Shown here: positions 1 through 64,000 of the stretch, piece after piece
Position numbering within the stretch: position 1 is the stretch's first letter
Layout: each line of letters starts with the position of its first letter
Assembly: GCA_017438525.1 (NCBI GenBank)
Contig: JAFRVI010000004.1
Coordinates: forward strand, 79,281 to 143,280
DNA: 64,000 nucleotides
Direction of reading: 5' to 3'
From: Clostridia bacterium
GTDB taxonomy: Bacteria > Bacillota > Clostridia > Oscillospirales > RGIG8002
The notes under the pieces: model-generated
Told to the model about the DNA's origin: nothing
What the model saw: the letters and a program-made list of their open reading frames with translations, nothing else
Database searches by the model: none
Translations under genes and position numbers: made by a program

Positions 1-1
1 C

Positions 2-127
2 GGCGAATCCGCATGGGATATTTCAAAGAAATACGGCGCTTCTTTCAGCGAAGTAATATCCGAAAACACGCTTGACGGCGATGAAATAACAACGGCTAAA
101 ATGCTTATTATTCCGTTGAAGAGGTGA
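2..127 (+). CDS. C-terminal fragment of a LysM-domain protein (5' end outside the window)
   Basis: An open frame enters from the window edge and stops at TGA 125-127. The translation ...AWDISKKYGASFSEVISENTLDGDEITTAKMLIIPLKR fits the LysM consensus (W.I..KYG.....l...N.l......G..L.IP). Confidence 0.45.
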   Translation, partial: GESAWDISKKYGASFSEVISENTLDGDEITTAKMLIIPLKR

Positions 128-141
128 AAGGAGTGAATAAG

Positions 142-1620
142 ATGATTAACACTAATATTTACGCCGATATTGCAAAGCGCACCTCGGGAGACGTTTACGT
201 AGGCGTCGTCGGACCGGTGAGAACGGGCAAATCCACTTTTATCAAAAAGTTTATGGAAAAGCTTGTCATCCCGAATATACCGGACGGCGTGAAAGCCGAA
301 AGGGCAACGGATGAACTTCCCCAAAGCTCCGCCGGCAGAACGATAATGACTACCGAGCCGAAATTCATACCGAACGAGGCGGTCGAGGTCGCGTTTGCCG
401 GCAATACGAGCGCAAGGGTAAGAATGGTCGACTGCGTGGGATTCGTTGTTCCGGGCGCCCTCGGCTACACTGAGGGCGATGCGCCGCGCATGGTCACGAC
501 CCCGTGGTTTGAGGAACAGATCCCGTTTGAACAGGCGGCTGAAATCGGAACAAAGAAGGTCATCAGCGATCACTCGACAATCGGTATCATGGTCACAACG
601 GACGGCACGATAGGGGAGTTGTCATACGACGACTACAGAGACGCGGAAGAACGCGTCGCGGCTGAATTGAAAGCGCTCGACAAGCCGTTCGTAATACTGC
701 TCAATTCGGCGTTTCCGAACGACCCCGATACGATCGCGCTTCGCAAGCAGCTTGAGGATAAATACGAAGTGCCGGTGCTTCTGATGAACGTCATCGAGCT
801 TCAGGAAGAGCAGATAAGAGATATAATAGAAAAGGTGCTTCTCGAGTTTCCCGTTAAAGAGATCGGCATATCTCTTCCGCGATGGGTTAATTCCTTACCT
901 GCGGATCATTGGCTTCGCGCCTCCGTGTATACGGATATAAAAGCGAATATGCTTTCGCTACGGAAGGTCAGGGAAGTGGCAAACGCCGTTGAAGCGTTAG
1001 CGAAAAACGAATATATTTCTCACGCCTCGGTCGTTTCAATAGACCTCGGCAGCGGCTCCGGTACCGTCGATCTCAAGATAGAGGATCGGCTCCTTTACAG
1101 AGTAATCAGCGAAAGCAGCGGAACGGAGATCGCCGACGAATCCGATCTCATCGAACTCGTTATGGAAACCTCGCGGCTGAAAAAAGAATACAGCAAATTC
1201 GAAAGCGCTCTGCGAGAAGTGGAATCGACCGGCTACGGTATCGTTAATCCGACAATTTCGGATATGCAGCTTGAACCGCCGGAAATCGTGAAGCAGGGTG
1301 GGAAATACGGCATCAGACTGAAGGCGTCCGCACCTTCGATACATATGATGAAAGCGAACGTCCGCACCGAAGTCGCTCCGATAGTCGGCTCTGAAAAACA
1401 GTCCGAAGAGCTTGTCAACTACCTTCTCTCCGAATACGAATCCGATCCCGAGAAAATCTGGGATTCGGATATTTTCGGCAAGTCGCTTCATGAGCTGGTG
1501 AATGAAGGCCTCAACAACAAGATATACCGCATGCCCTCGGACGCGCGTTTTAAGATCCAGGAAACTCTGCAGCGCGTAATAAACGACGGCTGCAACGGTC
1601 TGGTCTGCATAATTCTCTGA
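142..1620 (+). CDS. spoIVA: Stage IV sporulation protein A (spore-coat morphogenetic ATPase)
   Basis: Collinear over its full length with the SpoIVA I remember from Bacillus. Shared segments: DIAKRT.GDVY.GVVGPVRTGKSTFIKKFME (Walker A), TTEPKFIPNEA, VDCVG, DIFGKSLHELVNEG and the C-terminal GLVCIIL. ATG 142 sits 8 nt after an AAAGGAG RBS. The ORF-track start at 124 is an upstream GTG overlapping the preceding stop. Confidence 0.95.
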   Translation: MINTNIYADIAKRTSGDVYVGVVGPVRTGKSTFIKKFMEKLVIPNIPDGVKAERATDELPQSSAGRTIMTTEPKFIPNEAVEVAFAGNTSARVRMVDCVGFVVPGALGYTEGDAPRMVTTPWFEEQIPFEQAAEIGTKKVISDHSTIGIMVTTDGTIGELSYDDYRDAEERVAAELKALDKPFVILLNSAFPNDPDTIALRKQLEDKYEVPVLLMNVIELQEEQIRDIIEKVLLEFPVKEIGISLPRWVNSLPADHWLRASVYTDIKANMLSLRKVREVANAVEALAKNEYISHASVVSIDLGSGSGTVDLKIEDRLLYRVISESSGTEIADESDLIELVMETSRLKKEYSKFESALREVESTGYGIVNPTISDMQLEPPEIVKQGGKYGIRLKASAPSIHMMKANVRTEVAPIVGSEKQSEELVNYLLSEYESDPEKIWDSDIFGKSLHELVNEGLNNKIYRMPSDARFKIQETLQRVINDGCNGLVCIIL

Positions 1621-1634
1621 ATAATGCACCAAAA

Positions 1635-1668
1635 GGCGCGGAACAAAGCGTTCCGCGCCTTTAATATT
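1635..1668 (+). terminator. Rho-independent terminator after spoIVA
   Basis: Perfect 10-bp GC-rich stem GGCGCGGAAC (1635-1644) / GTTCCGCGCC (1650-1659) with a 5-nt loop, followed by TTTAATATT. Confidence 0.7.
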
Positions 1669-1695
1669 GACAAATTTATCTAATGATATTATAAT
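1667..1695 (+). promoter_or_regulatory. SigmaA-type promoter for the ABC exporter operon
   Basis: TTGACA (1667-1672), a 17-nt spacer, then TATAAT (1690-1695). Both hexamers match consensus perfectly, directly downstream of the spoIVA terminator. Confidence 0.6.
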
Positions 1696-1712
1696 ATGAC
1701 TATCAACCGAAA

Positions 1713-3536
1713 GTGACCCCGAGTGAAATGAAAAACAGAAATCTTAAAAACAAAAGCGTGCTCAGCCGTTTCATGAAAGGCGCGGCTGGCTTTTTTGCGC
1801 TTACAATAATCGCTTCTGTTATGGTCACTGTGCTTGACGCCATATTCCCTCAGGTGATAAGATACACCGTGGACACGCTTATCGGCGACGGACAGCCCAC
1901 CGCGATAACAGGATACTTCGCCTCGCTTTTAGGCGGACGCGAATATCTGCGTATGAACCTCTGGGTAATTGCGCTGGTTATCCTCGCAACAGCGCTTCTG
2001 ACGGCTTTTTTCCGTTATCTGACACGCGTCGCGACCGCCCGCGGATCCGAAACGCTGGCAGAGAATATGCGAAACACGCTGTTCATGCATATTCAGAAGT
2101 TGCCTTTCACATGGCATAACAAGAATCAAACCGGCGATATTATCCAGCGCTGCACGTCGGACGTCGACACATTCCGGAACTTCATTTCGGAACAGCTCGT
2201 CAATATGTTCCGTATCGTGTTCCTTATCATATTCTCTCTGTTTATGATGTTCTCGATGAACGTAACGCTTGCGCTTATAGCGACGGCGTTCGTACCCGTA
2301 GTTCTGTTTTATACAAACTATTTCCGCCATAGGATACGCAATAAGTTTACCGAAGTCGACGAGCAGGAGGGCGTCCTCTCCGCAATGGCGCAGGAGAATC
2401 TCACCGGCGTTCGTGTCGTTCGCGCGTTCGGCAGGGAAAAGTTCGAAAAAGACAAGTTCAATAAGCAGAACGAGAAGTACACGGGACTGTGGGTACAGCT
2501 CGGCAATATCCTCAGTTGGTTCTGGGGCATAGGCGACCTCATGAGCTGTCTTCAGGTCATGACGATCGTCTGTGTCGGAACGGTGTTTGCGGTAAACGGA
2601 ACGATAACCACCGGCGAGCTGATCGCGTTCATTTCCTACAACGGCATGCTCGTTTGGCCCGTGAGAGGTCTCGGAAGGATAATTTCCGAGATGAGCAAAG
2701 CGCGCGTTTCGATCGGCAGGTTGCGTTATATTCTCGATTCCGAAGAAGAAACCGACCGCCCCGGTGCCACAGAACCCGATATGCACGGGGATATCGTATT
2801 CGACAACGTGTCCTTCGGTTACTTTGAGGACAAGCCGGTCATCAAGAACGTCAGCTTTGAAATAAAGGCGGGAACTACCCTTGGTATACTCGGCGCGACC
2901 GGCTCCGGCAAATCAACGCTTATTCAGCTCCTCGACAGACTTTATCCGCTTCCCGAAGGCAGCGGGCGCATTACGATCGGCGGCGTAGATATCAATGATA
3001 TAAAAGCGTCGTGGCTGCGCAAAAACGTCGGACTCGTTCTTCAGGAGCCGTTCCTTTTCTCACGTTCCATAGGCGAGAACATCGCTTTGACGGACGCCGA
3101 AGCTTCGGAAGAGCGTATAGAACACGCCGCTTCGATAGCGAGCATAGCGGGCGACGTAGGCGAAATGACGCAGCGTTATGATACGATAGTAGGCGAGAGG
3201 GGAGTTACCCTTTCAGGCGGGCAAAAGCAGCGCGTGGCGATCGCCCGCACCATCATGCTCGACACGCCTATCATCGCATTCGACGATTCGCTTTCCGCCG
3301 TCGATACCGAAACCGACAAGAAAATCCGCGAAGCACTGCGCGATAAGACGAACGGTAAAACCGTTATTCTTATTTCGCACCGCATAGTTTCTCTTATGGA
3401 GGCGGATAAGATTCTCGTGCTCGAAAAGGGCGAGGCCGTACAATTCGGCACCCACGCCGAGCTGGTTGCGCAGGACGGCATCTACAAGCGCATATACGAC
3501 GCCCAATCGTCGATAACGGAGGAGGGGAGAGTATGA
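1713..3536 (+). CDS. ABC exporter fused permease/ATPase, chain 1 of a heterodimer (degenerate Walker B glutamate)
   Basis: N-terminal six-helix exporter TMD. NBD has Walker A GATGSGKST, signature LSGGQKQR and Walker B IIAFDDS, with Asp at the catalytic-Glu position (3285-3287). The start is ambiguous: GTG 1713 or ATG 1728. The stop overlaps the next start (ATGA). Confidence 0.88.
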   Translation: MTPSEMKNRNLKNKSVLSRFMKGAAGFFALTIIASVMVTVLDAIFPQVIRYTVDTLIGDGQPTAITGYFASLLGGREYLRMNLWVIALVILATALLTAFFRYLTRVATARGSETLAENMRNTLFMHIQKLPFTWHNKNQTGDIIQRCTSDVDTFRNFISEQLVNMFRIVFLIIFSLFMMFSMNVTLALIATAFVPVVLFYTNYFRHRIRNKFTEVDEQEGVLSAMAQENLTGVRVVRAFGREKFEKDKFNKQNEKYTGLWVQLGNILSWFWGIGDLMSCLQVMTIVCVGTVFAVNGTITTGELIAFISYNGMLVWPVRGLGRIISEMSKARVSIGRLRYILDSEEETDRPGATEPDMHGDIVFDNVSFGYFEDKPVIKNVSFEIKAGTTLGILGATGSGKSTLIQLLDRLYPLPEGSGRITIGGVDINDIKASWLRKNVGLVLQEPFLFSRSIGENIALTDAEASEERIEHAASIASIAGDVGEMTQRYDTIVGERGVTLSGGQKQRVAIARTIMLDTPIIAFDDSLSAVDTETDKKIREALRDKTNGKTVILISHRIVSLMEADKILVLEKGEAVQFGTHAELVAQDGIYKRIYDAQSSITEEGRV

Positions 3537-5374
3537 GCAAGGAGCAATCGACAAGCCCGTACGACGTAAAACTCCCGTTCTTCGGGCTGAAGAAGATTTT
3601 CCCGTACATATTGCGGCATAAACGACTGCTGATCACCGTCGCGGTCGCCATGGGAATTACGTCGTTGGTTGATATCGTGCTTCCGCTGTTCCAGCGCTAC
3701 GCGATAAACAATTACATAGCAAACGGCACGCTGAGCAGGATATGGATATTCATACTTGTATATCTTGCGGTCATACTTCTGCAGACGGCGACGACGGTAA
3801 TAATGCTCCGTAAGGCATGTACCGCCGAAATGCTTATCGGCCGCGACCTGAAGCGCGACGCATTTGACAAGCTTCAGACGCTCCCGTTTTCGTATTTCAA
3901 CCGCAACTCCGTCGGATATCTCCATTCAAGAGTTATGAGCGACACCGCGAGAATTGGTGAAACGCTGTCTTGGCATCTGGTCGACGGCGTATGGGCTGTA
4001 ATTTATATCGTCGGCTCATTTATAGTTATGTTTTCGCTTAACTGGAAACTTTCGCTTATTATCCTGGCCGTCGTGCCGGTAGTTACGCTTATAGCTGCCG
4101 TTTTCCAGCGCAAGCTCGTCTTCGCGAATCGAAAGGTAAGAGAAACCAACTCGCAGATCACCGGCAAATACAACGAGGGAATTACCGGCGCGAAGACCAC
4201 GAAATCGCTTGTTATCGAAGATAAGATGTTCGACGATTTCTCCGAAACGACGCGGGCAATGAACCGTATATCCACAAAAGCTGCGCGTTTCAGAGGGCTT
4301 TTCGTCGCGACTACTACGTTTTTCTGCATGTTCGCGATAGCTGTAGTCATGTGGTACGGCGGCAAGCTTTCTATTGAGCAGCTTATGGAGATCGGCACGC
4401 TTTCAGCGTTCGCTTCCTACGCGATCGGCCTCGTCGACCCGATACAGAATATCGCGCATATCATCGCCACTATGATAAATATGCAGGTCAACATCGAACG
4501 TGTGACGCGCCTTATCGAAACGGAACCGGAAATTGTCGATTCACAGGAAGTCATCGAGAAATACGGCGACGCATTCATGCCGAAGCGCGAGAATTGGGAG
4601 CCGCTGAAAGGCGACATCGAGTTTAAAGACGTTTCCTTCATGTATCCCGACGGCGACGAGTACGTACTCGAGAACTTCAACCTGAAAATCGACGCGGGAA
4701 CGACCGTCGCGATTGTCGGCGAAACGGGCGCGGGAAAAAGCACGATAGTAAACCTCGTATGCCGTTTTTACGAGCCGACGTCCGGACAGGTGCTGATCGA
4801 CGGGCGCGATTACCGCGAGCGTTCGCAGCTTTGGCTTCACAGCAATATCGGTTACGTGCTTCAGACGCCGCATCTGTTTTCGGGCAGCGTGCTGGATAAT
4901 CTTCGCTACGGCGATCCGGATGCCGATATGGAAACGATAAAAGCCGCCGTACGCAGCGTTCAGGCGGAAGAAATAATCGAGCGCATGGACAACGGATACG
5001 ACAGTGACGTCGGAGAGGGGGGAGACCTCCTTTCGACCGGCGAAAAACAGCTGATTTCCTTTGCCAGAGCGATAATCGCCGATCCGCGCATCCTGATACT
5101 CGACGAAGCGACTTCTTCGATCGATACGCTTACGGAACAGAAAATACAAAACGCGCTCGAAAAAGTCCTTGTCGGCAGAACGTCGTTTTTGATCGCTCAC
5201 AGACTTTCCACGATAAGACGGGCGGATATCATTCTCGTCGTAAAAGACGGCAAAATTATCGAAAGAGGCACCCACAAAGAACTGTTTGCGCAAAACGGGT
5301 ATTATCACAATCTTTATGCGCAGCAGTTTGATAAAGAAGCGGCCGAACAGATATTGAGAAACAATCTGAACTGA
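3533..5374 (+). CDS. ABC exporter fused permease/ATPase, chain 2 of a heterodimer (degenerate signature motif)
   Basis: Exporter-type TMD. Walker A is GETGAGKST and Walker B is the canonical ILILDEATS. The signature is degenerate, LSTGEKQL (5030-5044). A GGAGGGGAG RBS precedes the ATG, and the start overlaps the chain 1 stop. Confidence 0.88.
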   Translation: MSKEQSTSPYDVKLPFFGLKKIFPYILRHKRLLITVAVAMGITSLVDIVLPLFQRYAINNYIANGTLSRIWIFILVYLAVILLQTATTVIMLRKACTAEMLIGRDLKRDAFDKLQTLPFSYFNRNSVGYLHSRVMSDTARIGETLSWHLVDGVWAVIYIVGSFIVMFSLNWKLSLIILAVVPVVTLIAAVFQRKLVFANRKVRETNSQITGKYNEGITGAKTTKSLVIEDKMFDDFSETTRAMNRISTKAARFRGLFVATTTFFCMFAIAVVMWYGGKLSIEQLMEIGTLSAFASYAIGLVDPIQNIAHIIATMINMQVNIERVTRLIETEPEIVDSQEVIEKYGDAFMPKRENWEPLKGDIEFKDVSFMYPDGDEYVLENFNLKIDAGTTVAIVGETGAGKSTIVNLVCRFYEPTSGQVLIDGRDYRERSQLWLHSNIGYVLQTPHLFSGSVLDNLRYGDPDADMETIKAAVRSVQAEEIIERMDNGYDSDVGEGGDLLSTGEKQLISFARAIIADPRILILDEATSSIDTLTEQKIQNALEKVLVGRTSFLIAHRLSTIRRADIILVVKDGKIIERGTHKELFAQNGYYHNLYAQQFDKEAAEQILRNNLN

Positions 5375-5393
5375 TAATACTGATAATAAGAAA

Positions 5394-5425
5394 AACCGAT
5401 CCGGATAAACGGGTCGGTTTTTTTA
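5394..5425. terminator. Bidirectional rho-independent terminator
   Basis: 10-bp stem AACCGATCCG / CGGGTCGGTT (one G-U pair) with a 6-nt loop. It is flanked by an A-run on the 5' side and TTTTTTT on the 3' side. Confidence 0.75.
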
Positions 5426-5477
5426 TACGTAAATACGGAGGGAAGAGGTTTCAACCGCCTCCGAAAAAACATAAGCA

Positions 5478-5505
5478 ATTATACAAAATCAATATTTTGT
5501 ATAAT
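5478..5505. repeat. Perfect 12-bp-arm inverted repeat in an AT-rich spacer (function unknown)
   Basis: ATTATACAAAAT-caat-ATTTTGTATAAT read directly from the sequence. It lies between two convergent 3' ends. Confidence 0.9.
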
Positions 5506-5708
5506 ACGAGGTAGGTTTTCAGTGGTTATTAAGGTTTCATCTGCTTGATTGCGCATTTTTGCGCCTTCAAACGCCCGATTACATAATTTCTTATTGTTTG
5601 TATTATTATTTCTTTTATAAATCATATTTGTGTTTACTTAAATGAATTTTCAAATAAATAATCTATTAGTTCTGATATTTATATTACTCAATTTATTATT
5701 CGAAATCT

Positions 5709-7001
5709 TTATTCGTTTTTCCACGCTTTTATTTCAGCCGCGCACATACTTACAGCTTCACTTTCAACAGCTAATTGCTCGTATCCGTAAAACGCTGCTC
5801 CTGAGGCGTTTGCTTTCTCCCGAACGTACCGTAGTTGCTCCGAGACCTGCGTTATCCGGTCCCATCCCGGAGTCTCGGTCTCATTCAGTCTGTACGCGGC
5901 TATTCCCGGTATCAATTTGACGCCGGTTCCTTTAACGGTTTCAGACCACCATTCATACACGTTTTTGAATGGAGTTTTTTCACTTTCAAAGCTCCAGTAA
6001 ATCTGCGGACAAATATAATCGATATATCCGCCGTCGATCCACGCGGTCGCGTCCGCGAATAAATCATAATATCCTTCGGTAGACGCCTCGGTCGCGGATC
6101 CGCCGTTGGCGCCGTCGTCGTTAGCCCAAATCCCGAATGGCGAAATACCGAATTCGAGCTCTTGGTTGACAATTTTCAGAGAGGTATACAATCCTTTTAC
6201 AAGCTCGTTTACGCAGTCTCTGCGCCAGTTTTCGAGCGTTTTTTCGACGCCGTACCGCTCATACTGCGCCGAATCGTCAAATTCGAGCGTTTGCCCGTCC
6301 GAATCTATCGGATACGGATAGAAATAATCGTCCATATGTACGCCCGCAACGTCGTAATTCTCCGCTATTTCGACCGCGCCGTCGATTATCAGCTGCCTTA
6401 CCTCCGGAATCCCGGGGTTGAAATACAGCGCGCCTCCGTACCGGACAACCCATTCAGGATGCAACCGCGCGGGGTGATTTTCGCCGAGCGAATCAAGGTC
6501 GGTATTCGGATACTTTAGCGATCCGACGGTGACGCGGTAAGGGTTTATCCACGCGTGCACGCGAATATCCTTTTTCTTTGCTTCATTTATGAATAGTTCC
6601 AGCGGATCGCATCCGGGATCCTTTCCCTGAACGCCTGTCAGAACGTCGGACCACGGGAATATTTCGGATTTACAGAGCGAATCCGCGCTCGGACGAACCT
6701 GCAAATAGACGGTATTAAGCCCCAATGAAACGCATTTTTCGCATATTTCCGCGGCTTCCGACGCAAGCTCATCTGACGTCATATTATATTTGGTGGGATA
6801 ATTAAGATTATAGACTGAGGCGATCCATACCGCGAAGGTCTCCCCTTTTTCCCCTGCCCGTTCGGTCTCCCCTTCCGGTACGGAAAAAGAGGCGCTGTTA
6901 AACGCCTCTTTAACGGATTTTGAAGTAAACACATACGGAATAAGCGCCGACGCGACGCAGAACAACGCTATAACAAGAACAAGTACGCCGTTTCGCTTCA
7001 T
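5709..7001 (-). CDS. Glycoside-hydrolase-like family 10 (GHL10, YngK/YddW-type) secreted or membrane-anchored protein
   Basis: N-terminal hydrophobic anchor (MKRNGVLVLVIALFCVASALI). The motifs FAVWIASVYNLNYP..., LGLNTVYLQVRPSADS and VHAWINPYRV are typical of the GHL10 TIM-barrel family. I chose ATG 7001, because the ORF-track extension to 7118 overlaps the upstream gene. Confidence 0.78.
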   Translation of the reverse strand: MKRNGVLVLVIALFCVASALIPYVFTSKSVKEAFNSASFSVPEGETERAGEKGETFAVWIASVYNLNYPTKYNMTSDELASEAAEICEKCVSLGLNTVYLQVRPSADSLCKSEIFPWSDVLTGVQGKDPGCDPLELFINEAKKKDIRVHAWINPYRVTVGSLKYPNTDLDSLGENHPARLHPEWVVRYGGALYFNPGIPEVRQLIIDGAVEIAENYDVAGVHMDDYFYPYPIDSDGQTLEFDDSAQYERYGVEKTLENWRRDCVNELVKGLYTSLKIVNQELEFGISPFGIWANDDGANGGSATEASTEGYYDLFADATAWIDGGYIDYICPQIYWSFESEKTPFKNVYEWWSETVKGTGVKLIPGIAAYRLNETETPGWDRITQVSEQLRYVREKANASGAAFYGYEQLAVESEAVSMCAAEIKAWKNE

Positions 7002-7002
7002 A

Positions 7003-9297
7003 TCAATAGTAAGCTTCTCCGCTGTAATACTGATAAAGCATATTATAGTAATCGTCCATCGCCTTGTTGTAATTCGCGTGGATATCGGCGAACGGAACGT
7101 CCGCAGAGGCGGCCTCATACTGTTCCGCGAAGTTCGCTACCTCGGCGTCGGTTTCGCAGCCCATGAATCGCGCTGCCTGCTCAACGGTTCCGCTGTCAAG
7201 CAGCTTTCCGAGCGTCATTTCGAGGTCGATGGTTTCCGGCGTATACCCGTAAATCGCAATCATTTCGGGGAAACTGTCCACGCCGGTTTCTTCTGCTTCT
7301 TTAGCGAAGGTTTCTTTATAGAACGAAAGCTTTATCGCGTTATAGAAGTCGGAGTATGACGACCTTAAATTCACGTTGTCGTCAAGATGATAAGTCTCTT
7401 TAAACTCTGATAACGTAGTTCCGTCCTGCTGAAGCATCCACTGAACCGTGAATCTGCCGGCGGTAAGATACTGAGCGAGGTCTTTTTCATATACGCATTC
7501 GGTGCTCAGCTCGTAGAAATTCTTGACCGGCTGCCCCTTCGCCCCGTAAGAGCATTCATACCAGCTGCCGTACTGCGCTATATATGCGTTCCATTCGTCC
7601 GCGTTTGTGTTTATGTATTTGTAGTACTCGTCGTATATTTCAAAATAACGCTTGCTGATCGTCGCAAACTTATCGTCGGGAGAAGCTCCGAAATAAGCGG
7701 CGAAATCGCCGATTTTTTCCGGATCGAAGCCGAGGTATTCCGCGCTTACGCTGATCGGCGCAGCGTCAAGTACTTCCCCGAGCGACTTACCGAGCGTATC
7801 GTCGGAAGACAAGCCGAAGAAGCGGATTATCTCGTCGTATTCGTCTACGCTGTTTTCCTTGAAATACGCGAGCGTCATACCGTTGCTGAACTCGGCATAA
7901 GTCGATTTCTCGGTAACGGAATCGTTAAGATGATACTCCGCCTTGATCTCATCAAACGTCTTACCGGTCGCATCCATAAGCTGCTTCACGGAAAAACTCC
8001 CGTCTGAAGGCGCTTCGGGAGCGATTCTGACGGAGTCGTATATCGGCTCTTTCGCGGGACCGCCACGATCGATTTTTATGAAATTAAGCGCAAATACGCC
8101 GCCGAAGAAAACCACGAAGGTTATAAGCATTATGATGATGGGATGGGATTTTGCCTTGAAATACTTCGTCTGCAGAGCGCCTTTCTTCGGACACGCGGCT
8201 ACGCAACGCTGGCATGCTATACATTCGGCGAAATCCATCCTGCCGTTGACGGAAGCGACGTCGATGCCCATAGGACAAGCTTCGGAGCATTTCCCGCAGT
8301 TTACGCAGTAACTGTCTCCGGATTCATTACGGCCGTCCGTCTCCGGCTCGACATCATATTCCTGATAGTCTTCATCATCGAATGTCTCATCGCCTTCGTC
8401 ATATTCATCGTTACAATAGTCTATCTCAACGGCTTCTTCAGTATTTTCTCTTTCGTCGATCTCTTCAAGTTCTTCGGCCTCTTCGCTGTCTATCGGAGTG
8501 ACGGATTCATCGACGAGCGCGTCGGGCGCGGACTGAAGTGCGCAATCTTCGCATTCCGGCTTGACGTTGCGGAAAACGTGAAGTCCGCTTAAGCTGCCGA
8601 AAACAGCGTACAGCGCGCCGAGCGGGCAAGCGTACTTGCAGTAGAACCTCTGAAAGAAAAACGAACCCACGAGCGAAATAACAAGCACAACAAAGCTTGC
8701 GATATATCCGCCTACTATCAGGTTGTTGGAAAGTATGCTCTTGAAAGCGATCCACGGATCTATGTATGCAAAAGCATCCGAGCCCTGCGCTAGCCCGAGA
8801 AAACTGCGGAAGAACTCGATTCCGGTAAAATACGCAAGCAGGACGGAAAGCACAAGGAATACGTACTTCAGAGTGCGAAGGGCTTTATCGACCTTCGCGG
8901 GAATTGTCGGTCGTTTTTTAAGAACTTTCGCACCGAGGTTACCAATAAACTCCTGCAGCGCGCCGAAGGCGCAGAGAAATCCGCAGAAAACGCGGTTGAG
9001 CAGTATCGCCATCAAAATAAGAAACAGGAAAAACACGCTCGCCGAGGCAAAAGGATCAGAGAAGAATTCGAGCCCTGTTATCGTATTAAGAAATCTGCCG
9101 AACGCCTCAAACGGACAGAGCGCATGAAATGCGGGCACTTCGGCATAACGGTTTATGAACCCGTGTATCACCGCTTCTGCCACCATATAGCCGAGTATCG
9201 CTCCGAGCGACACGTAGCGCAGAACGGTAAATACTTTCATCGACTTCTGTTTTTTCATTGAGTTCACCTTTTCCTTACTGTTTGCAAACGCAGTCAT
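7003..9297 (-). CDS. Membrane polyferredoxin (NapH/MauN-like 4Fe-4S protein) with an acidic insert and a large duplicated C-terminal extracytoplasmic domain
   Basis: Multiple TM helices carry CGFLCAFG and CKYACPLG motifs. Two ferredoxin motifs are present: CVNCGKCSEACP and CIACQRCVAACP. A further TM follows, then about 355 aa containing an internal two-fold repeat. An alternative start is ATG 9258. Confidence 0.7.
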   Translation of the reverse strand: MTAFANSKEKVNSMKKQKSMKVFTVLRYVSLGAILGYMVAEAVIHGFINRYAEVPAFHALCPFEAFGRFLNTITGLEFFSDPFASASVFFLFLILMAILLNRVFCGFLCAFGALQEFIGNLGAKVLKKRPTIPAKVDKALRTLKYVFLVLSVLLAYFTGIEFFRSFLGLAQGSDAFAYIDPWIAFKSILSNNLIVGGYIASFVVLVISLVGSFFFQRFYCKYACPLGALYAVFGSLSGLHVFRNVKPECEDCALQSAPDALVDESVTPIDSEEAEELEEIDERENTEEAVEIDYCNDEYDEGDETFDDEDYQEYDVEPETDGRNESGDSYCVNCGKCSEACPMGIDVASVNGRMDFAECIACQRCVAACPKKGALQTKYFKAKSHPIIIMLITFVVFFGGVFALNFIKIDRGGPAKEPIYDSVRIAPEAPSDGSFSVKQLMDATGKTFDEIKAEYHLNDSVTEKSTYAEFSNGMTLAYFKENSVDEYDEIIRFFGLSSDDTLGKSLGEVLDAAPISVSAEYLGFDPEKIGDFAAYFGASPDDKFATISKRYFEIYDEYYKYINTNADEWNAYIAQYGSWYECSYGAKGQPVKNFYELSTECVYEKDLAQYLTAGRFTVQWMLQQDGTTLSEFKETYHLDDNVNLRSSYSDFYNAIKLSFYKETFAKEAEETGVDSFPEMIAIYGYTPETIDLEMTLGKLLDSGTVEQAARFMGCETDAEVANFAEQYEAASADVPFADIHANYNKAMDDYYNMLYQYYSGEAYY

Positions 9298-10997
9298 TTT
9301 ACCAGCTTATTGACAAAGCGTGTCATGAACGGCTTTTTAAGGAATCCGCCGACAATCGGCACGGTCGAAAGATCGCCTTTATCAACAGCCCTGAACTTCA
9401 AGGCAAAAATGAAATACGTCAATCCGCCGACAGCGACACACACCGCGGCAAGGACGGCGTTCGTGATATATGCATAGTTGCCTGTACGGATAAGGAGATA
9501 CCGAACGCCGTACATAATCCCGAAAACAACCGCGGCCATTACGGCGGTCGCCAAAAGCGGTCTCATCGAAAGCCCGGGAAGATTCAGTTTTATTCCCGTT
9601 CTGCGAACGACAGCGGCGTAATCAAGCGCCAGAACAAGCAGATAGCAAACGTACGTGCTGATGATGGCCCCCATAATATTAAGTTTAGTGGAAATCAATA
9701 GGTAGTTCAAAGCGAGCTTGACCGCAAGGCCGATTGTCATATTGATAGGCGCGGTTTTAAAATCTCCCGTTCCCTGCAGTATCGACGTCATGACCTGGAC
9801 GATGCTGACGATTATTATAGACCATACGCCCGAAATTATCAGAACATGAGGATCCGCGACTCCGGCGACCGGCGTGACACGGTTCCCCGGGAAAAGCAGA
9901 TAAATGATCGGATTTGCAAGTATCGCCAGACCGGCGCAGCAAGGCATCGTTATAAGGAACGACGCTCTTACGGAGTTTTTCATTTTGCGCTCAAGAAGGG
10001 ATTTGTCGTTCTTTGCGGCGACCTGTGAAATACCCGGAAGTATAGTCGCCGGAAGTGTTGCGGCAATGCCGAGGACTATGTTCGTCGTCTTATGGTACTG
10101 CGTTGAGAAAATACCGTAGATCGTGTTTCTCAAGTTTTCATCGGCAAATCCGGCGGCGACGAGGCGGCGCTTTATAAAACTGACGTCTATCAGATTAGCG
10201 AGATAGACCATCGCCGCGCCGAGCACTATCGGAATCGCGGTAGAGATGATTATCTTTACCAGCTTCATATTACTCTCTCTTAAGAGAGTTTTATTCTCGA
10301 TATAATCCTTGTTCGCTTCCGCCTTTATCGGCTTATAGTGCCTGCCGAGAACAAACAGAAGATACAGCGAACTGCCGAGCGCGCCGAGGAACGTTCCGAG
10401 CGCGCCGCCGCCCGCGCCGTAGACGAGCTGCATCCCGCGATCCATCCCCTGCCCTTTCGCGTATTCAATGAAGAGATACGCGAGAAGCGGCGTCGTAATT
10501 GCGTTGAGAATCTGCTCGATTATCTGCGAGACGCTCGTATAGGTCATATTCTTCTGCCCCTGGAAGAAACCGCGTATCGCTCCGGAGAAGGAGCTGAAGA
10601 GGATCGCGGGCGAAAGGAGCAGAATTGTCATCCAGGCGTCTTTTGTATCAAGTATCTTATCGGCGATAGGGCGGCAGAATACCGCCATAACACCGCCGCA
10701 AATCAGTCCGAGCAAAACAAGAAGACCTGCCGCAAACTTAAACGTACGCAGCGAATCAAAATAGCGTTTCTCGGCGTTGTATTTCGCGACCATACGTGAA
10801 ATAGCGACCGGAATTCCCATATACGTAATTTCGAAAAGGAGTGTGAATACCGTATATCCCGCGCTGTATATACCGTTGCCTACGTCGCCGAGGAATCTGG
10901 TAAGTATCGGGATATAGAGTATGCTCAAACTACGGCAAATCAGATTTGCCGTTGACATGAATGCGAATCCTTTTGCGGTGGACTGTTCTTTGATCAT
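9294..10997 (-). CDS. MOP-superfamily flippase (SpoVB / MurJ-like polysaccharide or lipid II flippase)
   Basis: About 14 predicted TM helices. The N-terminus FAFMSTANLICRSLSILYIPILTRFLG..GNGIYSAGYT is typical of SpoVB/MurJ-type proteins. ATG 10997 has an AAAGGA RBS. The stop overlaps the next start (ATGA at 9294-9297). Confidence 0.8.
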   Translation of the reverse strand: MIKEQSTAKGFAFMSTANLICRSLSILYIPILTRFLGDVGNGIYSAGYTVFTLLFEITYMGIPVAISRMVAKYNAEKRYFDSLRTFKFAAGLLVLLGLICGGVMAVFCRPIADKILDTKDAWMTILLLSPAILFSSFSGAIRGFFQGQKNMTYTSVSQIIEQILNAITTPLLAYLFIEYAKGQGMDRGMQLVYGAGGGALGTFLGALGSSLYLLFVLGRHYKPIKAEANKDYIENKTLLRESNMKLVKIIISTAIPIVLGAAMVYLANLIDVSFIKRRLVAAGFADENLRNTIYGIFSTQYHKTTNIVLGIAATLPATILPGISQVAAKNDKSLLERKMKNSVRASFLITMPCCAGLAILANPIIYLLFPGNRVTPVAGVADPHVLIISGVWSIIIVSIVQVMTSILQGTGDFKTAPINMTIGLAVKLALNYLLISTKLNIMGAIISTYVCYLLVLALDYAAVVRRTGIKLNLPGLSMRPLLATAVMAAVVFGIMYGVRYLLIRTGNYAYITNAVLAAVCVAVGGLTYFIFALKFRAVDKGDLSTVPIVGGFLKKPFMTRFVNKLVK

Positions 10998-11022
10998 AAG
11001 TATCCTTTTTCCGCGCTGCCGT

Positions 11023-11787
11023 TTATGAATTGCGCTTGTGGATCTCAAGAAGCCCGTAAAGCATCAGATCAGTATCGATGGCGATCTTGTTTCTGCAATG
11101 CGGGACAATGTATTTGCTCATACCGCCGGTAGCGACGACCGTGAAGGTGCGTTCTTTTTCTTCGGAAATGCGATCGATCATCCCGTCGATAAGCGACGCC
11201 GCTCCGAAAACGACTCCGGACTTCATGGAGTCGACCGTGTTTTTGCCTATCACGCTTGCCGGAGCTTCGACGTTTATATCGGGCAGCTGTGAGGTCCTTT
11301 CGGTGAGCGCGTCAAGGGACGTGCGCACTCCTGCAGTGATCACGCCGCCGAGGAATGTGCGCGTCTCGTCAACAACGGAGAAAGTCATGGCCGTGCCGAG
11401 ATCTATTATTATGACGGGGAGCTGATAACGCGAAACGGCGCCGGCGGCATTCGCGACCATGTCGCTGCCGAGCTGCGCGGGATTATCGATCATAATGTTT
11501 ATACCGGTTTTCAGTCCCGCGGCTACAACGACGGGCTTGCAGGACGCTATTTTTTCTACGGCTTCAACAAGTCTGTCGGTGAGTTTGGGGACAACGCTGG
11601 AAATCACGCATCCGTCTATTTCAGACGGGTCGATCCCGTCAAGACGGAACAGATCGTTGAGCAGCACCGAATACTCGTCTGCGAGCGCGTCCTTGCGCGT
11701 GAAAACGCGGGACGAAGAAATAAGCTTTTCCCCGTCGAATACGCCGAGAACTATGTTTGTATTACCTACGTCGATTGCAAGGAACAT
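11023..11787 (-). CDS. coaX: Type III pantothenate kinase
   Basis: MFLAIDVGNTN..., DLGTA.T and VATGG motifs of the CoaX/acetate-sugar-kinase fold. Size is about 254 aa. ATG 11787 is preferred over the TTG at 11793. Confidence 0.9.
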   Translation of the reverse strand: MFLAIDVGNTNIVLGVFDGEKLISSSRVFTRKDALADEYSVLLNDLFRLDGIDPSEIDGCVISSVVPKLTDRLVEAVEKIASCKPVVVAAGLKTGINIMIDNPAQLGSDMVANAAGAVSRYQLPVIIIDLGTAMTFSVVDETRTFLGGVITAGVRTSLDALTERTSQLPDINVEAPASVIGKNTVDSMKSGVVFGAASLIDGMIDRISEEKERTFTVVATGGMSKYIVPHCRNKIAIDTDLMLYGLLEIHKRNS

Positions 11788-11802
11788 TGTCAACTCACTT
11801 CC

Positions 11803-13164
11803 TCAATTCTGGTTGATAATCATTTTGGAAACAGCGTTTATGTCGCCCGCACCCATAATGATTATCATATCGTCAGGGCCGGCTTCGGAACGGAGGTAAT
11901 CGGCTATCTCGCCGAAACTTCCGCAGGAAAACGCTCCCGGAATCAGATCCGCAATGTCATCCGAAGAAATACCCGTCGTGTTCGTTTCACGAGCGGCGTA
12001 TATCGGCGCGAGGACGACAACGTCGGCGATGGAAAGCGCCTGCGCCATTTCTTCCTTGAACGCCTCGGTCCTTGTATATGTGTGCGGCTGAAAAACGCAT
12101 ATCACCCGATTCTTGCCGAACAGTTTAGCGGCTTTAAGCGTAACCGACATTTCGTGAGGGTGATGGGCGTAATCGTCATAAACGTCGGCGCCGTTGCAAG
12201 TTCCGACGTGTCTGAAGCGTCTGTCCGCGCCGGTAAAGTCATAAAGACCGCTGACTATCGAGCGCATATCAATACCGACAGTCCGCGCGAGCGCGATAGC
12301 GGCAAGAGCGTTCTCAACGTTGAAGACTCCTGGTACGGAAAGCTTGATTCTGCCGACGTTTTCGCCTCTTTCGATGAGATCGAAAGAAGGATGTCCGGCT
12401 TCAAACGCGATATGGTCGGCGTAATAATCTCCGCTGTGAAGCCCGAAGGTTATCGCTTCCCTGCCCGCTGAAGAAAGTGCCTTTGCGGCGTTTTCGTCAG
12501 AAGCGTTGATTATTACCGCGCCGGTTGTCTGTTCGATAAACTTCGAAAAAGACCTGATAACGTCGTCGATCGTCGGGAAGTAATCGGTGTGATCGTGCTC
12601 GACGTTTGTTATCACGGAATATTTCGGAGTAAGATTCAGAAACGAATCGACGTATTCGCACGCTTCGCACACGAACCAATCGCTGTCGGATGCGCGCGCG
12701 TTGCTGCCGATCGCGGGGATCACTCCGCCGGCACAAACACAGGGATCGAAGCCGGCCGCCAAAAGAATAAGCGATATCATAGAAGTTACCGTCGTCTTAC
12801 CGTGCGTACCGGCAACCGCGACGGATTCGGAAAACCCGCGCTGCACGCTGCCGAGAAGTTCCGCGCGCTCGGCGGTGCGGATCCCCTTTTCCTTCGCGGC
12901 GGCAAGCTCCGGATTGTCAGCTTTGACCGCGGCGGTGTAAACGAGCAGATCGCAGTCGTCGACAAATTCGGCACAGTTGCCCTTTTCAATTGTCACGCCG
13001 AGCGCCTCGAGCCGTTCGGTTATCGGAGACGTGTTGATATCCGAGCCGCTGATTCTGTATCCGCGTCGCTCGAGGATCTCGGCCAGCGCGCTCATCCCTA
13101 TTCCGCCGATACCGGTGAAATGGATAGAAGATACGCCTTCAAGAACGTTGTGTTTATTCTCCAT
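11803..13164 (-). CDS. murC: UDP-N-acetylmuramate--L-alanine ligase
   Basis: IHFTGIGGIGMSALAEIL..GY.ISGSD, GTHGKTTVTSM and DDYAHHP motifs. ATG 13164 with an AGGAAG RBS is preferred over the TTG at 13182. Confidence 0.93.
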   Translation of the reverse strand: MENKHNVLEGVSSIHFTGIGGIGMSALAEILERRGYRISGSDINTSPITERLEALGVTIEKGNCAEFVDDCDLLVYTAAVKADNPELAAAKEKGIRTAERAELLGSVQRGFSESVAVAGTHGKTTVTSMISLILLAAGFDPCVCAGGVIPAIGSNARASDSDWFVCEACEYVDSFLNLTPKYSVITNVEHDHTDYFPTIDDVIRSFSKFIEQTTGAVIINASDENAAKALSSAGREAITFGLHSGDYYADHIAFEAGHPSFDLIERGENVGRIKLSVPGVFNVENALAAIALARTVGIDMRSIVSGLYDFTGADRRFRHVGTCNGADVYDDYAHHPHEMSVTLKAAKLFGKNRVICVFQPHTYTRTEAFKEEMAQALSIADVVVLAPIYAARETNTTGISSDDIADLIPGAFSCGSFGEIADYLRSEAGPDDMIIIMGAGDINAVSKMIINQN

Positions 13165-13262
13165 CAGATTACTTCCTATCAAATCGGCATGCTGCCACTA
13201 ATTAGCATTTTATATATTATATTACATTTCTTCAAATAATTAAACCCCTAATTTCATTTTTC

Positions 13263-13291
13263 TTCAAATCTCTTGCAAAATGTGATATAAT
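13263..13291 (+). promoter_or_regulatory. Candidate sigmaA promoter upstream of cca
   Basis: TTCAAA (13263-13268), a 17-nt spacer, then TGaTATAAT (13283-13291, extended -10). It sits only about 8 nt before the first possible start codon, so the start and leader remain uncertain. Confidence 0.35.
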
Positions 13292-13298
13292 TCTCGCG

Positions 13299-14462
13299 GT
13301 GAGAGTTATGTTACCGATACCAAAACACGCGCTCGAAATAATAAAAACAATAAGAAACGCCGGATTTGAAGCATACGCGGTCGGCGGTTGTGTTCGCGAC
13401 GCGCTTCTCGGCAACACGGCCGCAGACGTAGACGTCACGACGTCCGCGTCGTCGGAGGTAATACTGTCGCTCTTCCCCGATTCGATGCTTACCGGCGGCA
13501 GATTCATGACGGTCACCGTGCTTTACGCGGGCGGAAAGGCGGAGATCACGCCGTACAGAAGCGAAAGCGGATATTCGGATTCGCGCCGCCCCGACAACGT
13601 TACAGAGGCATCCGGACTCACCGAGGACCTGAAGCGCCGAGATTTCACGATAAACGCTCTGTGCTTCGACGGCGAAAAAGTGATCGACCTGCTCGGAGGT
13701 ATATCCGATTTGGAATCGCGGATAATTCGCTGCGTAGGCGATCCGGAGAGGAGATTCGACGAAGACGCGCTGCGAATTATGCGTGCGTTCAGGTTCTCCG
13801 CCGAGCTCGGATTCGAGATCGAGCCCGAAACCATGCGCGCCGCGCTCGCTGCCTCGGAAAAACTCAAAAGAATAAGCGTAGAAAGAATACGCGACGAGCT
13901 TATCAAAACCTTGCTTTCGCCGTCACCTGAACGAATCTCCCCACTGCTTGAAACAAGCGCGTTATCTTTCCTCGGTATAAACAATTCGCCGCAGATTGCA
14001 AATCTCAAATCGCTGGTGATAAACGAAACGGCACGCCTCGCCGCCTTCTTTGATATCTGCGGACGCGGCGCCGCTAATACGATGAAGCTCCCAACGCGTC
14101 AAAAGCGCGTTATAAACGGTGTTTTCTCTGTTCTCGATTCCCTGCCGCCGCCGGCAGAAAACGCCGTAAAACGAGCGATAAGCCGTTCCTCGCCGGAAAC
14201 TTTTGAAATCGCCGCGGAGATCGCCGAAAAGCTATATGATAACGCCGGCGACTACTTATCGATACTACGCCGGATAACCGAAAGCGGCGAACCCTACCGC
14301 GTTTCCGACCTCGCCGTCAACGGCTCGGACCTTATCGAGTCGGGCATTCGCGAAACCGACGTCGGACGCACGCTTGAACGGCTGCTTGAAACCGTGATCG
14401 ACCATCCGGAGCTGAACACGCGCGAAACGCTGTTAAACATTATCCGCAAAAGGAACAAATAG
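13299..14462 (+). CDS. cca: CCA-adding tRNA nucleotidyltransferase / poly(A) polymerase family protein
   Basis: The N-terminus G..AY.VGGCVRD.LLG....DVDVTT (polymerase-beta nucleotidyltransferase motif), plus RRDFTINAL and the downstream RNA-binding region. The start is either GTG 13299 or ATG 13308. Confidence 0.85.
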   Translation: MRVMLPIPKHALEIIKTIRNAGFEAYAVGGCVRDALLGNTAADVDVTTSASSEVILSLFPDSMLTGGRFMTVTVLYAGGKAEITPYRSESGYSDSRRPDNVTEASGLTEDLKRRDFTINALCFDGEKVIDLLGGISDLESRIIRCVGDPERRFDEDALRIMRAFRFSAELGFEIEPETMRAALAASEKLKRISVERIRDELIKTLLSPSPERISPLLETSALSFLGINNSPQIANLKSLVINETARLAAFFDICGRGAANTMKLPTRQKRVINGVFSVLDSLPPPAENAVKRAISRSSPETFEIAAEIAEKLYDNAGDYLSILRRITESGEPYRVSDLAVNGSDLIESGIRETDVGRTLERLLETVIDHPELNTRETLLNIIRKRNK

Positions 14463-14512
14463 TGCCGCAAACCTCCCCGCTCTTTCATAGAATGAGTTGA
14501 GGAGGTTATTTT

Positions 14513-15286
14513 ATGGATAAAACGATCAGTTTCGCGCTTATCGGAAACGATCCGCGTCTGTACTGGTGCGCCGAACGGCTTCGCGCGCGAGGAATCCGCG
14601 CCGCGCAATACCCCAACGGCGATGTACCGGAAACGTGCTGCTTCATTTTCGCGCCGCCTTTTACGGCCGCAAAACTAACGAATACGAATTTCGCCAAGAA
14701 AGGCGCAACGGTATTCGCCGGCGCTGCGGACGATGAGGCGAAAAAGCTTGTCACTTCACGCGGAGCCGTACTGATAGACTACTGCGAATGCGAATTCTTC
14801 GCATCCGAAAACGCGCAGCTTACCGCCGAAGCGGCGATCACCGTCTATATCGGCGCTGCCGCAACGTCGCTGAAAGGAGCCCGTTCGCTCGTATGCGGCT
14901 TCGGAAGGATCGGCAAAGCGCTCGCGTTTCTGCTTAAAGCGCACGGCTCTGACGTCACCGTTTCGGCACGGAGAATTACGGACATAGAGCTTATCCGCGC
15001 TTACGGCTGCGCGCCGATCGAAACGACGGGCATACGCGGTGATTATGATGTCATATTCAACACGGTACCCGCGCATATTTTCACGCGAGACGCGCTTGAC
15101 AGAACCTCAACCGACTGTTATATAGAGCTTGCGTCAGCGCCTTACGGCATGGAAGATCCGCGCGCATGGGGCGCAGGCGCGAAAATTATCAAAGCTTCGG
15201 GACTGCCCGGAAAGGTTCTGCCTGTTTCCGCTGGCAAGCTTATTGCAGACACGGTATGCACGCTATTGAAGGAGGCGCGAATATAA
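14513..15286 (+). CDS. dpaA: Dipicolinate synthase subunit A
   Basis: Collinear with the SpoVFA I remember: IALIG.D.R start, a Rossmann GFGRIGKALA segment, and a C-terminal LAS.P.G......GAK.IKASGLPGKV.P..AG segment. A GAGGAGG RBS is present. The subunit B gene lies directly downstream. Confidence 0.85.
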   Translation: MDKTISFALIGNDPRLYWCAERLRARGIRAAQYPNGDVPETCCFIFAPPFTAAKLTNTNFAKKGATVFAGAADDEAKKLVTSRGAVLIDYCECEFFASENAQLTAEAAITVYIGAAATSLKGARSLVCGFGRIGKALAFLLKAHGSDVTVSARRITDIELIRAYGCAPIETTGIRGDYDVIFNTVPAHIFTRDALDRTSTDCYIELASAPYGMEDPRAWGAGAKIIKASGLPGKVLPVSAGKLIADTVCTLLKEARI

Positions 15287-15319
15287 TGGTAACAAACGTA
15301 TACCGAAAGGAAATCCGAT

Positions 15320-15895
15320 ATGGAAATAATACGCGTCGGATTCGCGATGTGCGGCTCCTTTTGCATGCTTAAAAAAACACTTGAGCAGCTGCCGCTTTTG
15401 ACCGGATCCGGATTTGATATAACTCCGATAATGTCGGAAACAGCGTACGGAACGGACACGCGATTCGGCGCCGCGGAAGAATTCAGAAAAGCGCTTTCCG
15501 AAATAACGGGCAAAGATATAATCCGCTCTGTACCGCAAGCCGAACCCATCGGACCGAAAAAGCTGCTCGATCTGCTTATAATCGCGCCGTGCACCGGAAA
15601 CACGCTCGGCAAACTCGCGGGAGGAATAACCGACACGGCGGTAACGATGGCGGCAAAGGCGCATCTGAGAAACAGGCGTCCGCTGCTGATTGCGGTGTCG
15701 ACGAACGACGGGCTATCCTCTTCCGCCAAAAACATCGGTACTCTGCTGAACGTTAAAAACGTATACTTCGTACCCATCAAGCAGGACGATCCCGAAAACA
15801 AAGAAAACTCGCTCGTCGCGGATATGAGTCTGCTGCTCCCCGCTTCCCTGGCGGCGCTTGAAGGAAAACAGCTTCAGCCGCTGCTGCTGTCATAA
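15320..15895 (+). CDS. dpaB: Dipicolinate synthase subunit B (flavoprotein)
   Basis: GFAMCGSFC... and IAPCTGNTLGKLAGGITDTAVTMAAKAHLRN.RP motifs of the SpoVFB/flavoprotein family. Confidence 0.9.
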   Translation: MEIIRVGFAMCGSFCMLKKTLEQLPLLTGSGFDITPIMSETAYGTDTRFGAAEEFRKALSEITGKDIIRSVPQAEPIGPKKLLDLLIIAPCTGNTLGKLAGGITDTAVTMAAKAHLRNRRPLLIAVSTNDGLSSSAKNIGTLLNVKNVYFVPIKQDDPENKENSLVADMSLLLPASLAALEGKQLQPLLLS

Positions 15896-15898
15896 CGC

Positions 15899-15928
15899 AA
15901 AACCGGACCGCTTCCGCGGCCCGGTTTC
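15899..15928. terminator. Bidirectional terminator between convergent dpaB and the AAA+ gene
   Basis: Stem AAACCGGACCGC / GCGGCCCGGTTT (one A-C mismatch) with a 4-nt loop, flanked by an A-run on the 5' side and TTT on the 3' side. Confidence 0.55.
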
Positions 15929-15932
15929 ATTA

Positions 15933-17870
15933 TCAGAAGCCAATCCGTTTTTTCTGTTCGAGCTTCTCGCTGAACTCTTTCTCCGAGCTTGCCGCGATAA
16001 AGTCGTCGCGTGAAAGCGTTATCTTGTTCACTCCCGCGTGAGATGCGCGGAGCGCGGCCTTCGACCACGTTCGTTCGTAGAGATTGCGAACGAAGCGGGC
16101 GTTCGCGAATTCGCGCGATGAAAGCAGCTCGTCCGAAAGCGAGAGGAAATAGTCGTGCGCGTCCTTCTCGAATTCCGGCGTGAAATCGAAATGCTTCCGC
16201 ACCATAAGCATAAATATTTCAAACAACTGCTCCCGCGTGTAATTCTCAAACGTAAGCGCATAAGGCATACGGCTGCGCAGACCGGCGTTGCCCTTCATCA
16301 GCGTTTCCATATCGTCGGTATAACCCGCCATTATGACAAGCATATCGTCTCTGTGGTTCTCCATTTCGGAGATCAGCGTCGTCAGGGCCTCCTTGCCGTA
16401 ATCGTTGGTATGAGTGTCATCCTGATACAGCGCGTACGCCTCGTCTATAAACAGCACGGAGCCGTAGGAATCACGGCATACGGCCGCCGTTCTCGCGGCA
16501 GTCTGACCGACGTATTCGGCGCAGAGCGAGCGTGCCGTGTATTCCATGAACGCGCCTTTTCTCAGCAGGCCTTCCTCGCGGAATATCTGACCAATAATGC
16601 GTGCGACTGTGGTCTTGCCCGTTCCGGGCGCGCCGAGAAAGCGCATATGTATACAAGGCCTGTCAAGTCGCTCGTCCGCAGCGGCAAGCTTCACCTGCGA
16701 AACGATTTCTTTAACTCGCTCGGTGATCTTCTCCATGCCGATCAGCTCGGAAAGCTGTTCATAGCCGCTCTTATCCGTCTTTTTGACGGCGGCAAAGCCG
16801 TAAACGTCGGCGGGAGAAATAGTCGAGCCGGCGGCGGTTTCTCCGTTCGCTTCATTAAGCGAATCGTGCGCGGCCTTTTGAAGGACAGCTTCCTGCGCTA
16901 TCTTTTCAACGGTCTTGAAACCGTAAAATCGTCCGTCGCGTTTCTCCTCTCTCACTCTGTCGAAAAACGTTTCGGCAAGCGAGTCGTCGATCGTGTAGCC
17001 GTACTTTGTAATGACGTCGTAAAAGCATTCCATCAGCACCGCGTCATGAAGCGGCGGTATCTGAACGACCCTGAACGAAGCGACGTCGGAAAGTATTGCC
17101 GCAACGTCATCCAACGCCTTCTTCTCCAAAAACGGGACGCGGAATACGAACACGAATTCATTCTGCAGCTCATGCAGCTTTTTAACGAAATCCCTCAGCT
17201 CGTCGAGTTTGTCATCGCCGAGAAAGTAGCTTATATCAACACCTATAACGTTATAGATGTTATCTTTCAATATGTTCTTAAGATCCTTTGCCGTATCGTA
17301 CGCGGTGCACATTCCGTTTTCCGTTTCTCCGCCGATACGGTATTCGGCGTAATTTGCGCGTTTCTTATCGGGATCGTCATAAACGCTCATACGGTTAAGA
17401 TAATCGCCGAATGAAGAGAGCAGAGTCGTAAAACCGCATCCGGAATCGATCGCAAAAAGATAGTTCTGCCTGCGAAGGGCTTCAAGCGCGCCTTTCTCGC
17501 GAAGAATCGCTATCTGCGCGGTCAGCTCGGTCGTCATCTGCTGATAAGGGAGAACGCCGTAGTATCCTTTATAGATCGCAGCCATAAGGTCGGCGGCGTC
17601 GTCTCCGGTATCCGGAGTTATCAAAAAACTCATATCGCCGGCGTTTTCGGGGCATTGCTCCTTCCAGACGTACGAAAGCGCTTCGAGGCATTCTTTTCGC
17701 GATTCGGCTTCAACGCGCAGTACGCAGAAGGTGTATCGGAGAAGAAGCCGCTCAACCGTCATCTTTTCCTGCAGCGCCGAATAATAGAGGTCTAGCTGTT
17801 TTTGCCCTTTCATTATGCAGTCTAAAGCAAACGAATAAGTCAAGGAAGCGCGGACAATATACTTACTCAT
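15933..17870 (-). CDS. AAA+ ATPase of the SpoVK/CbxX type with a long N-terminal region
   Basis: The C-terminal module has Walker A GAPGTGKTTVARIIG, Walker B VLFIDEAY, and ...VIMAGY then LRSRMPY, matching the CbxX/SpoVK pattern. The N-terminal ~400 aa include a degenerate P-loop-like segment, FAIDSGCGFTT. Confidence 0.8.
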   Translation of the reverse strand: MSKYIVRASLTYSFALDCIMKGQKQLDLYYSALQEKMTVERLLLRYTFCVLRVEAESRKECLEALSYVWKEQCPENAGDMSFLITPDTGDDAADLMAAIYKGYYGVLPYQQMTTELTAQIAILREKGALEALRRQNYLFAIDSGCGFTTLLSSFGDYLNRMSVYDDPDKKRANYAEYRIGGETENGMCTAYDTAKDLKNILKDNIYNVIGVDISYFLGDDKLDELRDFVKKLHELQNEFVFVFRVPFLEKKALDDVAAILSDVASFRVVQIPPLHDAVLMECFYDVITKYGYTIDDSLAETFFDRVREEKRDGRFYGFKTVEKIAQEAVLQKAAHDSLNEANGETAAGSTISPADVYGFAAVKKTDKSGYEQLSELIGMEKITERVKEIVSQVKLAAADERLDRPCIHMRFLGAPGTGKTTVARIIGQIFREEGLLRKGAFMEYTARSLCAEYVGQTAARTAAVCRDSYGSVLFIDEAYALYQDDTHTNDYGKEALTTLISEMENHRDDMLVIMAGYTDDMETLMKGNAGLRSRMPYALTFENYTREQLFEIFMLMVRKHFDFTPEFEKDAHDYFLSLSDELLSSREFANARFVRNLYERTWSKAALRASHAGVNKITLSRDDFIAASSEKEFSEKLEQKKRIGF

Positions 17871-18092
17871 ACCGTTCCCCTTTCGGATTCGATAACTGTA
17901 TTATAATTTTATCATCTTTTGCGTGATAATACAAGGTGTTTTTGCAGACAAGAAATGTCCGGTATTCATATTCCATCTCAAATAGATGTGCCTTGATTCT
18001 CGCTTGCGCAACGCGCCCCCGGCGCGTTGCTGCCGATCCGCTGAAGGCGGATCGGAGCTCGTTTCAAGTCCCACCGGAACACGATATATACA

Positions 18093-18120
18093 AATATACC
18101 GCCCGAAAGGGCGGTATATT
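18093..18120. terminator. Bidirectional terminator hairpin downstream of tRNA-Pro
   Basis: Perfect 12-bp stem AATATACCGCCC / GGGCGGTATATT with a GAAA loop. Tails are U-rich on both strands. Confidence 0.6.
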
Positions 18121-18124
18121 TGTA

Positions 18125-18201
18125 TGGTCGGAGTGACGGGACTTGAACCCACGGCCTCTTGGTCCCGAACCAAGCGCTCTACCAAACTGAGCTACACCCC
18201 G
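18125..18201 (-). tRNA. tRNA-Pro (anticodon CGG), CCA encoded
   Basis: The reverse complement is CGGGGTGTAGCTCAGTTTGGTAGAGCGCTTGGTTCGGGACCAAGAGGCCGTGGGTTCAAGTCCCGTCACTCCGACCA. It folds as a cloverleaf with a 7-bp acceptor, GCTC/GAGC D-stem, CTTGG/CCAAG anticodon stem, TTCGGGA loop (anticodon CGG) and a TTCAAGT T-loop. Confidence 0.93.
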
Positions 18202-18230
18202 ATCGACCGTTGCGCGACGCAACAGTTGAT

Positions 18231-18259
18231 ATTATGACAAATTTAAAGCAAAAAGTCAA
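18231..18259 (-). promoter_or_regulatory. SigmaA-type promoter for tRNA-Pro
   Basis: The minus strand reads TTGACT (18259-18254), a 17-nt spacer, then TGtCATAAT (-10 at 18236-18231). This is about 30 nt upstream of the mature tRNA 5' end. Confidence 0.55.
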
Positions 18260-18268
18260 GTGATTTTT

Positions 18269-19291
18269 CTATTTTTTCGAAAAAGCGTACACGGTTTCGG
18301 ATTTCCACTCCTCGCCGCTCTTTAACACGGCGGACGGGAACTGCGGTTTATTCGGCGCGTCCGGAAATCCCTGGGTTTCAAGGCAGAACGCCTGACGGCG
18401 GAAATACGGCGCTCCGCTCTTCCCCGTTCCCTCGCTTTCGCCGAGGAAATTCGAGGTGTAAAGCTGCATCCCGGGACGATCCGTGCGGCACTCCATGCAT
18501 ATGCCGCTCTTTTCGGAAAAGGCGCACGCGGCAGCGCGCATGCCCTCCCCGTCGATAACGAAGTTGTGGTCGAAGCCCGCGCCGATTCGGATTTGCGGAT
18601 CGTCCGCGTCTATTCCGTCGCCGATCCTCTTGAATTCTCTGAAATCAAACGGCGTGCCTTCAACGTTCATAAAGCTGCCGTCCGGGACGCACAGATCGTT
18701 CAACGGCGTTATTTCGGACGCGTTGATTTTAAGATACTGACCGAGCGCGTCGCCTTCGCCGTCGAGATTGAAATAACTGTGATTCGTCAGACTTATGACG
18801 GTGTCTTTATCGGAAACGGCGGAGTATTTAATGCGCAGCCCGCCGCCGGAAAGCGTGAAAGCGACCGAAACGCGCAGCTCTCCGGGGTATCCCATATCCC
18901 CGTCCGGCGAAACGTGCGTAAAAATCACCGCCGGCTCAACGCCGTCCGTCGCTTCATAACTCCATATCGCTCTGTCGAATCCGACATCGCCGCCGTGCAG
19001 ATGCACCTTTCCGGAGTTTCTGCCGACGTCGTATTCAACGCCGTTCAGCGTGAATCTGCCGGCATCTATGCGGTTGGCGAAACGGCCCACGGTCGCCCCC
19101 TGATACGCGGTGCATTTTTCATATCCCGCGGCGTCGTCATAACCGAGCACAACGTCGACGCCGCCGAAAACGACAGACTGAACGCGCGCGCCGTAATCGA
19201 GCAGCGTTACGTTCAGAATTCCGTTGTCGAGCGTAATCGCCGTGACGTTCACGCCGTCGCTGAGTTTTCCGAAATCTCTTACATTTATCAT
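18269..19291 (-). CDS. galM: Aldose 1-epimerase (galactose mutarotase)
   Basis: GATVGRFANRI, HLHGG and the downstream F.LETQ..PD motifs of the mutarotase family. Size is 340 aa. Confidence 0.9.
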   Translation of the reverse strand: MINVRDFGKLSDGVNVTAITLDNGILNVTLLDYGARVQSVVFGGVDVVLGYDDAAGYEKCTAYQGATVGRFANRIDAGRFTLNGVEYDVGRNSGKVHLHGGDVGFDRAIWSYEATDGVEPAVIFTHVSPDGDMGYPGELRVSVAFTLSGGGLRIKYSAVSDKDTVISLTNHSYFNLDGEGDALGQYLKINASEITPLNDLCVPDGSFMNVEGTPFDFREFKRIGDGIDADDPQIRIGAGFDHNFVIDGEGMRAAACAFSEKSGICMECRTDRPGMQLYTSNFLGESEGTGKSGAPYFRRQAFCLETQGFPDAPNKPQFPSAVLKSGEEWKSETVYAFSKK

Positions 19292-19379
19292 ATCGCATCT
19301 CCGTGATCGTATTATAATGATATGTTACATTAAAACCGCGCTCGTTTCAAGTGTTTTTTGATACTTGCGGCGATAATTC

Positions 19380-19408
19380 TTGATGTTAAGTCAAAAACGT
19401 GGTATAAT
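19380..19408 (+). promoter_or_regulatory. SigmaA-type promoter for the CDF transporter gene
   Basis: TTGATG (19380-19385), a 17-nt spacer, then TGgTATAAT (-10 at 19403-19408). It sits 22 nt upstream of the ATG, which is preceded by GGAGG. Confidence 0.5.
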
Positions 19409-19429
19409 CGCTTTTACGGAGGCGAAAGT

Positions 19430-20599
19430 ATGACTGCATTACTTTCCAGATTATTCATTAAAGACAGAAAAAACGTGACTTCCCCGAATGTCAGAGGAGC
19501 ATACGGCATGCTTTTCGGCGCGGTCGGGATATTTCTCAATATAATCCTTTTCGGATTCAAGCTCGCCGCGGGAATGATAAGCGGATCTATCGCGATAACG
19601 GCGGACGCGCTGAATAATATAGCGGACAGCGGCTCTTCGGCGGTAACCCTTATCGGATTCAAGCTCGCCGGCAAGAAGCCCGACCCGACCCATCCTTTCG
19701 GCCACGGAAGAATAGAGTATATCTCCGGCCTCATAGTCGCGATGGCGATACTGCTGATGGGATTCGAGCTCGGCATCTCGTCGGTGCAGAAGATATTCAA
19801 CCCCACCGCAATCGATTTCAGCGCGATGATCGTCGTCATCCTCGCCGTTTCCGTCGCCGTCAAGTTCGGAATGTTCCTCGACGGTCTTCATATCGCCAAG
19901 CTGATCGACTCCCCCGCTATCAGGGCTACCGCAAAAGACAGCATCAGCGACGCTGTAACGACTACCGTCGTCCTGATCAGTACGATCCTTTCGCGCTTCA
20001 CGGACTTCAACGCGGACGCCTGGGGCGGCTGCATAGTCGCGCTGTTCATCCTCTATTCCGGATTCGGCGCCGCGAAGGATACTATTAGTCCGCTGCTGGG
20101 ACAAAAGCCGGACGAAGAGTTCGTTAAGCGCATAAACGAAATCGTTTCATCAAATCCCGCCGTCCTCGGCGTCCACGACCTTATCGTTCACGACTACGGT
20201 CCCGGCCGGCTTATCGTTTCTCTTCACGCCGAAGTATCCGCCTCCGCGGATATGCTCGAAACGCACGACCACATCGACAACATCGAGCGTGAGCTCGCGG
20301 AAAAACTCGGCTGCCACGCGGTGATCCATATGGATCCGATAGTGACGGAAGACGAAACCGTCGCGGTAACGCGCGAGAAGGTCGCGGCGCTCCTGAAAGA
20401 GCATATAGACGAGCGCCTGACTCTCCACGATTTCCGCATGGTCGTCGGCCCGACGCACACAAATCTGATTTTTGACGTCGTCGTGCCGTTCGACATCAAG
20501 ACCGGCGACGGAGAACTCGAGCGCGAGATCGGCGTTTTGGTAAAAACGCTCGACGAAAACTACTTCGCCGTCGTTGATTTCGACAGAGCGTATGCGTGA
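19430..20599 (+). CDS. Cation diffusion facilitator (CDF) family metal efflux transporter
   Basis: Six TM helices with ...ADALNNIADS... and HPFGHGR.EY motifs, plus a C-terminal cytoplasmic domain (HDL.VHDYGPG). ATG 19430 has a GGAGG RBS. The ORF-track start at 19358 lies upstream of the promoter. Confidence 0.9.
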   Translation: MTALLSRLFIKDRKNVTSPNVRGAYGMLFGAVGIFLNIILFGFKLAAGMISGSIAITADALNNIADSGSSAVTLIGFKLAGKKPDPTHPFGHGRIEYISGLIVAMAILLMGFELGISSVQKIFNPTAIDFSAMIVVILAVSVAVKFGMFLDGLHIAKLIDSPAIRATAKDSISDAVTTTVVLISTILSRFTDFNADAWGGCIVALFILYSGFGAAKDTISPLLGQKPDEEFVKRINEIVSSNPAVLGVHDLIVHDYGPGRLIVSLHAEVSASADMLETHDHIDNIERELAEKLGCHAVIHMDPIVTEDETVAVTREKVAALLKEHIDERLTLHDFRMVVGPTHTNLIFDVVVPFDIKTGDGELEREIGVLVKTLDENYFAVVDFDRAYA

Positions 20600-20606
20600 G
20601 GCGGAT

Positions 20607-20795
20607 ATGGAGGATAAAGCAAAACGCATCGCCGGGCGCTTCACCGCCATCGCCCGCGAAGGCGGTATCGAAAAAGCGGTAGAATATTACGAGCGTGAAG
20701 CGGTATTCGACGATATAGAAATTCCGGCGCGGACCGAATCACGCGAGCGTTGCACTCCGCCGATGAACGAACTGTACAAAGGTATAAAAGACTGA
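20607..20795 (+). CDS. Small hypothetical protein (62 aa)
   Basis: The ORF follows the CDF gene with a GAGGCGG RBS-like sequence before ATG 20607. No recognisable motif is present. It is supported only by position and the downstream terminator. Confidence 0.3.
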   Translation: MEDKAKRIAGRFTAIAREGGIEKAVEYYEREAVFDDIEIPARTESRERCTPPMNELYKGIKD

Positions 20796-20810
20796 ATATA
20801 TAAAGAAAAG

Positions 20811-20844
20811 AAAACGCCCGAAGGGATCATCCTTCGGGCGTTTG
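20811..20844. terminator. Bidirectional rho-independent terminator closing the 31-kb minus-strand block
   Basis: Perfect 10-bp stem CGCCCGAAGG (20815-20824) / CCTTCGGGCG (20831-20840), flanked by an A-rich run on the 5' side and TTT on the 3' side. Confidence 0.72.
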
Positions 20845-20860
20845 ATTATGTTATCGCGAA

Positions 20861-23230
20861 TTACGCAAGGCCGCACTCGAAGCGGAGCGCGATAAGCGCG
20901 TCGGCCACGTCTACCCTGCCGTCGCCGTTCAGGTCGCCGTTTTCAACGGCTGCGAGTCCCGCAGCCGCGCGGAGTATTCCCAGCGCGGAAGGCAAGGCGG
21001 CCTTCGCCGACTTCGCGCTCGCGCTTGAAAGAAGATCGACGCCCTCGATACGGATAACCGCACCGATTGAAGCGTTAATGAACTCCAGCTTGAGTTGAGT
21101 TATTTCTCCTTCCGGAATCGCGAAGCAATACTCGCCGCTCGTTATCAGCGCGCGTTCAACCGTCACGGAGCTGTCTCCGCCGGCGGTAGTGAAGGTCGTC
21201 TTTACGGCAAAGTCGCCCGCGGTGAAATCCGGATATATCGATGCGAGTCTGAAACATATCGCGCCGTAAGTACCGGCGATTTCAGGCAGGTTATCAAACG
21301 TAACCGACGCATCGGCGGAACCGCAGTAGACGTCAAGAACTCCATCGTTCAACGCTACGGCCGCGGAAGAAACGCCGAAAGAGTCCGCGTTGGCCGCAAC
21401 AAGACCGAATTCTTCAGCGGACAGAGGTATACGCACGAGCGAGTCTATCTTACTAAGCAGGTCAAGTTTCGCGGTATATCTGTCGGCCCTTGTAACAGCC
21501 GCCTTGAAAGTTTCAAACGACGTTTCAAACGCCGAGAAGCTTGCGGCGGTGTACTCATAGGCGTCCTTGCCGGAAGCGAGCCCGAGGACCTCGTAATAAT
21601 TCATTCCCTCATCAACTTTATAAGCATGTATGAAGTCAAGCTTGATCGTGGATTTCGCAGTGCATCCTTCCGTTGAGAACTTGAAAGTATCCAGGCCGAC
21701 CGCGTTCTCTGCTGTTATCGCGGGTTCAAAATCCGAATACGGAAGAAGGATTTCGCCGTATTCGTTCTTCATATCCTCCGTGACGGTGATCGAAGCGGAG
21801 AAATCGGTTCCCTTGCCGACGGTAAGCTCGAAGGAGTTGTCGCCGAGGCCCGATCCGATGAGCACAAATCCGTCGTAAGCGGAAAGATCGGCGCTGCCGC
21901 CGTTCTTAAGCTTGAACGGAGTCGCGAGAGGAGCGGTGACGGTGAGTGCGAAGCCGACCCTTGCGTTTGCCATAACGACCAGCGAGCCCTTAGAGCACAT
22001 AGCGGTTACCGCGGAGTTGTTCGCGGACGTGGTTTCAAGCGTGACGCCGGAAACGTGGCTGTTCTTCTTGATATTTGTGAACGACCAGGAAGAGAAAGAG
22101 TTCAACTCGTCAACGATATAATCGTCAGCGAAGGACATCGGAGCGGAATCAAGCGCGAAATCATGAACGCCCACAGAGGTCGCAATAAACTTAGGTACGT
22201 CCGTGCTTCTGTGTTCGCCTGTGAGCGCGGAAGCGTTCTTACCGTAGGTATAAAGCGCGGTATTCAAAGCGCTGGTGCCGTATCTCTTGAAGCATGAGTT
22301 GGTGGTGTTGCCTGAATTCGGCCTGTCGTTGAGCTTCAGCTCACCGGCTTCGGCGTCGCCGGCTACGACGAGAAGCGTATCGGGATGCTCGTCGACGTAC
22401 GCTTTGGCGAGTCCGACGACTTCGTCAAACTTAACGAGTTCTTCAACCATCTTAGTCATGTTTCTCTCAAAGCAGTACTTATCAATAAGTCCGCCTTCGG
22501 CAACGAGGAAGAATCCGTTTTCATTTTCAAGCAGTTCCGTTGCTTTTGAGAACATAGCGGAAAGCGTCGGCACCTGATATCCCGTGTCGAACGAATAGTT
22601 GCTGAACGCTCCGAGGATCTTCTTGTCAAGCGTGAGCTCGGCAAGTCTTCCGGGAGAAGTTACGTAGTTATATCCCGCGGCTTTGATTTCGGCTCTGTAA
22701 TTATCAAAGTACTTCGAGCCGCCGCCGAGGAAAAGATCGATCCCGCTGGCAATCTCCTGACGGGCTATCCCGTAGAGATCGGATTTCAGAGGATTATGCA
22801 CGGCGAAAGCGGCGGGAGTTGCATCGTTCAGGTACTTGTCGGTTATAACGCCTATCTTCTTGCCCGCTTCGCGCAGAGCTTCGGTAATAAGCCGCACCGA
22901 GTTACCCTCATGATCGATGCCGAGGTTGTAATTCAGCGTCCTCTTGCCGGTGGAAAGCGCAGTCGCGGCAGCAGCCGGATCTGCAATCGCGTTATCGGAG
23001 TTCGTCGTTTCCAGCGTGCCGGTGTAGGTCAAATCCAGCAGATTGAGCTGTCTGCCGGTCTTGATCTTAGCCGCGGTAACGTGCGCCGGACTTACGCCGC
23101 TGGCGATAAGCAGAATGACGTTCTTTGCCGTGAGGTCGGTCTGGGGCGCTTCGGCGCCGACGCCTATACCCGCAAACAGCGAAAGAACGAGCACGAGCGC
23201 AATGATGAACGATGCTGATCTTTTAAGCAT
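20861..23230 (-). CDS. Secreted alkaline-phosphatase-fold protein with degenerate active site, unassigned central region and a C-terminal single dockerin-like segment
   Basis: Signal peptide is present. The N-terminal ~330 aa are collinear with PhoA-type alkaline phosphatase (NVILLI..G, DPAAAATALSTGKRT, NDATPAAF, FFLVAEGGLIDK, LLVVAGDAE), but key catalytic residues are substituted. The C-terminus is NGDLNGDGRVDVADALIALR. A GGAGG RBS precedes the start. Confidence 0.72.
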   Translation of the reverse strand: MLKRSASFIIALVLVLSLFAGIGVGAEAPQTDLTAKNVILLIASGVSPAHVTAAKIKTGRQLNLLDLTYTGTLETTNSDNAIADPAAAATALSTGKRTLNYNLGIDHEGNSVRLITEALREAGKKIGVITDKYLNDATPAAFAVHNPLKSDLYGIARQEIASGIDLFLGGGSKYFDNYRAEIKAAGYNYVTSPGRLAELTLDKKILGAFSNYSFDTGYQVPTLSAMFSKATELLENENGFFLVAEGGLIDKYCFERNMTKMVEELVKFDEVVGLAKAYVDEHPDTLLVVAGDAEAGELKLNDRPNSGNTTNSCFKRYGTSALNTALYTYGKNASALTGEHRSTDVPKFIATSVGVHDFALDSAPMSFADDYIVDELNSFSSWSFTNIKKNSHVSGVTLETTSANNSAVTAMCSKGSLVVMANARVGFALTVTAPLATPFKLKNGGSADLSAYDGFVLIGSGLGDNSFELTVGKGTDFSASITVTEDMKNEYGEILLPYSDFEPAITAENAVGLDTFKFSTEGCTAKSTIKLDFIHAYKVDEGMNYYEVLGLASGKDAYEYTAASFSAFETSFETFKAAVTRADRYTAKLDLLSKIDSLVRIPLSAEEFGLVAANADSFGVSSAAVALNDGVLDVYCGSADASVTFDNLPEIAGTYGAICFRLASIYPDFTAGDFAVKTTFTTAGGDSSVTVERALITSGEYCFAIPEGEITQLKLEFINASIGAVIRIEGVDLLSSASAKSAKAALPSALGILRAAAGLAAVENGDLNGDGRVDVADALIALRFECGLA

Positions 23231-24083
23231 TTTCTTTTCCTCCTTGGATACTTGCTGCGTTAATTGTGTTTTTTAATAACATAACCCTCGTCATGGGGCC
23301 TACGCCGCCAGGGACGGGTGTGATACACGACGCTTTTGCGGCGCAGGAGTCGAACTCGCAATCGCCGCGGAGCTTGCCGTCGGCGCATCTGTTGATGCCA
23401 ACGTCGATAACGACTGCCCCTTCTTTCACCATATCTCCGGTCACGAATCCGGGCTTGCCGACAGCGCAGACGAGAACGTCGGCGCCGCGCGTTATCTCCG
23501 CGAGATTTTTCGTGCGCGAATGGCACACGGTAACCGTGCCGTTCGCCTGCATAAGCAGCATTGCCATCGGCTTGCCGACGATGTTGCTGCGTCCGATCAC
23601 GACGCAGTTTTTGCCTTCAACCGATATACCGGAGAGCTTTATAAGTTCCATACACCCGGCAGGAGTACACGGAACGAACGAATAGTCGCCGGTCATTATC
23701 CGGCCGACGTTGTAATACGAGAACGCGTCAACGTCCTTTTCCGGAGCTATAAGCTGAGTTATCTCCGAATCGTCGAGACCTTCGGGAAGCGGAAGCTGAA
23801 CGAGTATTCCGTGAACCGACGCGTCGTTATTCAGCGACCGTATTATACCCGCCAGCTCTTCCCTGCCGGTATCCGCGGAGAGCGTTATGCTCTGTGAAAC
23901 TATACCGACTTCTTCGCAATCACGCTTTTTATTGCGAACGTAAACCTGCGACGCGGGATCGTCCCCGACAAGGATTACCGCGAGCTTCGGATACACGCCT
24001 TCGCTCTGCAGCGCGGAAACCTGCTTCTTGATTTCCTCTTTCAGTTTTGCGGCAAGCGCCTTGCCGTCAAGAATCGTTGCCAC
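23223..24083 (-). CDS. folD: Bifunctional methylenetetrahydrofolate dehydrogenase / methenyl-THF cyclohydrolase
   Basis: ILDGKALA...LAVILVGDDPASQVYVRNK, LP.P and GRSNIVGKPMA..L motifs. GTG start at 24083 with a GGAGGA RBS. It overlaps the lgt stop by 1 nt. Confidence 0.93.
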   Translation of the reverse strand: MATILDGKALAAKLKEEIKKQVSALQSEGVYPKLAVILVGDDPASQVYVRNKKRDCEEVGIVSQSITLSADTGREELAGIIRSLNNDASVHGILVQLPLPEGLDDSEITQLIAPEKDVDAFSYYNVGRIMTGDYSFVPCTPAGCMELIKLSGISVEGKNCVVIGRSNIVGKPMAMLLMQANGTVTVCHSRTKNLAEITRGADVLVCAVGKPGFVTGDMVKEGAVVIDVGINRCADGKLRGDCEFDSCAAKASCITPVPGGVGPMTRVMLLKNTINAASIQGGKENA

Positions 24084-25006
24084 TATTCAGCGTCCTCCGT
24101 AGGTATGTCAATAATCAGACTGTCGTCATCTTCCTGAGACAGCGACTTGCCGCGTTTGCCCCGCTTGCTTTTGATTCTGAACACTATTATCAGCACAACG
24201 GCCGTTACAAAAGTCACCGCGGCGACAACCTGCGAAATGCGGATGTTCGCAAAAAGAATCAGGCTGTCCGTACGCAGACCTTCTACGAACATACGCTCAA
24301 AGCCGTACCACGCGCAGTAAGCAAGCGCGACCTCGCCGTCAAACTTCTTGAACTTTTTATAGAACAGCCAAAGCACAAGCACTCCGATGAGACACCAGAG
24401 CGACTCGTAAAGAAACGTCGGATGCACGGGCTTCGACGAATCGAGCAGTATGCCGAATCTGTCTTTGATATCCGCGGCTTCGCTGCGGATATTCTCCGCG
24501 ACGATATTGCCGGTCATGCCCCACGGCAGACCGGTGTTGACACCGAACGCCTCCTGATTGAAGAAGTTGCCCCAGCGGCCGATGCCCTGCCCTATGAGCA
24601 ACGCGGGAGCCGCTATATCGGCGAGCTTCAGGAACGGCTGCTTCTTGACGCGGCAATATACGAACGACGCGAGGACGGCGAGGATAACTCCTCCGTAGAT
24701 TGCGAGTCCGCCTTTCCAAATGTAAAGAATGCTTATCGGGTCTTTTATATACTGATCCAGACGGAACAGAACGTAATATAAACGCGCTCCGATAAGACCG
24801 AACACCATTGCGATGATTGCAAGATCGATAAATATATCGCTCTTAAATCCCTGTTTCTTACCTTGAACGAGCACGTAAACGATCGCGAGCGCAAACCCGA
24901 GCATAATGCAGAGGGCGTACCACTTGATTTCAACCGAACCGATCTTAAAAGCGGTAGGCGAAACGTTTATCGTAATTCCGAGCCCTGGAAAGCTTACATA
25001 ATCCAT
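24083..25006 (-). CDS. lgt: Prolipoprotein diacylglyceryl transferase
   Basis: GLAIYGGVI, GRWGNFFNQEAFG and the HPTFLYESLW signature of Lgt. ATG 25006 has a GGAGGAG RBS. Confidence 0.92.
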   Translation of the reverse strand: MDYVSFPGLGITINVSPTAFKIGSVEIKWYALCIMLGFALAIVYVLVQGKKQGFKSDIFIDLAIIAMVFGLIGARLYYVLFRLDQYIKDPISILYIWKGGLAIYGGVILAVLASFVYCRVKKQPFLKLADIAAPALLIGQGIGRWGNFFNQEAFGVNTGLPWGMTGNIVAENIRSEAADIKDRFGILLDSSKPVHPTFLYESLWCLIGVLVLWLFYKKFKKFDGEVALAYCAWYGFERMFVEGLRTDSLILFANIRISQVVAAVTFVTAVVLIIVFRIKSKRGKRGKSLSQEDDDSLIIDIPTEDAE

Positions 25007-25036
25007 TATAACTCCTCCGGAGAAAAATATCAACTA

Positions 25037-26107
25037 CTAAAAAGTATCAATGAGTTTCGCGACGTAGCGCATAATGATCAGTACGTCCGAAACGGTAACG
25101 ACGCCGTCAAGATCGACGTCGGCGGCTTTACGCTGATTGGCGGTCGGCTTTTTGATACCGAGCGAATAGCGGAGCGCGAGCAGCGCGTCTTCGATATCGG
25201 TCTCGCCGTCCTTGTTCGGATCGCCGAGCGTATAGGTGGGCTTCACGACAGGGAGCTTGATATCCGCAATAAGCGGCCAGTGATCCGACGCCGCTCTGAT
25301 TGCCTCATCCCTGACCTGCGCGGTATGCAGACAGGTGGCTTCAACGCTGCAGAAGATATGGTCAACGCAGCCGCTGATGGGGTTCGGATCGGCATCAAAC
25401 AGAACGTTGCTGTTAGCGATATTCTGATACGGTACCTCGTCGATCGTGGCATTCATATCGCCGGTTGAAATAAACGGGCACTTGTTTTTACTGAGCCAGC
25501 TCTGCGCCTTTTTGATCAGCTCGCCCGCCTGAATGGTTCTCTGCGGAGTATTGTCGCCGCCGGAACCTTCCCAGCCGGAATTGAGGTGAGTCGAGCTTAC
25601 CGCGAACTTTCTGCCGTCGGTCTTGCTCTCGAACAGAGCTATACACATATGGCGCATCTGTATGGCGTTGGATACCGAATACTTATAAAGCTCGGTCTTG
25701 ACGACGTTGTATTTTGTCTTATCATACAAAAGCAGAGAGCAGTTTTCATCGTCCCCCTCTCTTTCGAGATCAGGATAGATAAATTCATACTTATCGCCGA
25801 GCAGTTCGCGGATACCCTCGTGCCAAAGCTTTGAGCACTCTTGCAGACCGACTACGTCCGGTTTGTAATAATTGACAAAATCGGCGAATAACTGCGGACG
25901 TGTGCCAATATTCCACGGGCTCCAGCTGAAGTCTTCCTTTGCGACGAGCACGTTATACGAAATGATTCGTATATCCGCCCCTTCGGCCAGCTGCTCGGGA
26001 TACGTCCCGACGTAGCCGTCGGCGGAAGCGGAAATCGCCGCAGCCGCGGGAAAAGCGGTCAGCAGCAGCGTCAGCGAAAGCAATACTGCAATGATTCTTC
26101 TTTTCAT
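25037..26107 (-). CDS. Secreted EEP (endonuclease/exonuclease/phosphatase) family enzyme with C-terminal dockerin (EEP copy 1)
   Basis: Signal peptide is present. EEP motifs are IISYNVL, GLQEC, STGDMN and SDHWPL. A two-segment dockerin, DPNKDGETDIEDALLALR ... DVDLDGVVTVSDVLIIMR, lies at 25040-25228. Confidence 0.8.
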   Translation of the reverse strand: MKRRIIAVLLSLTLLLTAFPAAAAISASADGYVGTYPEQLAEGADIRIISYNVLVAKEDFSWSPWNIGTRPQLFADFVNYYKPDVVGLQECSKLWHEGIRELLGDKYEFIYPDLEREGDDENCSLLLYDKTKYNVVKTELYKYSVSNAIQMRHMCIALFESKTDGRKFAVSSTHLNSGWEGSGGDNTPQRTIQAGELIKKAQSWLSKNKCPFISTGDMNATIDEVPYQNIANSNVLFDADPNPISGCVDHIFCSVEATCLHTAQVRDEAIRAASDHWPLIADIKLPVVKPTYTLGDPNKDGETDIEDALLALRYSLGIKKPTANQRKAADVDLDGVVTVSDVLIIMRYVAKLIDTF

Positions 26108-26144
26108 AGCGATACCTCCTGAAGAAAAAGAAGATAAGTATTTA

Positions 26145-29100
26145 TCAATCGTTCAGACCGGCGGCTTTGCGGAGTATCCGCAGAGCGTCGGAAACCGTTA
26201 TTTCTCCGTCGCCGTCAAGATCGGCGGCGAGACTCTGATAACCCTCCGGCTCTGCAAGCCCTACGGAAATGCGCAGCGCGGCAAGCGCGTCTGCGACGGT
26301 TATCTCCCCATCTTCGTCAAGATCCCCCATCGTGTAAGGAGGAGGCGTAGTGTCGACGACGATAAACCTAACGGTAGTTGAATACTCGTCGTATCCGTTC
26401 ACGACCTTGAGTTCATATTCGCCGGGCTCGGTCACATCGGCTTCTCCGTAGCGGCGCTCGCCGTTGAGATACGCGATATGCCCACAGTTCCAGGACGCGT
26501 GCACCTGATCGGTGTAAAGGTCGTAAATCGCTCCGTTCTCGACGCCGGTAATAACGGGAGCTCCGAGCGGTACGAATTCGAACTTGGTCGGATTGTTTTC
26601 GGCAAACGTCTGCGCATACGAACCCTCAACGCCGTAGAGCTTGACGATCTTTCTGTTTCCGCCGAAAAGCGTTCCGCTTATAGATGTGACGCTCTCGGGG
26701 ATATATACGGATTCCATAAGGTACTGTGTGCCGAGGTTGGCGCTTACGCTCGTCGTGCCTTCTCTTACGATAAGCTCTCTCGCGCGGTAGTTTCCGTTAA
26801 GCGCGGTGGAAGAAAAGGACGTTCCGTTCCCTACCGTCACGGTGCCGACGCCGGTGTTGCGGAACGCGTAAGTATTGACCGAAGTACCGTCAGGAATATC
26901 CGCGGCGCCGAGCAGTCTGCAGTCGTTGAAAGCGTACTGCCCTATCGTTTTAAGCGATGACGGGAACTCTATTTCGCGCAGCGAGCTGCACGCCTGGAAG
27001 GCGTACTGGTCGATCTTAGTAAGCGTATCAGGCAGCTTAACGGTCATATGATGCACGGTTCGGCCGTAGCCGGCAAAAGCGTACTGCCCGATAACCGTGA
27101 CGGGATATCCTTCTATTTCGTTCGGAATGACGACGTCGCGCAAACCGGAGATACAGTCGGTTATCGTGACCTGCTCGTTATTGATAGAATACATAAACTC
27201 ATCGGTCGCTGTTTTCGTCCCGTCGACAGTAAAGTCGGCCGCAGCGAACGACTTTCCCCGCTCCTCGTCAACAAGCTGCACGCGGTAGCTGCCGCCTTCG
27301 GGAATACGAACCCTGATAAAGCGGGTTAACTTCAGATAATTTGCGTCCGCTTCAAGTGAAAGCAGATTATCCTTATCAAGAGGAATTATCACTTCCGTAT
27401 CGTCGTCAAGGTTCTTCACCCTGACGGACGGATGCTCGTAATAAGGCGAGTTGACGGTTTCAAGATATACGTAGCCGTTACGGTTTATGGTAACGGTATC
27501 CGAGAACTCGTGACCGTCCGCCGAAACCCTGATGAAATCGTAAATAACCGTAGGCCTCGGACCGATCGCGGTCATCATTTTGTCTATCATGTGAGGCGTC
27601 GCGTACTTCATGTAGGCAACCTTCGAGGCGATCCTGTAATACGGCGAAGAGGGACTGAGCCGCGCGACCGCCGCCTGCAGAGCGGATTTGTCATACTCCT
27701 TCGGAAGCGCCCACTTCTGCAGCGAATGCGGATAGGTGCGCTCACCGAAGAAAACGTATGAGCTGTCGGGCGTGAATTTGATGCGCGAAACGATATACCC
27801 CTCGAGGTTGGCGTCGGTCTCTCCCGCTTTCAGCGTTTCGAGATACGTGCCGTCGGACGCAAAGAGCTTTGCGCCGCCGTCGTAAGACGCGACGACTATA
27901 TATTTGCCGTTCGGCGAATACGCGGCTTCTCTGATAACGTTGCCGAAGCCGCCGAGCAGCGAAACTAGTTCACCGCTTTCAACGTCGAACAAGCGGGCGG
28001 CGCCATAGGTGGACGTGCAGAGTATATTCTTATCGTCGGGCGAAAACTCGAGGCGTCTTACCGAACCGGTGTTGACGTTGTTGAGTTTCTTTATAAGCGT
28101 CTTGCTCTCGACGTCCCAAAGGCAGACGACTCCGTTATCGTCCGAGGTGGCGAGAAGGCGTCCGTCCGATGAGAAATCCGCGCCGCGGATCGCTCTGACG
28201 TGGCCTTCGGCAAGGTGAGCGTATTCGGTCCAGTCGGCAACGTTGTAGACAAAAGTACCGTTGCTCGTCGTCGTAACCGCGACTTTTGAACCGTCGTCTG
28301 TGATCGCTATGAAGCGCGGGTCGCTGCCAACGTCGATTTCCTGCAGTTTGGCGCCGGTGGTCGCGTTAAAAACGCGGAACTTCCATTTCCCGGTGCCGTT
28401 TGAATACTTCTGGGAGCCGCCGTTAAATCCGCCCACTATCAAGGCGCTGCTGTCTTTAGTGAATACCACGCTCTCCTGAATGACCGCGCCGTTGTATATC
28501 CTGCGCGGCGCCTTTGTGTAATCGGAGGTATCGAAAACCGCGATATTCCCCTGCGTGGATGCGACCGCAAGCTTGCTGCCGTCGGGAGAATAAAGAACGC
28601 GCAGCGCTCTGTCGAATCCGGTGGAAAGCACGTGCTTCGTCACGTTCGTGACCGGATCCATGATATAGACCTTCTTCATGTGGTCGGCGGAAGCGATCTC
28701 GGTGCCGTCGGGCTTGACGTCCGTCGGGAAGTTTATATCCCAGTAATCGTTGACGGCGACTGCGTTGAGACCGGTGGAATAGTTTACGCTTTCATCGGTC
28801 GTGTAGTCCTCGGTGCCGTCGGTCAGCTCGCCCGCTTCAAGGAAGCAGCGGACGTAGTCGACGTCGATGACGTATTCTTTCTCGGCGCCCCAGGATTCGT
28901 CGACCGTATTGCCCCATGAATCTGATGTCCTTGCGCGCGGTGTGTTATTGAAAACAATATATCTGGCGGTATCGCCGAAGGCAAACTTCTTTCCTTCACT
29001 GTTATAAAGAAGCGAATTGTACTGCATTCCGTCGAAGTAGTACCTGATCATATCGCGGTCCATTTCAAGACCGTAGGTGTGGTAATCGTCGCTCAGGTAC

Positions 29101-30854
29101 TTCTCGCCGTATCCGTTGATATTCATATATATAACCTTGGCCCAGTCCTTTTTGCCCTCGTCATCCGTCCAGTGGACGGTGCCGATGACCGTGCCGTTTT
29201 TGGCTATATCATCTTCGACGACCATTTCCATTATGTCGACTTCGCCGGCGCCCATATTCATCATATCGGTCGGCATAAGCCAGAACGCCGGGAACTGACC
29301 AGTGCCGTACGCCAGCTTTGCGCGGATCTCGATCTTGCCGTAGCCGAACGCAAACTTGCCGCTGGTGTTCATATACGTTCCGGACATTTCATAAGCGTCG
29401 TATCTGCCGTATCTGCCCTTGAAATGCATATTGCCGTCGGAAACGTCGATAAGGTCGTCGTCATCCGGATAAATCGCGCCGTCGGAATAACCGTCGTTCA
29501 CGTTCCACTTGGTGCGGTCGAGCGAGTTGCCGTCAAACTCGTCGCTCCAGCTCTGAACGTATTCTTCTTCAACGACTTTATACAGATAGAACTTTTTATA
29601 CGTCGAACTGGTAGTGGCTTTAACGGTTTCACCCGAAACGGTTAACCTTCCGACATTGCGTACCTGAATAGTCGCCTTTCCACCCGTAATGCTGATAGAC
29701 CACTCTTGGCGCGTGTTATTGAGGTTCGGTTCTTTCGCCTCGATACTTGTGCCGGATTCCGAAATCGTAAGCACGTTTGTGCTCGATTTATTGATTATCC
29801 TAAACGCACCGTTGCCGGAGGGAGACATTGAAAGCTGCCACATCTGCGTGCGGTCGCCTTCCCTGTTTTCTTCAAGCGAGTATTTGAGCGAACTGTCTTC
29901 GATCGCGAGAGTATTGTCTCCCCATCTGATAGCCGTTTCAGGAACGGGAGGCCCGAGTGTTATCGCTTTACCCGAGGAAGACTCAATGATTTTATAGTAT
30001 GCGTTATTGACTATCTGACTGCGGGCGGTGATCTGCGTCTCGGAATAAGCGGTCGCCGCGCTGCTTTCGAGTATCTCATTATAAGCGTTCAGATCCGCAA
30101 CCGAAAACGACGTACCGTTCGACTCTATACGGATATAGTTCATGCTGCCGTCCTTCGCGAGCGGCGAATCGCCTGCTGCAGTAAAGATTTCAAACGGGAT
30201 ATAGATATAACCGAATCCCCATACAACAATATCAGAGGCGGTGTAAGTATAGTTATCCTCGGCCGAACGCAGTCCTATTGTAAAGCTGAAAACGTTGCCG
30301 TCATTCGGCGCGAGCCACAGTTTCAGACCATCCGCCTTCGACATATCAAGGCCGAACGGAGACTGACCGGCGACGCCGCTTCTCGACGCGCCGTTGGAAA
30401 GGACGGTCCCGTTTTCATCTCCACTCACCGAGACGGAAAACTCAACGCCTTCCGGCTTATGCTCTTTGTCGAGAACGGGAGCCGAGGAGGACTCGTTCAT
30501 CGAGGCAAGATCCTCGGACGTCCAGCCGTTGAAGCCGTTAAGCTGAATAAGCTCGACGTCATGCATCGGCTCGAGCATATTCTCGGCGTTTTTGACCTCG
30601 TTAAATGCGGCTTCGCGTTCTTCGTCGGTCGCAAGGTCGTTATACGCCGCAAAAGTAGCTTCCCATCTCTCGATGCGGTCGGCGAGGTATTTTCTCGACT
30701 GCTCGCTGTAACCTTTATAAAGAAGGGATCTGGCGTAAGCATATTCGTCGATCGCTTCCGGCTCGTCAGCGCCGACGGTCACCGCCGCCGAAAACGGCAG
30801 CATAGAAAGCGCGAAAGCAAGCGTAAGCAGTATGGCGATGAGTCTTCTTTTCAT
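26145..30854 (-). CDS. Giant secreted multidomain protein, paralogue 1 of 4: ricin-type lectin + GH16 + WD40/PD40 propeller + BspA-type LRR + dockerin
   Basis: 1,569 aa. Signal peptide MKRRLIAILLTLAFALSMLPFSA. Two QxW motifs (QMWQLS, QEWSIS). GH16 elements WSDEFDG...GKIEIRAKL...FPAFWLMP...GEVDIMEM. Propeller repeats YSPDGSKLAVAS, FSSDGRLLATSDDNGVVCLWDV and FSPDDKNIL...ARLFDV. LRR elements IEGYPVTVIGQYAF and LPDTLTKIDQYAFQACSSLREIEFP. The dockerin is at the C-terminus. A GGAGG RBS precedes the start. Confidence 0.85.
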   Translation of the reverse strand: MKRRLIAILLTLAFALSMLPFSAAVTVGADEPEAIDEYAYARSLLYKGYSEQSRKYLADRIERWEATFAAYNDLATDEEREAAFNEVKNAENMLEPMHDVELIQLNGFNGWTSEDLASMNESSSAPVLDKEHKPEGVEFSVSVSGDENGTVLSNGASRSGVAGQSPFGLDMSKADGLKLWLAPNDGNVFSFTIGLRSAEDNYTYTASDIVVWGFGYIYIPFEIFTAAGDSPLAKDGSMNYIRIESNGTSFSVADLNAYNEILESSAATAYSETQITARSQIVNNAYYKIIESSSGKAITLGPPVPETAIRWGDNTLAIEDSSLKYSLEENREGDRTQMWQLSMSPSGNGAFRIINKSSTNVLTISESGTSIEAKEPNLNNTRQEWSISITGGKATIQVRNVGRLTVSGETVKATTSSTYKKFYLYKVVEEEYVQSWSDEFDGNSLDRTKWNVNDGYSDGAIYPDDDDLIDVSDGNMHFKGRYGRYDAYEMSGTYMNTSGKFAFGYGKIEIRAKLAYGTGQFPAFWLMPTDMMNMGAGEVDIMEMVVEDDIAKNGTVIGTVHWTDDEGKKDWAKVIYMNINGYGEKYLSDDYHTYGLEMDRDMIRYYFDGMQYNSLLYNSEGKKFAFGDTARYIVFNNTPRARTSDSWGNTVDESWGAEKEYVIDVDYVRCFLEAGELTDGTEDYTTDESVNYSTGLNAVAVNDYWDINFPTDVKPDGTEIASADHMKKVYIMDPVTNVTKHVLSTGFDRALRVLYSPDGSKLAVASTQGNIAVFDTSDYTKAPRRIYNGAVIQESVVFTKDSSALIVGGFNGGSQKYSNGTGKWKFRVFNATTGAKLQEIDVGSDPRFIAITDDGSKVAVTTTSNGTFVYNVADWTEYAHLAEGHVRAIRGADFSSDGRLLATSDDNGVVCLWDVESKTLIKKLNNVNTGSVRRLEFSPDDKNILCTSTYGAARLFDVESGELVSLLGGFGNVIREAAYSPNGKYIVVASYDGGAKLFASDGTYLETLKAGETDANLEGYIVSRIKFTPDSSYVFFGERTYPHSLQKWALPKEYDKSALQAAVARLSPSSPYYRIASKVAYMKYATPHMIDKMMTAIGPRPTVIYDFIRVSADGHEFSDTVTINRNGYVYLETVNSPYYEHPSVRVKNLDDDTEVIIPLDKDNLLSLEADANYLKLTRFIRVRIPEGGSYRVQLVDEERGKSFAAADFTVDGTKTATDEFMYSINNEQVTITDCISGLRDVVIPNEIEGYPVTVIGQYAFAGYGRTVHHMTVKLPDTLTKIDQYAFQACSSLREIEFPSSLKTIGQYAFNDCRLLGAADIPDGTSVNTYAFRNTGVGTVTVGNGTSFSSTALNGNYRARELIVREGTTSVSANLGTQYLMESVYIPESVTSISGTLFGGNRKIVKLYGVEGSYAQTFAENNPTKFEFVPLGAPVITGVENGAIYDLYTDQVHASWNCGHIAYLNGERRYGEADVTEPGEYELKVVNGYDEYSTTVRFIVVDTTPPPYTMGDLDEDGEITVADALAALRISVGLAEPEGYQSLAADLDGDGEITVSDALRILRKAAGLND
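26148..26333 (-). other. Dockerin module of paralogue 1
   Basis: Two EF-hand-like segments: GDLDEDGEITVADALAALR and ADLDGDGEITVSDALRILR. Confidence 0.8.
26625..27197 (-). other. BspA-type leucine-rich repeat (LRR_5-like) region of paralogue 1 (residues ~1220-1410)
   Basis: Repeating (I/L)P..(V/L)..I...AF..C..L..(I/V) units, for example LPDTLTKIDQYAFQACSSLREIEFPSSLKTIGQYAFNDCRLL. Confidence 0.75.
27705..28757 (-). other. WD40/PD40-type beta-propeller region of paralogue 1 (residues ~700-1050)
   Basis: Seven to eight ~40-45-aa repeats, each with an SPDG/SSDG/TDDG turn followed by a hydrophobic strand and x(F/W)(D/N)V endings. Confidence 0.7.
28839..29567 (-). other. GH16 catalytic module of paralogue 1 (residues ~430-672)
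   Basis: WSDEFDG start. ExDxxE catalytic motif EVDIME is encoded at 29226-29243. The module ends ...YVIDVDYVRCF. Confidence 0.8.
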
Positions 30855-30912
30855 AGTTTACCTCCGTTTCTTTTGCGGAAAAGACGAAGTAATAATTTGA
30901 GTTGATTGACGA

Positions 30913-33900
30913 TTATTGTTCAAAGGGAGCGTCAATCTTCGCGGCGACGCGAAGGATGCGGAGCACGTCGGAAACTGTCACTTCGCCGTCTTTGTCGACG
31001 TCGGCGGCCTCCGCCTGATAGCCCTCCGGCTCGACGATCCCGAGTGCTATGCGGAGCGCCGTGAGCGCGTCGGTAACCGTGACTTCTCCGTCGTCGTCAA
31101 CATCACCAATAGTGTACGGAGGAGGCGTCGTATCGACGACCGTGAAGGTCACGGTCGTTTTATACTCGTCGTAGCCGTTTATAACTTCGAGCGTGTATTC
31201 GCCGGGCTCGGTCACGTCGGCGTGTCTGTAGCACGCTTCGCCGTTGAGGTATCCGATGTGTCCGTTTTCCCACGTCGCTGAAACGGGCGCTTCATAGAGG
31301 TCGTAGGTCGCGCCGTCTTCGACTCCGTGAACGATGGGAGCGCCTATCGGAACAAATATAAACTTTGTCGGATACGACTCGGCGTAAGTCTGCGCATAGC
31401 TTCCCTCGACGCCGTAGATCTTGGCAAGGTATTTTGTGTGCAGATCGCTTACGTTATTGTCTACAAAACTGTAAATACCGCCGCTTATGGAAGTTACGCT
31501 CTCGGGAATATAAACAGCTTCGAGAAGATACTGAGAAGAAATATTGAGCGAGAGACTTTGTATTCCGTCAGCAACGATTATTTCTCTTACGCGCGACATA
31601 CCGGAAAGAGCGCCGCTTGCGATACCCGATCCGGAGTTGAGCTTTATAGTTCCGACGCCGGCGTTGTTAAAAGCGTTGGAACTGACGGTCGTGCCGGCGG
31701 GAATATCAACGACGCTGAGCAGTCTGCATCTGCTGAAAGCGTACTGTTCTATCTTTTCAAGTCCTGCGGGGAACTTTATCTCGCGCAGAGACCAGCAGTT
31801 ATAGAATGCGTAACTGCCGATAACCTTAAGCGTGTCGGGAAGCGTAACGGCCATATGCATAACGTTGGTTCCGTAGCCGTCGAAAGCATAAGAACCGATC
31901 TTGGTGACCGGGTACCCCTCTATCTCACTCGGAACAACGACGTTGCGCCTTCCGGAGATGCACTTCGTTATCGTGACCTCTCCGTCCTTTATAGAATAGA
32001 GGAATCCTTCCGCGGCGGTAGCGTCACCGTTGACGGCAGCGCTTGCCTTCGGGAACGCCTTGTTGGAATCAAGGCCGACAAGTTCGAACTCGAATACGCC
32101 TGCTTCCGCCATCTTGACCTTGAAATCGTAACGGCAATACGCCTCAATTTCGTCGTTTTCATTATAATCCATAAAGAATCCGGCGTCGTCCGCGGGAATA
32201 AGCTCGCTTGTGCCGTCATCGGTATTCGTAATCTTAAGCGCGAGATCCGCGTATTCCGGAGACGCTCCTGCAGTAACGTAGACGAACGCGTTTTTATTGA
32301 CGGTAACGCTCGGCGGCGTCGTGTATCTGTCGGGAGAAACGCTGATGAATTCGTCGGTCTTCGCCGTTCCGCCGATGCCGGTATACGCCTTGTAGATCAT
32401 CTGCGGAGTAGCATACTTCAAGCCGGCAATCTTCGCGGCGTAAGCGTATTCGGGCGTGGTCTTGTCCGCGCAGTTGCTCATGGCAAGCTTAAGCTGCGTT
32501 TTGTCGTACTGCTTAGGAAGATCCCACTTCTGCACCGCGTACGGATCGGTACGAGTGGTGAACATAACGTAATCGTCCTTATACGGCGAAAACTTGATGC
32601 GGGAAAGAATGAAACCCTCGCCGTTCTCGTCGGTCTCTCCCGCTTTCAGCGTTTCGAGATATGTGCCGTCTGCGGCGAAAAGCTTCGCGCCGCCGTCATA
32701 GGAAGCGACGGCGATATATTTGCCTTCCGTCGAATAGGTCGCCTCGCGGATGACATTGCCGAAGCCGCCGAGCAGCGAGATAAGCTCTCCGCTCTCGACC
32801 TCAAACAGACGCGCGGCGCCGTAGGTCGCGGTCGCGAGGACGTTCTTATCGTCCGGCGAGAAGACTACGCGCCTTACCGAGCCGGAGTTGACGTTGTTGA
32901 GCTTCTTGTTGAGCGAAAGATCGGAAACGTTCCAGACGTTTATGACGCCCTTGTCGTCGGAAGTCACGAGCAGGCTGCCGTCCGAAGAAAAGTCGGCGCC
33001 GCGGATCGCTCCGTCGTGGCCTTCGGTTATATGGCCGTATTCGCTCCAGTCGGAAACGTTATAGATGAACGTGCCGTTGCTTGTTGTAGTTACCGCTACT
33101 TTAGAACCGTCGTCGGAGAGCGCTATGAAGCGCGGATCGCTGCCGACGTCTATATCCTGAAGCTTCGCGCCGCTCGAGGCGTCAAAGACGCGGAAATGCC
33201 ACTTTTCAGTTTTGCCGCCGGTCTGCGGATTCTGATACGCCTGCGAGCCGCCGTTGTAACCGCCGACTATCAGGTATTTACTGTCCGGCGTAAACAGAAC
33301 GTTCTCTTGAATAACGGCGCCGTTATAGATTCTGACCGGCGTGTTATCGTAATTGGAAGTATCATAAATCTGTATGCATCCCTGCGTATTTGCGACAGCG
33401 AGTTTCGTGGCATCCGGCGAATACAGAACGCGGAAGGATCTGGTGTACTTAGACATCGCAGAAGCAAGGTTGATGTATTTGAGTGTTTCTCCGGTATACG
33501 GATCGAATATGTAGAGATTTGAGAAATGATCCGCCGCGGCGCCTTCGTTGCCGTAGCAGTTGATATCCATCGGCATATTGATATCCCACGCGTCGTTGGT
33601 GGCAACGGCCTCTATGCCGGATGAATAGTTGACGCTGTCGTCAGTCGTGAAGTCGACGGTATTATCGCTCATTTCACCGGCTTCAAGATAGCATCTGACG
33701 TAGTCTATCTGGGTTTCGTATTTATCCTCGAGACCCCACGCTTCTCTGACGATGCTTGCGCCGTCGCCTTTGGTGGAGTTATTTATGATGATATATCTTG
33801 CGATATCTCCGAAGGCGAATTCCTTGCCTTCGCTGTTTATCACGAGCGAATTGTACTGCATCCCGTCAAAGTAGAATCTTATCTGATCGCGATCCATCTC

Positions 33901-35691
33901 CACGCCATAGGTGTGGAATTCATCGCTGAGATACTTTTCTCCGTAACCGTAGATACCCATATAATGGACTTTTGACCAGTGAGTATATCCGTCGTCGGTA
34001 GTCCAGTGTATCGTGCCGATCTGCGTGCCGTTTTCCCTGATATCATCCGTGACGACGATCTCCATAATATCGATCTCGCCGCCGCCCATATTCATCATAT
34101 CGGTCGGCATCATCCAGAACGCTGGGAACTGACCGTTGCCGTAAGCAAGCTTTGCGCGTATCTCGACCTTGCCGTAACTCAAAGCGAACCTGCCGCTGGT
34201 GCTCATATAAGTGCCCTGCATTTCAAAAGCGCCGTATCTGTCAGGTGTGACGGTCATATTCAGCATACCGTCCGAAACCTTGAGCTGCTCGTCGTCATCG
34301 GTGTGCATAGTTGAAACTGTTCCGCCGAACCAGAAGCCGTCATCAACGGACCACTTATTGCGGTCGAGCTCATCGCCGTCGAATTCGTCGCTCCAGCTCT
34401 GAACGTATTCGGTTTCCACCGTCTCATAAAGCTCAAACTTTTTGTACGCGGACCCTGTTGTTGCCTTTACGGTGTCCCCGGCGGTGGTAAGCTTGCCGAC
34501 GTTACGCACTTGTATAGTAGCTTTGCCGCCGGAAATGCTTATTGACCACTCTTGAAGGGTATTGTTGAGATTCGGCTCTTTCGCTTCAATGCTGCCTCCG
34601 GATCCGGAGATGGTGAGCGTGTTCGTACTCGACTTATTGATAAACCTGAAGGTTCCGTTGCCGGACGGAGACGGCGAAAGCTGCCACATCTGAGTGCGGT
34701 CGCCTTCCCTGTTTTCCTGAAGGGAATACTTGAGATTACTGTCTTCAATGGCAAGAGTATTATCCCATCTTATCGCAGTTTCAGCGACCTCCGGTCCGAG
34801 CGTAATGGCCTTGCCGCTCGTGGGCTCGATTATTTTATAATAAGCGTTGTTGTTGATCTGATTGCGTGAAACGACCTTCGTTTCGGAATAAGCCGTGCGG
34901 GTGCTGCCTTCGATGATCTCATTGTAGGCGTTGAGATCCGCAAATCTGAAAGAGTCAACGCCTACTGCACGGATAGACAGCATATTCAAACTGCCGTCCT
35001 TGATAATGCTATCGCCTTTGAAGCAGTCAAAAGGAACGTGGATATATCCGGTTTCCGCAACGTAAACATCTTCTGCCGTTGAAAAACTGACGCCGTCGTA
35101 GGAAAGGTATCCGAGCACAATAGTCAGTGTCGCGGGCGCATCGACAGAAACCCAAAGCTTCAATCCGTCCGCCTTAGTCATATCCTTCCCGAATGGCGAA
35201 GCCGTGTGCATGGCGTTAATATCGGGCGTTTCATTCGAGAAGAAGGCGCTGCCGTCACTTCCGGGAACAGATATCGAGAAAGCGGCTTCTGCAGGTTTAT
35301 TTACAGCGTCAATGACCGGGACGCCGCTGCAAGCCGTCATCATAGAAAGCGCTGCTTCGTCCCAGACATCGATCCCGTCGAGCGCAATCTGCTCATAGGC
35401 ATACATCTGCGCAAGCGAATCGACCGCAAAGCGAAGCGCTTCACTCGCGGCGGCAACGTCGTCTTCAGTCGCATAATCGTTATATACGACTGCTTCCGCA
35501 CGCTGCACACGGTCGGCAAGATATTTGCGCGACTGCTCGCCGTAGCCCTTGTAGATAAGCGCTTTTGCGCTCATCACCTGCTCCTGAAGCTCCGAAGTGT
35601 CAATAGCTTTAGCTGAAATGACGCCCGAAAGAGTCGCAAGTGACATAAGAAGGGTTAGAGTAAGGATAATCGCTATAAGCTTTCTTTTCAT
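30913..35691 (-). CDS. Giant secreted multidomain protein, paralogue 2 of 4 (same architecture)
   Basis: Collinear with paralogue 1. GH16 motif EIDIME is at 34060-34077 and the dockerin at 30916-31110. ATG 35691 with a GGAGGG RBS is preferred over the TTG at 35709. Confidence 0.85.
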   Translation of the reverse strand: MKRKLIAIILTLTLLMSLATLSGVISAKAIDTSELQEQVMSAKALIYKGYGEQSRKYLADRVQRAEAVVYNDYATEDDVAAASEALRFAVDSLAQMYAYEQIALDGIDVWDEAALSMMTACSGVPVIDAVNKPAEAAFSISVPGSDGSAFFSNETPDINAMHTASPFGKDMTKADGLKLWVSVDAPATLTIVLGYLSYDGVSFSTAEDVYVAETGYIHVPFDCFKGDSIIKDGSLNMLSIRAVGVDSFRFADLNAYNEIIEGSTRTAYSETKVVSRNQINNNAYYKIIEPTSGKAITLGPEVAETAIRWDNTLAIEDSNLKYSLQENREGDRTQMWQLSPSPSGNGTFRFINKSSTNTLTISGSGGSIEAKEPNLNNTLQEWSISISGGKATIQVRNVGKLTTAGDTVKATTGSAYKKFELYETVETEYVQSWSDEFDGDELDRNKWSVDDGFWFGGTVSTMHTDDDEQLKVSDGMLNMTVTPDRYGAFEMQGTYMSTSGRFALSYGKVEIRAKLAYGNGQFPAFWMMPTDMMNMGGGEIDIMEIVVTDDIRENGTQIGTIHWTTDDGYTHWSKVHYMGIYGYGEKYLSDEFHTYGVEMDRDQIRFYFDGMQYNSLVINSEGKEFAFGDIARYIIINNSTKGDGASIVREAWGLEDKYETQIDYVRCYLEAGEMSDNTVDFTTDDSVNYSSGIEAVATNDAWDINMPMDINCYGNEGAAADHFSNLYIFDPYTGETLKYINLASAMSKYTRSFRVLYSPDATKLAVANTQGCIQIYDTSNYDNTPVRIYNGAVIQENVLFTPDSKYLIVGGYNGGSQAYQNPQTGGKTEKWHFRVFDASSGAKLQDIDVGSDPRFIALSDDGSKVAVTTTSNGTFIYNVSDWSEYGHITEGHDGAIRGADFSSDGSLLVTSDDKGVINVWNVSDLSLNKKLNNVNSGSVRRVVFSPDDKNVLATATYGAARLFEVESGELISLLGGFGNVIREATYSTEGKYIAVASYDGGAKLFAADGTYLETLKAGETDENGEGFILSRIKFSPYKDDYVMFTTRTDPYAVQKWDLPKQYDKTQLKLAMSNCADKTTPEYAYAAKIAGLKYATPQMIYKAYTGIGGTAKTDEFISVSPDRYTTPPSVTVNKNAFVYVTAGASPEYADLALKITNTDDGTSELIPADDAGFFMDYNENDEIEAYCRYDFKVKMAEAGVFEFELVGLDSNKAFPKASAAVNGDATAAEGFLYSIKDGEVTITKCISGRRNVVVPSEIEGYPVTKIGSYAFDGYGTNVMHMAVTLPDTLKVIGSYAFYNCWSLREIKFPAGLEKIEQYAFSRCRLLSVVDIPAGTTVSSNAFNNAGVGTIKLNSGSGIASGALSGMSRVREIIVADGIQSLSLNISSQYLLEAVYIPESVTSISGGIYSFVDNNVSDLHTKYLAKIYGVEGSYAQTYAESYPTKFIFVPIGAPIVHGVEDGATYDLYEAPVSATWENGHIGYLNGEACYRHADVTEPGEYTLEVINGYDEYKTTVTFTVVDTTPPPYTIGDVDDDGEVTVTDALTALRIALGIVEPEGYQAEAADVDKDGEVTVSDVLRILRVAAKIDAPFEQ

Positions 35692-35750
35692 AATCGTCCC
35701 TCCGTTCAAAGCGTTGAGAATAATTAAATGATAGTACTTAATTATAGGGT

Positions 35751-38700
35751 TTATCTGTTTGCTATGCCCGCGGCAATTCGCAGAATCCTCAAAGCGTCGG
35801 AAACTGTCACGGCACCGTCGCCGTCAACGTCGGCAACGGCGAGCGCATCTCCTTCCGGTTGATCGGCAAGACCGACAGCCATACGGAGTGCGGCAAGAGC
35901 GTCCGCAACGGTAACTTCATCGTCGCCGTCTATGTCACCGATGAGCACGTAGGCGATTATCGTGACGTCAAAGGTGTCGGTGAATCCGTTATAGGTAACA
36001 GTCAGTGTCTGCGATCCTACGACGGTGTTATCAAAGCCATCGACCATTTCAGCCGTGAGATCGACTTCTTCGGATGAACCGTTATCGTAAGTGACCGTTA
36101 CCTTTCCGCCGGACAGGTCGAGCTCTTCCCTGCCCTCAACGTATTCTACCTTTTCGGGCGCGGTAACTTCGATGCCGGTGATCTGCGGCATTGCGGTCAA
36201 TTTGAAATCGCCGATGAGCGGATAGTGATCGGACGTTCCCTGGAGGTCAGCGTCGGTCACGCGCGCGGTGAAAAGGCATTCGGTGCCTACGGTGTGGAAG
36301 ATGTGGTCGACAACGCCGGGATCCGGATGATCGTCGGCGTCGACAAATACTCCGCTGTTCACGATAGTATTATAAGGAATATCGCCGGCCGGGCAGTTCA
36401 TATCACCGGTGGAAATGAAGGGGCAGTTCCACCGGTTGATATATTCTCTCGCCTTAACGACGAGCTCACCCGCCTGAATGTTTCTTTGCTCGGTGTGATC
36501 GTCGTCGTCCCAGCCCGGATCGAGGTGCGTAGAGCTGACTATGAATCTTCTGCCGTCGCTGATGCGCTCGAAAACGCCGATGTCGATAAGGCGGAATCTC
36601 GGGCTGTTGCCTATCGTGTAGGAATAGACTTCGCTCGCGATAACGCGGAGCTTGGTCTTGTCATATATAATCGGGCTGCAGTTCATACCTGCCTGACCGC
36701 CGAAATCGGGGTTGAGGAACTCGTAGGTATCGCTGAGCAGACGGTTGATGCCCTCGTGCCACTTCTCGGAGCATTCCTGCAGACCGACGACGTCGGGCTT
36801 GTAGTAATCGATAAACGCCTTGAACTTCTCAGGTCTTTCGCCGATCACCCAGGGGCTCCAACTGAAGTCTTCCTGTGCAACGAGCACATTGAAAGATACT
36901 ATTCTGATATCGGCGCCTTCAACGAGCTGCTCGGGGTATTCGCCGAAATAACCGCTGCCGTCTCTGTGAATGATCTCAACGTCGTCGATATATATGGCGC
37001 TGCCGTCGGGGGAGCTGCCCGCGGAGAAGTTGACGTACCAGTCGGAATAGTCGCCGCTGTTGAATGCGATGGCATAGCGTCTCCATTCGTCAGTCAACGC
37101 TATCGAATTGGAACAAAGCTTCTCCTTGTCGCCGAAAACGTAGCTGTGATACTGCTTCGTTCCGCCGGCTTCGGAGTCCCACTTCGCCCAGAAGATCAAG
37201 ATGTATTCGGTGTTCTTTGTGAGAATCAGACCGGTCTGCTTGGCAACGCTCTGATAGTAGCTGCTGCCCATTAGGCGAAGCGAATGTCCGCCTTCGTGAG
37301 CAACGTCGCTGAGAGCGGTCGTGCCGCCGGTGGTCCAGGGAGAGTATCCGTTCTCTTCAAATCCGCCGTTTCTAATAAGTATCTCGTCGGGCTTCTCTTC
37401 AAGTACGACGTCATCGATTATCATACCGGCTCCGTCGGGCGAGCTGGAGGCGGAGAAGTTGATATAGCAGGAAGTAACGTCGCCGCTGTTAAATGAAATT
37501 GTGTGGAAAGTCCACTCAGAAGGTATCGCTATGTACTCGCTCACGATCTTGGTTCCGCCCGCGTCATAAACTCCGGCGTGGTATCCCTTCGAGCCCTGGG
37601 CGGTCTGATCGCCCTTCGCCCAGAAGGAAAGGATATAATCGGTGTTCGGCTTTATGGTGATGCCGCTCTGCCTTGCGGCTTTAGCATATGAACCCGTAGC
37701 GAGAAGGCAAAGCGCCTTTTCGCCCGAATGAGCGTCCACGGTGACTGCGGTGTTCTCGTAAAGCGTCCAGGGGTCTACGGTCGCGGCTTCAAAGTTGCCG
37801 TTCTTAACAAGCGTTGTGTCTGCAGAAACTTCCATAGCAAAATCATCAACTACCACGGCGCTGCCGTCGGGCGAGCTGCCGGCTGAAAAATGGATGTAAC
37901 ACTCGGTAAAGTCACCGCTGTTGAATCTGACGGTATAGAGTGTCCAATCATTAGTGATATCTATCGTCTTGTCGGTAAACTTGTTATCCTGTCCGGAGCT
38001 TCCGCCGAAAACGTAGGCGTGATATGGCTTTGCTCCGGTGCTGGTCTCGGCGGCTTTTGCCCAGAAGGTGTAAACATAATCGGTATTCGGCTCAATCTTC
38101 AATCCCATCTGCCTGGCAACCTTCGCATAATAAGATGAGCCGGAGAGGATCAGCGCCTTGCTTCCGGTATGAGCGTCGGAAGTTATCGCGCTGCCGTTGA
38201 AGATTTCCCACGGGTCGATGGCGGCGTTCTCAAAACCGCCGTTTTTGATTATAGCTGCATCGACAACGACCTTCTCTTCCATAAACAGATCATCGATGAC
38301 GATAGCAGTGCCGTCCGGCGAGCTGCCGGTCGAGAAATTGATATAGCAGGAAGTAAAATCTCCGCTGTTGAACTCAATGGTATACTGCCTCCATTCAGCA
38401 GTGGGAGAGAAAGAATTATCAGCAAGCTTGTTGCTGCTGTTGCCGAAAACGTAGGCGTGGTAGCCCTTCGTACCGGTGTTGTCGGAAGCCGCCTTCGCCC
38501 AGAAAGTGAATGTGTAGTCCGTATTTGCATTAAGGGCGATGCCTTCTTGCCTTGCAACCTTTGTGTAGTTGCCGGATCCGGCAGGCACCTTCAGGCAGAG
38601 CGCTTTGCTTCCCTCGTGCGCTTCGGTAGTGAGCGCGGTTTCGGAATAAATGAGCCACGGATCGATGGTGGCGTTCTCAAAACCGCCGTTCTTAATCATC

Positions 38701-39698
38701 GCGTCGTCAACGACGACCTTCTCTTCCATAAACAGATCGTCTATGATAAGCGCGGTGCCGTCGGGCGAGCTGCCGGTCGAGAAGTTTATGAAGCAGGAAG
38801 TGAAATCGCCGCTGTTGAACTCAATGGTGTACTGCATCCACTCGGTAGTTACGGCGATGGAGTTCTGCGCAAGTCTGTTGCTGCTGTCGCCGAAAACGTA
38901 GGCGTGATAGCCCTTCGTTCCGGTGTTGTCGGAAGCCGCCTTCGCCCAGAAGGTGAAAACGTAGTCCTTATTCGCCTCGATAGCTATGCCGTTCTGTCTG
39001 GCGACCTTGGTGTAGTTCGCGGAGCCGGCGGGAGCTTTAAGGCAGAGCGCCTTGGCGCCCTCGTGCGCTTCCGCAGTGAGCGCGGTTTCGGAATAAACGA
39101 GCCACGGATCGATGGTGGCGTTCTCGAAGCCGCCGTTCTTGATCATGGCGGTGTCGGGATCCTCGACCTTCTGCATAACGAGGTCGTCAATAACGGCGAT
39201 ACCGCCGTCCGGCGCGCTGGGAGTGGATATATTGATATAGCACTCGGTAAAATCGCCGCTGTTGAAATCGACCGTGTATTCTCTCCAATCGGAGGTAAGG
39301 CCGAAATAAACGGTTCCTATCTTGGTAGCGCCGCTTTTATCCATAATATACATATGGAAACCCTTGGAAGCGCCCTGGGCGGAATTCGACGCGACCTTCG
39401 CCCAGAAGGTAAAGGTGTAATCCTTATTCGCCTCAAGAGCGATACCGGTCTGTCTGGCTACCTTTTCGTATTTGTTTGAGCCGAAAAGACTCAACGCGTT
39501 GCTGCCGGTATGCGCTTCGGTAGACAGCGTCGTGCCGGAATAGATGAGCCATCCGTCCGTGCCGTCTTCAAAACCGCCGTTGACGATAAGGTTATCGCCG
39601 GTGGTCTTCGCCGCCGCAGGCAGCGACACGGCGCAAAGCGTTGCGATCATAGTGAACGCAATAAGCGCCGCAAGGATTCTTTTGATGCCGGTTTTCAT
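35751..39698 (-). CDS. Secreted protein: six tandem CBM4/9-like modules + EEP catalytic domain (copy 2) + Ig-like (Big_3-like) module + dockerin
   Basis: 1,315 aa with a signal peptide. It carries six ~145-150-aa units, each starting (I/V)(K/R/V)NGGFE...W and ending SSPDG....IDD. EEP motifs are VSFNVL, GLQEC, STGDMN and SDHYPL (36198-36947). The Ig-like module is ITGIEVTAPEKVEYVEG..LDLSGGKVTVTY (35955-36185). The dockerin is at 35754-35945. Confidence 0.85.
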   Translation of the reverse strand: MKTGIKRILAALIAFTMIATLCAVSLPAAAKTTGDNLIVNGGFEDGTDGWLIYSGTTLSTEAHTGSNALSLFGSNKYEKVARQTGIALEANKDYTFTFWAKVASNSAQGASKGFHMYIMDKSGATKIGTVYFGLTSDWREYTVDFNSGDFTECYINISTPSAPDGGIAVIDDLVMQKVEDPDTAMIKNGGFENATIDPWLVYSETALTAEAHEGAKALCLKAPAGSANYTKVARQNGIAIEANKDYVFTFWAKAASDNTGTKGYHAYVFGDSSNRLAQNSIAVTTEWMQYTIEFNSGDFTSCFINFSTGSSPDGTALIIDDLFMEEKVVVDDAMIKNGGFENATIDPWLIYSETALTTEAHEGSKALCLKVPAGSGNYTKVARQEGIALNANTDYTFTFWAKAASDNTGTKGYHAYVFGNSSNKLADNSFSPTAEWRQYTIEFNSGDFTSCYINFSTGSSPDGTAIVIDDLFMEEKVVVDAAIIKNGGFENAAIDPWEIFNGSAITSDAHTGSKALILSGSSYYAKVARQMGLKIEPNTDYVYTFWAKAAETSTGAKPYHAYVFGGSSGQDNKFTDKTIDITNDWTLYTVRFNSGDFTECYIHFSAGSSPDGSAVVVDDFAMEVSADTTLVKNGNFEAATVDPWTLYENTAVTVDAHSGEKALCLLATGSYAKAARQSGITIKPNTDYILSFWAKGDQTAQGSKGYHAGVYDAGGTKIVSEYIAIPSEWTFHTISFNSGDVTSCYINFSASSSPDGAGMIIDDVVLEEKPDEILIRNGGFEENGYSPWTTGGTTALSDVAHEGGHSLRLMGSSYYQSVAKQTGLILTKNTEYILIFWAKWDSEAGGTKQYHSYVFGDKEKLCSNSIALTDEWRRYAIAFNSGDYSDWYVNFSAGSSPDGSAIYIDDVEIIHRDGSGYFGEYPEQLVEGADIRIVSFNVLVAQEDFSWSPWVIGERPEKFKAFIDYYKPDVVGLQECSEKWHEGINRLLSDTYEFLNPDFGGQAGMNCSPIIYDKTKLRVIASEVYSYTIGNSPRFRLIDIGVFERISDGRRFIVSSTHLDPGWDDDDHTEQRNIQAGELVVKAREYINRWNCPFISTGDMNCPAGDIPYNTIVNSGVFVDADDHPDPGVVDHIFHTVGTECLFTARVTDADLQGTSDHYPLIGDFKLTAMPQITGIEVTAPEKVEYVEGREELDLSGGKVTVTYDNGSSEEVDLTAEMVDGFDNTVVGSQTLTVTYNGFTDTFDVTIIAYVLIGDIDGDDEVTVADALAALRMAVGLADQPEGDALAVADVDGDGAVTVSDALRILRIAAGIANR
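36960..39602 (-). repeat. Six tandem in-frame coding repeats (~430-450 bp each) encoding CBM4/9-like modules
   Basis: Repeat boundaries from the translation: residues 33-182, 183-331, 332-480, 481-627, 628-770 and 771-913. Units 2 and 3 are nearly identical at protein level and share long identical DNA stretches. Confidence 0.9.
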
Positions 39699-39752
39699 GT
39701 TTTTGCCTCCTGAAAATATATTTAATTATTTTACTCGCAATATAAGCAGCCG

Positions 39753-40586
39753 TTATTCCAAATTGAAATCGGCGTATAAAGGAAGGTGGTCCGAAGCGCC
39801 TTTGACGCTCTCGTCGTCGCCGAGCGTGACGCCGAGCGATTTCGCGCCGGAGGTGTGAAAGATGTGATCGACGACGTGCGGAAGCGGAGCGGCATCGGCG
39901 TCGCTGAAAACTCCGTTTTCCGTCAGAGCTTTGTATTCGGGCTTATCCGGCGTTATGTTCATATCGCCGGTGGAGATATACGGGCAACCGTATTCCTCAA
40001 CGAAACGCTTTGCGACCCCGATGAGCTCATCGATCTGCACGAGGCGTTCGGCGGTCCTGTCGCCCGGGTACTCCGAATCGAGATGCGTGCTCGAAACGGC
40101 AAAACGCTTACCGTCGGATATACGCTCGAAAACGCCGACGTCGATAAGACGCATACGCTCGTTGTTTGAAACGGAATAGATATACTGTTCGCTCGCAATA
40201 AGGCGGAGTTTTTTCACGTCGAACATCAAACCGGTGCAGCTGCCGTCCGTAATGTCGCCGAAGTCCGGCTCTACGAAATCGTATTCTTCTTTAAGCTGTT
40301 TTCTGAACGCCGAATACCAGCCGCGGCTTGCCTCCTGGATGCCGATAACGTCCGGTCTGACGCGCAGGATATACTCGACCGCGCCGCTCGGACGATCGCC
40401 CAAAGGGGTGCCCCAATCGTAGTCGTCGTTGTCTACGAGCAGGTTATAAGACATAACCCGCAAAACCGCGTTTTCCGACTCCGGATTTGGTTTTTTCCCT
40501 GTTAAAAAACACGTCATTATTCCGAATCCCAACAAAAGCAGAATTACTATAGTCAACACGATATGGTTGACAAACGGCTTTTTCAT
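39753..40586 (-). CDS. Membrane-anchored EEP family enzyme (copy 3, N-terminal TM helix, no dockerin)
   Basis: N-terminal TM segment IVLTIVILLLLGFGIMTCFL. EEP motifs are MSYNLL, GIQEA, STGDMN and SDHLPL. The central segment RLIDVGVFERISDGKRFAVSSTHLD is nearly identical to copy 2. Confidence 0.8.
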   Translation of the reverse strand: MKKPFVNHIVLTIVILLLLGFGIMTCFLTGKKPNPESENAVLRVMSYNLLVDNDDYDWGTPLGDRPSGAVEYILRVRPDVIGIQEASRGWYSAFRKQLKEEYDFVEPDFGDITDGSCTGLMFDVKKLRLIASEQYIYSVSNNERMRLIDVGVFERISDGKRFAVSSTHLDSEYPGDRTAERLVQIDELIGVAKRFVEEYGCPYISTGDMNITPDKPEYKALTENGVFSDADAAPLPHVVDHIFHTSGAKSLGVTLGDDESVKGASDHLPLYADFNLE

Positions 40587-40594
40587 AGGCGTTA

Positions 40595-41716
40595 TTACTT
40601 CTTCGAGTAGAGATAGAGCAAACCGGCCGCAAGAGCAAGACCGATAAGGACCGCGATAGCGACACGCAGCGCGGATACCGGCGACTTTCCGCCGACCTTT
40701 CCGGTTTCGCCGTTGACCATGAATTGAAATATCTTCTCTTTAAATTTGAACGAAGAAAGCCATACGGGCAGCAACAGGTATTTATACTTAATATCGAAAT
40801 ACTTAGTCGCCATTCTGACGTTGTTGACGTGATCGGCGTGGTGCGCTCTGCGGACTTGATCAGTAATATCGGATTCAAGGCGGGAGGAAATGAAACCTTT
40901 TCCCTTCTCCCACGCGTCGTTGAGCCCGATGGAATAGCGCTCGGAAATGAATCCCGCTATGTATTCGGGCTTGTACTTCTTATTATTCGCGGTATCATAC
41001 GGCTCGATCGAACGAAGCGTCGCCTCGTTATAACGCGTGGTGCCGCAGACGGCCTGATCGTCTATGAAGCAGGAATAATGCCCGGAGGTGTTGTACCACG
41101 TCGTGGTTGTGTGAGTATTTCCGTTGCTGTCTGTGTATGTGTGGTCAATGCCGTAGCGGGCGGTATAGTCCGTCTCGGTCTGTGAATCGAACGTCCAGTA
41201 AGGCAGATAAACGCCTTTGAAAGATTCGGGTCGGGCGCTCTGCTTCGCTTTTGACGGGCAGAAAAGCTTTTTCTTGATCCACGCGGTGAATCTTTCGCCT
41301 GCGGTCTTCGCGTCGATCCTGAAGGGGCAAACGCCGCCCGGGGCAAGCGTGTTGACCGCGGCCTCCTCCATAACCTGATTCGAGCCGCAGTAGGGGCATA
41401 CGTCAGCTATCTGCAGCGCGTCGTAAATCGATTCGCCGCCGCAGGATTTGCAGATGACGGTCTTCTTCTCGACGCCCCAGTCGCAGTTTCCCCTTTCGGC
41501 CGCCGAGTAGAAATCCTGCTCCATGCAGCGTTCCTCGTTCGACTCATGAGGCGGTATCGCCTGCTGATGCCCGCAGTACGGACAAAGCAGTCCGCCGGAA
41601 ACCGGATCGAAATCCATAACGCCGCCGCAGGACGGACACTTCTTGTCCGTCTCTTCCCTCGTTGTCGTTTGCTGGATCACTTCGACTTCATTGTTGTACT
41701 CGTTAACGTCGCTCAC
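40595..41716 (-). CDS. Tail-anchored protein with two N-terminal zinc ribbons (function unknown)
   Basis: CPSCGG...CPYCG and CKSCGG...CPYCG motifs. A single C-terminal TM helix (AIAVLIGLALAAGLLYLY) lies 3 residues from the end. I prefer GTG 41716, 8 nt after GGAGG. The ORF-track start is the TTG at 41743. Confidence 0.65.
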   Translation of the reverse strand: MSDVNEYNNEVEVIQQTTTREETDKKCPSCGGVMDFDPVSGGLLCPYCGHQQAIPPHESNEERCMEQDFYSAAERGNCDWGVEKKTVICKSCGGESIYDALQIADVCPYCGSNQVMEEAAVNTLAPGGVCPFRIDAKTAGERFTAWIKKKLFCPSKAKQSARPESFKGVYLPYWTFDSQTETDYTARYGIDHTYTDSNGNTHTTTTWYNTSGHYSCFIDDQAVCGTTRYNEATLRSIEPYDTANNKKYKPEYIAGFISERYSIGLNDAWEKGKGFISSRLESDITDQVRRAHHADHVNNVRMATKYFDIKYKYLLLPVWLSSFKFKEKIFQFMVNGETGKVGGKSPVSALRVAIAVLIGLALAAGLLYLYSKK

Positions 41717-41757
41717 TTGGTGTTCCTCCAGACTATTTTTCAAATATTATTTATAAA

Positions 41758-44700
41758 TCAGAGACCTATCGCTTTCCTGAGAACCGCAAGGGCGTCTGCT
41801 ACCGTGATCTCTCCGTCTCCGTCGAGATCTATGGCAGCCGTCACTTTTTCACTCGGAGCGTAAAGTCTCGCCGCGGCGCGCAGCGTAAGCAGAGCGTCGG
41901 ATACGGTGATTTCTCCGTCTCCGTCAGCGTCGCCCGGAACGGGCGTGGTATCAACCACGGTAAAGCTCACCTCTGTGGTGAACTCGTCGTAGCCGTTGAC
42001 GACTTTGAGCGTGTATTCGCCGGGCTGAGTGATCGGCTTTCCCGCGTCGTAATACTCGCCGTTCAGGTATGCGACGTGACCGTCGTCCCACGTTGCGCTC
42101 ACGGCTCCGTCGTAAAGGTCGTATGTCTCCCCGTCTTCGACGCCGCTTATCACCGGAGCGGCGAGCGGGACGAATACAAGTTTGTCGCTCGTCGCCGCGT
42201 ATGTTTCGGCGGCGGTGCCGGGATAGCCGTAAACCTTGACGGTGTAATACGGTCCGCGCAGGCAGTTTGCGTTGACGGTCGTCGCGCTTCTCGGGATATA
42301 AACGCGCTCAAGCAGAAACGCCAGATTCGAAACGTTTGCGTTGATCGTTTTCACGCCCTCGGCGAAGATGTAGCATCTGTTGCCTATCGACGACGGGAAG
42401 GTGTTTCCCGGCACCGTAGTCAATCCGCCGCCGATCTTGACGTATCTCGCTCCGCGGACGTAATGGAAAGCGTTCGAAGAGAGGGTTGTGACGCTGTCGG
42501 GTATTTCGACGCATGCGAGACTGAGGCAGCGCTGGAACGCATACTGCCCGATGTATTCAAGGCCTTCCGGCAGCTCGAGCTCCTCAAGCGAAGCGCACTC
42601 GCTGAACGAATAGTTGCCTATGCGTTTAAGTGTTGCCGGCAGACGGAGCTTCATATGGCGTACTGTCCTGCCGTAGTTCGCGAAAGCGTAGTCGGCGATC
42701 TTCGTCACGGGATAGCCGTCTATGTAATCCGGTATATACAGATACTCGGCTCCGGACTTACAGGAGTTAATCGTGACGGTATCGTCGGAGTTTACGGTGT
42801 AGAGGAAATCGCGCGTCGTGGCGTTCTCATCAACCGAAACGGTAACAGCGGAGGAAACTTCGCCGGTGTCAGCGTTTACGAGGCGAATGCGGTAGTTCCC
42901 CGCCTTCTCGATATAAGTGCGCATGAGCACGCTTTCATAAGGCGCGTCGATAAGCTCACCGCCCATCTTAATTTGACCGGCGGGTATCCTTACGCTGCTC
43001 TCTTCGGCGGTGTTTAGTATCTCGACGAAAACGTTATCCGCAAGGATCGAAACGTCGGCTTTGACGTAGATCCAGCCGTCGCGGAAAACGTTCGCAGAAG
43101 CGGCGTAGTCCGCGGCGTCGGCGGAAACCGAGACCGCGCGGAACGTCGCGGCCGCGCTTTCGCCGGTAAGGTCGGCGACCGCCATCGAAACCATCGTGCT
43201 CGTGGCGTATTTCAGAGAACAGACCTTTTGCGCGTTCTCGAGCTTTTCATCCTGCTCCTCGTATTCGTCTATCGCCGCTTTCAGCGCGGACTTGTCAACG
43301 TTTTTGGGCAGCTCCCAGCGGTTCACGCAGCACGGGAGCGAAATCTCGGTGCAAAGCACGTATTTGCTGTCCGGGGTAAAGCATATCGCGGACGAAACGT
43401 GACCTTCGGACTGGAGATCGTTTTTCTGAAGCAGAGTGCTGATATACGTTCCGTCGGCGGCGAAAAGCTTGAGCGTATGGTCGAACGAGGAAACGACAAT
43501 GTATTTGCCGTCCGGCGAATATGCCGCCTCGTTGATTATGCCGTCGAATCCGCCGAGAAGCGAAACGCATCTGCCGCTTTCAACGCTGTAAACGCGGGCG
43601 GCGGTGTCGTTGCTGTTTGTGACGATATATCTGCCGTCCGGCGAGAACGAGAGGGTTCTGACCGAGCTTTCGTTGACGGTGTCGAGGCGGCTTACCGCGA
43701 CTTTGTCGGCTACATTCCAGAAAACGACCTCTCCGGCTTCATCCGCAGTTGCGAGCAAAGTCCCGTCCGGAGAGAACCTGCAGCGGTTGATCGTATTTAT
43801 GTGCTCGGTCGTGAAGCGAGCGTATTCGCTCCAATCTCCGGTATTAAAAATGAATATTCCGGCGCTGGTGGTCGTCGCCGCAAGCTTTGTCCCGTCGGGC
43901 GAAAGGTCGATCGAAAGCGGATCGCTTTCGACGAAGAGCTCGTGCTCCTTCGCGCCGCTCACCGCGTTGAATACACGGAGATAGTGCGGCTCGGTAACGG
44001 AACTGTTTATCGGGTTTTTCAGCGCCTGCGCGCCGCCATTGAAGCCGCCGGTTATGATATGCTGACCGTCGGCAGTGAAGCAAAGCGAATACTGCATAGT
44101 CGCGCCGTTGTGTATTTTCACAGGCGACTTTGAAAAATCAGAAGTGTCATATATGATAACCGAACCGGTCATGGTCGCCGCGGCGACCTTGCTTCCGTCG
44201 GGCGAATACGCGACCGAGAGGAAGGCGTTATACTTTTCAGTTGAAACGGTATCGAGCAGCTCGTTTGTGCGCGGATCGTAGACGCAGAGGAAGCCGGCCT
44301 GGTCGGCCATTACCGCCTGCGTTCCGTCCGGCGAGATCGCCATCGGGAAGTTATACATAAAGCTATTGTAGTTTCTTCCCATGTATTCGACGGCGCTCGC
44401 TTTCTGCACGGAGTGATCCGTCGTGAAATCGGGCGTACTGTCGGTAAACTGCTCCTCGCGGACGGAAACGCGGACGTAATCGACAACCATTTCCCTGTCG
44501 TAATACTCATACTGCGGATATACGACGCAGTAGTCGTCGCCCTGTATACCGCCGGAGGAAAGGATGATATACCTCGGCACGTCGCCGTAAGCGAACCTGA
44601 TGCCGTCGTTGACAAGATTGAGCGTAACGATAAGCGCGCCGTCGAAGTACATCCTAACCTGATCGGTATCGATTTCTACGGCGTAATCATGATAATCCTC

Positions 44701-46500
44701 ATCGAGCGAAACTTTGTTTTCCGAATAGATATACAGCGGTTTCGCCCAGTTTTTCTTTCCGCTCGCGTCGCTCCAGTGGAACGTCGCTATCTGCTGACCG
44801 TAAAGGTCGTCGCCGTATTTTACGTAATCTTTGTGCTGAACAGGCATTTCCATAAGGTCGATCTCGGAGCGCGCCATATTCATCGAATCGACCGGCATAA
44901 GCCAGATCGCAGGCCACATTCCCATGCCCTTCGGCATTTTCGCTCGGATCTCGAATCTGCCGTAGGTCATCGCGTATTTGCCGTTCGTCTTCAGGTGCGG
45001 CGCTTTGGACTGGTAGCCGTTATAATCGCCGGCGTAAGTGCGGAGTATGAGGTTGCCGTCCTCGAGAAATGCGGTGTCGTCGGAATCGACGTAGAGCGCG
45101 CTGTTGCCGCCGCCGAAGAAGAACCCGCTGTCCGCCTGCCAGATGGATCTGTCAAGCGTTTCGCCGTCGAATTCGTCGCTCCAGGTGCTGACATAATCTC
45201 CGTCGTGTACTTTGCAGATTATAAACTTCTTATATGCCGATCCGTTCGTTGCTTTCAGCGTAGTGCCGGTATACGTCAGCTTGCCGACGCTTCTGACCTG
45301 TATTGTGAACTCTCCCTTCGCGGCGGAAAGCGCGAATTCCTCGTAAATATCGTTATAGTCGACCTTGTCGAAAGAGACCGATGCGGCGGAAGGTATTCTC
45401 ATCGCGCACGCGCTGGCCTTGTTGATTATTCTGAACGTTCCGTTCCCGGAGGGATCCGGCGAAAGCTGCCAGAGCTGAGTAAGCAGACCTTCTTCAGCCG
45501 GCTCGATACTGAAAGACATACTTTCATCTTTCGTATTTATAGCGCCTTCCCAAAGAAGCGCCGTCTCATCCGGAACCGGACCGAGCGTGAGCGCTTTGGG
45601 AGAATCGGTTCCGTAGGAATCAACGGTATAAATCTTGTAATAAGCGTTGTCCTCTATCGCGCCCCTTGAAGTTATTTTTTCTTCGGAATAGGGCTTGCGG
45701 TTTGAAACGTCGACGATTTCGCGGTAGGCGCAAAGTCCGGCGATACGAAGCACGGAGGCGCCCTCGCACTCGACGCGAATACTGTTCATTAGGCCGTTGG
45801 TTTCGATCTCAGCGCCGTCGTCGAACGGAACGAAGAAGTAATACGGAACGGTGATATATCCTTCACCCTCAACGGGAATATCCGAAACGGCGAGCGAATA
45901 ACCGCCGGATGCTGAAACCTTGCCGACGGTAAGCGCGAGGGTTGAAGGCGCGTCAACGCTCACCCAGAGGCGTAAGCCGTCAGTATCGGAGGCGTCCATG
46001 CCGAAGGGGGAAACGCCGGCAATCCCGCCGGGAATAGAGTTATCGTAAACGAGAACGCCGTCGCCGGATATTTCGACCGACTGCGCCGCGCCTTCCGGCT
46101 TATGCTCCGCGTCGAGACGAAGCGCGCCGACCGAGGAAGACATCTGAGCGATATCGGCGTCTGTCAGCGTGTCAAACGAAAGCTGCCTGACGTCCTCTCT
46201 GCCCTTCATGGGCGCGAGCAGTTCGATTCCGGAGGAAAGCTCGGAGATGAGCGCGGCAAGCTCATCTTCCGCGGCAAACCGATTATACAACGCCGCTTCT
46301 GCGCGAAGATATCTGTCGTAAAGATATTTCTCCGTCTGCTCGCTGTTGTCTTTAAAAAGCAGCGGGCGTACGGACTCCATCACGACGGAAAGCTGCTGAC
46401 GCAGTTGATCCGACGGCGCGTCCGCGGAAATCACCGCGGACGGAAGCAGCGATATCGCAAACGCGAATATCACGATGGCGGTAATGGCTCTTTTAATCAT
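41758..46500 (-). CDS. Giant secreted multidomain protein, paralogue 3 of 4 (same architecture)
   Basis: 1,580 aa, collinear with the other three. GH16 motif EIDLME is at 44848-44865 and the dockerin at 41761-41937. A GGAGG RBS precedes the start. Confidence 0.85.
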   Translation of the reverse strand: MIKRAITAIVIFAFAISLLPSAVISADAPSDQLRQQLSVVMESVRPLLFKDNSEQTEKYLYDRYLRAEAALYNRFAAEDELAALISELSSGIELLAPMKGREDVRQLSFDTLTDADIAQMSSSVGALRLDAEHKPEGAAQSVEISGDGVLVYDNSIPGGIAGVSPFGMDASDTDGLRLWVSVDAPSTLALTVGKVSASGGYSLAVSDIPVEGEGYITVPYYFFVPFDDGAEIETNGLMNSIRVECEGASVLRIAGLCAYREIVDVSNRKPYSEEKITSRGAIEDNAYYKIYTVDSYGTDSPKALTLGPVPDETALLWEGAINTKDESMSFSIEPAEEGLLTQLWQLSPDPSGNGTFRIINKASACAMRIPSAASVSFDKVDYNDIYEEFALSAAKGEFTIQVRSVGKLTYTGTTLKATNGSAYKKFIICKVHDGDYVSTWSDEFDGETLDRSIWQADSGFFFGGGNSALYVDSDDTAFLEDGNLILRTYAGDYNGYQSKAPHLKTNGKYAMTYGRFEIRAKMPKGMGMWPAIWLMPVDSMNMARSEIDLMEMPVQHKDYVKYGDDLYGQQIATFHWSDASGKKNWAKPLYIYSENKVSLDEDYHDYAVEIDTDQVRMYFDGALIVTLNLVNDGIRFAYGDVPRYIILSSGGIQGDDYCVVYPQYEYYDREMVVDYVRVSVREEQFTDSTPDFTTDHSVQKASAVEYMGRNYNSFMYNFPMAISPDGTQAVMADQAGFLCVYDPRTNELLDTVSTEKYNAFLSVAYSPDGSKVAAATMTGSVIIYDTSDFSKSPVKIHNGATMQYSLCFTADGQHIITGGFNGGAQALKNPINSSVTEPHYLRVFNAVSGAKEHELFVESDPLSIDLSPDGTKLAATTTSAGIFIFNTGDWSEYARFTTEHINTINRCRFSPDGTLLATADEAGEVVFWNVADKVAVSRLDTVNESSVRTLSFSPDGRYIVTNSNDTAARVYSVESGRCVSLLGGFDGIINEAAYSPDGKYIVVSSFDHTLKLFAADGTYISTLLQKNDLQSEGHVSSAICFTPDSKYVLCTEISLPCCVNRWELPKNVDKSALKAAIDEYEEQDEKLENAQKVCSLKYATSTMVSMAVADLTGESAAATFRAVSVSADAADYAASANVFRDGWIYVKADVSILADNVFVEILNTAEESSVRIPAGQIKMGGELIDAPYESVLMRTYIEKAGNYRIRLVNADTGEVSSAVTVSVDENATTRDFLYTVNSDDTVTINSCKSGAEYLYIPDYIDGYPVTKIADYAFANYGRTVRHMKLRLPATLKRIGNYSFSECASLEELELPEGLEYIGQYAFQRCLSLACVEIPDSVTTLSSNAFHYVRGARYVKIGGGLTTVPGNTFPSSIGNRCYIFAEGVKTINANVSNLAFLLERVYIPRSATTVNANCLRGPYYTVKVYGYPGTAAETYAATSDKLVFVPLAAPVISGVEDGETYDLYDGAVSATWDDGHVAYLNGEYYDAGKPITQPGEYTLKVVNGYDEFTTEVSFTVVDTTPVPGDADGDGEITVSDALLTLRAAARLYAPSEKVTAAIDLDGDGEITVADALAVLRKAIGL

Positions 46501-46554
46501 ATTGTCCTCCGTTCCGAACGCATAGCGTTCATTTATCTGTCAAACGGTTTCAAC

Positions 46555-49500
46555 TCAATCAAGACCGACGGCGATCCTCAAAACCGCCAGGGCGTCGGCA
46601 ACGGTTATTTCTCCGTCGCCGTCAAGATCAATGGCGGCTATCACTTTCTCCGCGGGAGCGTAAAGCCGCGCCGCGGCGCGGAGCGTAAGCAGCGCGTCGG
46701 AAACGGTAATGACTCCGTCGCCGTCGGCGTCGCCCCTGAGCGGAGTGGTATCGACAACGGTAAAGCTGACTTCGGTCGTGAACTCATCATATCCGTTGAC
46801 GACCTTCAGCGTATATTCGCCGGGCTCGGTAATCGGTCTGCCGGCGTAGTAGGTCTTTCCGTTCAGATACGCAATATGACCGTCATCCCAGGACGCCGCG
46901 ACAGATCCGTCATAAAGGTCGTAGGTCTTCCCTTCCTCAACGCCGGTGATCGCCGGAGCCGCAAGCGGCACGAACTCAAAGCGCGCGTCCGAAGCGGCGA
47001 ATGTTTCCGCGTAGGTCCCGGGATATCCGTAAAGCTTTACGGTACCGAGCATATTCGATATGAAATTTCTGTTCATATTCGTCATACTGCGCGGAACGTA
47101 CACTCTTTTTATAAGTCTGGCGTTGGACGAAATATACCCCTGAACGGTCTGCACTCCCTCATCAAAGATGAAGCAGCGGTTGCTGACCGTCATATAGAAA
47201 GTATTGCCCGAAACGTTTTTAAGACCGCTTCCGATCTTTATATACGACGTGCCGCGGGCGTAATAGAAAGCGTTGTATCCGAGCGTTCGGACGCTCGACG
47301 GAACGTCGATGTGCGCCAGCGACAGGCATCTGCCGAACGCGTATGTTCCTATCGATTCAAGTCCGTTCGGGAGATCGAGCTCCTCAAGCGAGGTGCATTC
47401 GTAGAAGGCGTATGCGCCGATGGTTTTCAAAGTCGACGGGAGACGGAGCTTCATGTGCAGCACGGTCTGGCCGTAGTTCTGGAACGCGTAGTCGCCTATC
47501 GCGGTCACGGGATAACCATCGATATAGTCGGGAATATAAACCGATTCGGTTCCGCACTTGGCGCCGGTTATCGTGACCTCGCCGCCGGATACCGTGTAGA
47601 AGAAATCGCGGGTAGTCGCAACATCGCTCACGCTGACGGACGCGCTCACGGAAACTTCGCCGTCGGAATCAACGAAATATACCGTGTATTCGCCTTCGGT
47701 GATATGCGTTCTCAAAAGAAGTCTGACGTAACCGTCGCCCGCGTCGTCATACGAAATCTTGAATTGATCGACGGGCATTTCGACCGGAAGCTCGCCGTTC
47801 TTTTTGATAACGACAGAGGGCTCGCACGCGCGCGAAACCTCGGCGCTTATATAAAGCCAACCGCCGCGGTATATCGAAGCGGATTCCGCGAAGGATTCGC
47901 CGTCCGCCGAAACGGATACGGTTCTGAAAGAAGCCGGAAGCGCGGTACCGGTCAGCGCGGCGGCCGCTGAAGCGACCGACTTCGCGGAAGCGTGCTTCAT
48001 AGCGTAGACCGCTTTCGCGTTCTCAAGCTCGGGCGACTGCCCGGAGCAGGCATCGATCGCGGCCTTGAGGACGGATTTGTCGACCGCCTGAGGCAGCTCC
48101 CATCTGTTGACGCAGGACGGGAAAGAATAACTCGACGTATAAACGTATTTACCGTCGGGAGTGAAGCATATCTTAGACGCGATGTGACCGTAATTGGATT
48201 GGCCGCCGGGAATCAGAGTGCTTACGTAAGTCCCGTCCGCATAGAAAAGCTTCATCGTCCTGTCAAGCGAAGCCGCGGCGATGAATCTGCCGTCCGGCGA
48301 ATACGCGACCTCGTGGATCTGTCCGGAAAAGCCGCCGAGCAGCGATACGCAGCGTCCGCTTTCAACGCCGTAAACGCGGGCGGCGCTGTCGGTGCAGGTG
48401 GTAACTATGTATTTTCCGTCCGGAGACCAGGCGAATTTCCTGACCGAGCTTTCGTTGACGGTATCGAGTCTGCGCACGGCGTTTTTACCGGCAACGCTCC
48501 AGATAACGACTTCGCCCGCTTCGTCAGAGGTCGCAAGCAGCGAACCGTCCGGAGAAAAGCGGCAGAACTGCACGGTGTTCACGTGTTCGGTCGTGAAGTG
48601 AGCGTATTCGCTCCAGTCGTCGACGTTGAAAACAAACACGCCGGCGCTCGTGGTGGTAACCGCAAGTTTGCTTCCGTCCGGCGAAAGATCGGCGGAGAGC
48701 GGGTCGCTTTCAACGAATATCTCATTTTCAAGCGCGCCGGTAGAAGCGTTGAAAACTCTGATATAATGCGCTTTAGTAACCGAGCTGTTATTGGGGTTCT
48801 GCAACGCCTGCGCACCTCCGTTAAAGCCGCCGGCGATCAGATGTTCGCCGTCTTTTGTGAAGGCGAGACAGTAATGCATAGTAGCGCCGTTGTTGATCCT
48901 GACGGGCGCTTTTAAGAAATCGGAAGTATCGTATATTACCGCGCAGCCGTTCATAGTGCCGGCCGCGAACTTTTTGCCGTCCGGAGAATACGCGGCGCTG
49001 ATAAACGCCCTGTAGTTTATCGTGGTGGGCACCGTCCGAAGGACCTCGCCCGTGCGCGGATCGAAAACGCAGAGTATGCCGGACTGATCCGCCATTATCC
49101 CCTGCGTTCCGTCCTGAGAAATATCCATCGGGAAGCTGGACATAAAGAAGTTGGAATCCCTGCCGAGATACTCGACGCCCTGCGACGTAACGGTGGAATA
49201 CTCGGAAGTGAAATCCGGCGTATCGTCTGTTCCCTGCTCGGAGCGGATATAGGCGCGGACGTAATCGACGCGGAGTTCCTTGTCGCCGTAATATCTGTCG
49301 GGATCAAGGACGGCGCTGCTGATTCCTTCGATGCCGCCGGAGGAAAGAATGATATACCTCGCGACGTCGCCGTACGCGAATTTCTTTCCGTCGTCGTCGA
49401 GATTGAGCGACATACACAGCGCACCGTCGAAATACATACGCACCTGATCGGTATCCAGCTCAACCGTATAAGTGTGATAATCGTTCGCGAGATCCTCGAA

Positions 49501-51243
49501 ATTCTCGGCGTATATATCTACGCGTTTATCAAGGTATTCAGTCCCGGCCGGATTCGTCCAGTGCAGAGTTCCGATCTGCCTGGCGTAGAGCTTGTCGCCC
49601 TGGCTGTCGTATTCGTCGGCGGTGACGGGCATTTCCATAAGGTCTATCTCGGAACGAGCCATATTCATCGAGTCGACCGGCATCATCCAGAGCGCGGGCC
49701 ACATACCGAATCCCTTCGGCATCTTGGCGCGTATCTCTACGCGTCCGTAACTTATAGCGTACTTGCCGCTGGAAAGAATATGCGGAGCGACGGACTCGTA
49801 GCCGTTATGATCTCTGTTGAGCGTTCTCAGGACGAGATCGCCGTCTTCAACGAAGGCGGTCTCTTCTGAATCGATATAAAGCGCGGTGTTTTTTCCGCCG
49901 AAGAAGAATCCTGTGTCGGCGCGCCAGATGTTAGAGTCGAGCTTGTCGCCGTCGAACTCATCGCCCCACGTCTGTACGTACCCGCCGTCGTTGACCTTGC
50001 AGACGACAAACTTCTTAAAGGAGTTGGAAGCCGTGCCTTTGACCGTCGTACCCGCGTAAGTAAGCTTCGCAACGCCGCGCACCTGTATGGTGAATTCGCC
50101 TCTTGAAACGGTGAGACCGAATTCCTGCGTCGTATCGTTATAATCGATCGTGTCATATGTAAGCACCGTCGCGGCGTTACCCATCGTCATGGCGTAGGCG
50201 GTGGCTTTGTTGATTATCCTGTAAGTCGAATTACCCGACGGGTCCGGCGTAAACTGCCAGAGCTGCGCCGGATCGCCCTCCGCCGCGGGTTCAAGCGTGA
50301 AAGCGTAGTTGTTCTGCTGGAGGGTTATTGTTACCGCTTTCGGATCATCGGTGCCGTAGGAATCAACGGAGTAGATTTTATAATAAGCGTTATCGACGAT
50401 TCCGCCTCTGGTCGTGATGCGTTCTTCGGAATATGGCGTTTTTCCGGAAATGTCGACGGTCTCGCGATAAGCGTGGAGATCCGCGATATAAAGCGTATCC
50501 GCGCCCTCACATGCGATGCGGATATAGTTCATCAGCCCGTCGGTCTCGATCCGAGCGCCGTCCGTGTCGGGAACGAACATATAATACGGGATCGTTATAT
50601 ACCCTTCGCAGTCAACAGGAATACCTGAAGCGGTAAGCGAATAGCAGCCGGCCTCGGCGCGCTTGCCTACGGTCAGAGAAACAATTGCGGGCGCGTCGGC
50701 GGATATCCAAATACGAAGTCCGTCCGTATCGAACATATCCATACCGAACGGAGAGGCACCGGAAACGCCGCCTTCAACGGAGTTGTCGTATACGATGCCG
50801 CCGTCGGAAACGATCTTAAGCGACTGCCTCGCGGCTTCCGGTTTATTCACGGCGTCAACGCTGACGACGCCGACGCTGTTTGCCATAAGCGCGATATCAT
50901 CGGCAGTGATATAATCGAACGACATAAGCCGGACGCGCTCACTGCCCTTCATCGGCGCGAGGAAGTCGACTCCGTTACACACGTCTTCCAGAAGCCCGTA
51001 AAGCGTTTCCGCGTCGGCGCTACCTTCAAACAGCGCCGCCTCCGCGCGAAGAATCCGGTCATAAAGATACTTCTCGGTCTGCTCGCTGTTGTCTTTATAA
51101 AGCAGCGAATGCGCGAACTCAATCGCTTCCGAAAGCTGCGCACGGAGCGCGTCGGTATCACCTTCGGCGTGTATCCACGCGGAAGGAAACAGCGAAGCCA
51201 GCATGGCGATTATTATAAGCGCGGTAATCGTCTTTTTAACCAT
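46555..51243 (-). CDS. Giant secreted multidomain protein, paralogue 4 of 4 (same architecture)
   Basis: Collinear with paralogue 3. GH16 motif EIDLME is at 49633-49650 and the dockerin at 46558-46737. ATG 51243 (GGGGTGA RBS) is preferred over the GTG at 51252. Confidence 0.85.
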   Translation of the reverse strand: MVKKTITALIIIAMLASLFPSAWIHAEGDTDALRAQLSEAIEFAHSLLYKDNSEQTEKYLYDRILRAEAALFEGSADAETLYGLLEDVCNGVDFLAPMKGSERVRLMSFDYITADDIALMANSVGVVSVDAVNKPEAARQSLKIVSDGGIVYDNSVEGGVSGASPFGMDMFDTDGLRIWISADAPAIVSLTVGKRAEAGCYSLTASGIPVDCEGYITIPYYMFVPDTDGARIETDGLMNYIRIACEGADTLYIADLHAYRETVDISGKTPYSEERITTRGGIVDNAYYKIYSVDSYGTDDPKAVTITLQQNNYAFTLEPAAEGDPAQLWQFTPDPSGNSTYRIINKATAYAMTMGNAATVLTYDTIDYNDTTQEFGLTVSRGEFTIQVRGVAKLTYAGTTVKGTASNSFKKFVVCKVNDGGYVQTWGDEFDGDKLDSNIWRADTGFFFGGKNTALYIDSEETAFVEDGDLVLRTLNRDHNGYESVAPHILSSGKYAISYGRVEIRAKMPKGFGMWPALWMMPVDSMNMARSEIDLMEMPVTADEYDSQGDKLYARQIGTLHWTNPAGTEYLDKRVDIYAENFEDLANDYHTYTVELDTDQVRMYFDGALCMSLNLDDDGKKFAYGDVARYIILSSGGIEGISSAVLDPDRYYGDKELRVDYVRAYIRSEQGTDDTPDFTSEYSTVTSQGVEYLGRDSNFFMSSFPMDISQDGTQGIMADQSGILCVFDPRTGEVLRTVPTTINYRAFISAAYSPDGKKFAAGTMNGCAVIYDTSDFLKAPVRINNGATMHYCLAFTKDGEHLIAGGFNGGAQALQNPNNSSVTKAHYIRVFNASTGALENEIFVESDPLSADLSPDGSKLAVTTTSAGVFVFNVDDWSEYAHFTTEHVNTVQFCRFSPDGSLLATSDEAGEVVIWSVAGKNAVRRLDTVNESSVRKFAWSPDGKYIVTTCTDSAARVYGVESGRCVSLLGGFSGQIHEVAYSPDGRFIAAASLDRTMKLFYADGTYVSTLIPGGQSNYGHIASKICFTPDGKYVYTSSYSFPSCVNRWELPQAVDKSVLKAAIDACSGQSPELENAKAVYAMKHASAKSVASAAAALTGTALPASFRTVSVSADGESFAESASIYRGGWLYISAEVSRACEPSVVIKKNGELPVEMPVDQFKISYDDAGDGYVRLLLRTHITEGEYTVYFVDSDGEVSVSASVSVSDVATTRDFFYTVSGGEVTITGAKCGTESVYIPDYIDGYPVTAIGDYAFQNYGQTVLHMKLRLPSTLKTIGAYAFYECTSLEELDLPNGLESIGTYAFGRCLSLAHIDVPSSVRTLGYNAFYYARGTSYIKIGSGLKNVSGNTFYMTVSNRCFIFDEGVQTVQGYISSNARLIKRVYVPRSMTNMNRNFISNMLGTVKLYGYPGTYAETFAASDARFEFVPLAAPAITGVEEGKTYDLYDGSVAASWDDGHIAYLNGKTYYAGRPITEPGEYTLKVVNGYDEFTTEVSFTVVDTTPLRGDADGDGVITVSDALLTLRAAARLYAPAEKVIAAIDLDGDGEITVADALAVLRIAVGLD

Positions 51244-51299
51244 ATCAGTCACCCCGTTAAATCAGTCTTTCAATCCGTTCGGTTAAAGCGGAAAAAGAA

Positions 51300-52043
51300 T
51301 CACTCGCATCTGCCGTAAATATCGCACGCTTTATGTATGCAGTCGCGGAGGATGGCGAATTCCTCATCTGAAATATTATCCGGCTTGAAGGTCGAATCGT
51401 AAATCGAACCGCCGGTCACGACCTCAAAGAAGACGCCTCCAGCGAGATACTGCCCTTTAGCGTTTGCGTGGAAGCCGTCCTCGCAGAGAGTATCGCCGAT
51501 AGCGCTCGCTCTGGCAAGCTGAAACGCTTCGCCCGACGGAACTATATGCTTCGCGCCGATCGCTTCGGCCGCGCGGAAGTACGCTTCTTTTACACACTTG
51601 AACATATACTCCTGATCGCAGTTGAAATCAGGGAAATGCTCGTGTGTTGAATCGTGCTGATACGCCCAGGTCTGATGTATCATTATCTCCGCGTTCGGGA
51701 CGCGTTTGTGAACGTAGTTGTAAACGTAATCGAGATACGGCTGGTAGGTATCGAAGTTACCGGCAAGTCCGCTGACCTGCTGAAGAGAAATATGAGTCCA
51801 GTCGTCGCTCTCAAGAGCGGTATTTATATCACAGGAACCGTTGCTTCTTCTGCGAGTATGCTCATAACCGTATACCTCCGCGCCGGTCTCGAAAAAGTTC
51901 TTATGCATCTGCAGACTGCATCCGCCGTAGCACAGATCGCCGACCTTGAGCTTCATCGGGCTGCCGTCCGCGATGCTCTGCAGATATGTGTAAGCGTTCC
52001 ATGAAAAGCTGTTTCCGATCATCAGGAGTTTTCTTTCTTCCAT
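51300..52043 (-). CDS. Cytoplasmic SGNH/GDSL-like hydrolase-fold protein (DUF4886-like)
   Basis: No signal peptide. The block I-like motif is LLMIGNSFS at the N-terminus and the block V-like motif is DGFHAN near the C-terminus. Size is 247 aa. Confidence 0.6.
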   Translation of the reverse strand: MEERKLLMIGNSFSWNAYTYLQSIADGSPMKLKVGDLCYGGCSLQMHKNFFETGAEVYGYEHTRRRSNGSCDINTALESDDWTHISLQQVSGLAGNFDTYQPYLDYVYNYVHKRVPNAEIMIHQTWAYQHDSTHEHFPDFNCDQEYMFKCVKEAYFRAAEAIGAKHIVPSGEAFQLARASAIGDTLCEDGFHANAKGQYLAGGVFFEVVTGGSIYDSTFKPDNISDEEFAILRDCIHKACDIYGRCE

Positions 52044-52097
52044 AGGTTTTGACCTCGATTCCGAAAATTGCGTATAATATACCCTTATACATTGTTG

Positions 52098-52126
52098 ATT
52101 ATATCACAAGGCACGAGCATAATCAA
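52098..52126 (-). promoter_or_regulatory. SigmaA-type promoter at the head of the 31-kb minus-strand block
   Basis: The minus strand reads TTGATT (52126-52121), a 17-nt spacer, then TGaTATAAT (-10 at 52103-52098). It is about 55 nt upstream of ATG 52043, in a 178-bp AT-rich gap. Confidence 0.45.
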
Positions 52127-52221
52127 GTATATATTCGTATATTTTTTAATATACAAGCGCAAAAATTTCGGCGGCGAGCTCGCAAAAACCGCGCGTTCGC
52201 CGTCGATACGATCATTTATTG

Positions 52222-55200
52222 TCAATACTCAACTTCGACGTGTTTTTCTCCTCCGTCGAGGCGGATGAAATCGACCTCGACCCCGTCGATAACAATTCGT
52301 TTTACACCCGTGTTCCTTGCAAGAATCACGACTTCGGTCCCTTCCAGCTTCGCTTTCACCTCAAAATCCCGCCACGAGTCCGGAACGCGAGGCGAAATAT
52401 AAAGCTTATCGCCGCGCTTTTTCAACCCGAGCATCTCCTCTATGACAGCGCGGTAATACCACGCAGCCGCGCCGGTGTAGATCGTCCAGCCGCCTCTGCC
52501 TTCACGATGCGGCGCGGTGTAAATATCCGCGGCCAGAAAATACGGTTCGGTCTTATATCGCGGCTCGAACGAATGCGTTATCGGCCCGATCATCTCGAGA
52601 ATGTCCGACCCGTCGTTACGCTTCCCGAGTCTGAACGCCGCCATTGCGAGCCACACGGCCGCATGAGTGTACTGTCCGCCGTTTTCTCTGATTCCTGCGG
52701 GATAACGCTTGATATATCCGACTTCTTTCCTCGTATTGCGGAATGGAGGATCAAAAAGACGGACCATGTTTTCGTCTTTATCGACCAGGCGTTTGATTGC
52801 CGTTTCAACGGCGATCGCGGAACGCTTTTCGTCAAGTCCCGCAAAAACGGCAAAGCTCTGCGGAAGACTGTCTATGCGGCATTCGGCGCAATCTTCGCTT
52901 CCGAGTTTCGCGCCGTCGTCATGATAGCCGCGTATATACCTATCGCTTTCCCAGCAGTTTTCCGACGCGGCCTTCAGAGACGCGCTCCTTTTGCGCAGCG
53001 TTTCGGCGAACGGGGCGTCACCGAATGCGCCGGCTATCGCCGCGAATCTCTCCATTACGACGGCGGCGAACATAGTAAGCCAAACGCTTTCTCCCTTCCC
53101 CTTTACGCCGACCTTGTTCATACCGTCGTTCCAATCCCCGGAGCCGAACAGCAGTAATCCGTGACGCCCGACACGGTATCCTCTCTCAAGCGCGCGTTTA
53201 CAGTGCTCATACAAACTTCCCGCTCCGGACACAACCGGAGAAATATATCTCTCTGACTCGTTGGGCGAAAGATTGTCACCTTTAATAAAGTTTACGATTT
53301 TGCTTAATATTTCAGCGTCATCAGTCACGGAAACGTATTCGGAAACCGCATAAGGAAGCCAGAAAAGATCGTCCGAGCAGCGCGTTCTCACTCCCTTGAA
53401 TCCACCCGCTTCCTTCGGAAGTTTATGCCACCAGTGCAGCACGTCGCCCTCCTCAAACTGCGCGGACGCCGCCTTGAGAATATGCGCTTTCGCAAGCTGC
53501 GGATCGGAGTACAACAGCGCGCAGACATCCTGAAGCTGATCGCGGAAACCGTAAGCGCCGGAGTTTTGCGAAAAGCCCGTTCTGCCGTAGACGCGCGATA
53601 TCTTCGTCTGATAAGGCAAATAGAAGTTTATAAGCCGGTCAAGGTTTTCCGACGGCGTTCGTATCTCGAACGCCGTATCGCCTCCCGACGCTCGCTTTTC
53701 ACTTTCCTGCTTCCGCTCCGCAAAAAGAAGATGCGGATACGCGGCCGCGAGTTTGCCTCCGGCGGCGGAGAGGTAAAACCACACCGTCGCGCCTTCCCCC
53801 GCTTTCAGCCGAAGCGCCGTTACCGCGGCGGCGCACGCGCGTTCCTCAATACCGCTTTTCGTGTCCCAGCGGCCGGAATAGAAGCTGTCTTTGCCGGTCA
53901 CGAAGCATACGTCCGCCGAACACGAAAGGCAAGCGACAGTCCCTTGCCACTCGTCATTATACGGATTCTCCGCAAAGAGCGCGCCGCCGCGCTCGTGAAC
54001 CTTCGCCATACTCTGCGCGCAATCGTTCGGGAACGGCTCCGCGCAGTACGCGAGCTTCAGATCGACCGCATCGGAAGAACGGTTGCGAAGCGTCACGCGA
54101 ATGATCTTCACGGGCAGCTTATCATGAACGGCGACGCGCGTCCGCGCTTCCAGCTTTCCGTTCACGACGCAATACTCGGCGAATCCCTTTCCGAAGCGAG
54201 CCAGACTTCCGCGTATCAGGTCGCGGTATTCTCCGCCGTACTCGGCGATGAGCCGTTCTCCTGTGTTGTCGCTCATATAGTCGTTGCTCCACGGAGTGAT
54301 CTGATTCAGCCGAGAATTGAGATAATACGTGAAACCAAGCGACGAGTCGGACACAAGCGTTCCAAACGACTTGTTGGCAAGCGGAAAGCACCACGGAAGA
54401 GGACTGCTGCTCTTTTGAGGGCACGCGGTAAACGCGTCCTTTTCAAACCATCCGCCCGGGACTGAGCTCTCTATCTTTTCCGTTTCCGTCAGGGGCTCGC
54501 CCGTAATGACGGAAATACCCCTTCCGCGCGGTTCCGGAGCTTCCTCTTCCGTCCCGCAGACCTCACAGTAGACGCTCGCCGCTTTAAGCATCCTCGCCTT
54601 TTCAAATCCGACCTTCTTTTCGTCAATGAGATACACGTTTTTGCAATCCGGCGCAGCGGCCTCTTCAAGAAGCAAACGGAGACCGCCGTCATACGCTCCG
54701 CCCTCACCGTAAATAAAGCAAAGGTCGTATTTCGCGCCCTTGATCGCCGCGGCTTTGTGCGCCTTCAGATGCGTCCGCACGCGGCCGATATCCTCTTCCC
54801 CAGAAACGACGCAGGTAACTATAGGTTCGTCGCCCGAAACCGACATGCTCCATAAATCCTTCCTGCCGAGCGCGTTCAACCTCGCGGCTTCCGCGGCAGC
54901 ACGCGTTTTCGGCATATCGAAAAAGACTCTCGGCAGGATCGTGTTGAGCAGGCGGTTTTCATCCGCGCCGCAGTCAATCGAAGCCGACATGTTTCCTGCC
55001 GCTTCCCAGGAGGATTTCATCATATTATGAATCCCCTCCTTTTTTATAAGGCGGAATCGCGAGAGAGCTTCTTCCCTGCTTCTGCCGGCGCATTGGATGA
55101 ATACGAACGTCTCGTTTTCGCCACCGCGTAAAGCGAACCTCGTCCTGAACGCTGCGCAAGGTATTACCGGCGTGCCGTCGGCGCAGGAAAACTCCGAAGA

Positions 55201-58200
55201 AAACGCCTCACCGAGCGAGAATATCCCGACGCCCTTTTTCAAGACGGCGCTTCTGTCGGTTTCAAAGGCAAACTCACGGTCGCCGGCAAATCCGAACGCC
55301 GCGCACGCCTCCTCCTCGACGTCTCCGCGCCGCCACACAAGCAGACACTTCTCCGCCTCTCGATATTCGCACATGATGAAAAGGTCGGAAAAAGCCGGAT
55401 GCGCCGAATGCCGGCGGTGCTCGCGAAGCACCGGTTCCGCGTATATCATCAGCTCCCCGTCCTTTTTACGCCTGTCGGTATTGCCGACTTTTATCACGCG
55501 GATTTCCGCGGGTATCCTTCCGTGTACGTTTACGCTCATGGCGGCTTCGAGCCCATCGTGAACGGCGGTGAAAACCGCCGAAGCGGACGTGAACTCCGCG
55601 CGGCGCGACACGCCGTCGCGTATCGGATCTGCGGTGATCGCGAACGGCGTATTTCCGCTTTCGCGCAGCACAACGTACACGCCGGACGGAGTCAACCTCA
55701 GGTCGCGCTTTCGAACGGTCATATCTATACCGCCCCACTTCGAAAAACCGCTTCCGCCGTCGGTTATAACGGTGGAAAATTCGCCGTTGGAAAGCAGCAG
55801 CGCGCGCGGACGGGACGGATCGGTCTCCGAACATATCATCCCTTCTTCGGGCCGCTTTTTCAATTTATATTTCGCATCCACGCTCACACCCTTATATAGT
55901 GAAACGCCGTCATATATCGCTTCCTCGAGCAGCTTTTGCGCGGTGCGCATATCGGCGTCGCGCATAAATCGCTTCTGCATAACGTTTCCGAGAAGGCAGT
56001 TCGCCACGGAAACAAGCGACATACCTGTATGATGCGCCATATAACTCTTGACTATCGAGAAGCCGCCGCCCGTTCTCGAAGCAGTGAAGTCGACCGCCTC
56101 ATACAGTCCGAATTCTCCGTTCATCCCCATATTGACGAGCCGCTTAAGGTTCGCTATCGAATCCGCAGGCGAAAACGCAAGCGTGAGAAACGTTGAATAC
56201 GGCGAGATAACGAGTTCTTCGTCAAGCCCGCGTTTCAGGCCAAGCTTCTGCACGCCGAACGCTTTGTACTGGTAATTCTGCCCCATATCGAACGAATAAA
56301 AACCGCTTTCGGAAACTCCCCAGGGCAGCTTCAGCGCGGCGGTGCGCTTTTTCTGGCAGTAAAGCGCGTAACGCAGCGCTTCGTCGGTAAGCGAATCCGA
56401 AACGACCGGCAGCAGCAGATGCGGCATAAAGTATTCGAACATCGTTCCCGTCCAGGATAAAGGACCGACGTATCCGTCCGCGCCGGCGAAAAGTCTGCCG
56501 AGCATTCCCCAGTGGCGTTTATCCGCGACCTTTTTGGCTATCGCGTAATAGCTCGTCATACGCGCTTCGCTCATCAGTATGTCGTACATATTGTTTCCGA
56601 ACGCGCCGTCGGCGGCGTCATAGCCGATATAGAAGAGCTTGCGGCGTTGGTTGTAAAGTTTCGAGATATCCGCCTCGGCCGTCAGCTTTTCGCACAGCGC
56701 GGCGACTCCGCCGAGCTCGGAACATTCCCAGAGGTAGTCTTTCACGCCCTCCTTCAGCGCGGTAAGGCAGCATAACAGATTTCCGCTGTCGACGGTGGAA
56801 ACGTATTCCGGACGCAGCGGTTCGGCGGTCTTGATGTCGTACCAGTTATATAGATTTCCGTGCCATTTCGGGATACTTTTCAGCGTTTCAAGCGTCGCGG
56901 AAGCGCGGCGGCAAAGCTCGATACTGTCAATAAAACCGAGGTCTCTCGCCGCGAGCACACACAGAAGATAGAGCCCTATATTTGTCGGCGAAGTCCGCAT
57001 AGCAACGCGGTACGGCGAATACTGCACGTTATCCGGCGGCAGATAATTCGTCTCTTCGGTCACGTACTTGTCGAAAAAGCGCCACATTGCCGCGGCAAAA
57101 GAATACAACAGCTCCTCGTCTTCCTCGTCGATGTCCCGTCCTTTGCTGATCGCCGGACGGGATATTTCGCAAAAAACCGCCGGCGCGATCATCCAGAGCG
57201 CACCGAGAACGGCGAGCGGCAGCCGTCCGGAAAGCAGCGAAGCGACGCCGAGCACCGCGGTAAAGCGAAAATAGAGATAATAGTCGATTATTCCGTTACG
57301 TTTGCCGGTCTCGGCTTCCGCGGCGGTCAGCCATTCAAGCAGATTTTTGTGGGAAACCGTCATGCGCCAGAGCGACTTGGACAACTCACAGAACGAAACC
57401 GCCGCGAGCTGCGGAAGCATCATAACGTTAAGCGTTATCCTGGCGCAGCCGGCAAGAAACGCGGGTATCCCGCGCGTAATATACCTGCGGAATGCTATCC
57501 GCGGTTTAAACAGTCCGCGCACCGCCGCGACAGCGTCGCCGGCGGAAACCGAAACAAGCGCAAGAGCAAGCAGCGGTATCCTCAGCGGCGCGGATACAAA
57601 AACGCATACTCCGACAGCAATGAAAACCGACAGAGGCGTAATACCGCGCCTTATATTGTCAAACAGCTTGAATCTGTCCGACAGCCCGAACTCATTGCGG
57701 ACCCTCTCTCCGCCTTCGTTCTTACGATGCTTCTTCAAAAAGAACGCGTTCTGGAAATCACCTCTTATCCAGCGTGACTGTCGCGTCAGCCACGATTTAA
57801 CGGTCGTCGGGAACCCGTCCGACAGCTCAGTGCCGGAAACGGTGCACGCCCGCAAAACGCCGCCCTCGATAACGTCGTGACTCAGCACCTTGTTATTCGG
57901 GAATGCTCCGTCGACGACTGCGTAATACGCTTTAACGTCGATCAATCCTTTGCCCGTAAACAATCCGTCGCCGAAAAGATCTCTGTAAAGATCCGCGCCC
58001 GAGCCGCCATAGCTGTGCATCCCGCCCATTCCGGCGAAGACTCGCGAAAACAAACTGCGCGACGACGATTCGATATCAGTAGTCAACCTTGGTACCGCGA
58101 TCCCGAATCCGTTTATCACACGATTGTCAACTACTTCCGCCTTGTTGAGTGGATGCTCCAAAACCGCCGTCAGTTCGGCTGCGGCGTTGATGGAAAGCGA

Positions 58201-59625
58201 AGTGTCCGCATCCAGTGTAAGCAAATAATCGCTTCCGACTACACCTTTCAGGTCTCCGGTCAGCGAAGCGAAATCACATACGCCGGTATTGATATAGCGC
58301 ACGAATTCCGTAATAGCTCCGCGTTTGCGTTCGCGCCCCATATATTTGCCTTCTCCGCCGGAAAAAGTACGCTTTCGCACCGCGGCGAAGAAACCGCCGC
58401 CGAACTCGTTGTTGAGTTTGCGGATTTCATTCTCGAGCACAGAGAGAAGATGTGTATCCTCCGGACGCGTCGCCGTCGCGCTTTCCTTAAAATCCGCGAG
58501 AAGCCCGCATCTGAGCACGCCTCCGGAAAGCCGCACCCGAAGCAGATTCTTCGCAAGCTTTTTAACTTGATCCGCGGACGTAATAAGGCACGATACCGCG
58601 ACCGTCGTTCTGACGTCGCGCGTGATTCTCTCCGGATCGAGCGAGCACACATAGCGGCGTTTTACAAATGACGACGTTACGTTATCCTGCACCGCACACC
58701 AGATAGCCCAAAGCGGAACGGGCAACAGCAGGGTGACGGCCGCGTTTTTCGTCAGTAATGCGAGAATCGTGAGAATAACAAAAGGCGCAGCACAGTATAG
58801 CGCGACATATACTTTCGCGCCGACGCCGCCGCGCTTCGGGATTAGGTACAGCCCGACGTGTTTTTCGCGTTTTCCGCCTGAAGCGGATTCGGCCTTTTTC
58901 AGCGCATTCTCCGCGAATTCCGCCTCGCTTATTCCCTCGCGCCGCGCGCCAAGCGCCACGCAAGCGCGGTAATACTTCTTCGTATCATCGCTCATATCCG
59001 CATATATACCTGCAGGATCGCGTTTCAACAGTGCGTCCGAAACGCTCAACCTTTCTATGCATTCGGACATATCCGCGCCTGACATCACGCGGAGAGTCCC
59101 GACACATCCCGATATCAGCTCCGCGCTGCCGCCGTCCGAAGAAGCAATCGCCGCACATTCCTTCGCGATCGCTTCCGTCACCGCGGCGGAAAGCATATCG
59201 CGAAACACGGAAAGCTCCGCGTTTGAAAGTATATACTTCGTCTGGACGCCCGACAAAAACTCCTCTATCTCGCCGGGTCCGGCCTTCCCCGCGGCGCGAA
59301 GCAGCGAGGCGGCAATGTGATACACAACCGGCAGTCCGTCTATTCCGGTCGGAAGCGGATCGGTGTTTTTCAAACCGGCGGCGGCCGACCTGCCTTCCCT
59401 GTCGATTAGATAATAGTTATCACAAAGCCATTCGCGCGCTGCTCCGTTTTTTGTCGCAGGAAGCGAGCCGAGTAAGGCCTTTCTGTAAGTCGCGCCTATC
59501 AGCTTCAGCCGCGAAAGCGTAAGTCGCCGCAGCGCAGCGGCGTTTGTATTTCGGCACGCGGAACTTGTGATATCCAACCCCGACCCCGCAAGGAACAGTT
59601 TGTTTTCTTTCATTTTATTTGACAT
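52222..59625 (-). CDS. Cyclic beta-1,2-glucan synthase-like giant membrane protein (GT84-type glycosyltransferase + central alpha/alpha-barrel region + C-terminal GH94-type phosphorylase)
   Basis: 2,467 aa. The N-terminal EWLCDNYYLI motif is present. There are six TM helices in a 2+4 arrangement. GT motifs are LTLDADT, LSHDVIEGG and RQSRWIRGD (about 57736-58623). The C-terminal third has GDWNDGMN (53125-53139) and GGWTIYTGAAAWYYRAV, typical of GH94 phosphorylases. Confidence 0.8.
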   Translation of the reverse strand: MSNKMKENKLFLAGSGLDITSSACRNTNAAALRRLTLSRLKLIGATYRKALLGSLPATKNGAAREWLCDNYYLIDREGRSAAAGLKNTDPLPTGIDGLPVVYHIAASLLRAAGKAGPGEIEEFLSGVQTKYILSNAELSVFRDMLSAAVTEAIAKECAAIASSDGGSAELISGCVGTLRVMSGADMSECIERLSVSDALLKRDPAGIYADMSDDTKKYYRACVALGARREGISEAEFAENALKKAESASGGKREKHVGLYLIPKRGGVGAKVYVALYCAAPFVILTILALLTKNAAVTLLLPVPLWAIWCAVQDNVTSSFVKRRYVCSLDPERITRDVRTTVAVSCLITSADQVKKLAKNLLRVRLSGGVLRCGLLADFKESATATRPEDTHLLSVLENEIRKLNNEFGGGFFAAVRKRTFSGGEGKYMGRERKRGAITEFVRYINTGVCDFASLTGDLKGVVGSDYLLTLDADTSLSINAAAELTAVLEHPLNKAEVVDNRVINGFGIAVPRLTTDIESSSRSLFSRVFAGMGGMHSYGGSGADLYRDLFGDGLFTGKGLIDVKAYYAVVDGAFPNNKVLSHDVIEGGVLRACTVSGTELSDGFPTTVKSWLTRQSRWIRGDFQNAFFLKKHRKNEGGERVRNEFGLSDRFKLFDNIRRGITPLSVFIAVGVCVFVSAPLRIPLLALALVSVSAGDAVAAVRGLFKPRIAFRRYITRGIPAFLAGCARITLNVMMLPQLAAVSFCELSKSLWRMTVSHKNLLEWLTAAEAETGKRNGIIDYYLYFRFTAVLGVASLLSGRLPLAVLGALWMIAPAVFCEISRPAISKGRDIDEEDEELLYSFAAAMWRFFDKYVTEETNYLPPDNVQYSPYRVAMRTSPTNIGLYLLCVLAARDLGFIDSIELCRRASATLETLKSIPKWHGNLYNWYDIKTAEPLRPEYVSTVDSGNLLCCLTALKEGVKDYLWECSELGGVAALCEKLTAEADISKLYNQRRKLFYIGYDAADGAFGNNMYDILMSEARMTSYYAIAKKVADKRHWGMLGRLFAGADGYVGPLSWTGTMFEYFMPHLLLPVVSDSLTDEALRYALYCQKKRTAALKLPWGVSESGFYSFDMGQNYQYKAFGVQKLGLKRGLDEELVISPYSTFLTLAFSPADSIANLKRLVNMGMNGEFGLYEAVDFTASRTGGGFSIVKSYMAHHTGMSLVSVANCLLGNVMQKRFMRDADMRTAQKLLEEAIYDGVSLYKGVSVDAKYKLKKRPEEGMICSETDPSRPRALLLSNGEFSTVITDGGSGFSKWGGIDMTVRKRDLRLTPSGVYVVLRESGNTPFAITADPIRDGVSRRAEFTSASAVFTAVHDGLEAAMSVNVHGRIPAEIRVIKVGNTDRRKKDGELMIYAEPVLREHRRHSAHPAFSDLFIMCEYREAEKCLLVWRRGDVEEEACAAFGFAGDREFAFETDRSAVLKKGVGIFSLGEAFSSEFSCADGTPVIPCAAFRTRFALRGGENETFVFIQCAGRSREEALSRFRLIKKEGIHNMMKSSWEAAGNMSASIDCGADENRLLNTILPRVFFDMPKTRAAAEAARLNALGRKDLWSMSVSGDEPIVTCVVSGEEDIGRVRTHLKAHKAAAIKGAKYDLCFIYGEGGAYDGGLRLLLEEAAAPDCKNVYLIDEKKVGFEKARMLKAASVYCEVCGTEEEAPEPRGRGISVITGEPLTETEKIESSVPGGWFEKDAFTACPQKSSSPLPWCFPLANKSFGTLVSDSSLGFTYYLNSRLNQITPWSNDYMSDNTGERLIAEYGGEYRDLIRGSLARFGKGFAEYCVVNGKLEARTRVAVHDKLPVKIIRVTLRNRSSDAVDLKLAYCAEPFPNDCAQSMAKVHERGGALFAENPYNDEWQGTVACLSCSADVCFVTGKDSFYSGRWDTKSGIEERACAAAVTALRLKAGEGATVWFYLSAAGGKLAAAYPHLLFAERKQESEKRASGGDTAFEIRTPSENLDRLINFYLPYQTKISRVYGRTGFSQNSGAYGFRDQLQDVCALLYSDPQLAKAHILKAASAQFEEGDVLHWWHKLPKEAGGFKGVRTRCSDDLFWLPYAVSEYVSVTDDAEILSKIVNFIKGDNLSPNESERYISPVVSGAGSLYEHCKRALERGYRVGRHGLLLFGSGDWNDGMNKVGVKGKGESVWLTMFAAVVMERFAAIAGAFGDAPFAETLRKRSASLKAASENCWESDRYIRGYHDDGAKLGSEDCAECRIDSLPQSFAVFAGLDEKRSAIAVETAIKRLVDKDENMVRLFDPPFRNTRKEVGYIKRYPAGIRENGGQYTHAAVWLAMAAFRLGKRNDGSDILEMIGPITHSFEPRYKTEPYFLAADIYTAPHREGRGGWTIYTGAAAWYYRAVIEEMLGLKKRGDKLYISPRVPDSWRDFEVKAKLEGTEVVILARNTGVKRIVIDGVEVDFIRLDGGEKHVEVEY

Positions 59626-59714
59626 AACACGCTCCGGGATAATTTAGTACGCATTACGCTTATTTTGCTACGTTTTTACGGAATAATACCGACATGTATG
59701 CTAAGATATTTATG

Positions 59715-59743
59715 TTGACATATTACCTCGAAATGTGTATAAT
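59715..59743 (+). promoter_or_regulatory. Consensus sigmaA promoter for the alpha-oxoamine synthase/SDR operon
   Basis: TTGACA (59715-59720), a 17-nt spacer, then TATAAT (59738-59743). Both hexamers are perfect. A GGAGG RBS lies at about 59760 and the ATG at 59772. Confidence 0.62.
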
Positions 59744-59771
59744 TACCGTATAAATATTTGGAGGTCATACT

Positions 59772-60956
59772 ATGCCGTTATTCAAAAAGTGCAGGGATTT
59801 CCATCTTGTAAAAGATATCAAAGCGATGGGGATTTATCCATATTTCCACGAACTTGAATCAAAGCAGGACATCGAGGTAATGATGGAGGGCAAGCGCCGC
59901 ATAATGCTCGGCTCCAATAACTACCTCGGTCTCACCGTTCATCCCGAAGTCATAGAAGCCGGCGTAAAAGCGCTCGAGAAGTACGGCTCCGGCTGCTCCG
60001 GCTCGCGCTTCCTCAACGGCACGCTCGACCTGCACAATCAACTTGAGCACGAACTCGCTGAATTCGTCGGCAAGGAAGAGTGCGTGACATTCTCCACCGG
60101 CTTCCAGTCAAACCTCGGCATTATTTCCGCGATTGCCGGCAAAGGCGACTACATATTCAACGACCGCGAGAATCACGCGAGCATTTACGACGCCTGCAAG
60201 CTCAGCTACGCCGAAACGATCCGCTACAAGCACAACGATATGGCAAGTCTCGAGAAGAAGCTGAGTGAGGTCCCGCTCGAAGCCGGGAAACTCATCGTCA
60301 CCGACGGCGTTTTCAGCATGAGCGGCGACATGTGCAAGCTTCCCGAGATCGTCGCGCTCGCCGAGAAGTATAAGGCGCGCGTCATGGTCGACGACGCCCA
60401 CGGACTCGGAGTCCTCGGCGAAGGCGGACGCGGCACGGCAAGCTATTTCGGACTCACCGACAAGGTCGATATCATAATGGGCACGTTCAGCAAATCGCTG
60501 GCGAGTCTCGGCGGCTATATGGCGGCGAGCAGCGAGGTCTGCGAATTCGTCAGACACAGCTCCCGTCCGTTCATATTCAGCGCCTCCATCCCGCCCGCGT
60601 GCTGCGCGACCGCGATAAAGGCGCTTGAGATTATGAAACGCGAACCCGAACGCGTCGAACGTCTCGGAGATCTCGCGGAATACCTGCGCGACGGGATGAA
60701 GAAGCGCGGTCTCGCTATCCGCGACACCGACAACAAGCGCGTCCCGATCGTCCCCTTTTACACCTACGAACAGGTGCGCACGCTTACCATCGGCAAGATC
60801 CTTTTTGACGAAGGCGTTTACGTCAACCCCGTTCTGCCGCCGGCGACGACTCCTACGGAGTGCCTGCTTCGCACGAGTCTGATGGCGACGCACAACGAGG
60901 AGATAATCGACGAAGCCCTCGATATCATCAAGAGAGTGGTTGAAGAGAATGCCTGA
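59772..60956 (+). CDS. PLP-dependent alpha-oxoamine synthase, serine-palmitoyltransferase-like (BioF/KBL/SPT family)
   Basis: GIYPYFHELES, NNYLGL, GSGCSGSRFLNGT, DDAHG and GTFSKSLASLGGY motifs. The PLP lysine codon is at 60492-60494. Size is 394 aa. Confidence 0.8.
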   Translation: MPLFKKCRDFHLVKDIKAMGIYPYFHELESKQDIEVMMEGKRRIMLGSNNYLGLTVHPEVIEAGVKALEKYGSGCSGSRFLNGTLDLHNQLEHELAEFVGKEECVTFSTGFQSNLGIISAIAGKGDYIFNDRENHASIYDACKLSYAETIRYKHNDMASLEKKLSEVPLEAGKLIVTDGVFSMSGDMCKLPEIVALAEKYKARVMVDDAHGLGVLGEGGRGTASYFGLTDKVDIIMGTFSKSLASLGGYMAASSEVCEFVRHSSRPFIFSASIPPACCATAIKALEIMKREPERVERLGDLAEYLRDGMKKRGLAIRDTDNKRVPIVPFYTYEQVRTLTIGKILFDEGVYVNPVLPPATTPTECLLRTSLMATHNEEIIDEALDIIKRVVEENA

Positions 60957-61755
60957 CGTAAAGGTCGTTGCAATAACCGGCGCTTCAAGCGGGATAGGCC
61001 TTTGCGCCGCGAAGATGTTCGCGGACCGCGGTTACAAGGTCTATTGCCTCAGCCGCACCGCGCCGAAGGATGAACGCATAAAGCATATACCCGCCGACGT
61101 TTCCGACGAAAGCGCCGTCATCGCCGCGTTCGAACGCATAAAGAGCGAAACCGGGCGGCTCGACGTCCTCGTCAACAACGCCGGATTCGGCATTTCCGGA
61201 GCGACCGAGCTGACCGACACCGCCGCGGCGAAGCGGCAGTTTGACGTCAACTTCTTCGGGCAGTTCATCTGTGCGAAGCACGCTGCTCCCATGCTCCGCG
61301 AAACGAAGGGCGCGATTGTCAACGTCAGCTCCGCTGCGGCGATATTCTCAATTCCATATCAGGCGTTCTACTCCGCATCCAAATCCGCGATAAACTCGCT
61401 CACCCTCGCGATGAGAAGCGAGCTGAAGCCCTTCGGCGTCCGCGTCAGCGCCGTCATGCCAGGCGACGTCCGCACCGGCTTCACGGCCGCGAGGATAAAG
61501 GACGACGGCGAGAAGTCGCTCTATTCGGACACGATAAAGGCGTCCGTGGCGGTTATGGAGAAGGACGAGATAAACGGCATGCCGCCGGAAAAAGTCGCGA
61601 AAATCATCGTTAAACTCGCCGAGAAGCGCAGACCGAAGCCACTGACCGTCGCGGGCGGAAAATACAAGCTCTTCGCGGCGCTCAACAAGCTCCTGCCGAC
61701 CGGGCTCGTAAATTCCATAGTCGGCTCGATGTATATCAAAAAAGAAAAGAAATAA
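60949..61755 (+). CDS. Classical short-chain dehydrogenase/reductase (SDR)
   Basis: ITGASSGIG (TGxxxGxG), NNAG, and S...YSASK catalytic motifs. ATG 60949 overlaps the upstream stop by 8 nt. The ORF-track start is the TTG at 60940. Confidence 0.85.
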   Translation: MPDVKVVAITGASSGIGLCAAKMFADRGYKVYCLSRTAPKDERIKHIPADVSDESAVIAAFERIKSETGRLDVLVNNAGFGISGATELTDTAAAKRQFDVNFFGQFICAKHAAPMLRETKGAIVNVSSAAAIFSIPYQAFYSASKSAINSLTLAMRSELKPFGVRVSAVMPGDVRTGFTAARIKDDGEKSLYSDTIKASVAVMEKDEINGMPPEKVAKIIVKLAEKRRPKPLTVAGGKYKLFAALNKLLPTGLVNSIVGSMYIKKEKK

Positions 61756-61763
61756 ATGGAATC

Positions 61764-61788
61764 GGAGACCGCAAGGTCTCTGATTTTC
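61764..61788 (+). terminator. Weak candidate terminator after the SDR gene
   Basis: Stem GGAGACC / GGTCTCT around a GCAA loop, followed by GATTTTC. The stem is short and the T-tract is interrupted. Confidence 0.3.
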
Positions 61789-61806
61789 ATAAACGCGAGG
61801 TGCGAA

Positions 61807-64000
61807 ATGCCGCTTACGATCTTATCAACGACATGTGAATACGCAAAAGAAACTCTCGGCATCGGAAATCCGAATCCGGTCGTCGGCTGGAAGCTTTCGG
61901 GCGGCGAAGGAGCGCGCCAGACCGCCTACCGCGTCGAAGTTTTCGACGAGGACGGCGGGGCGGTCTGGGATTCCGGAAAGATCGCTTCCGACGCGCAGTT
62001 CGGTATCGGAATCAGGCCCGAGCGTCCGCTTCGCCCGATGAGCGAATACTCCTTCACCGTGACGGTGTGGGACGAAAACGACGCGCAGTCGCCCTCCGTT
62101 TCATCAAGCTTTGTCACAGGCTTCTTCAAGTCCCACCAATGGCGCGGCGACTGGCTGAGAATATGGCATTACGGTTCCGTTCACTTTTTCAGGCGCGAGT
62201 TTACGCTCGGCAGCGCGTCCGATATACGCTATGCTTACGCGTTTATCGGCGCGTTCGGCGACAAGGGCAATTCCTGCGTGCCGTTTATCAACGGCGAACG
62301 CATCGGCGACCTGCCGCTCTTCCCCGGCGCGAGCGAATACTTTACCGCGCAGTACGTCTGCCGCGACGTAAAGCCGTTGCTGAAAGAAGGCACGAACGCA
62401 GTCGGCCTTATGCTCGCGCGGACGTCGTCGATAATTATCAAAATCAAGTATAACGACGGTTCGGAAGTCTTCGTCGACTGCCGCCGGTCAGAGTGGAAAT
62501 CAAAGACCGGAGGCGGCTACAGGCTCGGATACGACGAGAGCATGCAGCACGGCAAATTCGAGGAGTTCGACGCGCGCGAGGCGTTCCACGGCTGGGCCGA
62601 AGCCGGATTCGACGATTCCGGCTGGGAGCCCGCGGGCGAGACGAACCCGATAATCGACCTCGCTCCGCTATTTCTTCGTCCGCAGCTTTGCGCGGTCAAA
62701 AGCGGCGAAGAGTTATCGCCAGCGGCGATAACGGATCGCGGCGGCGTAAAGCTTGTCGATTTCGGAACTAACCTCGCCGGCTTCGTCAGCGTCCGCATGA
62801 AAGGCAAGCCGGGCGAAACCGTCACGCTCCGCTTCGCGGAAAAGCTCGGTGAAGACGGCGCTCCCGTCTTCCCAGACTGGCGCGGCGCGTATAACAAATA
62901 CACCTTCGCGACGGACGGCGTTGAGGAATACGCCCCATGCTTTATGTACACCGGCTTCCGCTGCGTCTGCGTTTACGGCGACGCGGAAATCGTTTCCGTA
63001 ACCGCGCGTCCGATACACAGCGACATGCTCGGCGACTCGCGCTTCGAATGCTCCGACGGTGAGATCAACGCGATATGCGAAGCGGCGCGGAAAAGCTTCC
63101 TTTCCAACCTCGTAAACATACCGACGGACTGTCCCGAACGCGAACGCCGCGGCTGGACCGCCGACGCTTACGCCGTTTGCGAGGCGGAGTGCGTGAGCTT
63201 TGACGCTCACGTCTTCTACTCGCAATGGCTCGAAAGCATGCACGACAGCCAGCGCGGGAACGGGTGGATACCCGTCGAGCTTCCGATGCCGACGGACGAC
63301 TGTATCGATGTCAACTGGCCCGCAGCGGCGGTGTTCATCCCTTATACGCTTTACCGGCAGTACGCGGACGCGCGGCTCGTAAGGCGGTTCATGCCGATGA
63401 TGAAGGCGTGGGTGTCGCTGCTCGAAGAGATCTGCGACGGGAATTATGAAATTGCCGAAAGCTATATGAGCTATAAAGACTGGATCGCCGCGGAACCGGC
63501 AAGCCCGCGCTTCCTCTCTTCCGTATACTTTTTCAGATGCGCCGATCTGCTCGCGGAGCTTGCCGAAGCCGTCGGCGAGCGCGCCGACGCGGAATACTTC
63601 TCCGCGCTCGCGCAAAGGATACGCGCAGCGATCAATAAGCGTTATCTTGCCGTCAGCGGCGCGGAAGCGTATTACGATAACGGCAGCCAAAGCGCAAACG
63701 CACACGCGCTCTGTTTCGGCGTCTGCCCCGATGAATTGCGCTCCGCGGTCACCGAAAGTCTCGTAAGCGACGTAGAGAGAAACCGGACCTCCACCTGCGG
63801 ATTCATGGGAACAGCGTGCATACTCGAGGCCCTTTCCGAAAACGGCAGGAGCGACGCCGCATACCGGCTGATAAAAAACCGCAATCAGGGCGGCTGGCTT
63901 TATCTCATCGAAAGCTGCGGCGCGACGACCTTCCCCGAACACTTCAACGGCGGCGGTTCGCAGAACCACGCCTTCCTCGGAAGCGCGCCCGCGCTGTGGG
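61807..64000 (+). CDS. GH78 alpha-L-rhamnosidase (3' end outside the window)
   Basis: This frame is not in the ORF track because it has no stop in the window. My translation from ATG 61807 reads MPLTILSTTCEYAKETLGIGNPNPVVGWKLSGGEGARQTAYRVEVFDEDGGAVWDSGKIASD...YSFTVTVWDEND, matching the GH78 N-terminal domain pattern. Downstream it has IPTDCPERERRGWTADAY. There is no signal peptide. Confidence 0.8.
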   Translation, partial: MPLTILSTTCEYAKETLGIGNPNPVVGWKLSGGEGARQTAYRVEVFDEDGGAVWDSGKIASDAQFGIGIRPERPLRPMSEYSFTVTVWDENDAQSPSVSSSFVTGFFKSHQWRGDWLRIWHYGSVHFFRREFTLGSASDIRYAYAFIGAFGDKGNSCVPFINGERIGDLPLFPGASEYFTAQYVCRDVKPLLKEGTNAVGLMLARTSSIIIKIKYNDGSEVFVDCRRSEWKSKTGGGYRLGYDESMQHGKFEEFDAREAFHGWAEAGFDDSGWEPAGETNPIIDLAPLFLRPQLCAVKSGEELSPAAITDRGGVKLVDFGTNLAGFVSVRMKGKPGETVTLRFAEKLGEDGAPVFPDWRGAYNKYTFATDGVEEYAPCFMYTGFRCVCVYGDAEIVSVTARPIHSDMLGDSRFECSDGEINAICEAARKSFLSNLVNIPTDCPERERRGWTADAYAVCEAECVSFDAHVFYSQWLESMHDSQRGNGWIPVELPMPTDDCIDVNWPAAAVFIPYTLYRQYADARLVRRFMPMMKAWVSLLEEICDGNYEIAESYMSYKDWIAAEPASPRFLSSVYFFRCADLLAELAEAVGERADAEYFSALAQRIRAAINKRYLAVSGAEAYYDNGSQSANAHALCFGVCPDELRSAVTESLVSDVERNRTSTCGFMGTACILEALSENGRSDAAYRLIKNRNQGGWLYLIESCGATTFPEHFNGGGSQNHAFLGSAPALW

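Follow-up and report, generated by a model that had tools for sequence, protein, structure and literature searches.

A secreted alkaline phosphatase derivative from ruminant-gut Clostridia with a probably non-catalytic active site and a single-loop dockerin tail

Pseudoenzymes keep an enzyme fold under selection with a degenerate catalytic site and have a binding or regulatory role. Within the alkaline phosphatase (AP) superfamily, one-metal enzymes occur, and PbgA/YejM, a membrane-anchored Gram-negative protein of the sulfatase/LtaS branch, has a main role that is regulatory rather than catalytic, although it reportedly retains metal binding and some activity. The catalytic domain described here resembles that of compact bacterial APs, namely the Antarctic TAB5 AP (2IUC), the Shewanella cold-active AP (3A52) and the lipoprotein APs of about 380 aa from Oscillospirales. 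Naturally truncated dockerins with a single calcium loop have been described in Ruminococcus flavefaciens, where they act in cohesin binding and in the surface targeting of proteins (PMC12270676). No non-catalytic member of PF00245 was described in the literature searched, which likewise held no precedent for a pseudo-AP, for a dockerin combined with an AP or for a pseudoenzyme combined with a cellulosome.

The AP-like gene is located in a 64-kb window, which is the whole stretch of DNA analysed, and the NCBI entry MBQ6552136.1 corresponds to exactly its 789-aa product under the label 'alkaline phosphatase' (Table 1). The ATG at 23230 is located 8 nt downstream of the AGGAGG within the final codons of folD. 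A sequence-only reading of this DNA had described the start as overlapping the folD stop, and direct inspection bore this out, with the folD stop at 23223-23225 and an 8-nt overlap that suggests translational coupling of the AP-like start. The same 8-nt overlap was found in the loci L001, L002, L041, L042 and L043, where synteny around the gene was also conserved, and the orientation of the AP-like gene always matched that of lgt and folD. As read from the DNA, a transcription unit of lgt, folD and the AP-like gene probably starts at the promoter-like site 5' in lgt. The gene had also been placed at the end of a 31-kb train, in agreement with the strong terminator after the stop codon and with a run of genes on one strand that measures 31.2 kb counted from 52043, or 38.8 kb with the GH94 gene that ends at 59625. 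The linkage to lgt and folD carries no functional hint for the AP-like protein. The sole Rfam match was a tRNA at 18128-18201, with no RNA element within the gene or close to it.

Table 1. Features of the AP-like gene, its product and its flanking sequences (positions are those of the window)
Feature	Position	Strand	Residues	Remarks and basis
Intrinsic terminator	20812..20843	(-)		13-bp GC-rich stem and T run; 17 nt past AP-like stop
AP-like CDS, complete	20861..23230	(-)	789 aa	ORF listing; NCBI MBQ6552136.1
Dockerin-like tail	20864..20995	(-)	746-789	Helix ALGILRAAAGL, 6-aa linker, calcium loop, helix ALIALRFECGL
Single calcium-binding loop DLNGDGRVDVAD	20900..20935	(-)	D766-D777	Only loop in tail
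Beta-sandwich 2, CBM-like	21023..21433	(-)	~600-736	Model; most variable domain
Helical bundle	21443..21598	(-)	~545-596	Three helices; model
Beta-sandwich 1, CBM-like jelly-roll	21611..22123	(-)	~370-540	Model; no Pfam match
AP fold, complete	22151..23143	(-)	~30-360	Pfam, phmmer, Foldseek, pLDDT
Thr319 at His412 position (Zn1 ligand)	22274..22276	(-)	319	Family T/I/Y; segment without any His
Ala293 at His370 position (Zn2 ligand)	22352..22354	(-)	293	DHE to DAE; family A/V/C/Y
Phe254 at His331 position (Zn1 ligand)	22469..22471	(-)	254	IDxxxH to IDKYCF; family F/Y/L
Pro85 (CCG) at nucleophile Ser102 position	22976..22978	(-)	85	DSAAS to DPAAA; family P14/A3/S1/N1
Ser44 at Asp51 position (Zn2/Mg bridging ligand)	23099..23101	(-)	44	GDGMG to ASGVS; Ser in 19/19 of family
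Putative signal peptide (MLKRSASFIIALVLVLSLFAGIGVGAEA)	23150..23230	(-)	1-27	Lipobox Cys absent; sequence reading; low-pLDDT N-terminal model helix
folD	23223..24083	(-)		8-nt overlap with AP-like start; folD stop 23223-23225
Shine-Dalgarno AGGAGG	23239..23244	(-)		Within folD 3' end; direct sequence reading
lgt	24083..25033	(-)		Promoter-like site at 5' end
Near-consensus promoter-like site TTGATA-17-TATAAT	25005-25033			5' end of lgt

The AP domain matched PF00245 with 138 bits (E=5e-40), 3a52 among PDB sequences by phmmer (E=6e-32) and the TAB5 AP 2iuc by Foldseek (TM 0.85, E=9e-27), and both the alpha/beta fold and the conserved motif order of PF00245 were present. An AF2 model of the 789-aa protein had a mean pLDDT of 86.7, with most of the AP domain at 85-96. 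Against the NCBIfam AP equivalog (NF007810 / PRK10518) the protein scored 95 bits, below the 540-bit cut-off. The fold, the motif order and secretion are shared with the compact bacterial APs over about 330 residues (TM 0.85, 23-38% identity), as are Asp101, Asp153, Thr155, Glu322, Asp327 and Asp369, whereas Asp51, Ser102, His331, His370 and His412 are replaced, Arg166 is Lys and there are about 430 extra C-terminal residues. The protein also differs from PbgA/YejM in belonging to PF00245 proper, in being secreted and in its architecture.

Replacement of Asp51 by Ser, Ser102 by Pro, His331 by Phe and His370 by Ala had been proposed from an alignment by eye, and all four changes were reproduced by three independent alignments, made with HMMER against solved APs, with MAFFT and 12 other AP homologues that are mostly intact in their catalytic residues, and with MAFFT and 38 lipoprotein APs. 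The nucleophile codon, CCG, is exactly where it had been placed at 22976-22978, and the alignments agreed that the DATPAA motif (Asp153, Thr155) is kept. Two changes absent from the sequence-only reading were also seen, His412 to Thr319 and Arg166 to Lys149; the phosphate-binding Arg166 position is occupied by K in sixteen and R in three family members, so a basic residue persists.

Site by site, the Zn1 centre (Asp327, His331, His412) keeps Asp250 alone, with Phe254 and Thr319 in place of both His residues, and the Asp327 position is D, E or N within the family. The Zn2 centre (Asp51, Asp369, His370) keeps only Asp292, the equivalent of Asp369, the other two being replaced by Ser44 and Ala293. 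In the Mg site (Asp51, Thr155 and Glu322, with Asp153 in the second shell), Thr138, Glu245 and Asp136 are invariant and Asp51 is Ser. The earlier view that the fold is kept while the phosphotransfer machinery is dismantled was thus upheld for the zinc sites and the nucleophile, which are gone, with a refinement for the Mg site, where two of three ligands (Thr155, Glu322) are invariant. Across the family Asp101, Asp153, Thr155, Glu322, Asp369 and Glu371 never vary, and neither do Ser44 and Ser47, which lie beside the old nucleophile and are specific to the family. The dismantling is selective, and the AP pocket appears remodelled rather than abandoned. Within the AP domain, conservation is highest in the motifs of the old active site, and the motif flanking the variable nucleophile is invariant. 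Fold stability alone could account for the persistence of these motifs.

The sequence-only reading was to fail if an alignment placed a Ser/Thr nucleophile and the missing His/Asp ligands elsewhere in the sequence. The pseudoenzyme reading withstood this check, as profile, multiple and structural alignments all put Pro at the nucleophile position and non-ligand residues at His331, His370 and His412, and the AP domain holds no alternative set of His residues. No other part of the domain makes up for the lost ligands, since H50 is the sole His conserved across the AP domain of the family. Asp51, Ser102, Asp327, Asp369 and His370 were kept in 103/103 of the non-family AP homologues examined and, given this retention, the losses in the family are far beyond chance. 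Replacement of Asp51 and of the three His ligands rules out a two-zinc centre. With this centre gone and Pro in place of the Ser that forms the phospho-intermediate, hydrolysis of phosphomonoesters by the AP mechanism is predicted from sequence and structure model not to be possible. The protein would then be a catalytically dead derivative of a compact Firmicutes-type AP.

The family comprised nineteen sequences from ruminant-gut Clostridia MAGs and metagenome assemblies. The same substitutions recurred across all nineteen independently assembled sequences, which came from different samples; the nucleophile column drifts between P, A, S and N, and the His ligands survive in none (0/19). The 789-codon frame was intact in every member and the proteins were conserved at full length down to 39-46% identity. 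Pairwise dN/dS values were 0.12-0.17 overall and 0.11-0.16 for the AP domain, which together with beta-sandwich 1 was the most constrained, and a dN/dS of about 0.11 indicates that the gene is maintained by purifying selection. The operational marks of a pseudoenzyme, a retained fold, missing catalytic residues and purifying selection, were all found, and nucleophile drift within an invariant motif, taken with this selection, adds weight to the original pseudoenzyme reading. The family forms a graded series in which zinc ligands are lost in all members and the nucleophile position holds Ser once, Ala three times, Asn once and Pro in all other members. This series suggests an (unrooted) order of loss for the two-metal site, with the fold and the Mg-site shell under selection.

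About 38 further loci (L003-L040) that matched peptide patterns of the family were considered as degenerate APs and rejected, as, apart from a degenerate L036 and an L038 whose ORF is truncated in the later motifs, they encode ordinary lipoprotein APs of about 380 aa with complete catalytic residues. Compact lipoprotein APs of the active type are common in related Oscillospirales. Other secreted Firmicutes proteins combine an AP with a dockerin (P0023) or with Exo_endo_phos (the AP-EEP fusions P0032 and P0034). Asp51, Ser102, His331 and His370 are present in all three, unlike in the AP-like protein, and P0023 carries a full dockerin (59 bits) in contrast to the single-loop tail. These proteins show that APs have been recruited to extracellular multi-protein systems in cooperation with EEP enzymes.

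Some 400 residues had been left unassigned by the sequence-only reading, and Pfam indeed gave no match over residues 363-745. In the predicted model the residues after the AP domain form a helical bundle with a CBM-like beta-sandwich on either side. This beta-roll, helical bundle, beta-roll order over the C-terminal 380 residues, with its jelly-roll CBM-type fold, resembles the C-terminal extension of the Cry1A protoxin and CBM-bearing xylanases (Foldseek matches 4W8J, 8W7N, 6KKA, 4QAW and 4QPW). These matches differ from the protein in having only 8-14% identity and a low global TM, with sequence or profile homology absent and no conserved ligand-binding residues to transfer, and the sandwiches resemble CBMs at the fold level only. 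The C-terminal module is very rare elsewhere (4 hits in 1.84 billion representatives), and a profile search of these representatives for the module joined to other N-terminal domains returned only the family at E<=1e-30. Eight further matches in that search were weak and unconvincing.

In members P0005-7 a CBM_4_9 domain is inserted directly before beta-sandwich 2, and this insert is 44-47% identical (E=3e-44) to repeats of a neighbouring CBM-EEP-dockerin protein. The beta-sandwiches themselves were considered as diverged CBM_4_9 (PF02018) domains. This idea was rejected at the level of sequence, with an hhalign probability below 1% against the repeats of the neighbour and no Pfam match; it would have explained the position of the P0005-7 insert, which sits out of register.

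The C-terminal tail had been called a half-dockerin with a sole canonical calcium loop preceded by a helix without a loop. This description proved accurate, as the loop at D766-D777 follows a helix at 749-756 with no earlier loop, in the order helix 1, short linker, loop 2 and helix 3 with loop 1 missing; the second helix of the model spans 775-785. Against Dockerin_1 (PF00404) the tail scored 13.8 bits, with a cut-off of 22.9, and aligned to profile positions 2-17 of 57; with one loop only, it lacks the two tandem repeats of about 22 residues, each a calcium loop and a helix, of a type I dockerin and stays under the gathering threshold. Its best PDB matches were nonetheless type I dockerins (E 0.0015-0.004). 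The tail is not a sign of decay, because it is conserved in all nineteen members and there are documented cases of functional, naturally truncated dockerins with one loop (PMC12270676).

The tail resembles the group-2 dockerins of R. flavefaciens (PMC12270676; PDB 9GVB) in being a C-terminal module of about 40 aa with a single dockerin-type calcium loop, in its rumen Clostridia host, where other secreted proteins carry full dockerins, and in being attached to a non-CAZyme. A single calcium loop followed by a helix was found at its C-terminal extremity in DLNGDGRVDVAD and ALIALRFECGL. The order of elements differs, being helix-loop-helix here and loop-helix-loop-extra helix in group 2. In groups 2 and 4 the extra helix is C-terminal to the binding helix (PMC12270676), whereas the second helix of the tail is N-terminal to the loop. 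Similarity to 9GVB was marginal (E=1.4) and homology to group-4 dockerins was not found. Since the topology differs, group-2 function is not simply transferable. A circularly permuted dockerin, with a helix-3-like helix followed by repeat 1, was also considered. BLOSUM scores against the six neighbouring dockerins were mixed, with 4/6 each way, and alignment to CelS favours simple loss of loop 1. No other single-loop tail outside the family was found in 694 kb of DNA scanned, and no cohesin was found within the 64-kb window. Six neighbouring secreted proteins carry full dockerins (25-40 bits, two loops each). The dockerin-bearing neighbours include phosphodiesterase-like (EEP) and lectin/propeller/LRR proteins, and three EEP genes are in the same gene run as the AP-like gene.

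The NCBI label and a Pfam AP score well over threshold would suit a genuine alkaline phosphatase whose substitutions are alignment errors or sequencing and assembly artefacts. Agreement of three alignment methods with the structural superposition, recurrence of the substitutions in nineteen independent assemblies, the score of 95 against 540 bits and the single conserved His effectively refute this reading, which we regard as highly improbable on these alignments. Loss of several catalytic residues and a variable nucleophile position could also mark a decaying gene, a functionless pseudogene in the making. The intact frame in all members, a dN/dS of about 0.11-0.17, conservation of architecture, tail, synteny and overlapping start down to 39-46% identity, and the strong Shine-Dalgarno sequence and terminator effectively refute decay, and there is very little chance that it applies.

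It is unlikely, if less so, that the protein is still an enzyme with other chemistry, in which a single hard-metal site (Mg2+/Ca2+/Mn2+) activates water or Ser44/Ser47 towards a diester, sulfate ester, phosphonate or glycan-phosphate, as in one-metal AP-superfamily members. The strong conservation of the old active-site motifs and the invariance of the acidic residues, Ser44 and Ser47 are consistent with such an activity, and reviews warn that 'pseudoenzymes' may have migrated catalytic residues (PMC10211241). The one-metal enzymes of the superfamily, however, keep the nucleophile position and a Zn2-equivalent site, while here two of three Zn2 ligands (Asp51, His370) are missing, the nucleophile is P/A/S/N and Asp327 is D/E/N, and no known superfamily active site can be assembled because there is only one conserved His. 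About as improbable is a regulatory or scaffolding partner, a dead subunit that heterodimerises with an active AP paralogue or docks beside EEP enzymes, the active enzyme being tethered or modulated at the cell surface through the CBM-like domains and the dockerin. Heterodimerisation is conceivable because alkaline phosphatases are obligate dimers, and pairing with active paralogues is frequent among pseudoenzymes (PMC5106787, PMC10211241). Active-type lipoprotein APs in related Oscillospirales, the fusions P0032 and P0034 and the three nearby EEP genes also favour a partner, but neither the window nor the 20-kb loci of the two MAGs showed an active AP paralogue.

Strong conservation in spite of lost catalytic residues makes a non-catalytic binding or surface protein the most likely role. 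We consider it reasonably probable that the protein is a secreted, catalytically dead AP derivative with a non-catalytic role in binding or as an adaptor, attached to the surface via its dockerin. In such an extracellular protein the remodelled pocket would be formed by Asp101, Asp153, Glu322, Asp369, Glu371, Thr155 and the Lys/Arg at the Arg166 position, would probably hold a single hard cation (Mg2+ or Ca2+), and its ligand may be anionic or polyhydroxylated. Glycan or surface binding may be added by the pair of CBM-like beta-sandwiches. Through the dockerin tail without loop 1, the protein would be anchored on a scaffold with cohesins or on the cell surface, next to the phosphodiesterase-like EEP enzymes of the neighbourhood that bear dockerins and with which the family appears to have exchanged a CBM_4_9 module. 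A more far-reaching proposal, which we hold only tentatively and think rather doubtful as a whole, is that this is the first described pseudo-AP family from PF00245 itself, in which erasure of the zinc centre and retention of the Mg-site shell made the old active site a cation-dependent receptor for an anionic or phosphorylated polymer. A single-loop dockerin of undescribed topology (helix 1, loop 2, helix 3) would display it on the surface, where, in an uncultured rumen lineage, it would partner EEP phosphodiesterases with dockerins in a 'cellulosome-like' assembly that is non-cellulolytic.

The 'alkaline phosphatase' label on MBQ6552136.1 and its orthologues is probably wrong, and counts of phosphatases in rumen metagenomes made through Pfam or name matches will include this family. 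As the family is confined to one uncultured lineage, its practical importance is modest. The tail would add a second, topologically distinct kind of naturally truncated dockerin beside that of R. flavefaciens. Dockerin-based assemblies at this locus carry phosphodiesterase-like and lectin/propeller/LRR proteins, not cellulases.

The N-terminal part of the AP-like protein (residues 35-294) matched the Pfam alkaline phosphatase (AP) domain Alk_phosphatase (138 bits, E=5e-40), and the protein scored 95 bits against the NCBIfam AP equivalog model, whose cut-off is 540. An AlphaFold2 model was computed from the family alignment (mean pLDDT 86.7), and its N-terminal domain superposed on the TAB5 alkaline phosphatase (target-normalised TM 0.85, E about 1e-26), which points to an AP fold complete to about residue 360 and free of truncation. 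Residue equivalences were taken from three concordant alignments, namely HMMER against solved APs, MAFFT with 12 other AP homologues, mostly catalytically intact, and MAFFT with 38 compact lipoprotein APs of Oscillospirales MAGs. Relative to E. coli PhoA, Asp51 was replaced by Ser44, the nucleophile Ser102 by Pro85 (codon CCG), Arg166 by Lys149, His331 by Phe254, His370 by Ala293 and His412 by Thr319, while Asp101, Asp153, Thr155, Glu322, Asp327 and Asp369 were retained. The sequence-only reading had described a kept fold, changes at 51, 102, 331 and 370, retention of 153 and 155 and the position of the proline codon, and all of these calls proved correct; the losses of Arg166 and His412 go beyond those it named. 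Of the marks of an AP enzyme only the fold was present, with the nucleophile, both zinc sites, Arg166 and an equivalog-level score lacking, and judging from these residues the protein cannot perform the AP reaction by the known mechanism. The public records of this protein and its orthologues (MBQ6552136.1, MBQ9557005.1, MBO4584404.1) are named 'alkaline phosphatase', a probable over-annotation because the nucleophile and zinc ligands are missing.

A search of 5.8 billion proteins identified 17 full-length relatives of about 790 aa (46-95% identity), all derived from metagenome assemblies, beyond which scores fell steeply to ordinary APs matching the AP domain alone. An exhaustive search of 1.84 billion representatives with a profile of the C-terminal module returned only four proteins at E<=1e-30, including P0121, a more distant full-length family member. 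Across the 19 members the Asp51 column was Ser throughout, and the nucleophile column held Pro (14), Ala (3), Ser (1) or Asn (1). His331 was replaced by F, Y or L, His370 by A, V, C or Y and His412 by T, I or Y; the Asp327 column held D, E or N and the Arg166 column Lys in sixteen and Arg in three. Zinc-specific ligands were absent from every member, and Asp101, Ala103, Asp153, Thr155, Glu322, Asp369 and the Glu after it were invariant. The single conserved histidine in the whole AP domain was H50, which some active APs share at the same position. Among 103 non-family AP homologues, Asp51, Ser102, Asp327, Asp369 and His370 were kept in all and His331 in 98, with His412 left out of the count as its hmmalign column was unreliable. 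The family pattern is that expected after loss of the two-zinc centre, where the nucleophile position has become free to vary within an otherwise frozen motif and the residues surrounding the third (magnesium) site appear to be retained.

The start of the AP-like gene lies inside the last folD codons, and the overlap with the folD stop noted from the sequence alone was confirmed at 8 nt. A promoter-like site at the 5' end of lgt and a terminator past the AP-like stop codon make a lgt-folD-AP-like transcription unit likely. At the N-terminus, MLKRSASFIIALVLVLSLFAGIGVGAEA can be read as a lipobox-free Sec signal peptide, and the protein is predicted to be secreted. The gene order lgt, folD, AP-like gene (with the 8-nt overlap), a convergent cation-efflux gene and aldose epimerase was kept in full in a goat rumen MAG (L001, 78% identity) and a water-buffalo rumen MAG (L002, 62%), and from lgt or folD to aldose epimerase in two loci at 48% identity (L042, L043). 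A short contig at 46% identity (L041) showed the upstream gene with the 8-nt overlap and nothing further. Protein architecture and the C-terminal tail were conserved alongside this order, which gives the family the look of an orthologue group passed on vertically within a single uncultured lineage of ruminant-gut Clostridia. The source organism is endospore-forming, as spoIVA with all three domains is present in the window, and a tRNA gene 3' of the aldose epimerase gene was the only Rfam match in the window.

Features of the window around the AP-like gene
Feature	Position	Strand	Remark
spoIVA	124-1620	+	
tRNA gene	18128-18201	-	Rfam 65.8 bits
Intrinsic terminator, strong	20812-20843		13-bp GC-rich stem and T run
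AP-like ORF	20861-23230	-	789 residues; ATG at 23230
Pro85 codon	22976-22978		CCG
folD stop	23223-23225		
AP-like Shine-Dalgarno	23239-23244	-	AGGAGG; spacer 8 nt to ATG
Promoter-like site	25005-25033		near-consensus TTGATA-17-TATAAT
EEP protein with dockerin	25037-26107	-	356 aa
Secreted giants (four)	26145-30854, 30913-35709, 41758-46500, 46555-51252	-	1565-1598 aa
CBM-EEP protein	35751-39698	-	1315 aa; six CBM_4_9 repeats, EEP, Big_3, dockerin
Small EEP protein	39753-40586	-	277 aa; no dockerin
382-aa protein	40595-41743	-	
GH94-type protein	52222-59625	-	2467 aa; head of same-strand run
DUF4886 protein	upstream of AP-like gene	-	

The same-strand run upstream comprised the GH94-type and DUF4886 proteins, four paralogous secreted giants, three Exo_endo_phos (EEP) proteins, lgt and folD. 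The GH94-type protein has GH94 catalytic and supersandwich, glucoamylase-like and DUF3131 domains and is similar to giant proteins of the cyclic beta-1,2-glucan synthase or glucan phosphorylase type. Each secreted giant combines ricin-B lectin, GH16/ConA-like, WD40 beta-propeller and BspA-type LRR regions with a complete two-repeat dockerin; they are unusual non-CAZyme dockerin cargo and have orthologues in L001 and L002. Two of the three EEP proteins carry dockerins, and the one at 277 aa is possibly membrane-anchored. The small EEP proteins of 356 and 277 aa both keep their N-terminal SYN and C-terminal SDH motifs, so that the neighbouring enzymes look intact and the AP-like protein the exception. 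A 382-aa protein encoded between giant dockerin proteins has zinc-ribbon motifs near its N-terminus and, at the C-terminal end, a stretch of hydrophobic residues that is a putative transmembrane anchor.

About 400 residues had been left unassigned by the sequence-only reading, and residues 363-745 indeed had no Pfam match. Two concordant models (pLDDT 86.7 and 88.0) placed here a beta-sandwich (about residues 370-540), a three-helix bundle (about 545-596) and a second beta-sandwich (about 600-736). Foldseek matches in the PDB were the Cry1A protoxin C-terminal extension (likewise a beta-roll, helical bundle and beta-roll), Vip3 domains and xylanase/agarase CBMs. Identities were 8-14% and global TM scores were low because domain orientations differ, and the modelled resemblance to jelly-roll carbohydrate-binding modules is at the fold level only. 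Three family members (P0005-7) carry a bona fide CBM_4_9 insert of ~145 aa, which shared 44-47% identity (E=3e-44) with the six repeats of the CBM-EEP-Big_3-dockerin protein and was out of register with Pfam boundaries, consisting of one repeat's second half and then the first half of the next. This similarity shows module exchange between the AP-like family and the CBM-EEP protein within the lineage, and is the best hint that both act on the same material. Derivation of the family's own beta-sandwiches from CBM_4_9 was unsupported (hhalign probability <1%).

The last 44 residues (PSALGILRAAAGL-AAVENG-DLNGDGRVDVAD-ALIALRFECGLA) hold two helices (749-756 and 775-785 in the model), between which lie a linker of 6 residues and then a single calcium loop of dockerin type, in line with the half-dockerin proposed earlier. 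Dockerin_1 was matched as a sub-threshold fragment (13.8 bits relative to a cut-off of 22.9, profile positions 2-17), and the top PDB matches were type I dockerins (E 0.0015-0.004). Alignment to CelS covered helix 1, linker, loop 2 and helix 3, suggesting a dockerin without the first calcium loop alone. The tail does not qualify as a type I dockerin but fits a broader class, that of natural truncated dockerins with a single loop, though its topology differs. Dockerins with both repeats were complete in the six neighbouring secreted proteins, where linkers are 11-12 residues long, and also in the orthologues of these proteins from L001 and L002; in a scan of 694 kb of DNA the single-loop tail was confined to the AP-like family. 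It was present in all 19 members, and L750, I752, L753, R754, A755, G758, D766, D770, G771, D777, A778, L779, L782 and R783 were invariant in alignment A2 (18 sequences, P0121 not among them). Natural single-loop modules of ~40 residues, the 'group 2' dockerins of R. flavefaciens, attach to the ScaE cohesin at high affinity in a two-to-one ratio and target proteins to the cell surface, and some artificially halved dockerins keep full affinity (PMC12270676). On this precedent the truncation is no evidence of decay. However, group 2 topology is loop, helix, loop and extra helix, whereas the tail is helix, loop, helix, and similarity to the group 2 structure 9GVB is marginal (E=1.4), so group 2 function is not simply transferable. 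No cohesin gene is encoded in the 64-kb window.

That the protein is non-functional as an AP and maintained by selection is very probable. Nei-Gojobori dN/dS between the window gene and two MAG orthologues was 0.11-0.16 in the AP domain and 0.12-0.17 over the full gene. Although saturation was close at synonymous sites, pN stayed far below pS throughout. Beside these ratios a decaying gene is scarcely credible, and alignment or assembly artefact is just as improbable an origin for substitutions on which three alignments agree. Altered one-metal chemistry through Ser44, Ser47 or water is unlikely. Active AP domains are fused to EEP domains in P0032 and P0034 and to a complete dockerin in P0023, fusions which show that APs cooperate with EEP enzymes and join dockerin systems. 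That the AP-like protein pairs as a subunit with an active AP or EEP enzyme is given only a small chance.

The AP-like protein works like a pseudoenzyme, and we infer that its role is non-catalytic, in binding or as an adaptor. Its acidic, remodelled pocket (Thr155; Lys/Arg at 166) plausibly retains one Mg2+ or Ca2+ that would hold a ligand of anionic or polyhydroxylated nature. Avidity would be increased by the beta-sandwiches, and through its tail the protein would be attached, beside the EEP enzymes, to a cohesin carried by a scaffold or by the cell surface. A binding and docking function by itself is about an even call, and the whole statement, a dead AP under selection acting as a non-catalytic binding/docking protein, is modestly favoured. 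The rumen is phosphate-rich, and it may be speculated that weak selection for phosphate scavenging freed an AP that worked with EEP phosphodiesterases for a different use. No non-catalytic PF00245 member and no pseudoenzyme in a cellulosome context was found in the literature searched, although such absence is not proof; what is new is a pseudoenzyme and a truncated dockerin, both known kinds, joined in a new architecture. As a case the family is clear-cut, conserved and probably mis-annotated, and its graded loss is informative; its significance is limited by restriction to one uncultured lineage and by a binding ligand that is only putative.

Other AP homologues included widespread compact (~380 aa) lipoprotein APs (L003-L040) in Acutalibacteraceae, Faecousia, Oscillospiraceae and Ruminococcus MAGs, with a conserved N-terminal GWYTEGEI segment and Gly at the Asp153 position. 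Their catalytic residues were intact except in L036, and the L038 ORF was truncated in the later motifs. L036 (3006-4136, Bacillota MAG FM_56_G125_V) has Asp51 changed to Ser, Asp101 to Asn, His331 to Gln and His412 to Asn and has lost Arg166, and still has Ser102 and His370, while the homologue P0022 has Asp101 changed to Gly and His331 to Thr. Both are unrelated to the family and look independently and partly degenerate, and AP catalytic residues may have been lost repeatedly.

Follow-up and report, generated by a model that had tools for sequence, protein, structure and literature searches.

Tandem clusters of paralogous dockerin-bearing genes are known from the cellulosome of Ruminococcus flavefaciens FD-1 (PMC2930009). 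The gene array described here, located in a 64,000-nt stretch of DNA (the window), resembles this system in its rumen origin, in encoding secreted multi-modular proteins with a terminal dockerin (PMC2930009), in its LRR-dockerin and GH16-dockerin proteins, which are numerous in FD-1, and in neighbouring paralogues that share the same dockerin type. It is set apart by four giant proteins that bring CBM11-like, RicinB, GH16, WD40, LRR_5, Ig-like, and dockerin modules together in ~1570 aa, a combination unlisted in PMC2930009, from whose text WD40 and phosphatase modules are absent. GH16 laminarinases, which are endo-beta-1,3-glucanases (Thermotoga 3AZX/4DFS and Zobellia LamA 4CRQ), have the same E-x-D-x-x-E catalytic motif as the giants, but the predicted GH16 domain of the latter sits inside a giant multi-domain protein. 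For the EEP phosphoesterases of the array, the characterised protein closest in structure is the mannosyl-6-phosphatase BT3783 (4C1R; TM 0.71), a sugar phosphatase of the yeast-mannan utilisation locus of Bacteroides thetaiotaomicron (PMC4978465). Both share the EEP fold and the Mg-binding and catalytic residues and are encoded among glycan-degrading genes, yet they are only 19% identical, and BT3783 is periplasmic whereas the window EEPs are Gram-positive and dockerin- or CBM4_9-linked. A further counterpart, for the zinc-ribbon gene of the array, is YdjG (SamG) from the membrane-stress operon pspA-ydjGHI of Bacillus subtilis (PMC8581546, PMC9239133).

An ordinary process shaped the array; the protein family on which it acted is undescribed. 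Our overall explanation, to which we assign a probability of roughly 0.7, joins old tandem duplications of the giants to an accessory layer of EEP genes and a glycan-directed cellulosomal function.

Organization of the array

Eight co-directional ORFs occupy positions 25037-51252 on the minus strand, exactly in the order and at the positions given by the initial annotation. They are the core of a ~31-kb co-directional, tightly packed array that extends on this strand from about 52.1 kb to 20.8 kb, with intergenic gaps of 3-58 bp. The features of the array and its surroundings are as follows:

20861..23230, minus strand, alkaline phosphatase, 789 aa (Pfam Alk_phosphatase, 138 bits), with a C-terminal dockerin-like half-repeat
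23223-24083, between alkaline phosphatase and EEP1, FolD (Pfam THF_DHG_CYH on 83-98% identical orthologues)
24083-25033, between alkaline phosphatase and EEP1, Lgt (Pfam LGT on 83-98% identical orthologues)
25037..26107, minus strand, EEP1, 356 aa; signal peptide, EEP phosphoesterase domain, dockerin
26145..30854, minus strand, giant G1 (A-type), 1569 aa
30913..35709, minus strand, giant G2 (A-type), 1598-aa ORF
35751..39698, minus strand, CBM-EEP2 (CBMx6-EEP2, the EEP2 gene), 1315 aa; signal peptide, six CBM_4_9 units, EEP domain, Big_3, dockerin (Pfam)
38208..39266, no strand assigned, 447-bp tandem repeat in CBM-EEP2, about 2.4 copies at 79-83% nucleotide identity (Tandem Repeats Finder)
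39753..40586, minus strand, EEP3, 277 aa; N-terminal hydrophobic anchor and EEP domain, no dockerin
40595..41743, minus strand, zinc-ribbon gene (ZR), 382 aa; two Cys4 ribbons, C-terminal transmembrane helix
41758..46500, minus strand, giant G3 (B-type), 1580 aa
46555..51252, minus strand, giant G4 (B-type), 1565 aa
51300..52043, minus strand, DUF4886 protein, 247 aa (Pfam DUF4886, 233 bits; PDB 4i8i, E=4e-41)
52222..59625, minus strand, cyclic beta-1,2-glucan synthase (Cgs/NdvB) homologue, 2467 aa, upstream neighbour of the array

The likely true start of G2 is the ATG at 35691 (1592 aa), because its near-identical database copy, P0010, begins MKRKLIAI. G3 is identical to MBQ6552145.1 (P0021), a 'leucine-rich repeat protein' from the MAG Clostridia bacterium.

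Domain architecture of the giants

The four giants, of about 1570-1600 aa each, share one order of modules: signal peptide, helical bundle (3-helix in G1), CBM11-like beta-sandwich, RicinB lectin, GH16, WD40 propeller, a variable module (hypervariable in G1), BspA-type LRR (LRR_5), Ig-like module, and dockerin. Pfam matches in G1 comprise GH16, RicinB_lectin_2, WD40, LRR_5, and Dockerin_1, and the GH16 domain of the giants scores above the family cut-off. The N-terminal model of G1 (pLDDT 88.7) has CBM11/CBM30 as its closest folds. The GH16 catalytic motif is invariant in the giants (E538, D540, and E543), and the solved structures closest to the G1 domain are all laminarinases (e.g., 4dfs and 3azx); identity of the domain to generic GH16 proteins is ~30% or less. 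This intact laminarinase-type motif, together with the ricin lectin and the CBM11-like module, suggests a role for the giants as enzymes and binders directed at beta-1,3(/1,4)-glucan. All four are members of a single small family that occurs only in metagenomes of the ruminant gut, with about 30 metagenomic protein clusters in the database search.

EEP genes and their association with the giants

The catalytic residues of the EEP domains are invariant. Exo_endo_phos matches score 45 bits in EEP1, next to a Dockerin_1 match of 39.5 bits, and 44 bits in EEP3, where the EEP domain stands alone, while the dockerin of EEP2 is of the G1/G2 type (65-68% identity to the dockerins of both giants). The 447-bp repeat coincides by position with CBM4_9 units 2-4 of EEP2, the protein repeat starting at residues 188, 337, and 486; judging from their lengths (1175-1464 aa), EEP2 orthologues probably carry about 5-7 CBM units. 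The EEP model (pLDDT 85.8) is nearest to 3g6s and to the BT3783 structure, and nocturnin and TDP2 match the fold almost as well as this sugar phosphatase. Fusions to CBM4_9, CE2 esterase, and dockerin occur among relatives of these EEPs; of 72 close EEP representatives, only about 5 carry CAZy-type modules. Together with the downstream alkaline phosphatase, the EEPs probably strip phosphate or phosphodiester groups off the same glycan-rich target, and the dockerins would gather giants and EEPs on one scaffoldin; no cohesin or scaffoldin gene was found in the 64-kb window.

The recurrent pairing of giants with EEP genes had initially been taken as a sign of functional coupling, and part of this claim holds. 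The genes are co-directional and tightly spaced, the full gene order and the short gaps are kept in four species-level relatives, and EEP2 combines its six CBM4_9 units with a dockerin of the type found in G1 and G2. Conservation of order in the four relatives, however, reflects shared ancestry and does not amount to independent recurrence of the pairing, and co-direction with tight spacing is in itself no proof of shared function, because the housekeeping genes Lgt and FolD lie in the same run. Moreover, no EEP was seen in the arrays of more distant relatives (L007, L003-L006, L008, and L099), so that giants do occur without a nearby EEP as far as these 8-14 kb contigs, which may end short of one, can show. 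The array of the near-conspecific L096 lacks EEP3, and databases yielded no EEP1/2/3 orthologues of matching divergence.

The EEPs might accordingly be cellulosomal extracellular nucleases or lipid phosphoesterases that are functionally unrelated to the giants and owe their position to a dockerin-gene island effect only. The distant arrays devoid of EEP, the dispensability of EEP3 in L096, and the housekeeping genes within the run speak for such an account, as do the weak NCBIfam matches to the extracellular nucleases ExeM/NucH and MnuA, the closest outgroup (the dockerin-EEP P0078), whose locus has no giants, and the tandem clusters of unrelated dockerin genes in R. flavefaciens (PMC2930009). 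We nonetheless regard it as rather unlikely, given the module content and dockerin type of EEP2, the fusion of relatives to CE2 esterases and CBM4_9, a glycan phosphatase as the nearest characterised structure, and the order and spacing kept in four species. As far as the contigs show, the EEP genes are an accessory layer of this clade only, with a content that varies in the loss of EEP3 from one near-conspecific and in the CBM number of EEP2.

Origin of the EEP copies

Pairwise identity of the EEP domains is 55.6% for EEP1/EEP2, 44.2% for EEP2/EEP3, and 40.2% for EEP1/EEP3. The copies had been described as mosaic, EEP2 resembling EEP1 at the N terminus and EEP3 in the centre, and the uneven pattern in the alignment is real. 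A maximum chi-square analysis of nucleotide site patterns with two breakpoints singled out columns about 105-133, in which EEP2 equals EEP3 (1 of 300 permutations was as extreme as observed) and EEP2/EEP3 nucleotide identity peaks at 0.69 versus 0.53 for EEP1/EEP2. Such heterogeneity would be expected if EEP2 were a true recombinant, with an N-terminal part from the EEP1 lineage and a centre acquired from EEP3 by gene conversion. This origin is nevertheless highly improbable. In trees with 19 outgroup EEP domains added, the whole domain grouped EEP1 with EEP2 in 200/200 bootstraps, EEP3 being the earliest branch of the three copies, and the central segment gave no supported EEP2+EEP3 clade (48 of 200 bootstraps, versus 49 for EEP1+EEP2 and 33 for EEP1+EEP3). 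Polarised sites comprised 14 shared-derived states for EEP1+EEP2 versus 1 for EEP2+EEP3, and 10 of the 11 polarisable agreements between EEP2 and EEP3 were ancestral. Likewise, the RLIDxGVFERISDG motif common to EEP2 and EEP3 is ancestral and occurs in many outgroups (e.g., RLLNIGVFERLSDGKRFIV in P0087 and RLINLGVFKR in P0078), whereas all EEP1 orthologues have the derived MRHM(C/A)IALFE in its place. Differences unique to EEP1 concentrate in the centre (16/58 columns versus 12/202 elsewhere), and synonymous third-position matches between EEP2 and EEP3 were not raised there (20/33 versus 38/74 in the rest; Fisher p=0.41). As read from these alignments, the history of the copies is (EEP3,(EEP2,EEP1)), and the apparent mosaic stems from fast divergence of EEP1 in the central ~55 residues, EEP2 and EEP3 having kept the ancestral sequence.

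Duplication history of the giants

Global identity is 60.7% for G1/G2, 62.7% for G3/G4, and 40.9-43.9% for the cross-pairs. In 60-aa windows, within-pair identity exceeds cross-pair identity almost everywhere along the giants; the few exceptions fall where divergence is highest, around residues 80-140 and 1155. NJ trees on corrected p-distances, with 23-29 database and locus homologues and two 29-30% identical relatives as the root, recovered both the A clade (G1/G2 type) and the B clade (G3/G4 type) with 100% bootstrap, which supports the ((1,2),(3,4)) topology of the initial annotation and its older split into two lineages followed by tandem duplication within each. The peptide motifs quoted along with it are all present; SVDSYGTD.PKA is exact in G4 only and reads TVDSYGTDSPKA in G3. 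Duplication of a whole block of two giants plus an EEP, which the repeated order of two giants and then an EEP suggests on its face and which would make same-position genes the closest relatives, is ruled out by the trees, with the A and B clades each at full support, the closest paralogues being adjacent giants (61-63% identity, versus 41-44% for positional partners), and the most similar EEPs, EEP1 and EEP2, flanking one and the same giant pair.

In other rumen MAGs, the orthologues of each giant form a separate clade (NJ bootstraps of 100% for G1, 95% for G2, 100% for G3, and 100% for G4). The G4 clade takes in the L001 gene that occupies the place of G4, and L098 has a 93% identical G4 orthologue; the G1+G2 sister node itself has only 60% support once P0007 is included (NJ). 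Synonymous third-position identity within G1/G2 and G3/G4 is saturated (about 0.4-0.7), with no low-divergence tract seen at these sites in either pair and no sign of later gene conversion. Saturation and the separate orthologue clades therefore indicate old, local, tandem duplications, with no block duplication. An ancient split into A-type and B-type giants was followed, in the lineage to which the window belongs, by one duplication in place of each, yielding G2-G1 and G4-G3; both duplications are older than the radiation that produced at least four species-level relatives.

Other lineages expanded the family differently. The L007 array reads DUF4886-B-ZR-A-A; the one B-type gene in it diverges ahead of the separation of G3 from G4 (89% bootstrap), and its two A-type genes form a separate clade of their own (86% bootstrap). 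Chained together, L003-L006, L008, and L099 show ZR preceded by four or more A-type giants and followed by one more A. Among these sequences, the 2+2 shape is specific to the clade of the window, with 1+2 or at least 4+1 elsewhere; it thus represents one result of repeated tandem duplication and no designed unit.

Flanking genes and the zinc-ribbon protein

The DUF4886 gene is the first gene of the putative transcription unit, preceded by a promoter-like site (52126-52098) that is a consensus match only; it adjoins a giant both in this clade and in the distantly related array L007, as the gene orders of L001, L007, and L098 show. Farther upstream, the Cgs/NdvB homologue matches PDB 8rf0/8rf9 (E=0, 1088 bits) and, in its middle domain, 8wy1 (E=4e-117), with GH94 catalytic, GH94 supersandwich, and Glycoamylase domains in Pfam. 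At the other end, the alkaline phosphatase is the last gene before a terminator-like hairpin at 20843-20812, the only strong terminator on the minus strand. Its residues 375-522 weakly match the N-terminal module of the giants, and residues 749-788 weakly match a dockerin repeat. The array encodes secreted cellulosome-targeted components of an uncultured, spore-forming rumen Clostridia bacterium.

Over 3200 homologues of ZR, 55-65% identical to it, are spread across Clostridia; it is a widespread Clostridial membrane-protein gene and not itself a giant-specific partner. In its described features it resembles YdjG as a membrane protein with a TFIIB-type zinc ribbon (a weak Pfam match in ZR), and the array may have grown around this general membrane protein. 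The likeness extends to gene neighbourhood: ydjG is linked with ydjI, and ZR homologues in other Clostridia lie directly downstream of a Band 7/SPFH gene (Band_7_1 in L094 and L095), whereas the ZR of the window has no SPFH partner and is placed between giants.

Organization of the array

Eight codirectional minus-strand genes span the array, matching exactly the layout listed in the initial annotation: the giant paralogs G4 and G3, a zinc-ribbon gene (ZR), the phosphoesterase genes EEP3 and EEP2, the giants G2 and G1, and EEP1. The positions of ZR and two flanking genes, and the domain content assigned by Pfam to the EEP genes, are as follows.

52222-59625, minus strand: homolog of the cyclic beta-1,2-glucan synthase Cgs/NdvB, 2467 aa
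40595-41743, minus strand: zinc-ribbon gene ZR
20861-23230, minus strand: alkaline phosphatase, 789 aa, at the end of the array run
EEP1: EEP domain and dockerin
EEP2: six CBM_4_9 units, EEP domain, Big_3, and dockerin
EEP3: membrane-anchored EEP domain without dockerin

G1 to G4 (1565 to 1598 aa) share one architecture in Pfam, consisting of a signal peptide, an N-terminal region of ~260 aa, a RicinB lectin, a GH16 domain, a WD40 beta-propeller, a variable module, BspA-type LRR_5 repeats, an Ig-like domain, and a type I dockerin. The Pfam scan found no family in the ~260-aa region, whose structural model (pLDDT, 88.7) predicts a bundle of three helices and, after it, a beta-sandwich. Structurally, the predicted sandwich comes closest to CBM11 and CBM30, which are cellulosomal modules that bind beta-glucan, with modest similarity (target TM, ~0.5; E, ~1e-4). 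Against the GH16 profile PF00722, G1 and G3 scored 43.9 and 43.5 bits, respectively (cutoff, 22). The catalytic E-x-D-x-x-E motif of the domain reads EVDIME in G1, EIDIME in G2, and EIDLME in G3 and G4, and nine members of the giant family, including outgroups that are 29 to 30% identical, all retain residues E538, D540, and E543. All the nearest solved structures are laminarinases, with the best PDB matches being 4dfs and 3azx at an E value of 1e-18. Profile and catalytic motif assign the domain to the laminarinase type, with predicted hydrolysis of beta-1,3-glucan. The dockerin profile PF00404 was above cutoff in G1 (31.9), G3 (29.2), EEP1 (39.5), and EEP2 (24.9), and duplicated D-x-D-x-DG calcium-binding loops are visible in these C-terminal, two-repeat sequences. 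No cohesin gene was found within the 64-kb window. G3 is identical to GenBank MBQ6552145.1, labeled only "leucine-rich repeat protein" and originating from the metagenome-assembled genome (MAG) "Clostridia bacterium"; the accessions of G1 and EEP3 are five and two below it, respectively.

Residues ~1040 to 1200 (roughly window positions 27250 to 27740 in G1) make up a hypervariable module that separates the WD40 propeller from the LRRs, with 26 to 39% identity between paralogs. Between orthologs, identity falls to 19% (G2 versus the database homolog P0014) and 30% (G4 versus the locus L001), with flanking domains at 70 to 90%. Specificity may be determined by this module. Opposite the giants, the plus strand contains long antisense ORFs between positions 26478 and 48915, e.g., 31327-33522 (731 aa) and 46102-47970 (622 aa), which were assumed to be stop-poor shadow frames rather than genes.

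Paired duplication of the giants

G1 and G2 (A-type) are 60.7% identical and G3 and G4 (B-type) are 62.7% identical, with cross-pair values of 40.9 to 43.9%, and identity within pairs exceeds that between pairs in almost all 60-aa windows. Neighbor-joining rather than maximum-likelihood trees, rooted on two relatives of 29 to 30% identity, recovered the A-type and B-type clades with 100% bootstrap support each, thus bearing out the two-plus-two topology originally proposed by eye. Ortholog clades were recovered at 100% (G1), 95% (G2), 100% (G3), and 100% (G4). G4 and its ortholog form the sister group of the G3 clade, and the node joining G1 and G2 as sisters had 60% support only. These well-supported ortholog clades show that each tandem duplication is older than the split among at least four relatives of species rank. 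Duplication of a block containing a pair of giants plus an EEP gene is excluded by the same trees, because adjacent giants are each other's nearest paralogs.

Gene conversion could have homogenized the best-conserved stretches of the giants, namely the lectin in the G1/G2 pair (85 to 89% amino acid identity) and the dockerin in the G3/G4 pair (~90%). Both proposals were rejected, since synonymous third positions in these stretches (identity, 0.40 to 0.58) have diverged to the same degree as in the remainder. Over the full length of G1/G2 and G3/G4, conserved residues match at the third codon position at 0.4 to 0.7, and the conserved stretches are thus attributable to purifying selection, not to recent gene conversion. 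Divergence is unequal within the pairs. The gene at the G2 position in two relatives (L002, 5178-9947; L009, 10311-15080) is 62% identical to G2 of the window, with G1, G3, and ZR at 83 to 88% between the same species, and genes at the G4 position are 65% identical between species where G3 is 81% identical. In each pair, one gene is evolving much faster or has been replaced.

Distribution of the giant family in relatives

Only ~26 clusters among 5.8 billion proteins had the giant architecture; all are metagenomic, and the named ones are Clostridia MAGs. A goat-rumen MAG (RGIG3742) was the one GTDB representative with the family. This was also the single true relative retrieved by a contig scan with the whole-giant alignment, which picked up GH16 motifs and otherwise returned generic GH16 genes almost exclusively, and thus yielded no broad synteny survey. 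A metagenome scan with a family-specific alignment returned three loci only, including a strain without EEP3.

The whole order Cgs-DUF4886-G4-G3-ZR-EEP3-EEP2-G2-G1-EEP1-Lgt-FolD-alkaline phosphatase is found on contigs of four species-level lineages. Arrays of more distant relatives are shaped differently. In the locus L007, a DUF4886 gene is followed by one B-type giant, ZR, and two A-type giants. The B-type gene branches ahead of the G3/G4 split (89%), whereas the two A-type genes form a pair of their own (86%), which indicates an independent duplication. Contigs L099, L006, L005, and L008 overlap at 92 to 99.7% identity and, if chained across samples, would carry at least four A-type giants, ZR, and one more A-type giant. 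None of these distant-array contigs, which are short, carries an EEP gene. On sequence comparison, the two-plus-two pattern is lineage specific.

The giants represent an extracellular protein family of rumen Clostridia that had not been described before and that has a very narrow distribution; it joins a laminarinase-type GH16 domain to BspA-type LRRs and a WD40 propeller and has undergone lineage-specific expansion. As far as these searches show, both this architecture and the CBM4_9-EEP-dockerin enzyme are undescribed and restricted to a small set of Clostridia from the ruminant gut. Tandem paralogous dockerin genes, as well as LRR-dockerin and GH16-dockerin proteins, are well known from ruminococcal cellulosomes (PMC2930009). 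The process that produced the pattern, in which cellulosomal genes duplicated in tandem and then diverged, is ordinary, and the array is not to be taken as evidence of recombination or of a fixed giant-plus-EEP module.

ZR is located within each array for which sufficient context is available. However, its more than 3200 homologs at 55 to 65% identity in Lachnospiraceae, Oscillospiraceae, Christensenellaceae, and other groups occur in Clostridia without giants, and ZR was for this reason rejected as the real partner conserved with the giants. It is best regarded as a resident around which the array expanded. Its TFIIB zinc-ribbon match is weak (22 bits, below the cutoff of 29). In both of the two other Clostridia loci (L094, 8001-9119; L095, 8001-9107), the homolog immediately follows a Band_7_1 (SPFH) gene, a partner absent from the window. 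By context, not by alignment, this linkage resembles the YdjG-YdjI pair of the Bacillus subtilis pspA-ydjGHI operon (PMC8581546, PMC9239133).

Divergence of the EEP domains

PF03372 was above cutoff in all three EEP copies, in which the catalytic or metal-binding residues N24, E62, H145, D186, N188, D218, H219, D244, and H245 are invariant. The structural model (pLDDT, 85.8) aligns with 3g6s and 4c1r at a TM score of 0.71. Profile, residues, and the modeled four-layer alpha/beta fold place EEP1 to EEP3 in the EEP superfamily. Profile searching retrieved nocturnin (E, 2e-10) and 4c1r (BT3783; E, 2e-7), and Foldseek with the model ranked 3g6s, 4c1r, and 3mpr at the top, with nocturnin and TDP2 within two orders of magnitude.

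The EEP copies had been read as mosaic, with EEP2 resembling EEP1 at its N terminus and EEP3 in its center. The underlying site heterogeneity is real: the maximum chi-square across the three domains (E1, E2, and E3) was 21.8, a value equaled in 1 of 300 permutations, and conflicting sites are significantly clustered. Its interpretation as recombination, however, did not withstand outgroup trees, polarized sites, or synonymous sites. With 19 outgroups collected by exhaustive profile search (a word-indexed search with the EEP domain gave members of the same clade only), E1 and E2 grouped in 200 of 200 bootstraps for the whole domain and likewise for its N-terminal third. The 58 central columns yielded no supported E2+E3 clade (E1+E2, 49/200; E2+E3, 48/200; E1+E3, 33/200). 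Shared derived states, as polarized by the outgroups, numbered 14 for E1+E2, 1 for E2+E3, and 2 for E1+E3, and 10 of the 11 polarizable agreements between E2 and E3 are ancestral. The motif R-L-I/L-x-x-G-V-F-E, which E2 and E3 have in common, occurs in the outgroups P0078, P0082, P0085, and P0087 (RLLNIGVFERLSDGKRFIV in the last), whereas every EEP1 ortholog has the derived MRHM(C/A)IALFE. Nor were synonymous matches between E2 and E3 raised in the center (20/33 versus 38/74; P = 0.41). Origin of EEP2 as a gene-conversion mosaic was thus rejected on the missing conflicting clade, the scarcity of shared derived sites, the lack of a synonymous signal, and the presence of the motif in outgroups. 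Differences unique to EEP1 affect 16 of the 58 central columns versus 12 of 202 elsewhere, and the simplest reading is that, once E1 and E2 had duplicated, EEP1 diverged at an accelerated rate in a single structural segment. The EEP genes thus illustrate how uneven rates in one paralog can imitate a mosaic.

EEP2 (CBM-EEP2) contains a 447-bp tandem repeat (window positions 38208 to 39266; 79 to 83% nucleotide identity) at the position of the CBM4_9 units, and the lengths of its orthologs in L002, L089, L091, L092, and L096 (1175 to 1464 aa) imply ~5 to 7 CBM units. Among other relatives, P0075 is a lipoprotein-like protein of 1108 aa with three tandem EEP domains, P0080 combines EEP, a CE2 esterase, an Ig-like module, and a dockerin, and P0095 has three CBM4_9 units, EEP, CE2, Big_3, and choline-binding repeats; most of the rest carry an unannotated N-terminal domain of ~300 aa. 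That the EEP subfamily is joined time and again to modules for carbohydrate binding or esterase activity hints that Gram-positive fiber degraders include a dephosphorylation step in glycan breakdown.

Association of the giants with the EEP genes

The proposal that giants and EEPs are functionally coupled was retained only in part: gene order, spacing, and the dockerin type of EEP2 speak for it, whereas distant arrays without EEP genes and the loss of EEP3 in L096 speak against it. Gaps within the array measure 3 to 58 bp, the order is kept in four species, and the first strong terminator lies at 20843-20812, although promoter and terminator scans report consensus matches only and lend weak support. 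The EEP2 dockerin is 65 to 68% identical to those of G1 and G2, which are 73% identical to each other. Also in favor are the six CBM4_9 units of EEP2, the fusion of EEP relatives to CBM4_9, CE2 esterase, or dockerin modules, and the C-terminal end of P0080, where by eye an Ig-like-plus-dockerin cassette resembles that of the giants. By profile and fold, the characterized structure nearest to the EEPs is BT3783, a mannosyl-6-phosphatase of a yeast mannan locus (PMC4978465), with nocturnin and TDP2 close or better scoring. The alkaline phosphatase adds a weak match (8.6 bits) of its residues 375 to 522 to the CBM11-like N-terminal module of the giants, with the characteristic positions SPF...D.S..DG and LP(F/Y)..F preserved, and ends in a single dockerin-like repeat (half-repeat).

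On the other side, close relatives keep the order through common descent, and it has not recurred independently in them. EEP orthologs as divergent as expected of the distant lineages were not found, with identities of full-length database orthologs starting at 80% for EEP1 and at 67% for EEP3. In L096 (JAEEGL016873278.1, 1-4432), where G1 is 94.7% identical to that of the window, EEP3 is absent, with ZR ending at 874 and CBM-EEP2 starting at 908. Furthermore, the closest EEP outgroup is a dockerin-EEP protein sited without giants, the housekeeping genes lgt and folD belong to the same gene run, and CAZy-type partners occur on only ~5 of 72 close EEP representatives. On balance, we give functional coupling, as read from gene context, roughly even odds, and regard the EEPs as accessory, clade-specific additions that plausibly act on the same substrate as the giants. 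A bolder and rather improbable extension is that the EEP domains and their CBM4_9-, CE2-, or dockerin-fused relatives constitute an undescribed class of carbohydrate-active phosphoesterases that, together with the giants and the dockerin-linked alkaline phosphatase, would form a cellulosome-borne kit against the phosphorylated, beta-glucan-rich walls of rumen eukaryotes (fungi, yeasts, and protozoa) or against anionic, phosphoglycerol-substituted beta-glucans.

Neighboring genes

SpoIVA is encoded at window positions 124 to 1620, identifying the source bacterium as a spore former. The Cgs homolog lies directly upstream of the DUF4886 gene and the giants, an adjacency kept in L001 and L098. It matches 8rf0 (E, 0; 1088 bits) and, through its middle domain, 8wy1 (4e-117); a Thermoanaerobacter homolog has been characterized (PMC11842490). 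A glycosyl hydrolase-like 10 (GHL10) gene (5709-7118, minus strand) is found ~18 kb from the array, amid housekeeping genes for a MurC-like ligase, CoaX, and a flippase. The alkaline phosphatase of L096 is longer (947 aa), with an insertion that resembles the CBM region of CBM-EEP2.

Follow-up and report, generated by a model that had tools for sequence, protein, structure and literature searches.

What do three closely related phosphoesterase genes do among the dockerin-bearing glucanases of a rumen bacterium, and on which substrate? The 64,000-nucleotide stretch of DNA analysed here (the window) comes from an uncultured rumen Clostridia bacterium and carries three paralogous genes of the endonuclease/exonuclease/phosphatase (EEP) superfamily (PF03372), all on the minus strand. 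An earlier note had described them as a single catalytic core used with three kinds of targeting, beside beta-glucanases. The ORF list contains all three genes (Table 1), and Pfam, motif and BLASTP analyses agreed with this description.

Table 1. Positions of the EEP genes, their domains and neighbouring features in the window.
Feature	Position	Strand	Basis
Only strong intrinsic-terminator-like hairpin on the array's minus strand (13-bp stem, 8 GC, T-run)	20812..20843	-	consensus scan, weak evidence
Secreted alkaline phosphatase, 789 aa, possible partner, last gene of co-directional array	20861..23230	-	PF00245 5e-40
Copy 1 gene, 356 aa: signal peptide - EEP - dockerin	25037..26107	-	ORF list; Pfam; MBQ6552139.1
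Copy 1 type I dockerin, aa 294-349	25061..25228	-	Pfam, PDB dockerin matches, dockerin line-up
Copy 1 EEP catalytic domain, aa ~45-285	25253..25975	-	Pfam, motifs, AF2 model, Foldseek
Copy 1 signal peptide, aa 1-29, MKRRIIAVLLSLTLLLTAFPAAAAISASA	26021..26107	-	hydrophobic segment KD 2.32
Giant dockerin protein 1, 1569 aa: RicinB, laminarinase-type GH16, WD40 propeller, LRR_5/BspA	26145..30854	-	Pfam
Giant GH16-WD40-LRR-dockerin paralogue 2, 1598 aa	30913..35709	-	Pfam
Copy 2 gene, 1315 aa: signal peptide - 6xCBM_4_9 - EEP - Big_3 - dockerin	35751..39698	-	ORF list; Pfam; MBQ6552142.1
Copy 2 type I dockerin, aa 1254-1305	35784..35939	-	Pfam Dockerin_1 2e-05, dockerin line-up
Copy 2 Big_3 Ig-like module, aa 1181-1246	35961..36158	-	Pfam 2.1e-10
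Copy 2 EEP catalytic domain, aa 918-1167	36198..36947	-	Pfam, alignment, motifs
Copy 2 six tandem CBM4/9-type modules, aa 33-915	36954..39602	-	Pfam, identity matrix, alignment, AF2, Foldseek
Copy 3 gene, 277 aa: N-terminal membrane helix - EEP	39753..40586	-	ORF list; Pfam
Copy 3 EEP catalytic domain, aa ~41-277	39756..40466	-	Pfam, motifs
Copy 3 hydrophobic anchor, aa ~9-29, preceded by basic N-flank	40500..40562	-	KD 2.8, orthologue N-termini
Giant GH16-WD40-LRR-dockerin paralogue 3, 1580 aa	41758..46500	-	Pfam + dockerin line-up
Giant GH16-WD40-LRR-dockerin paralogue 4, 1565 aa	46555..51252	-	domain search + dockerin line-up

BLASTP between the three EEP domains gave identities of 56% (1e-106), 45% (4e-76) and 40% (4e-66), so the proposed paralogy lies far above chance. 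Every copy contains the motifs reported previously (SYNVL/SFNVL/SYNLL, GLQE/GIQE, STGDMN and SDH.PL), as well as STHL and VDHIF. In two family alignments, one of 18 and one of 40 sequences, no substitution occurs at N17, E55, H139, D182, N184, D214, D240 or H241 (numbered as in the copy 1 domain); H215 is invariant in the 40-sequence alignment, and all catalytic residues are intact in the three copies. The domains are under strong purifying selection (dN/dS 0.07-0.10), with values of 0.08-0.10 for copy 2 against relatives L001 and L002 and 0.07 for copy 3 against L001. They are also acidic (pI 4.5-4.9, net charge -12 to -20). The AF2 model of the copy 1 domain had a pLDDT of 91, and its top Foldseek matches were 3G6S, nocturnin and BT3783 (4C1R/3MPR). 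We predict that all three copies are catalytically competent, Mg2+-dependent EEP-fold phosphoesterases.

The copies differ in how they would be delivered. Read from their sequences, copies 1 and 2 each begin with a predicted signal peptide of the classic kind, in which a basic n-region and a hydrophobic core lead to a putative cleavage motif (ASA/AAA; ASA in copy 1). Copy 1 (Exo_endo_phos PF03372, 1.4e-11; Dockerin_1 PF00404, 6.4e-10), which is named only generically in its NCBI record, has a dockerin that diverges more in sequence than the array's other dockerins. Copy 2 is recorded as 'carbohydrate binding domain-containing protein' and matches CBM_4_9 in six stretches (1.3e-77) and Exo_endo_phos at aa 935-1158 (1.3e-06). 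Its CBM modules 2 and 3 are 85% identical and the others 43-60%. Foldseek matched the AF2 model of these modules (pLDDT 81) best to CBM4-2, CenC CBM4, CBM16, CBM22 and CBM61, and the modelled fold is confirmed as type-B, CBM4/16/22-like. The copy 2 dockerin is of a sequence type common to the GH16 giants.

For copy 3 (Exo_endo_phos, 2.9e-11), the note had described only a membrane anchor, which holds here and fails in one sister subclade. The window protein has one N-terminal hydrophobic helix, which the 233-aa NCBI version, starting at M45, leaves out. The long anchored form is supported because the first 40 codons are protein-conserved in orthologues (dN/dS 0.10). By the positive-inside rule, copy 3 is probably a type II protein (N-in/C-out) with its catalytic domain outside. 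No hydrophobic segment was found in the orthologues of the sister subclade (L002, P0008-P0011), and L002 shows stop codons upstream. Therefore, the surface format of copy 3 is lineage-specific, and the sister-lineage orthologue, having no export signal, would be cytoplasmic. Except for this one lineage, the three delivery formats form stable orthologue clades among related rumen MAGs.

We also considered the genomic neighbourhood. The GH16 domain of giant protein 1 matches laminarinases 4dfs and 3azx at 1e-18, and the catalytic motif EVDIME is present in its sequence. The array ends in an alkaline phosphatase with a signal peptide and a single Ca-loop 'half-dockerin' tail (Dockerin_1 sub-threshold at 0.037 in Pfam); its orthologue in GCA_016648615 has 937 aa and carries CBM_4_9. 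Gene order, including this terminal phosphatase, is kept in three related rumen MAGs, and the array is probably co-transcribed. Since the housekeeping genes lgt, folD and a Zn-ribbon gene are interspersed among the array genes, adjacency does not prove a functional unit.

To place the clade relative to DNase I, SMase and CdtB/INPP enzymes, as the note had proposed, we approximated a phylogeny by searching PDB sequences with a clade profile and by fold comparison. The profile ranked 3G6S first (2.6e-28, 102 bits) and BT3783 second (1e-21), followed by nocturnin (3e-16), TDP2 (6e-12), PDE12 and CCR4. Sphingomyelinases were matched marginally (4e-06 to 1e-04), and among the PDB sequences there were no matches to DNase I, CdtB or inositol phosphatases (INPP). 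The clade thus groups with the Bacteroides PUL EEPs 3G6S/BT3783, and then with nocturnin/TDP2/CCR4, rather than with a uniform subfamily unrelated to extracellular polymers, as its nearest characterised relative acts on one. This relative, BT3783, is an EEP-fold mannosyl-6-phosphatase from the yeast-mannan PUL of Bacteroides thetaiotaomicron, a Mg-dependent phosphatase on phosphorylated yeast cell-wall mannan and N-glycans (Cuskin et al. 2015, PMC4978465). As it is a monoesterase, the term 'phosphodiesterase' is not established for the three copies. Identity to BT3783 and 3G6S is ~20% with TM-scores of 0.72-0.75, and nocturnin and TDP2 score alike in fold, so that substrate transfer is weak. 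The top match, BVU_0621 (3G6S) of Bacteroides (Phocaeicola) vulgatus, is a structural-genomics target without targeting modules (22% identity; Foldseek 1.2e-17, TM 0.75), and we found no functional account of it in the literature searched. Nocturnin, CCR4 (CNOT6L), PDE12 and TDP2 share the EEP sub-architecture, come next in the profile and fold comparisons (3e-16 to 3e-08) and mix chemistries, nocturnin being a monoesterase on NADP(H) and TDP2 and CCR4 diesterases. Unlike the window copies, they are intracellular eukaryotic enzymes with nucleotide or nucleic-acid substrates (14-21% identity) and have no glycan-targeting modules.

The domain partners of the closest relatives point towards glycans. 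Their fusions include 6x or 2xCBM_4_9-EEP, EEP-CE2, 8xCBM9-2xEEP and 3xCBM_4_9-EEP-CE2 esterase-Big_3-choline-binding repeats, so that CBM4/9, CBM9 and CE2 carbohydrate esterases recur. These fusions, together with laminarinase-type GH16 neighbours that share a dockerin type, indirectly support a phosphorylated or phosphodiester-linked glycan or a foreign wall as the target, the glycan half of the note's suggestion; its other half, eDNA, received no support. Conversely, distant relatives P0104 and P0014 lie in housekeeping contexts, which counts against action on glycan phosphates, as does the export-less copy 3 orthologue of the sister lineage. Most likely, the enzymes would act by removing phosphate from a cell wall or matrix rich in glycans, and not by cutting DNA.

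Could they nevertheless be extracellular nucleases that break down eDNA or RNA within the matrix of rumen biofilm or digesta, either to gain nucleotides or to loosen that matrix? Many secreted nucleases belong to the EEP superfamily, the fold neighbours include the nucleic-acid enzymes TDP2, CCR4 and PDE12, and the downstream alkaline phosphatase would finish nucleotide mineralisation. The best NCBIfam similarities, though weak, are to ExeM/NucH (27 bits against a cut-off of 300, NF033681), Xth (19 against 99, TIGR00633) and MnuA (18 against 185, NF045851). However, these scores are 5 to 11 times under the curated cut-offs, so the copies are not members of these families, and the likeness is at superfamily level only, even if ExeM/NucH is extracellular too. 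The clade profile left DNase I and CdtB structures unmatched, and the relatives are fused to CBMs and CE2 esterases, with no OB-fold, HhH or LTD modules among the partners. The acidity of the domains also argues weakly against nucleases, but some DNases are acidic too. On balance we consider nuclease activity unlikely, and equally so that dockerins and CBMs serve only retention at a substrate-attached cell surface.

General organophosphate scavenging, in which the EEPs and the alkaline phosphatase form a broad-specificity surface module for phosphate acquisition and lie beside GH16 genes by chance, would fit the phosphatase's conserved place in the co-directional array of a relative, the interspersed housekeeping genes, which speak against a clean functional operon, and the monoesterase activity of BT3783 and nocturnin. 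Six tandem CBMs and the dockerin type common with the GH16 giants instead favour polymer-directed action, the window yielded neither a Pho-type regulator nor any further regulatory element, and the rumen is generally phosphate-replete; scavenging is accordingly improbable. We hold it very doubtful that the copies are lipid head-group phosphodiesterases of the sphingomyelinase, inositol-phosphoceramide or phospholipase C type, and just as doubtful that they attack membranes or glycosyl-inositol-phosphoceramides (GIPC) of fungi, protozoa or plant cells after GH16 opens the wall. The profile does detect sphingomyelinase and beta-hemolysin structures, 2 of 18 members touch TIGR03395 at 1e-03, and GIPC glycan head groups could account for the CBM modules. 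Yet these matches are at least 15 orders of magnitude weaker than those to BT3783/3G6S and cover the C-terminal half only, and SMases are absent from the top 50 fold matches.

For a role in phosphate removal from glycans, BT3783 provides the closest parallel. It combines the EEP fold with a complete catalytic set, is the best characterised profile match and among the top fold matches, and serves as an accessory enzyme for phosphate removal whose gene lies among those for glycoside hydrolases attacking a foreign cell-wall glycan, which is the likeness we propose. The two also differ. Ahead of the VDH motif, the Bacteroides enzymes have an insertion of ~20 residues that is missing from the window clade. 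BT3783 is a single-domain protein of a Gram-negative bacterium among alpha-mannanases, whereas the copies belong to a Gram-positive spore-former, are displayed by means of a dockerin, six CBMs or a membrane helix, and lie next to beta-1,3-glucanase-type GH16 enzymes. We know of no phosphorylated glycan that regularly accompanies beta-1,3-glucan in the rumen, which counts against the proposal. Non-glycosidase accessory dockerin proteins of cellulosomes (for example CE esterases, LRR proteins, serpins and peptidases) have the same layout of signal peptide, catalytic module and type I dockerin, with CBMs optional, and likewise occur alongside dockerin-bearing glycoside hydrolases. The dockerin inventory of R. 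flavefaciens FD-1 mentions no phosphatase or nuclease module (PMC2930009), and we found no description of an EEP-dockerin enzyme in the limited literature searched.

Together, the architecture and context suggest, with about even confidence, that the three proteins are accessory glycan-phosphate esterases of a cellulosome-like system, displayed at the surface, that degrades beta-glucan or cell walls. Copy 1 would dock onto a cohesin scaffold, as would copy 2, whose six type-B CBM modules may keep it bound to a polymeric glycan with an avidity that comes from multivalency; the dockerin proteins probably co-assemble on one scaffold. Copy 3 would face outward at the membrane in this lineage and act on released soluble products near the site of uptake. 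Substrate class and chemistry are both putative: the phosphate esters that the enzymes would hydrolyse, whether monoester phosphate or phosphodiester-linked substituents, would be carried on a glycan or glycoconjugate, and the alkaline phosphatase at the array end could clear residual monoesters. Removing phosphate in this way would let the co-displayed laminarinase-type GH16 enzymes proceed.

Three paralogous endonuclease/exonuclease/phosphatase (EEP, PF03372) genes were found on the minus strand of the window at the positions given in the earlier note, and every motif quoted there was recovered in each of the three copies, beside the motifs STHL and VDHIF. The genes differ in how the EEP domain is delivered: copy 1 combines it with a dockerin, copy 2 with six CBM_4_9 modules, a Big_3 module and a dockerin, and copy 3 with an N-terminal membrane helix. 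With PF03372 scores of 45.0, 28.8 and 44.0 bits for copies 1, 2 and 3, against a Pfam gathering score of 24.5, all are members of the EEP superfamily. The EEP domains share 56%, 45% and 40% identity in pairwise comparisons (BLASTP E-values 1e-106 to 4e-66) and are, judged by sequence, unmistakable paralogues. The N, E, H, D..N, D-H and S-D-H catalytic and metal-binding motifs are complete in all copies. No variation occurs at N17, E55, H139, D182, N184, D214, D240 or H241 in either of our alignments (18 and 40 sequences), nor at H215 in the 40-sequence alignment, and the EEP active sites are judged competent. An AF2 model of the copy 1 domain (pLDDT 91) has the EEP fold, a four-layer alpha/beta-sandwich, and Foldseek matched it to 198 PDB entries at E<=1e-3 with EEP structures on top. 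The deposited names of the window proteins are generic, under 'MAG: Clostridia bacterium' (NCBI).

Features of the window discussed in the text, in window coordinates
Feature	Position	Strand	Description
SpoIVA	124-1620	plus	
GHL10 protein	5709-7118	minus	glycosyl hydrolase-like 10
tRNA-Pro	18125-18201		single
Terminator	20843-20812	minus	consensus scan, weak evidence
Alkaline phosphatase	20861-23230	minus	signal peptide; PF00245 5e-40
Copy 1	25037-26107	minus	356 aa; Exo_endo_phos 1.4e-11, type I dockerin 6e-10 (Pfam)
GH16 giant	26145-30854	minus	GH16 giants 1565-1598 aa
GH16 giant	30913-35709	minus	
Copy 2	35751-39698	minus	1315 aa; six CBM_4_9 stretches (1.3e-77), Exo_endo_phos at aa 935-1158, Big_3, dockerin (Pfam)
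CBM modules 2 and 3 of copy 2	38280-39146	minus	
Copy 3	39753-40586	minus	277 aa; Exo_endo_phos sole Pfam domain
Zn-ribbon gene	40595-41743	minus	382 aa; several Zn-ribbons, single C-terminal membrane helix (tail-anchored)
GH16 giant	41758-46500	minus	
GH16 giant	46555-51252	minus	
DUF4886 protein	51300-52043	minus	3e-69; no signal peptide; head of array
Multi-pass membrane protein	52222-59625	minus	2467 aa; DUF3131, Glycoamylase (GH144-like), GH94 supersandwich and catalytic

Copies 1 and 2 begin with typical signal peptides, and the N-terminus of copy 3 is a single strongly hydrophobic helix; cleavage sites and topology were read from the sequence. The automatic NCBI annotation starts copy 3 at M45 (233 aa, MBQ6552143.1) and thereby excludes this helix. 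The basic N-flank and the helix are conserved at the protein level in close orthologues, and dN/dS is ~0.10 over the 40 N-terminal codons relative to the orthologue in the related locus L001. The long, anchored form is therefore supported over the NCBI start. Because more positive charges precede the helix than follow it, an N-in topology with the catalytic domain outside is predicted. A lipoprotein reading of copy 3, from the string 'IMTC', was rejected as the Cys is not conserved among orthologues. A sister subclade of copy 3 orthologues (in locus L002, and proteins P0008-P0011; 63-71% identity) lacks any hydrophobic segment. These orthologues, among them the L002 gene (9962-10729) with stop codons upstream, encode neither anchor nor signal peptide and keep the syntenic position. 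The surface format is thus not fixed within the copy 3 orthologue group, and these members imply that location has switched inside it, extracytoplasmic in some orthologues and cytoplasmic in others.

The type I dockerins (PF00404) of copies 1 and 2 score 39.5 and 24.9 bits against a cut-off of 22.9, and both D-x-D/N-x-D-G loops are visible in each. The 64-kb window contains no cohesin gene. By sequence, the dockerin of copy 2 falls into one type with the dockerins of the four GH16 giants, the dockerin proteins that flank the EEP genes, so these proteins probably bind the same cohesins; that of copy 1 is more divergent. The CBM4/CBM9-type modules (PF02018) of copy 2 score 259 bits across six stretches (Pfam) and are only weakly similar in sequence to characterised CBMs (1e-04). 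A model of the array (pLDDT 81) had CBM4-2, CenC CBM4 (26% identity), CBM16, CBM22 and CBM61 as best Foldseek matches, which confirms at the level of predicted structure that the modules are type-B beta-sandwich CBMs. Identity is 85% between modules 2 and 3 and 43-60% in the other pairs, which points to a recent tandem duplication inside the array. Between MAGs the array diverges much faster than the catalytic domain, with 54-77% versus 84-90% amino-acid identity.

Twelve co-directional genes, the EEP genes among them, form an array between ~52.1 kb and 20.8 kb in which no gap exceeds 58 nt. Its order, from the 52.1-kb end, is DUF4886, two GH16 giants, the Zn-ribbon gene, copy 3, copy 2, two further GH16 giants, copy 1, lgt, folD and alkaline phosphatase. 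A consensus scan, which is weak evidence, placed the best promoter-like site upstream of DUF4886 and the sole strong minus-strand terminator after the alkaline phosphatase; no regulatory RNA came up when the window was compared with Rfam. We infer that the array genes are co-transcribed. The relatives are MAGs of buffalo and goat rumen, which keep, in this order, a giant GH16 protein, the Zn-ribbon protein, the short EEP, the CBM-EEP and another giant GH16 protein; in a further assembly the order continues with GH16 giant, EEP-dockerin, Lgt, FolD and alkaline phosphatase. The flanking of EEP genes by the four GH16 dockerin giants is kept in three MAGs, yet lgt, folD and the Zn-ribbon gene are interspersed. 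As these three are housekeeping genes, the array is a series of cassettes placed into a conserved backbone rather than a clean operon. Two distant relatives (P0104 and P0014) have an uninformative housekeeping context. The source of the window is an uncultured spore-forming rumen Clostridia lineage, a spore-forming Firmicute since SpoIVA is encoded here.

From N to C, the four GH16 giants, which are paralogues of one another, consist of a signal peptide, a ~270-aa domain without assignment, a RicinB lectin, a laminarinase-type GH16, a WD40 beta-propeller, a region without assignment, BspA-type LRR_5 repeats and the dockerin. This very unusual architecture makes them look like adhesin-enzyme fusions, possibly a greater surprise than the EEPs. 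Their GH16 domains carry the ExDxxE motif, and the best matches are laminarinases and endo-beta-1,3-glucanases (1e-18). The Zn-ribbon gene precedes copy 3 by 8 nt, and its synteny holds in three MAGs. It was rejected as a specific EEP partner, as it belongs to an uncharacterised, well-conserved Clostridia family of very wide distribution (>3000 matches at 55-65% identity) and a Christensenellaceae genome pairs it with a Band_7 gene and no EEP. The C-terminal ~400 aa of the alkaline phosphatase have no assigned domain, and its tail holds one dockerin-like Ca-loop and helix only (DLNGDGRVDVADALIALRF; Dockerin_1 E=0.037, sub-threshold). The idea that it has CBM modules in common with copy 2 was dropped, as BLASTP found nothing and Pfam no CBM_4_9; such a module occurs only in the orthologue of another MAG (GCA_016648615, 937 aa). 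The N-terminal 'GNSFS' of the DUF4886 protein resembles SGNH-hydrolase block I. This protein may be a cytoplasmic esterase, and as such would echo the EEP-CE2 esterase fusions of relatives. Directly upstream of the array, the domains of the 2467-aa protein resemble those of a cyclic beta-1,2-glucan synthase (Cgs/NdvB-type). Cyclic beta-1,2-glucans of other bacteria can bear phosphoglycerol substituents.

A neighbour-joining tree resolved three orthologue clades, with copies 1 and 2 as sisters and copy 3 as outgroup to both, so the three formats are old paralogues that the lineage has maintained. For the catalytic domains dN/dS came to 0.07-0.10 and for the CBM array to 0.18-0.25, rough estimates since dS is near saturation. 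At E<=1e-30 an exhaustive profile search recovered at least 421 representative clusters, and at the looser threshold of E<=1e-10 it recovered 8099. Outside the window lineage, the architectures of the closest relatives include 2xCBM_4_9-EEP, 3xCBM_4_9-EEP-CE2 esterase-Big_3-choline-binding repeats, EEP-CE2 esterase, 8xCBM9-2xEEP and tandem EEPs with 2-7 matched stretches. Two proteins hold 3-7 EEP stretches per polypeptide (P0155, 1108 aa; P0157, 3270 aa), and P0174 (2676 aa) has eight CBM9 followed by two EEP. Among the matches listed, the dockerin-EEP combination is limited to this rumen lineage. In a different lineage, locus L006 (contig DRR337758_41411, 273-4808) encodes a TM-anchored EEP, a secreted dockerin protein and a leaderless EEP, in that order. 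The dockerin protein has an ORF of 959 aa (~890 aa from a likely internal start), with the dockerin as sole Pfam domain. Several EEP formats around a dockerin protein thus recur.

The domains were placed within the superfamily by profile; single-sequence searches of the PDB gave weak matches only. An earlier profile (A2) took in two Parachlamydia-type proteins (P0018 and P0019) and the search drifted toward that uninformative group; the profile used afterwards (A4) comprised 18 sequences, all clade members. Its best PDB match was Bacteroides vulgatus BVU_0621 (3G6S, 2.6e-28), and B. thetaiotaomicron BT3783, a mannosyl-6-phosphatase (3MPR/4C1R), matched at 1e-21. By profile these two are closer than all other characterised EEP clades, whose matches were of 3e-16 strength at most: nocturnin (3e-16), 3L1W (1e-12), TDP2 (6e-12), PDE12 (3e-11), CNOT6L (3e-08) and ExoIII (1e-04). 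Foldseek with the copy 1 model returned the same neighbours, at TM-scores of 0.72-0.75 and ~20% identity, with narrow margins in the fold ranking. BT3783 is an Mg-dependent phosphatase on phosphorylated yeast mannan and N-glycan, encoded within a locus for cell-wall-glycan utilisation (Cuskin et al. 2015, PMC4978465). The earlier note had proposed attack on a polysaccharide/eDNA matrix or a phosphodiester-linked glycan, a proposal that it would have given up had the domains joined a uniform subfamily unrelated to extracellular polymers. They did not, and their nearest characterised relative acts on glycan phosphate; if anything, this relative points toward glycan-bound phosphate as the target. 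A limited literature search yielded no paper on EEP-dockerin or EEP-CBM enzymes and, for BVU_0621 and EEP-PUL literature, nothing relevant beyond Cuskin et al. 2015.

It seems unlikely that the EEPs are extracellular nucleases. Superfamily-level similarity and eukaryotic neighbours acting on nucleic acid are all that speaks for this, and the acidic pI of the EEP domains (4.5-4.9) counts weakly against DNA binding. The curated NCBIfam cut-offs for nucleases were missed by far, both by the window proteins and by all 18 clade members: 27.1 bits versus 300 for ExeM/NucH (NF033681), 17.9 versus 185 for MnuA (NF045851) and 19.2 versus 99 for ExoIII/Xth (TIGR00633). The best E-values over the 18 members were 3.7e-08, 1.1e-06 and 2.9e-07, respectively. 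DNase I, CdtB and inositol 5-phosphatase chains were absent from the 54 A4 matches at E<=10 and from the best 50 fold matches, and no typical nuclease partner domain occurred among the architectures of the closest outside relatives. Should the EEPs be nucleases after all, they would be the first delivered by dockerin and CBM, of some interest for biofilm matrix biology. We consider it highly improbable that they are lipid head-group phosphodiesterases. Sphingomyelinases and beta-hemolysin gave partial C-terminal matches only to the A4 profile (4e-06 to 1e-04), TIGR03395 matched two of the 18 members at 1e-03, and a sphingomyelinase relationship over the whole domain was not found. General phosphate scavenging by the EEPs together with the alkaline phosphatase encoded in the same array is, in our judgement, very unlikely.

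Our best explanation, about evenly balanced between being right and wrong, is that the EEPs are metal-dependent phosphoesterases with an accessory role in a cohesin-dockerin surface system. They would strip phosphate, or substituents linked through phosphate, from a wall or matrix that contains beta-glucan. Copy 1 would work on the scaffold, copy 2 on the polymer, held there by its six CBMs, and copy 3 at the membrane, and the alkaline phosphatase may finish off monoesters. We infer the class of substrate, whether the chemistry is that of a mono- or a diesterase, assembly on one scaffold and the topology of copy 3. A more specific proposal, which we regard as distinctly unlikely, is that the array encodes a cellulosome-like machine specialised not on plant fibre but on rumen eukaryotes, namely the walls of anaerobic fungi or yeasts, with the EEPs as a new class of glycan phosphodiesterases delivered by scaffold and CBM. 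The EEPs would then sever phosphodiester bridges, for example links of the phosphomannan or GPI-remnant type, and thereby unmask beta-1,3-glucan for the giant GH16-WD40-BspA-LRR adhesin-enzymes. If true, this would establish 'auxiliary phosphoesterase' as an activity of polysaccharide-degrading complexes in Gram-positive bacteria.

Phosphate esters on glycans obstruct glycoside hydrolases, and to our knowledge BT3783, the Bacteroides yeast-mannan phosphatase, is the only well-documented bacterial answer to glycan phosphate with an EEP fold. Glycan-locus EEP phosphatases of the BT3783 type are thus a known precedent, whereas delivery by dockerin, six-CBM array or membrane anchor, beside laminarinase-type giants in a Gram-positive host, is new here. 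If the EEPs are glycan phosphoesterases, Gram-positive cohesin-dockerin systems would also recruit such accessory activities, in three delivery modes: to scaffold, substrate and membrane. The family of at least 421 clusters (E<=1e-30), often CBM- or CE2-fused, would then be a candidate new carbohydrate-active auxiliary class, and there would be a hint that the diet of this rumen lineage includes fungal walls or others with beta-1,3-glucan. The possible new auxiliary activity is a good testable lead.
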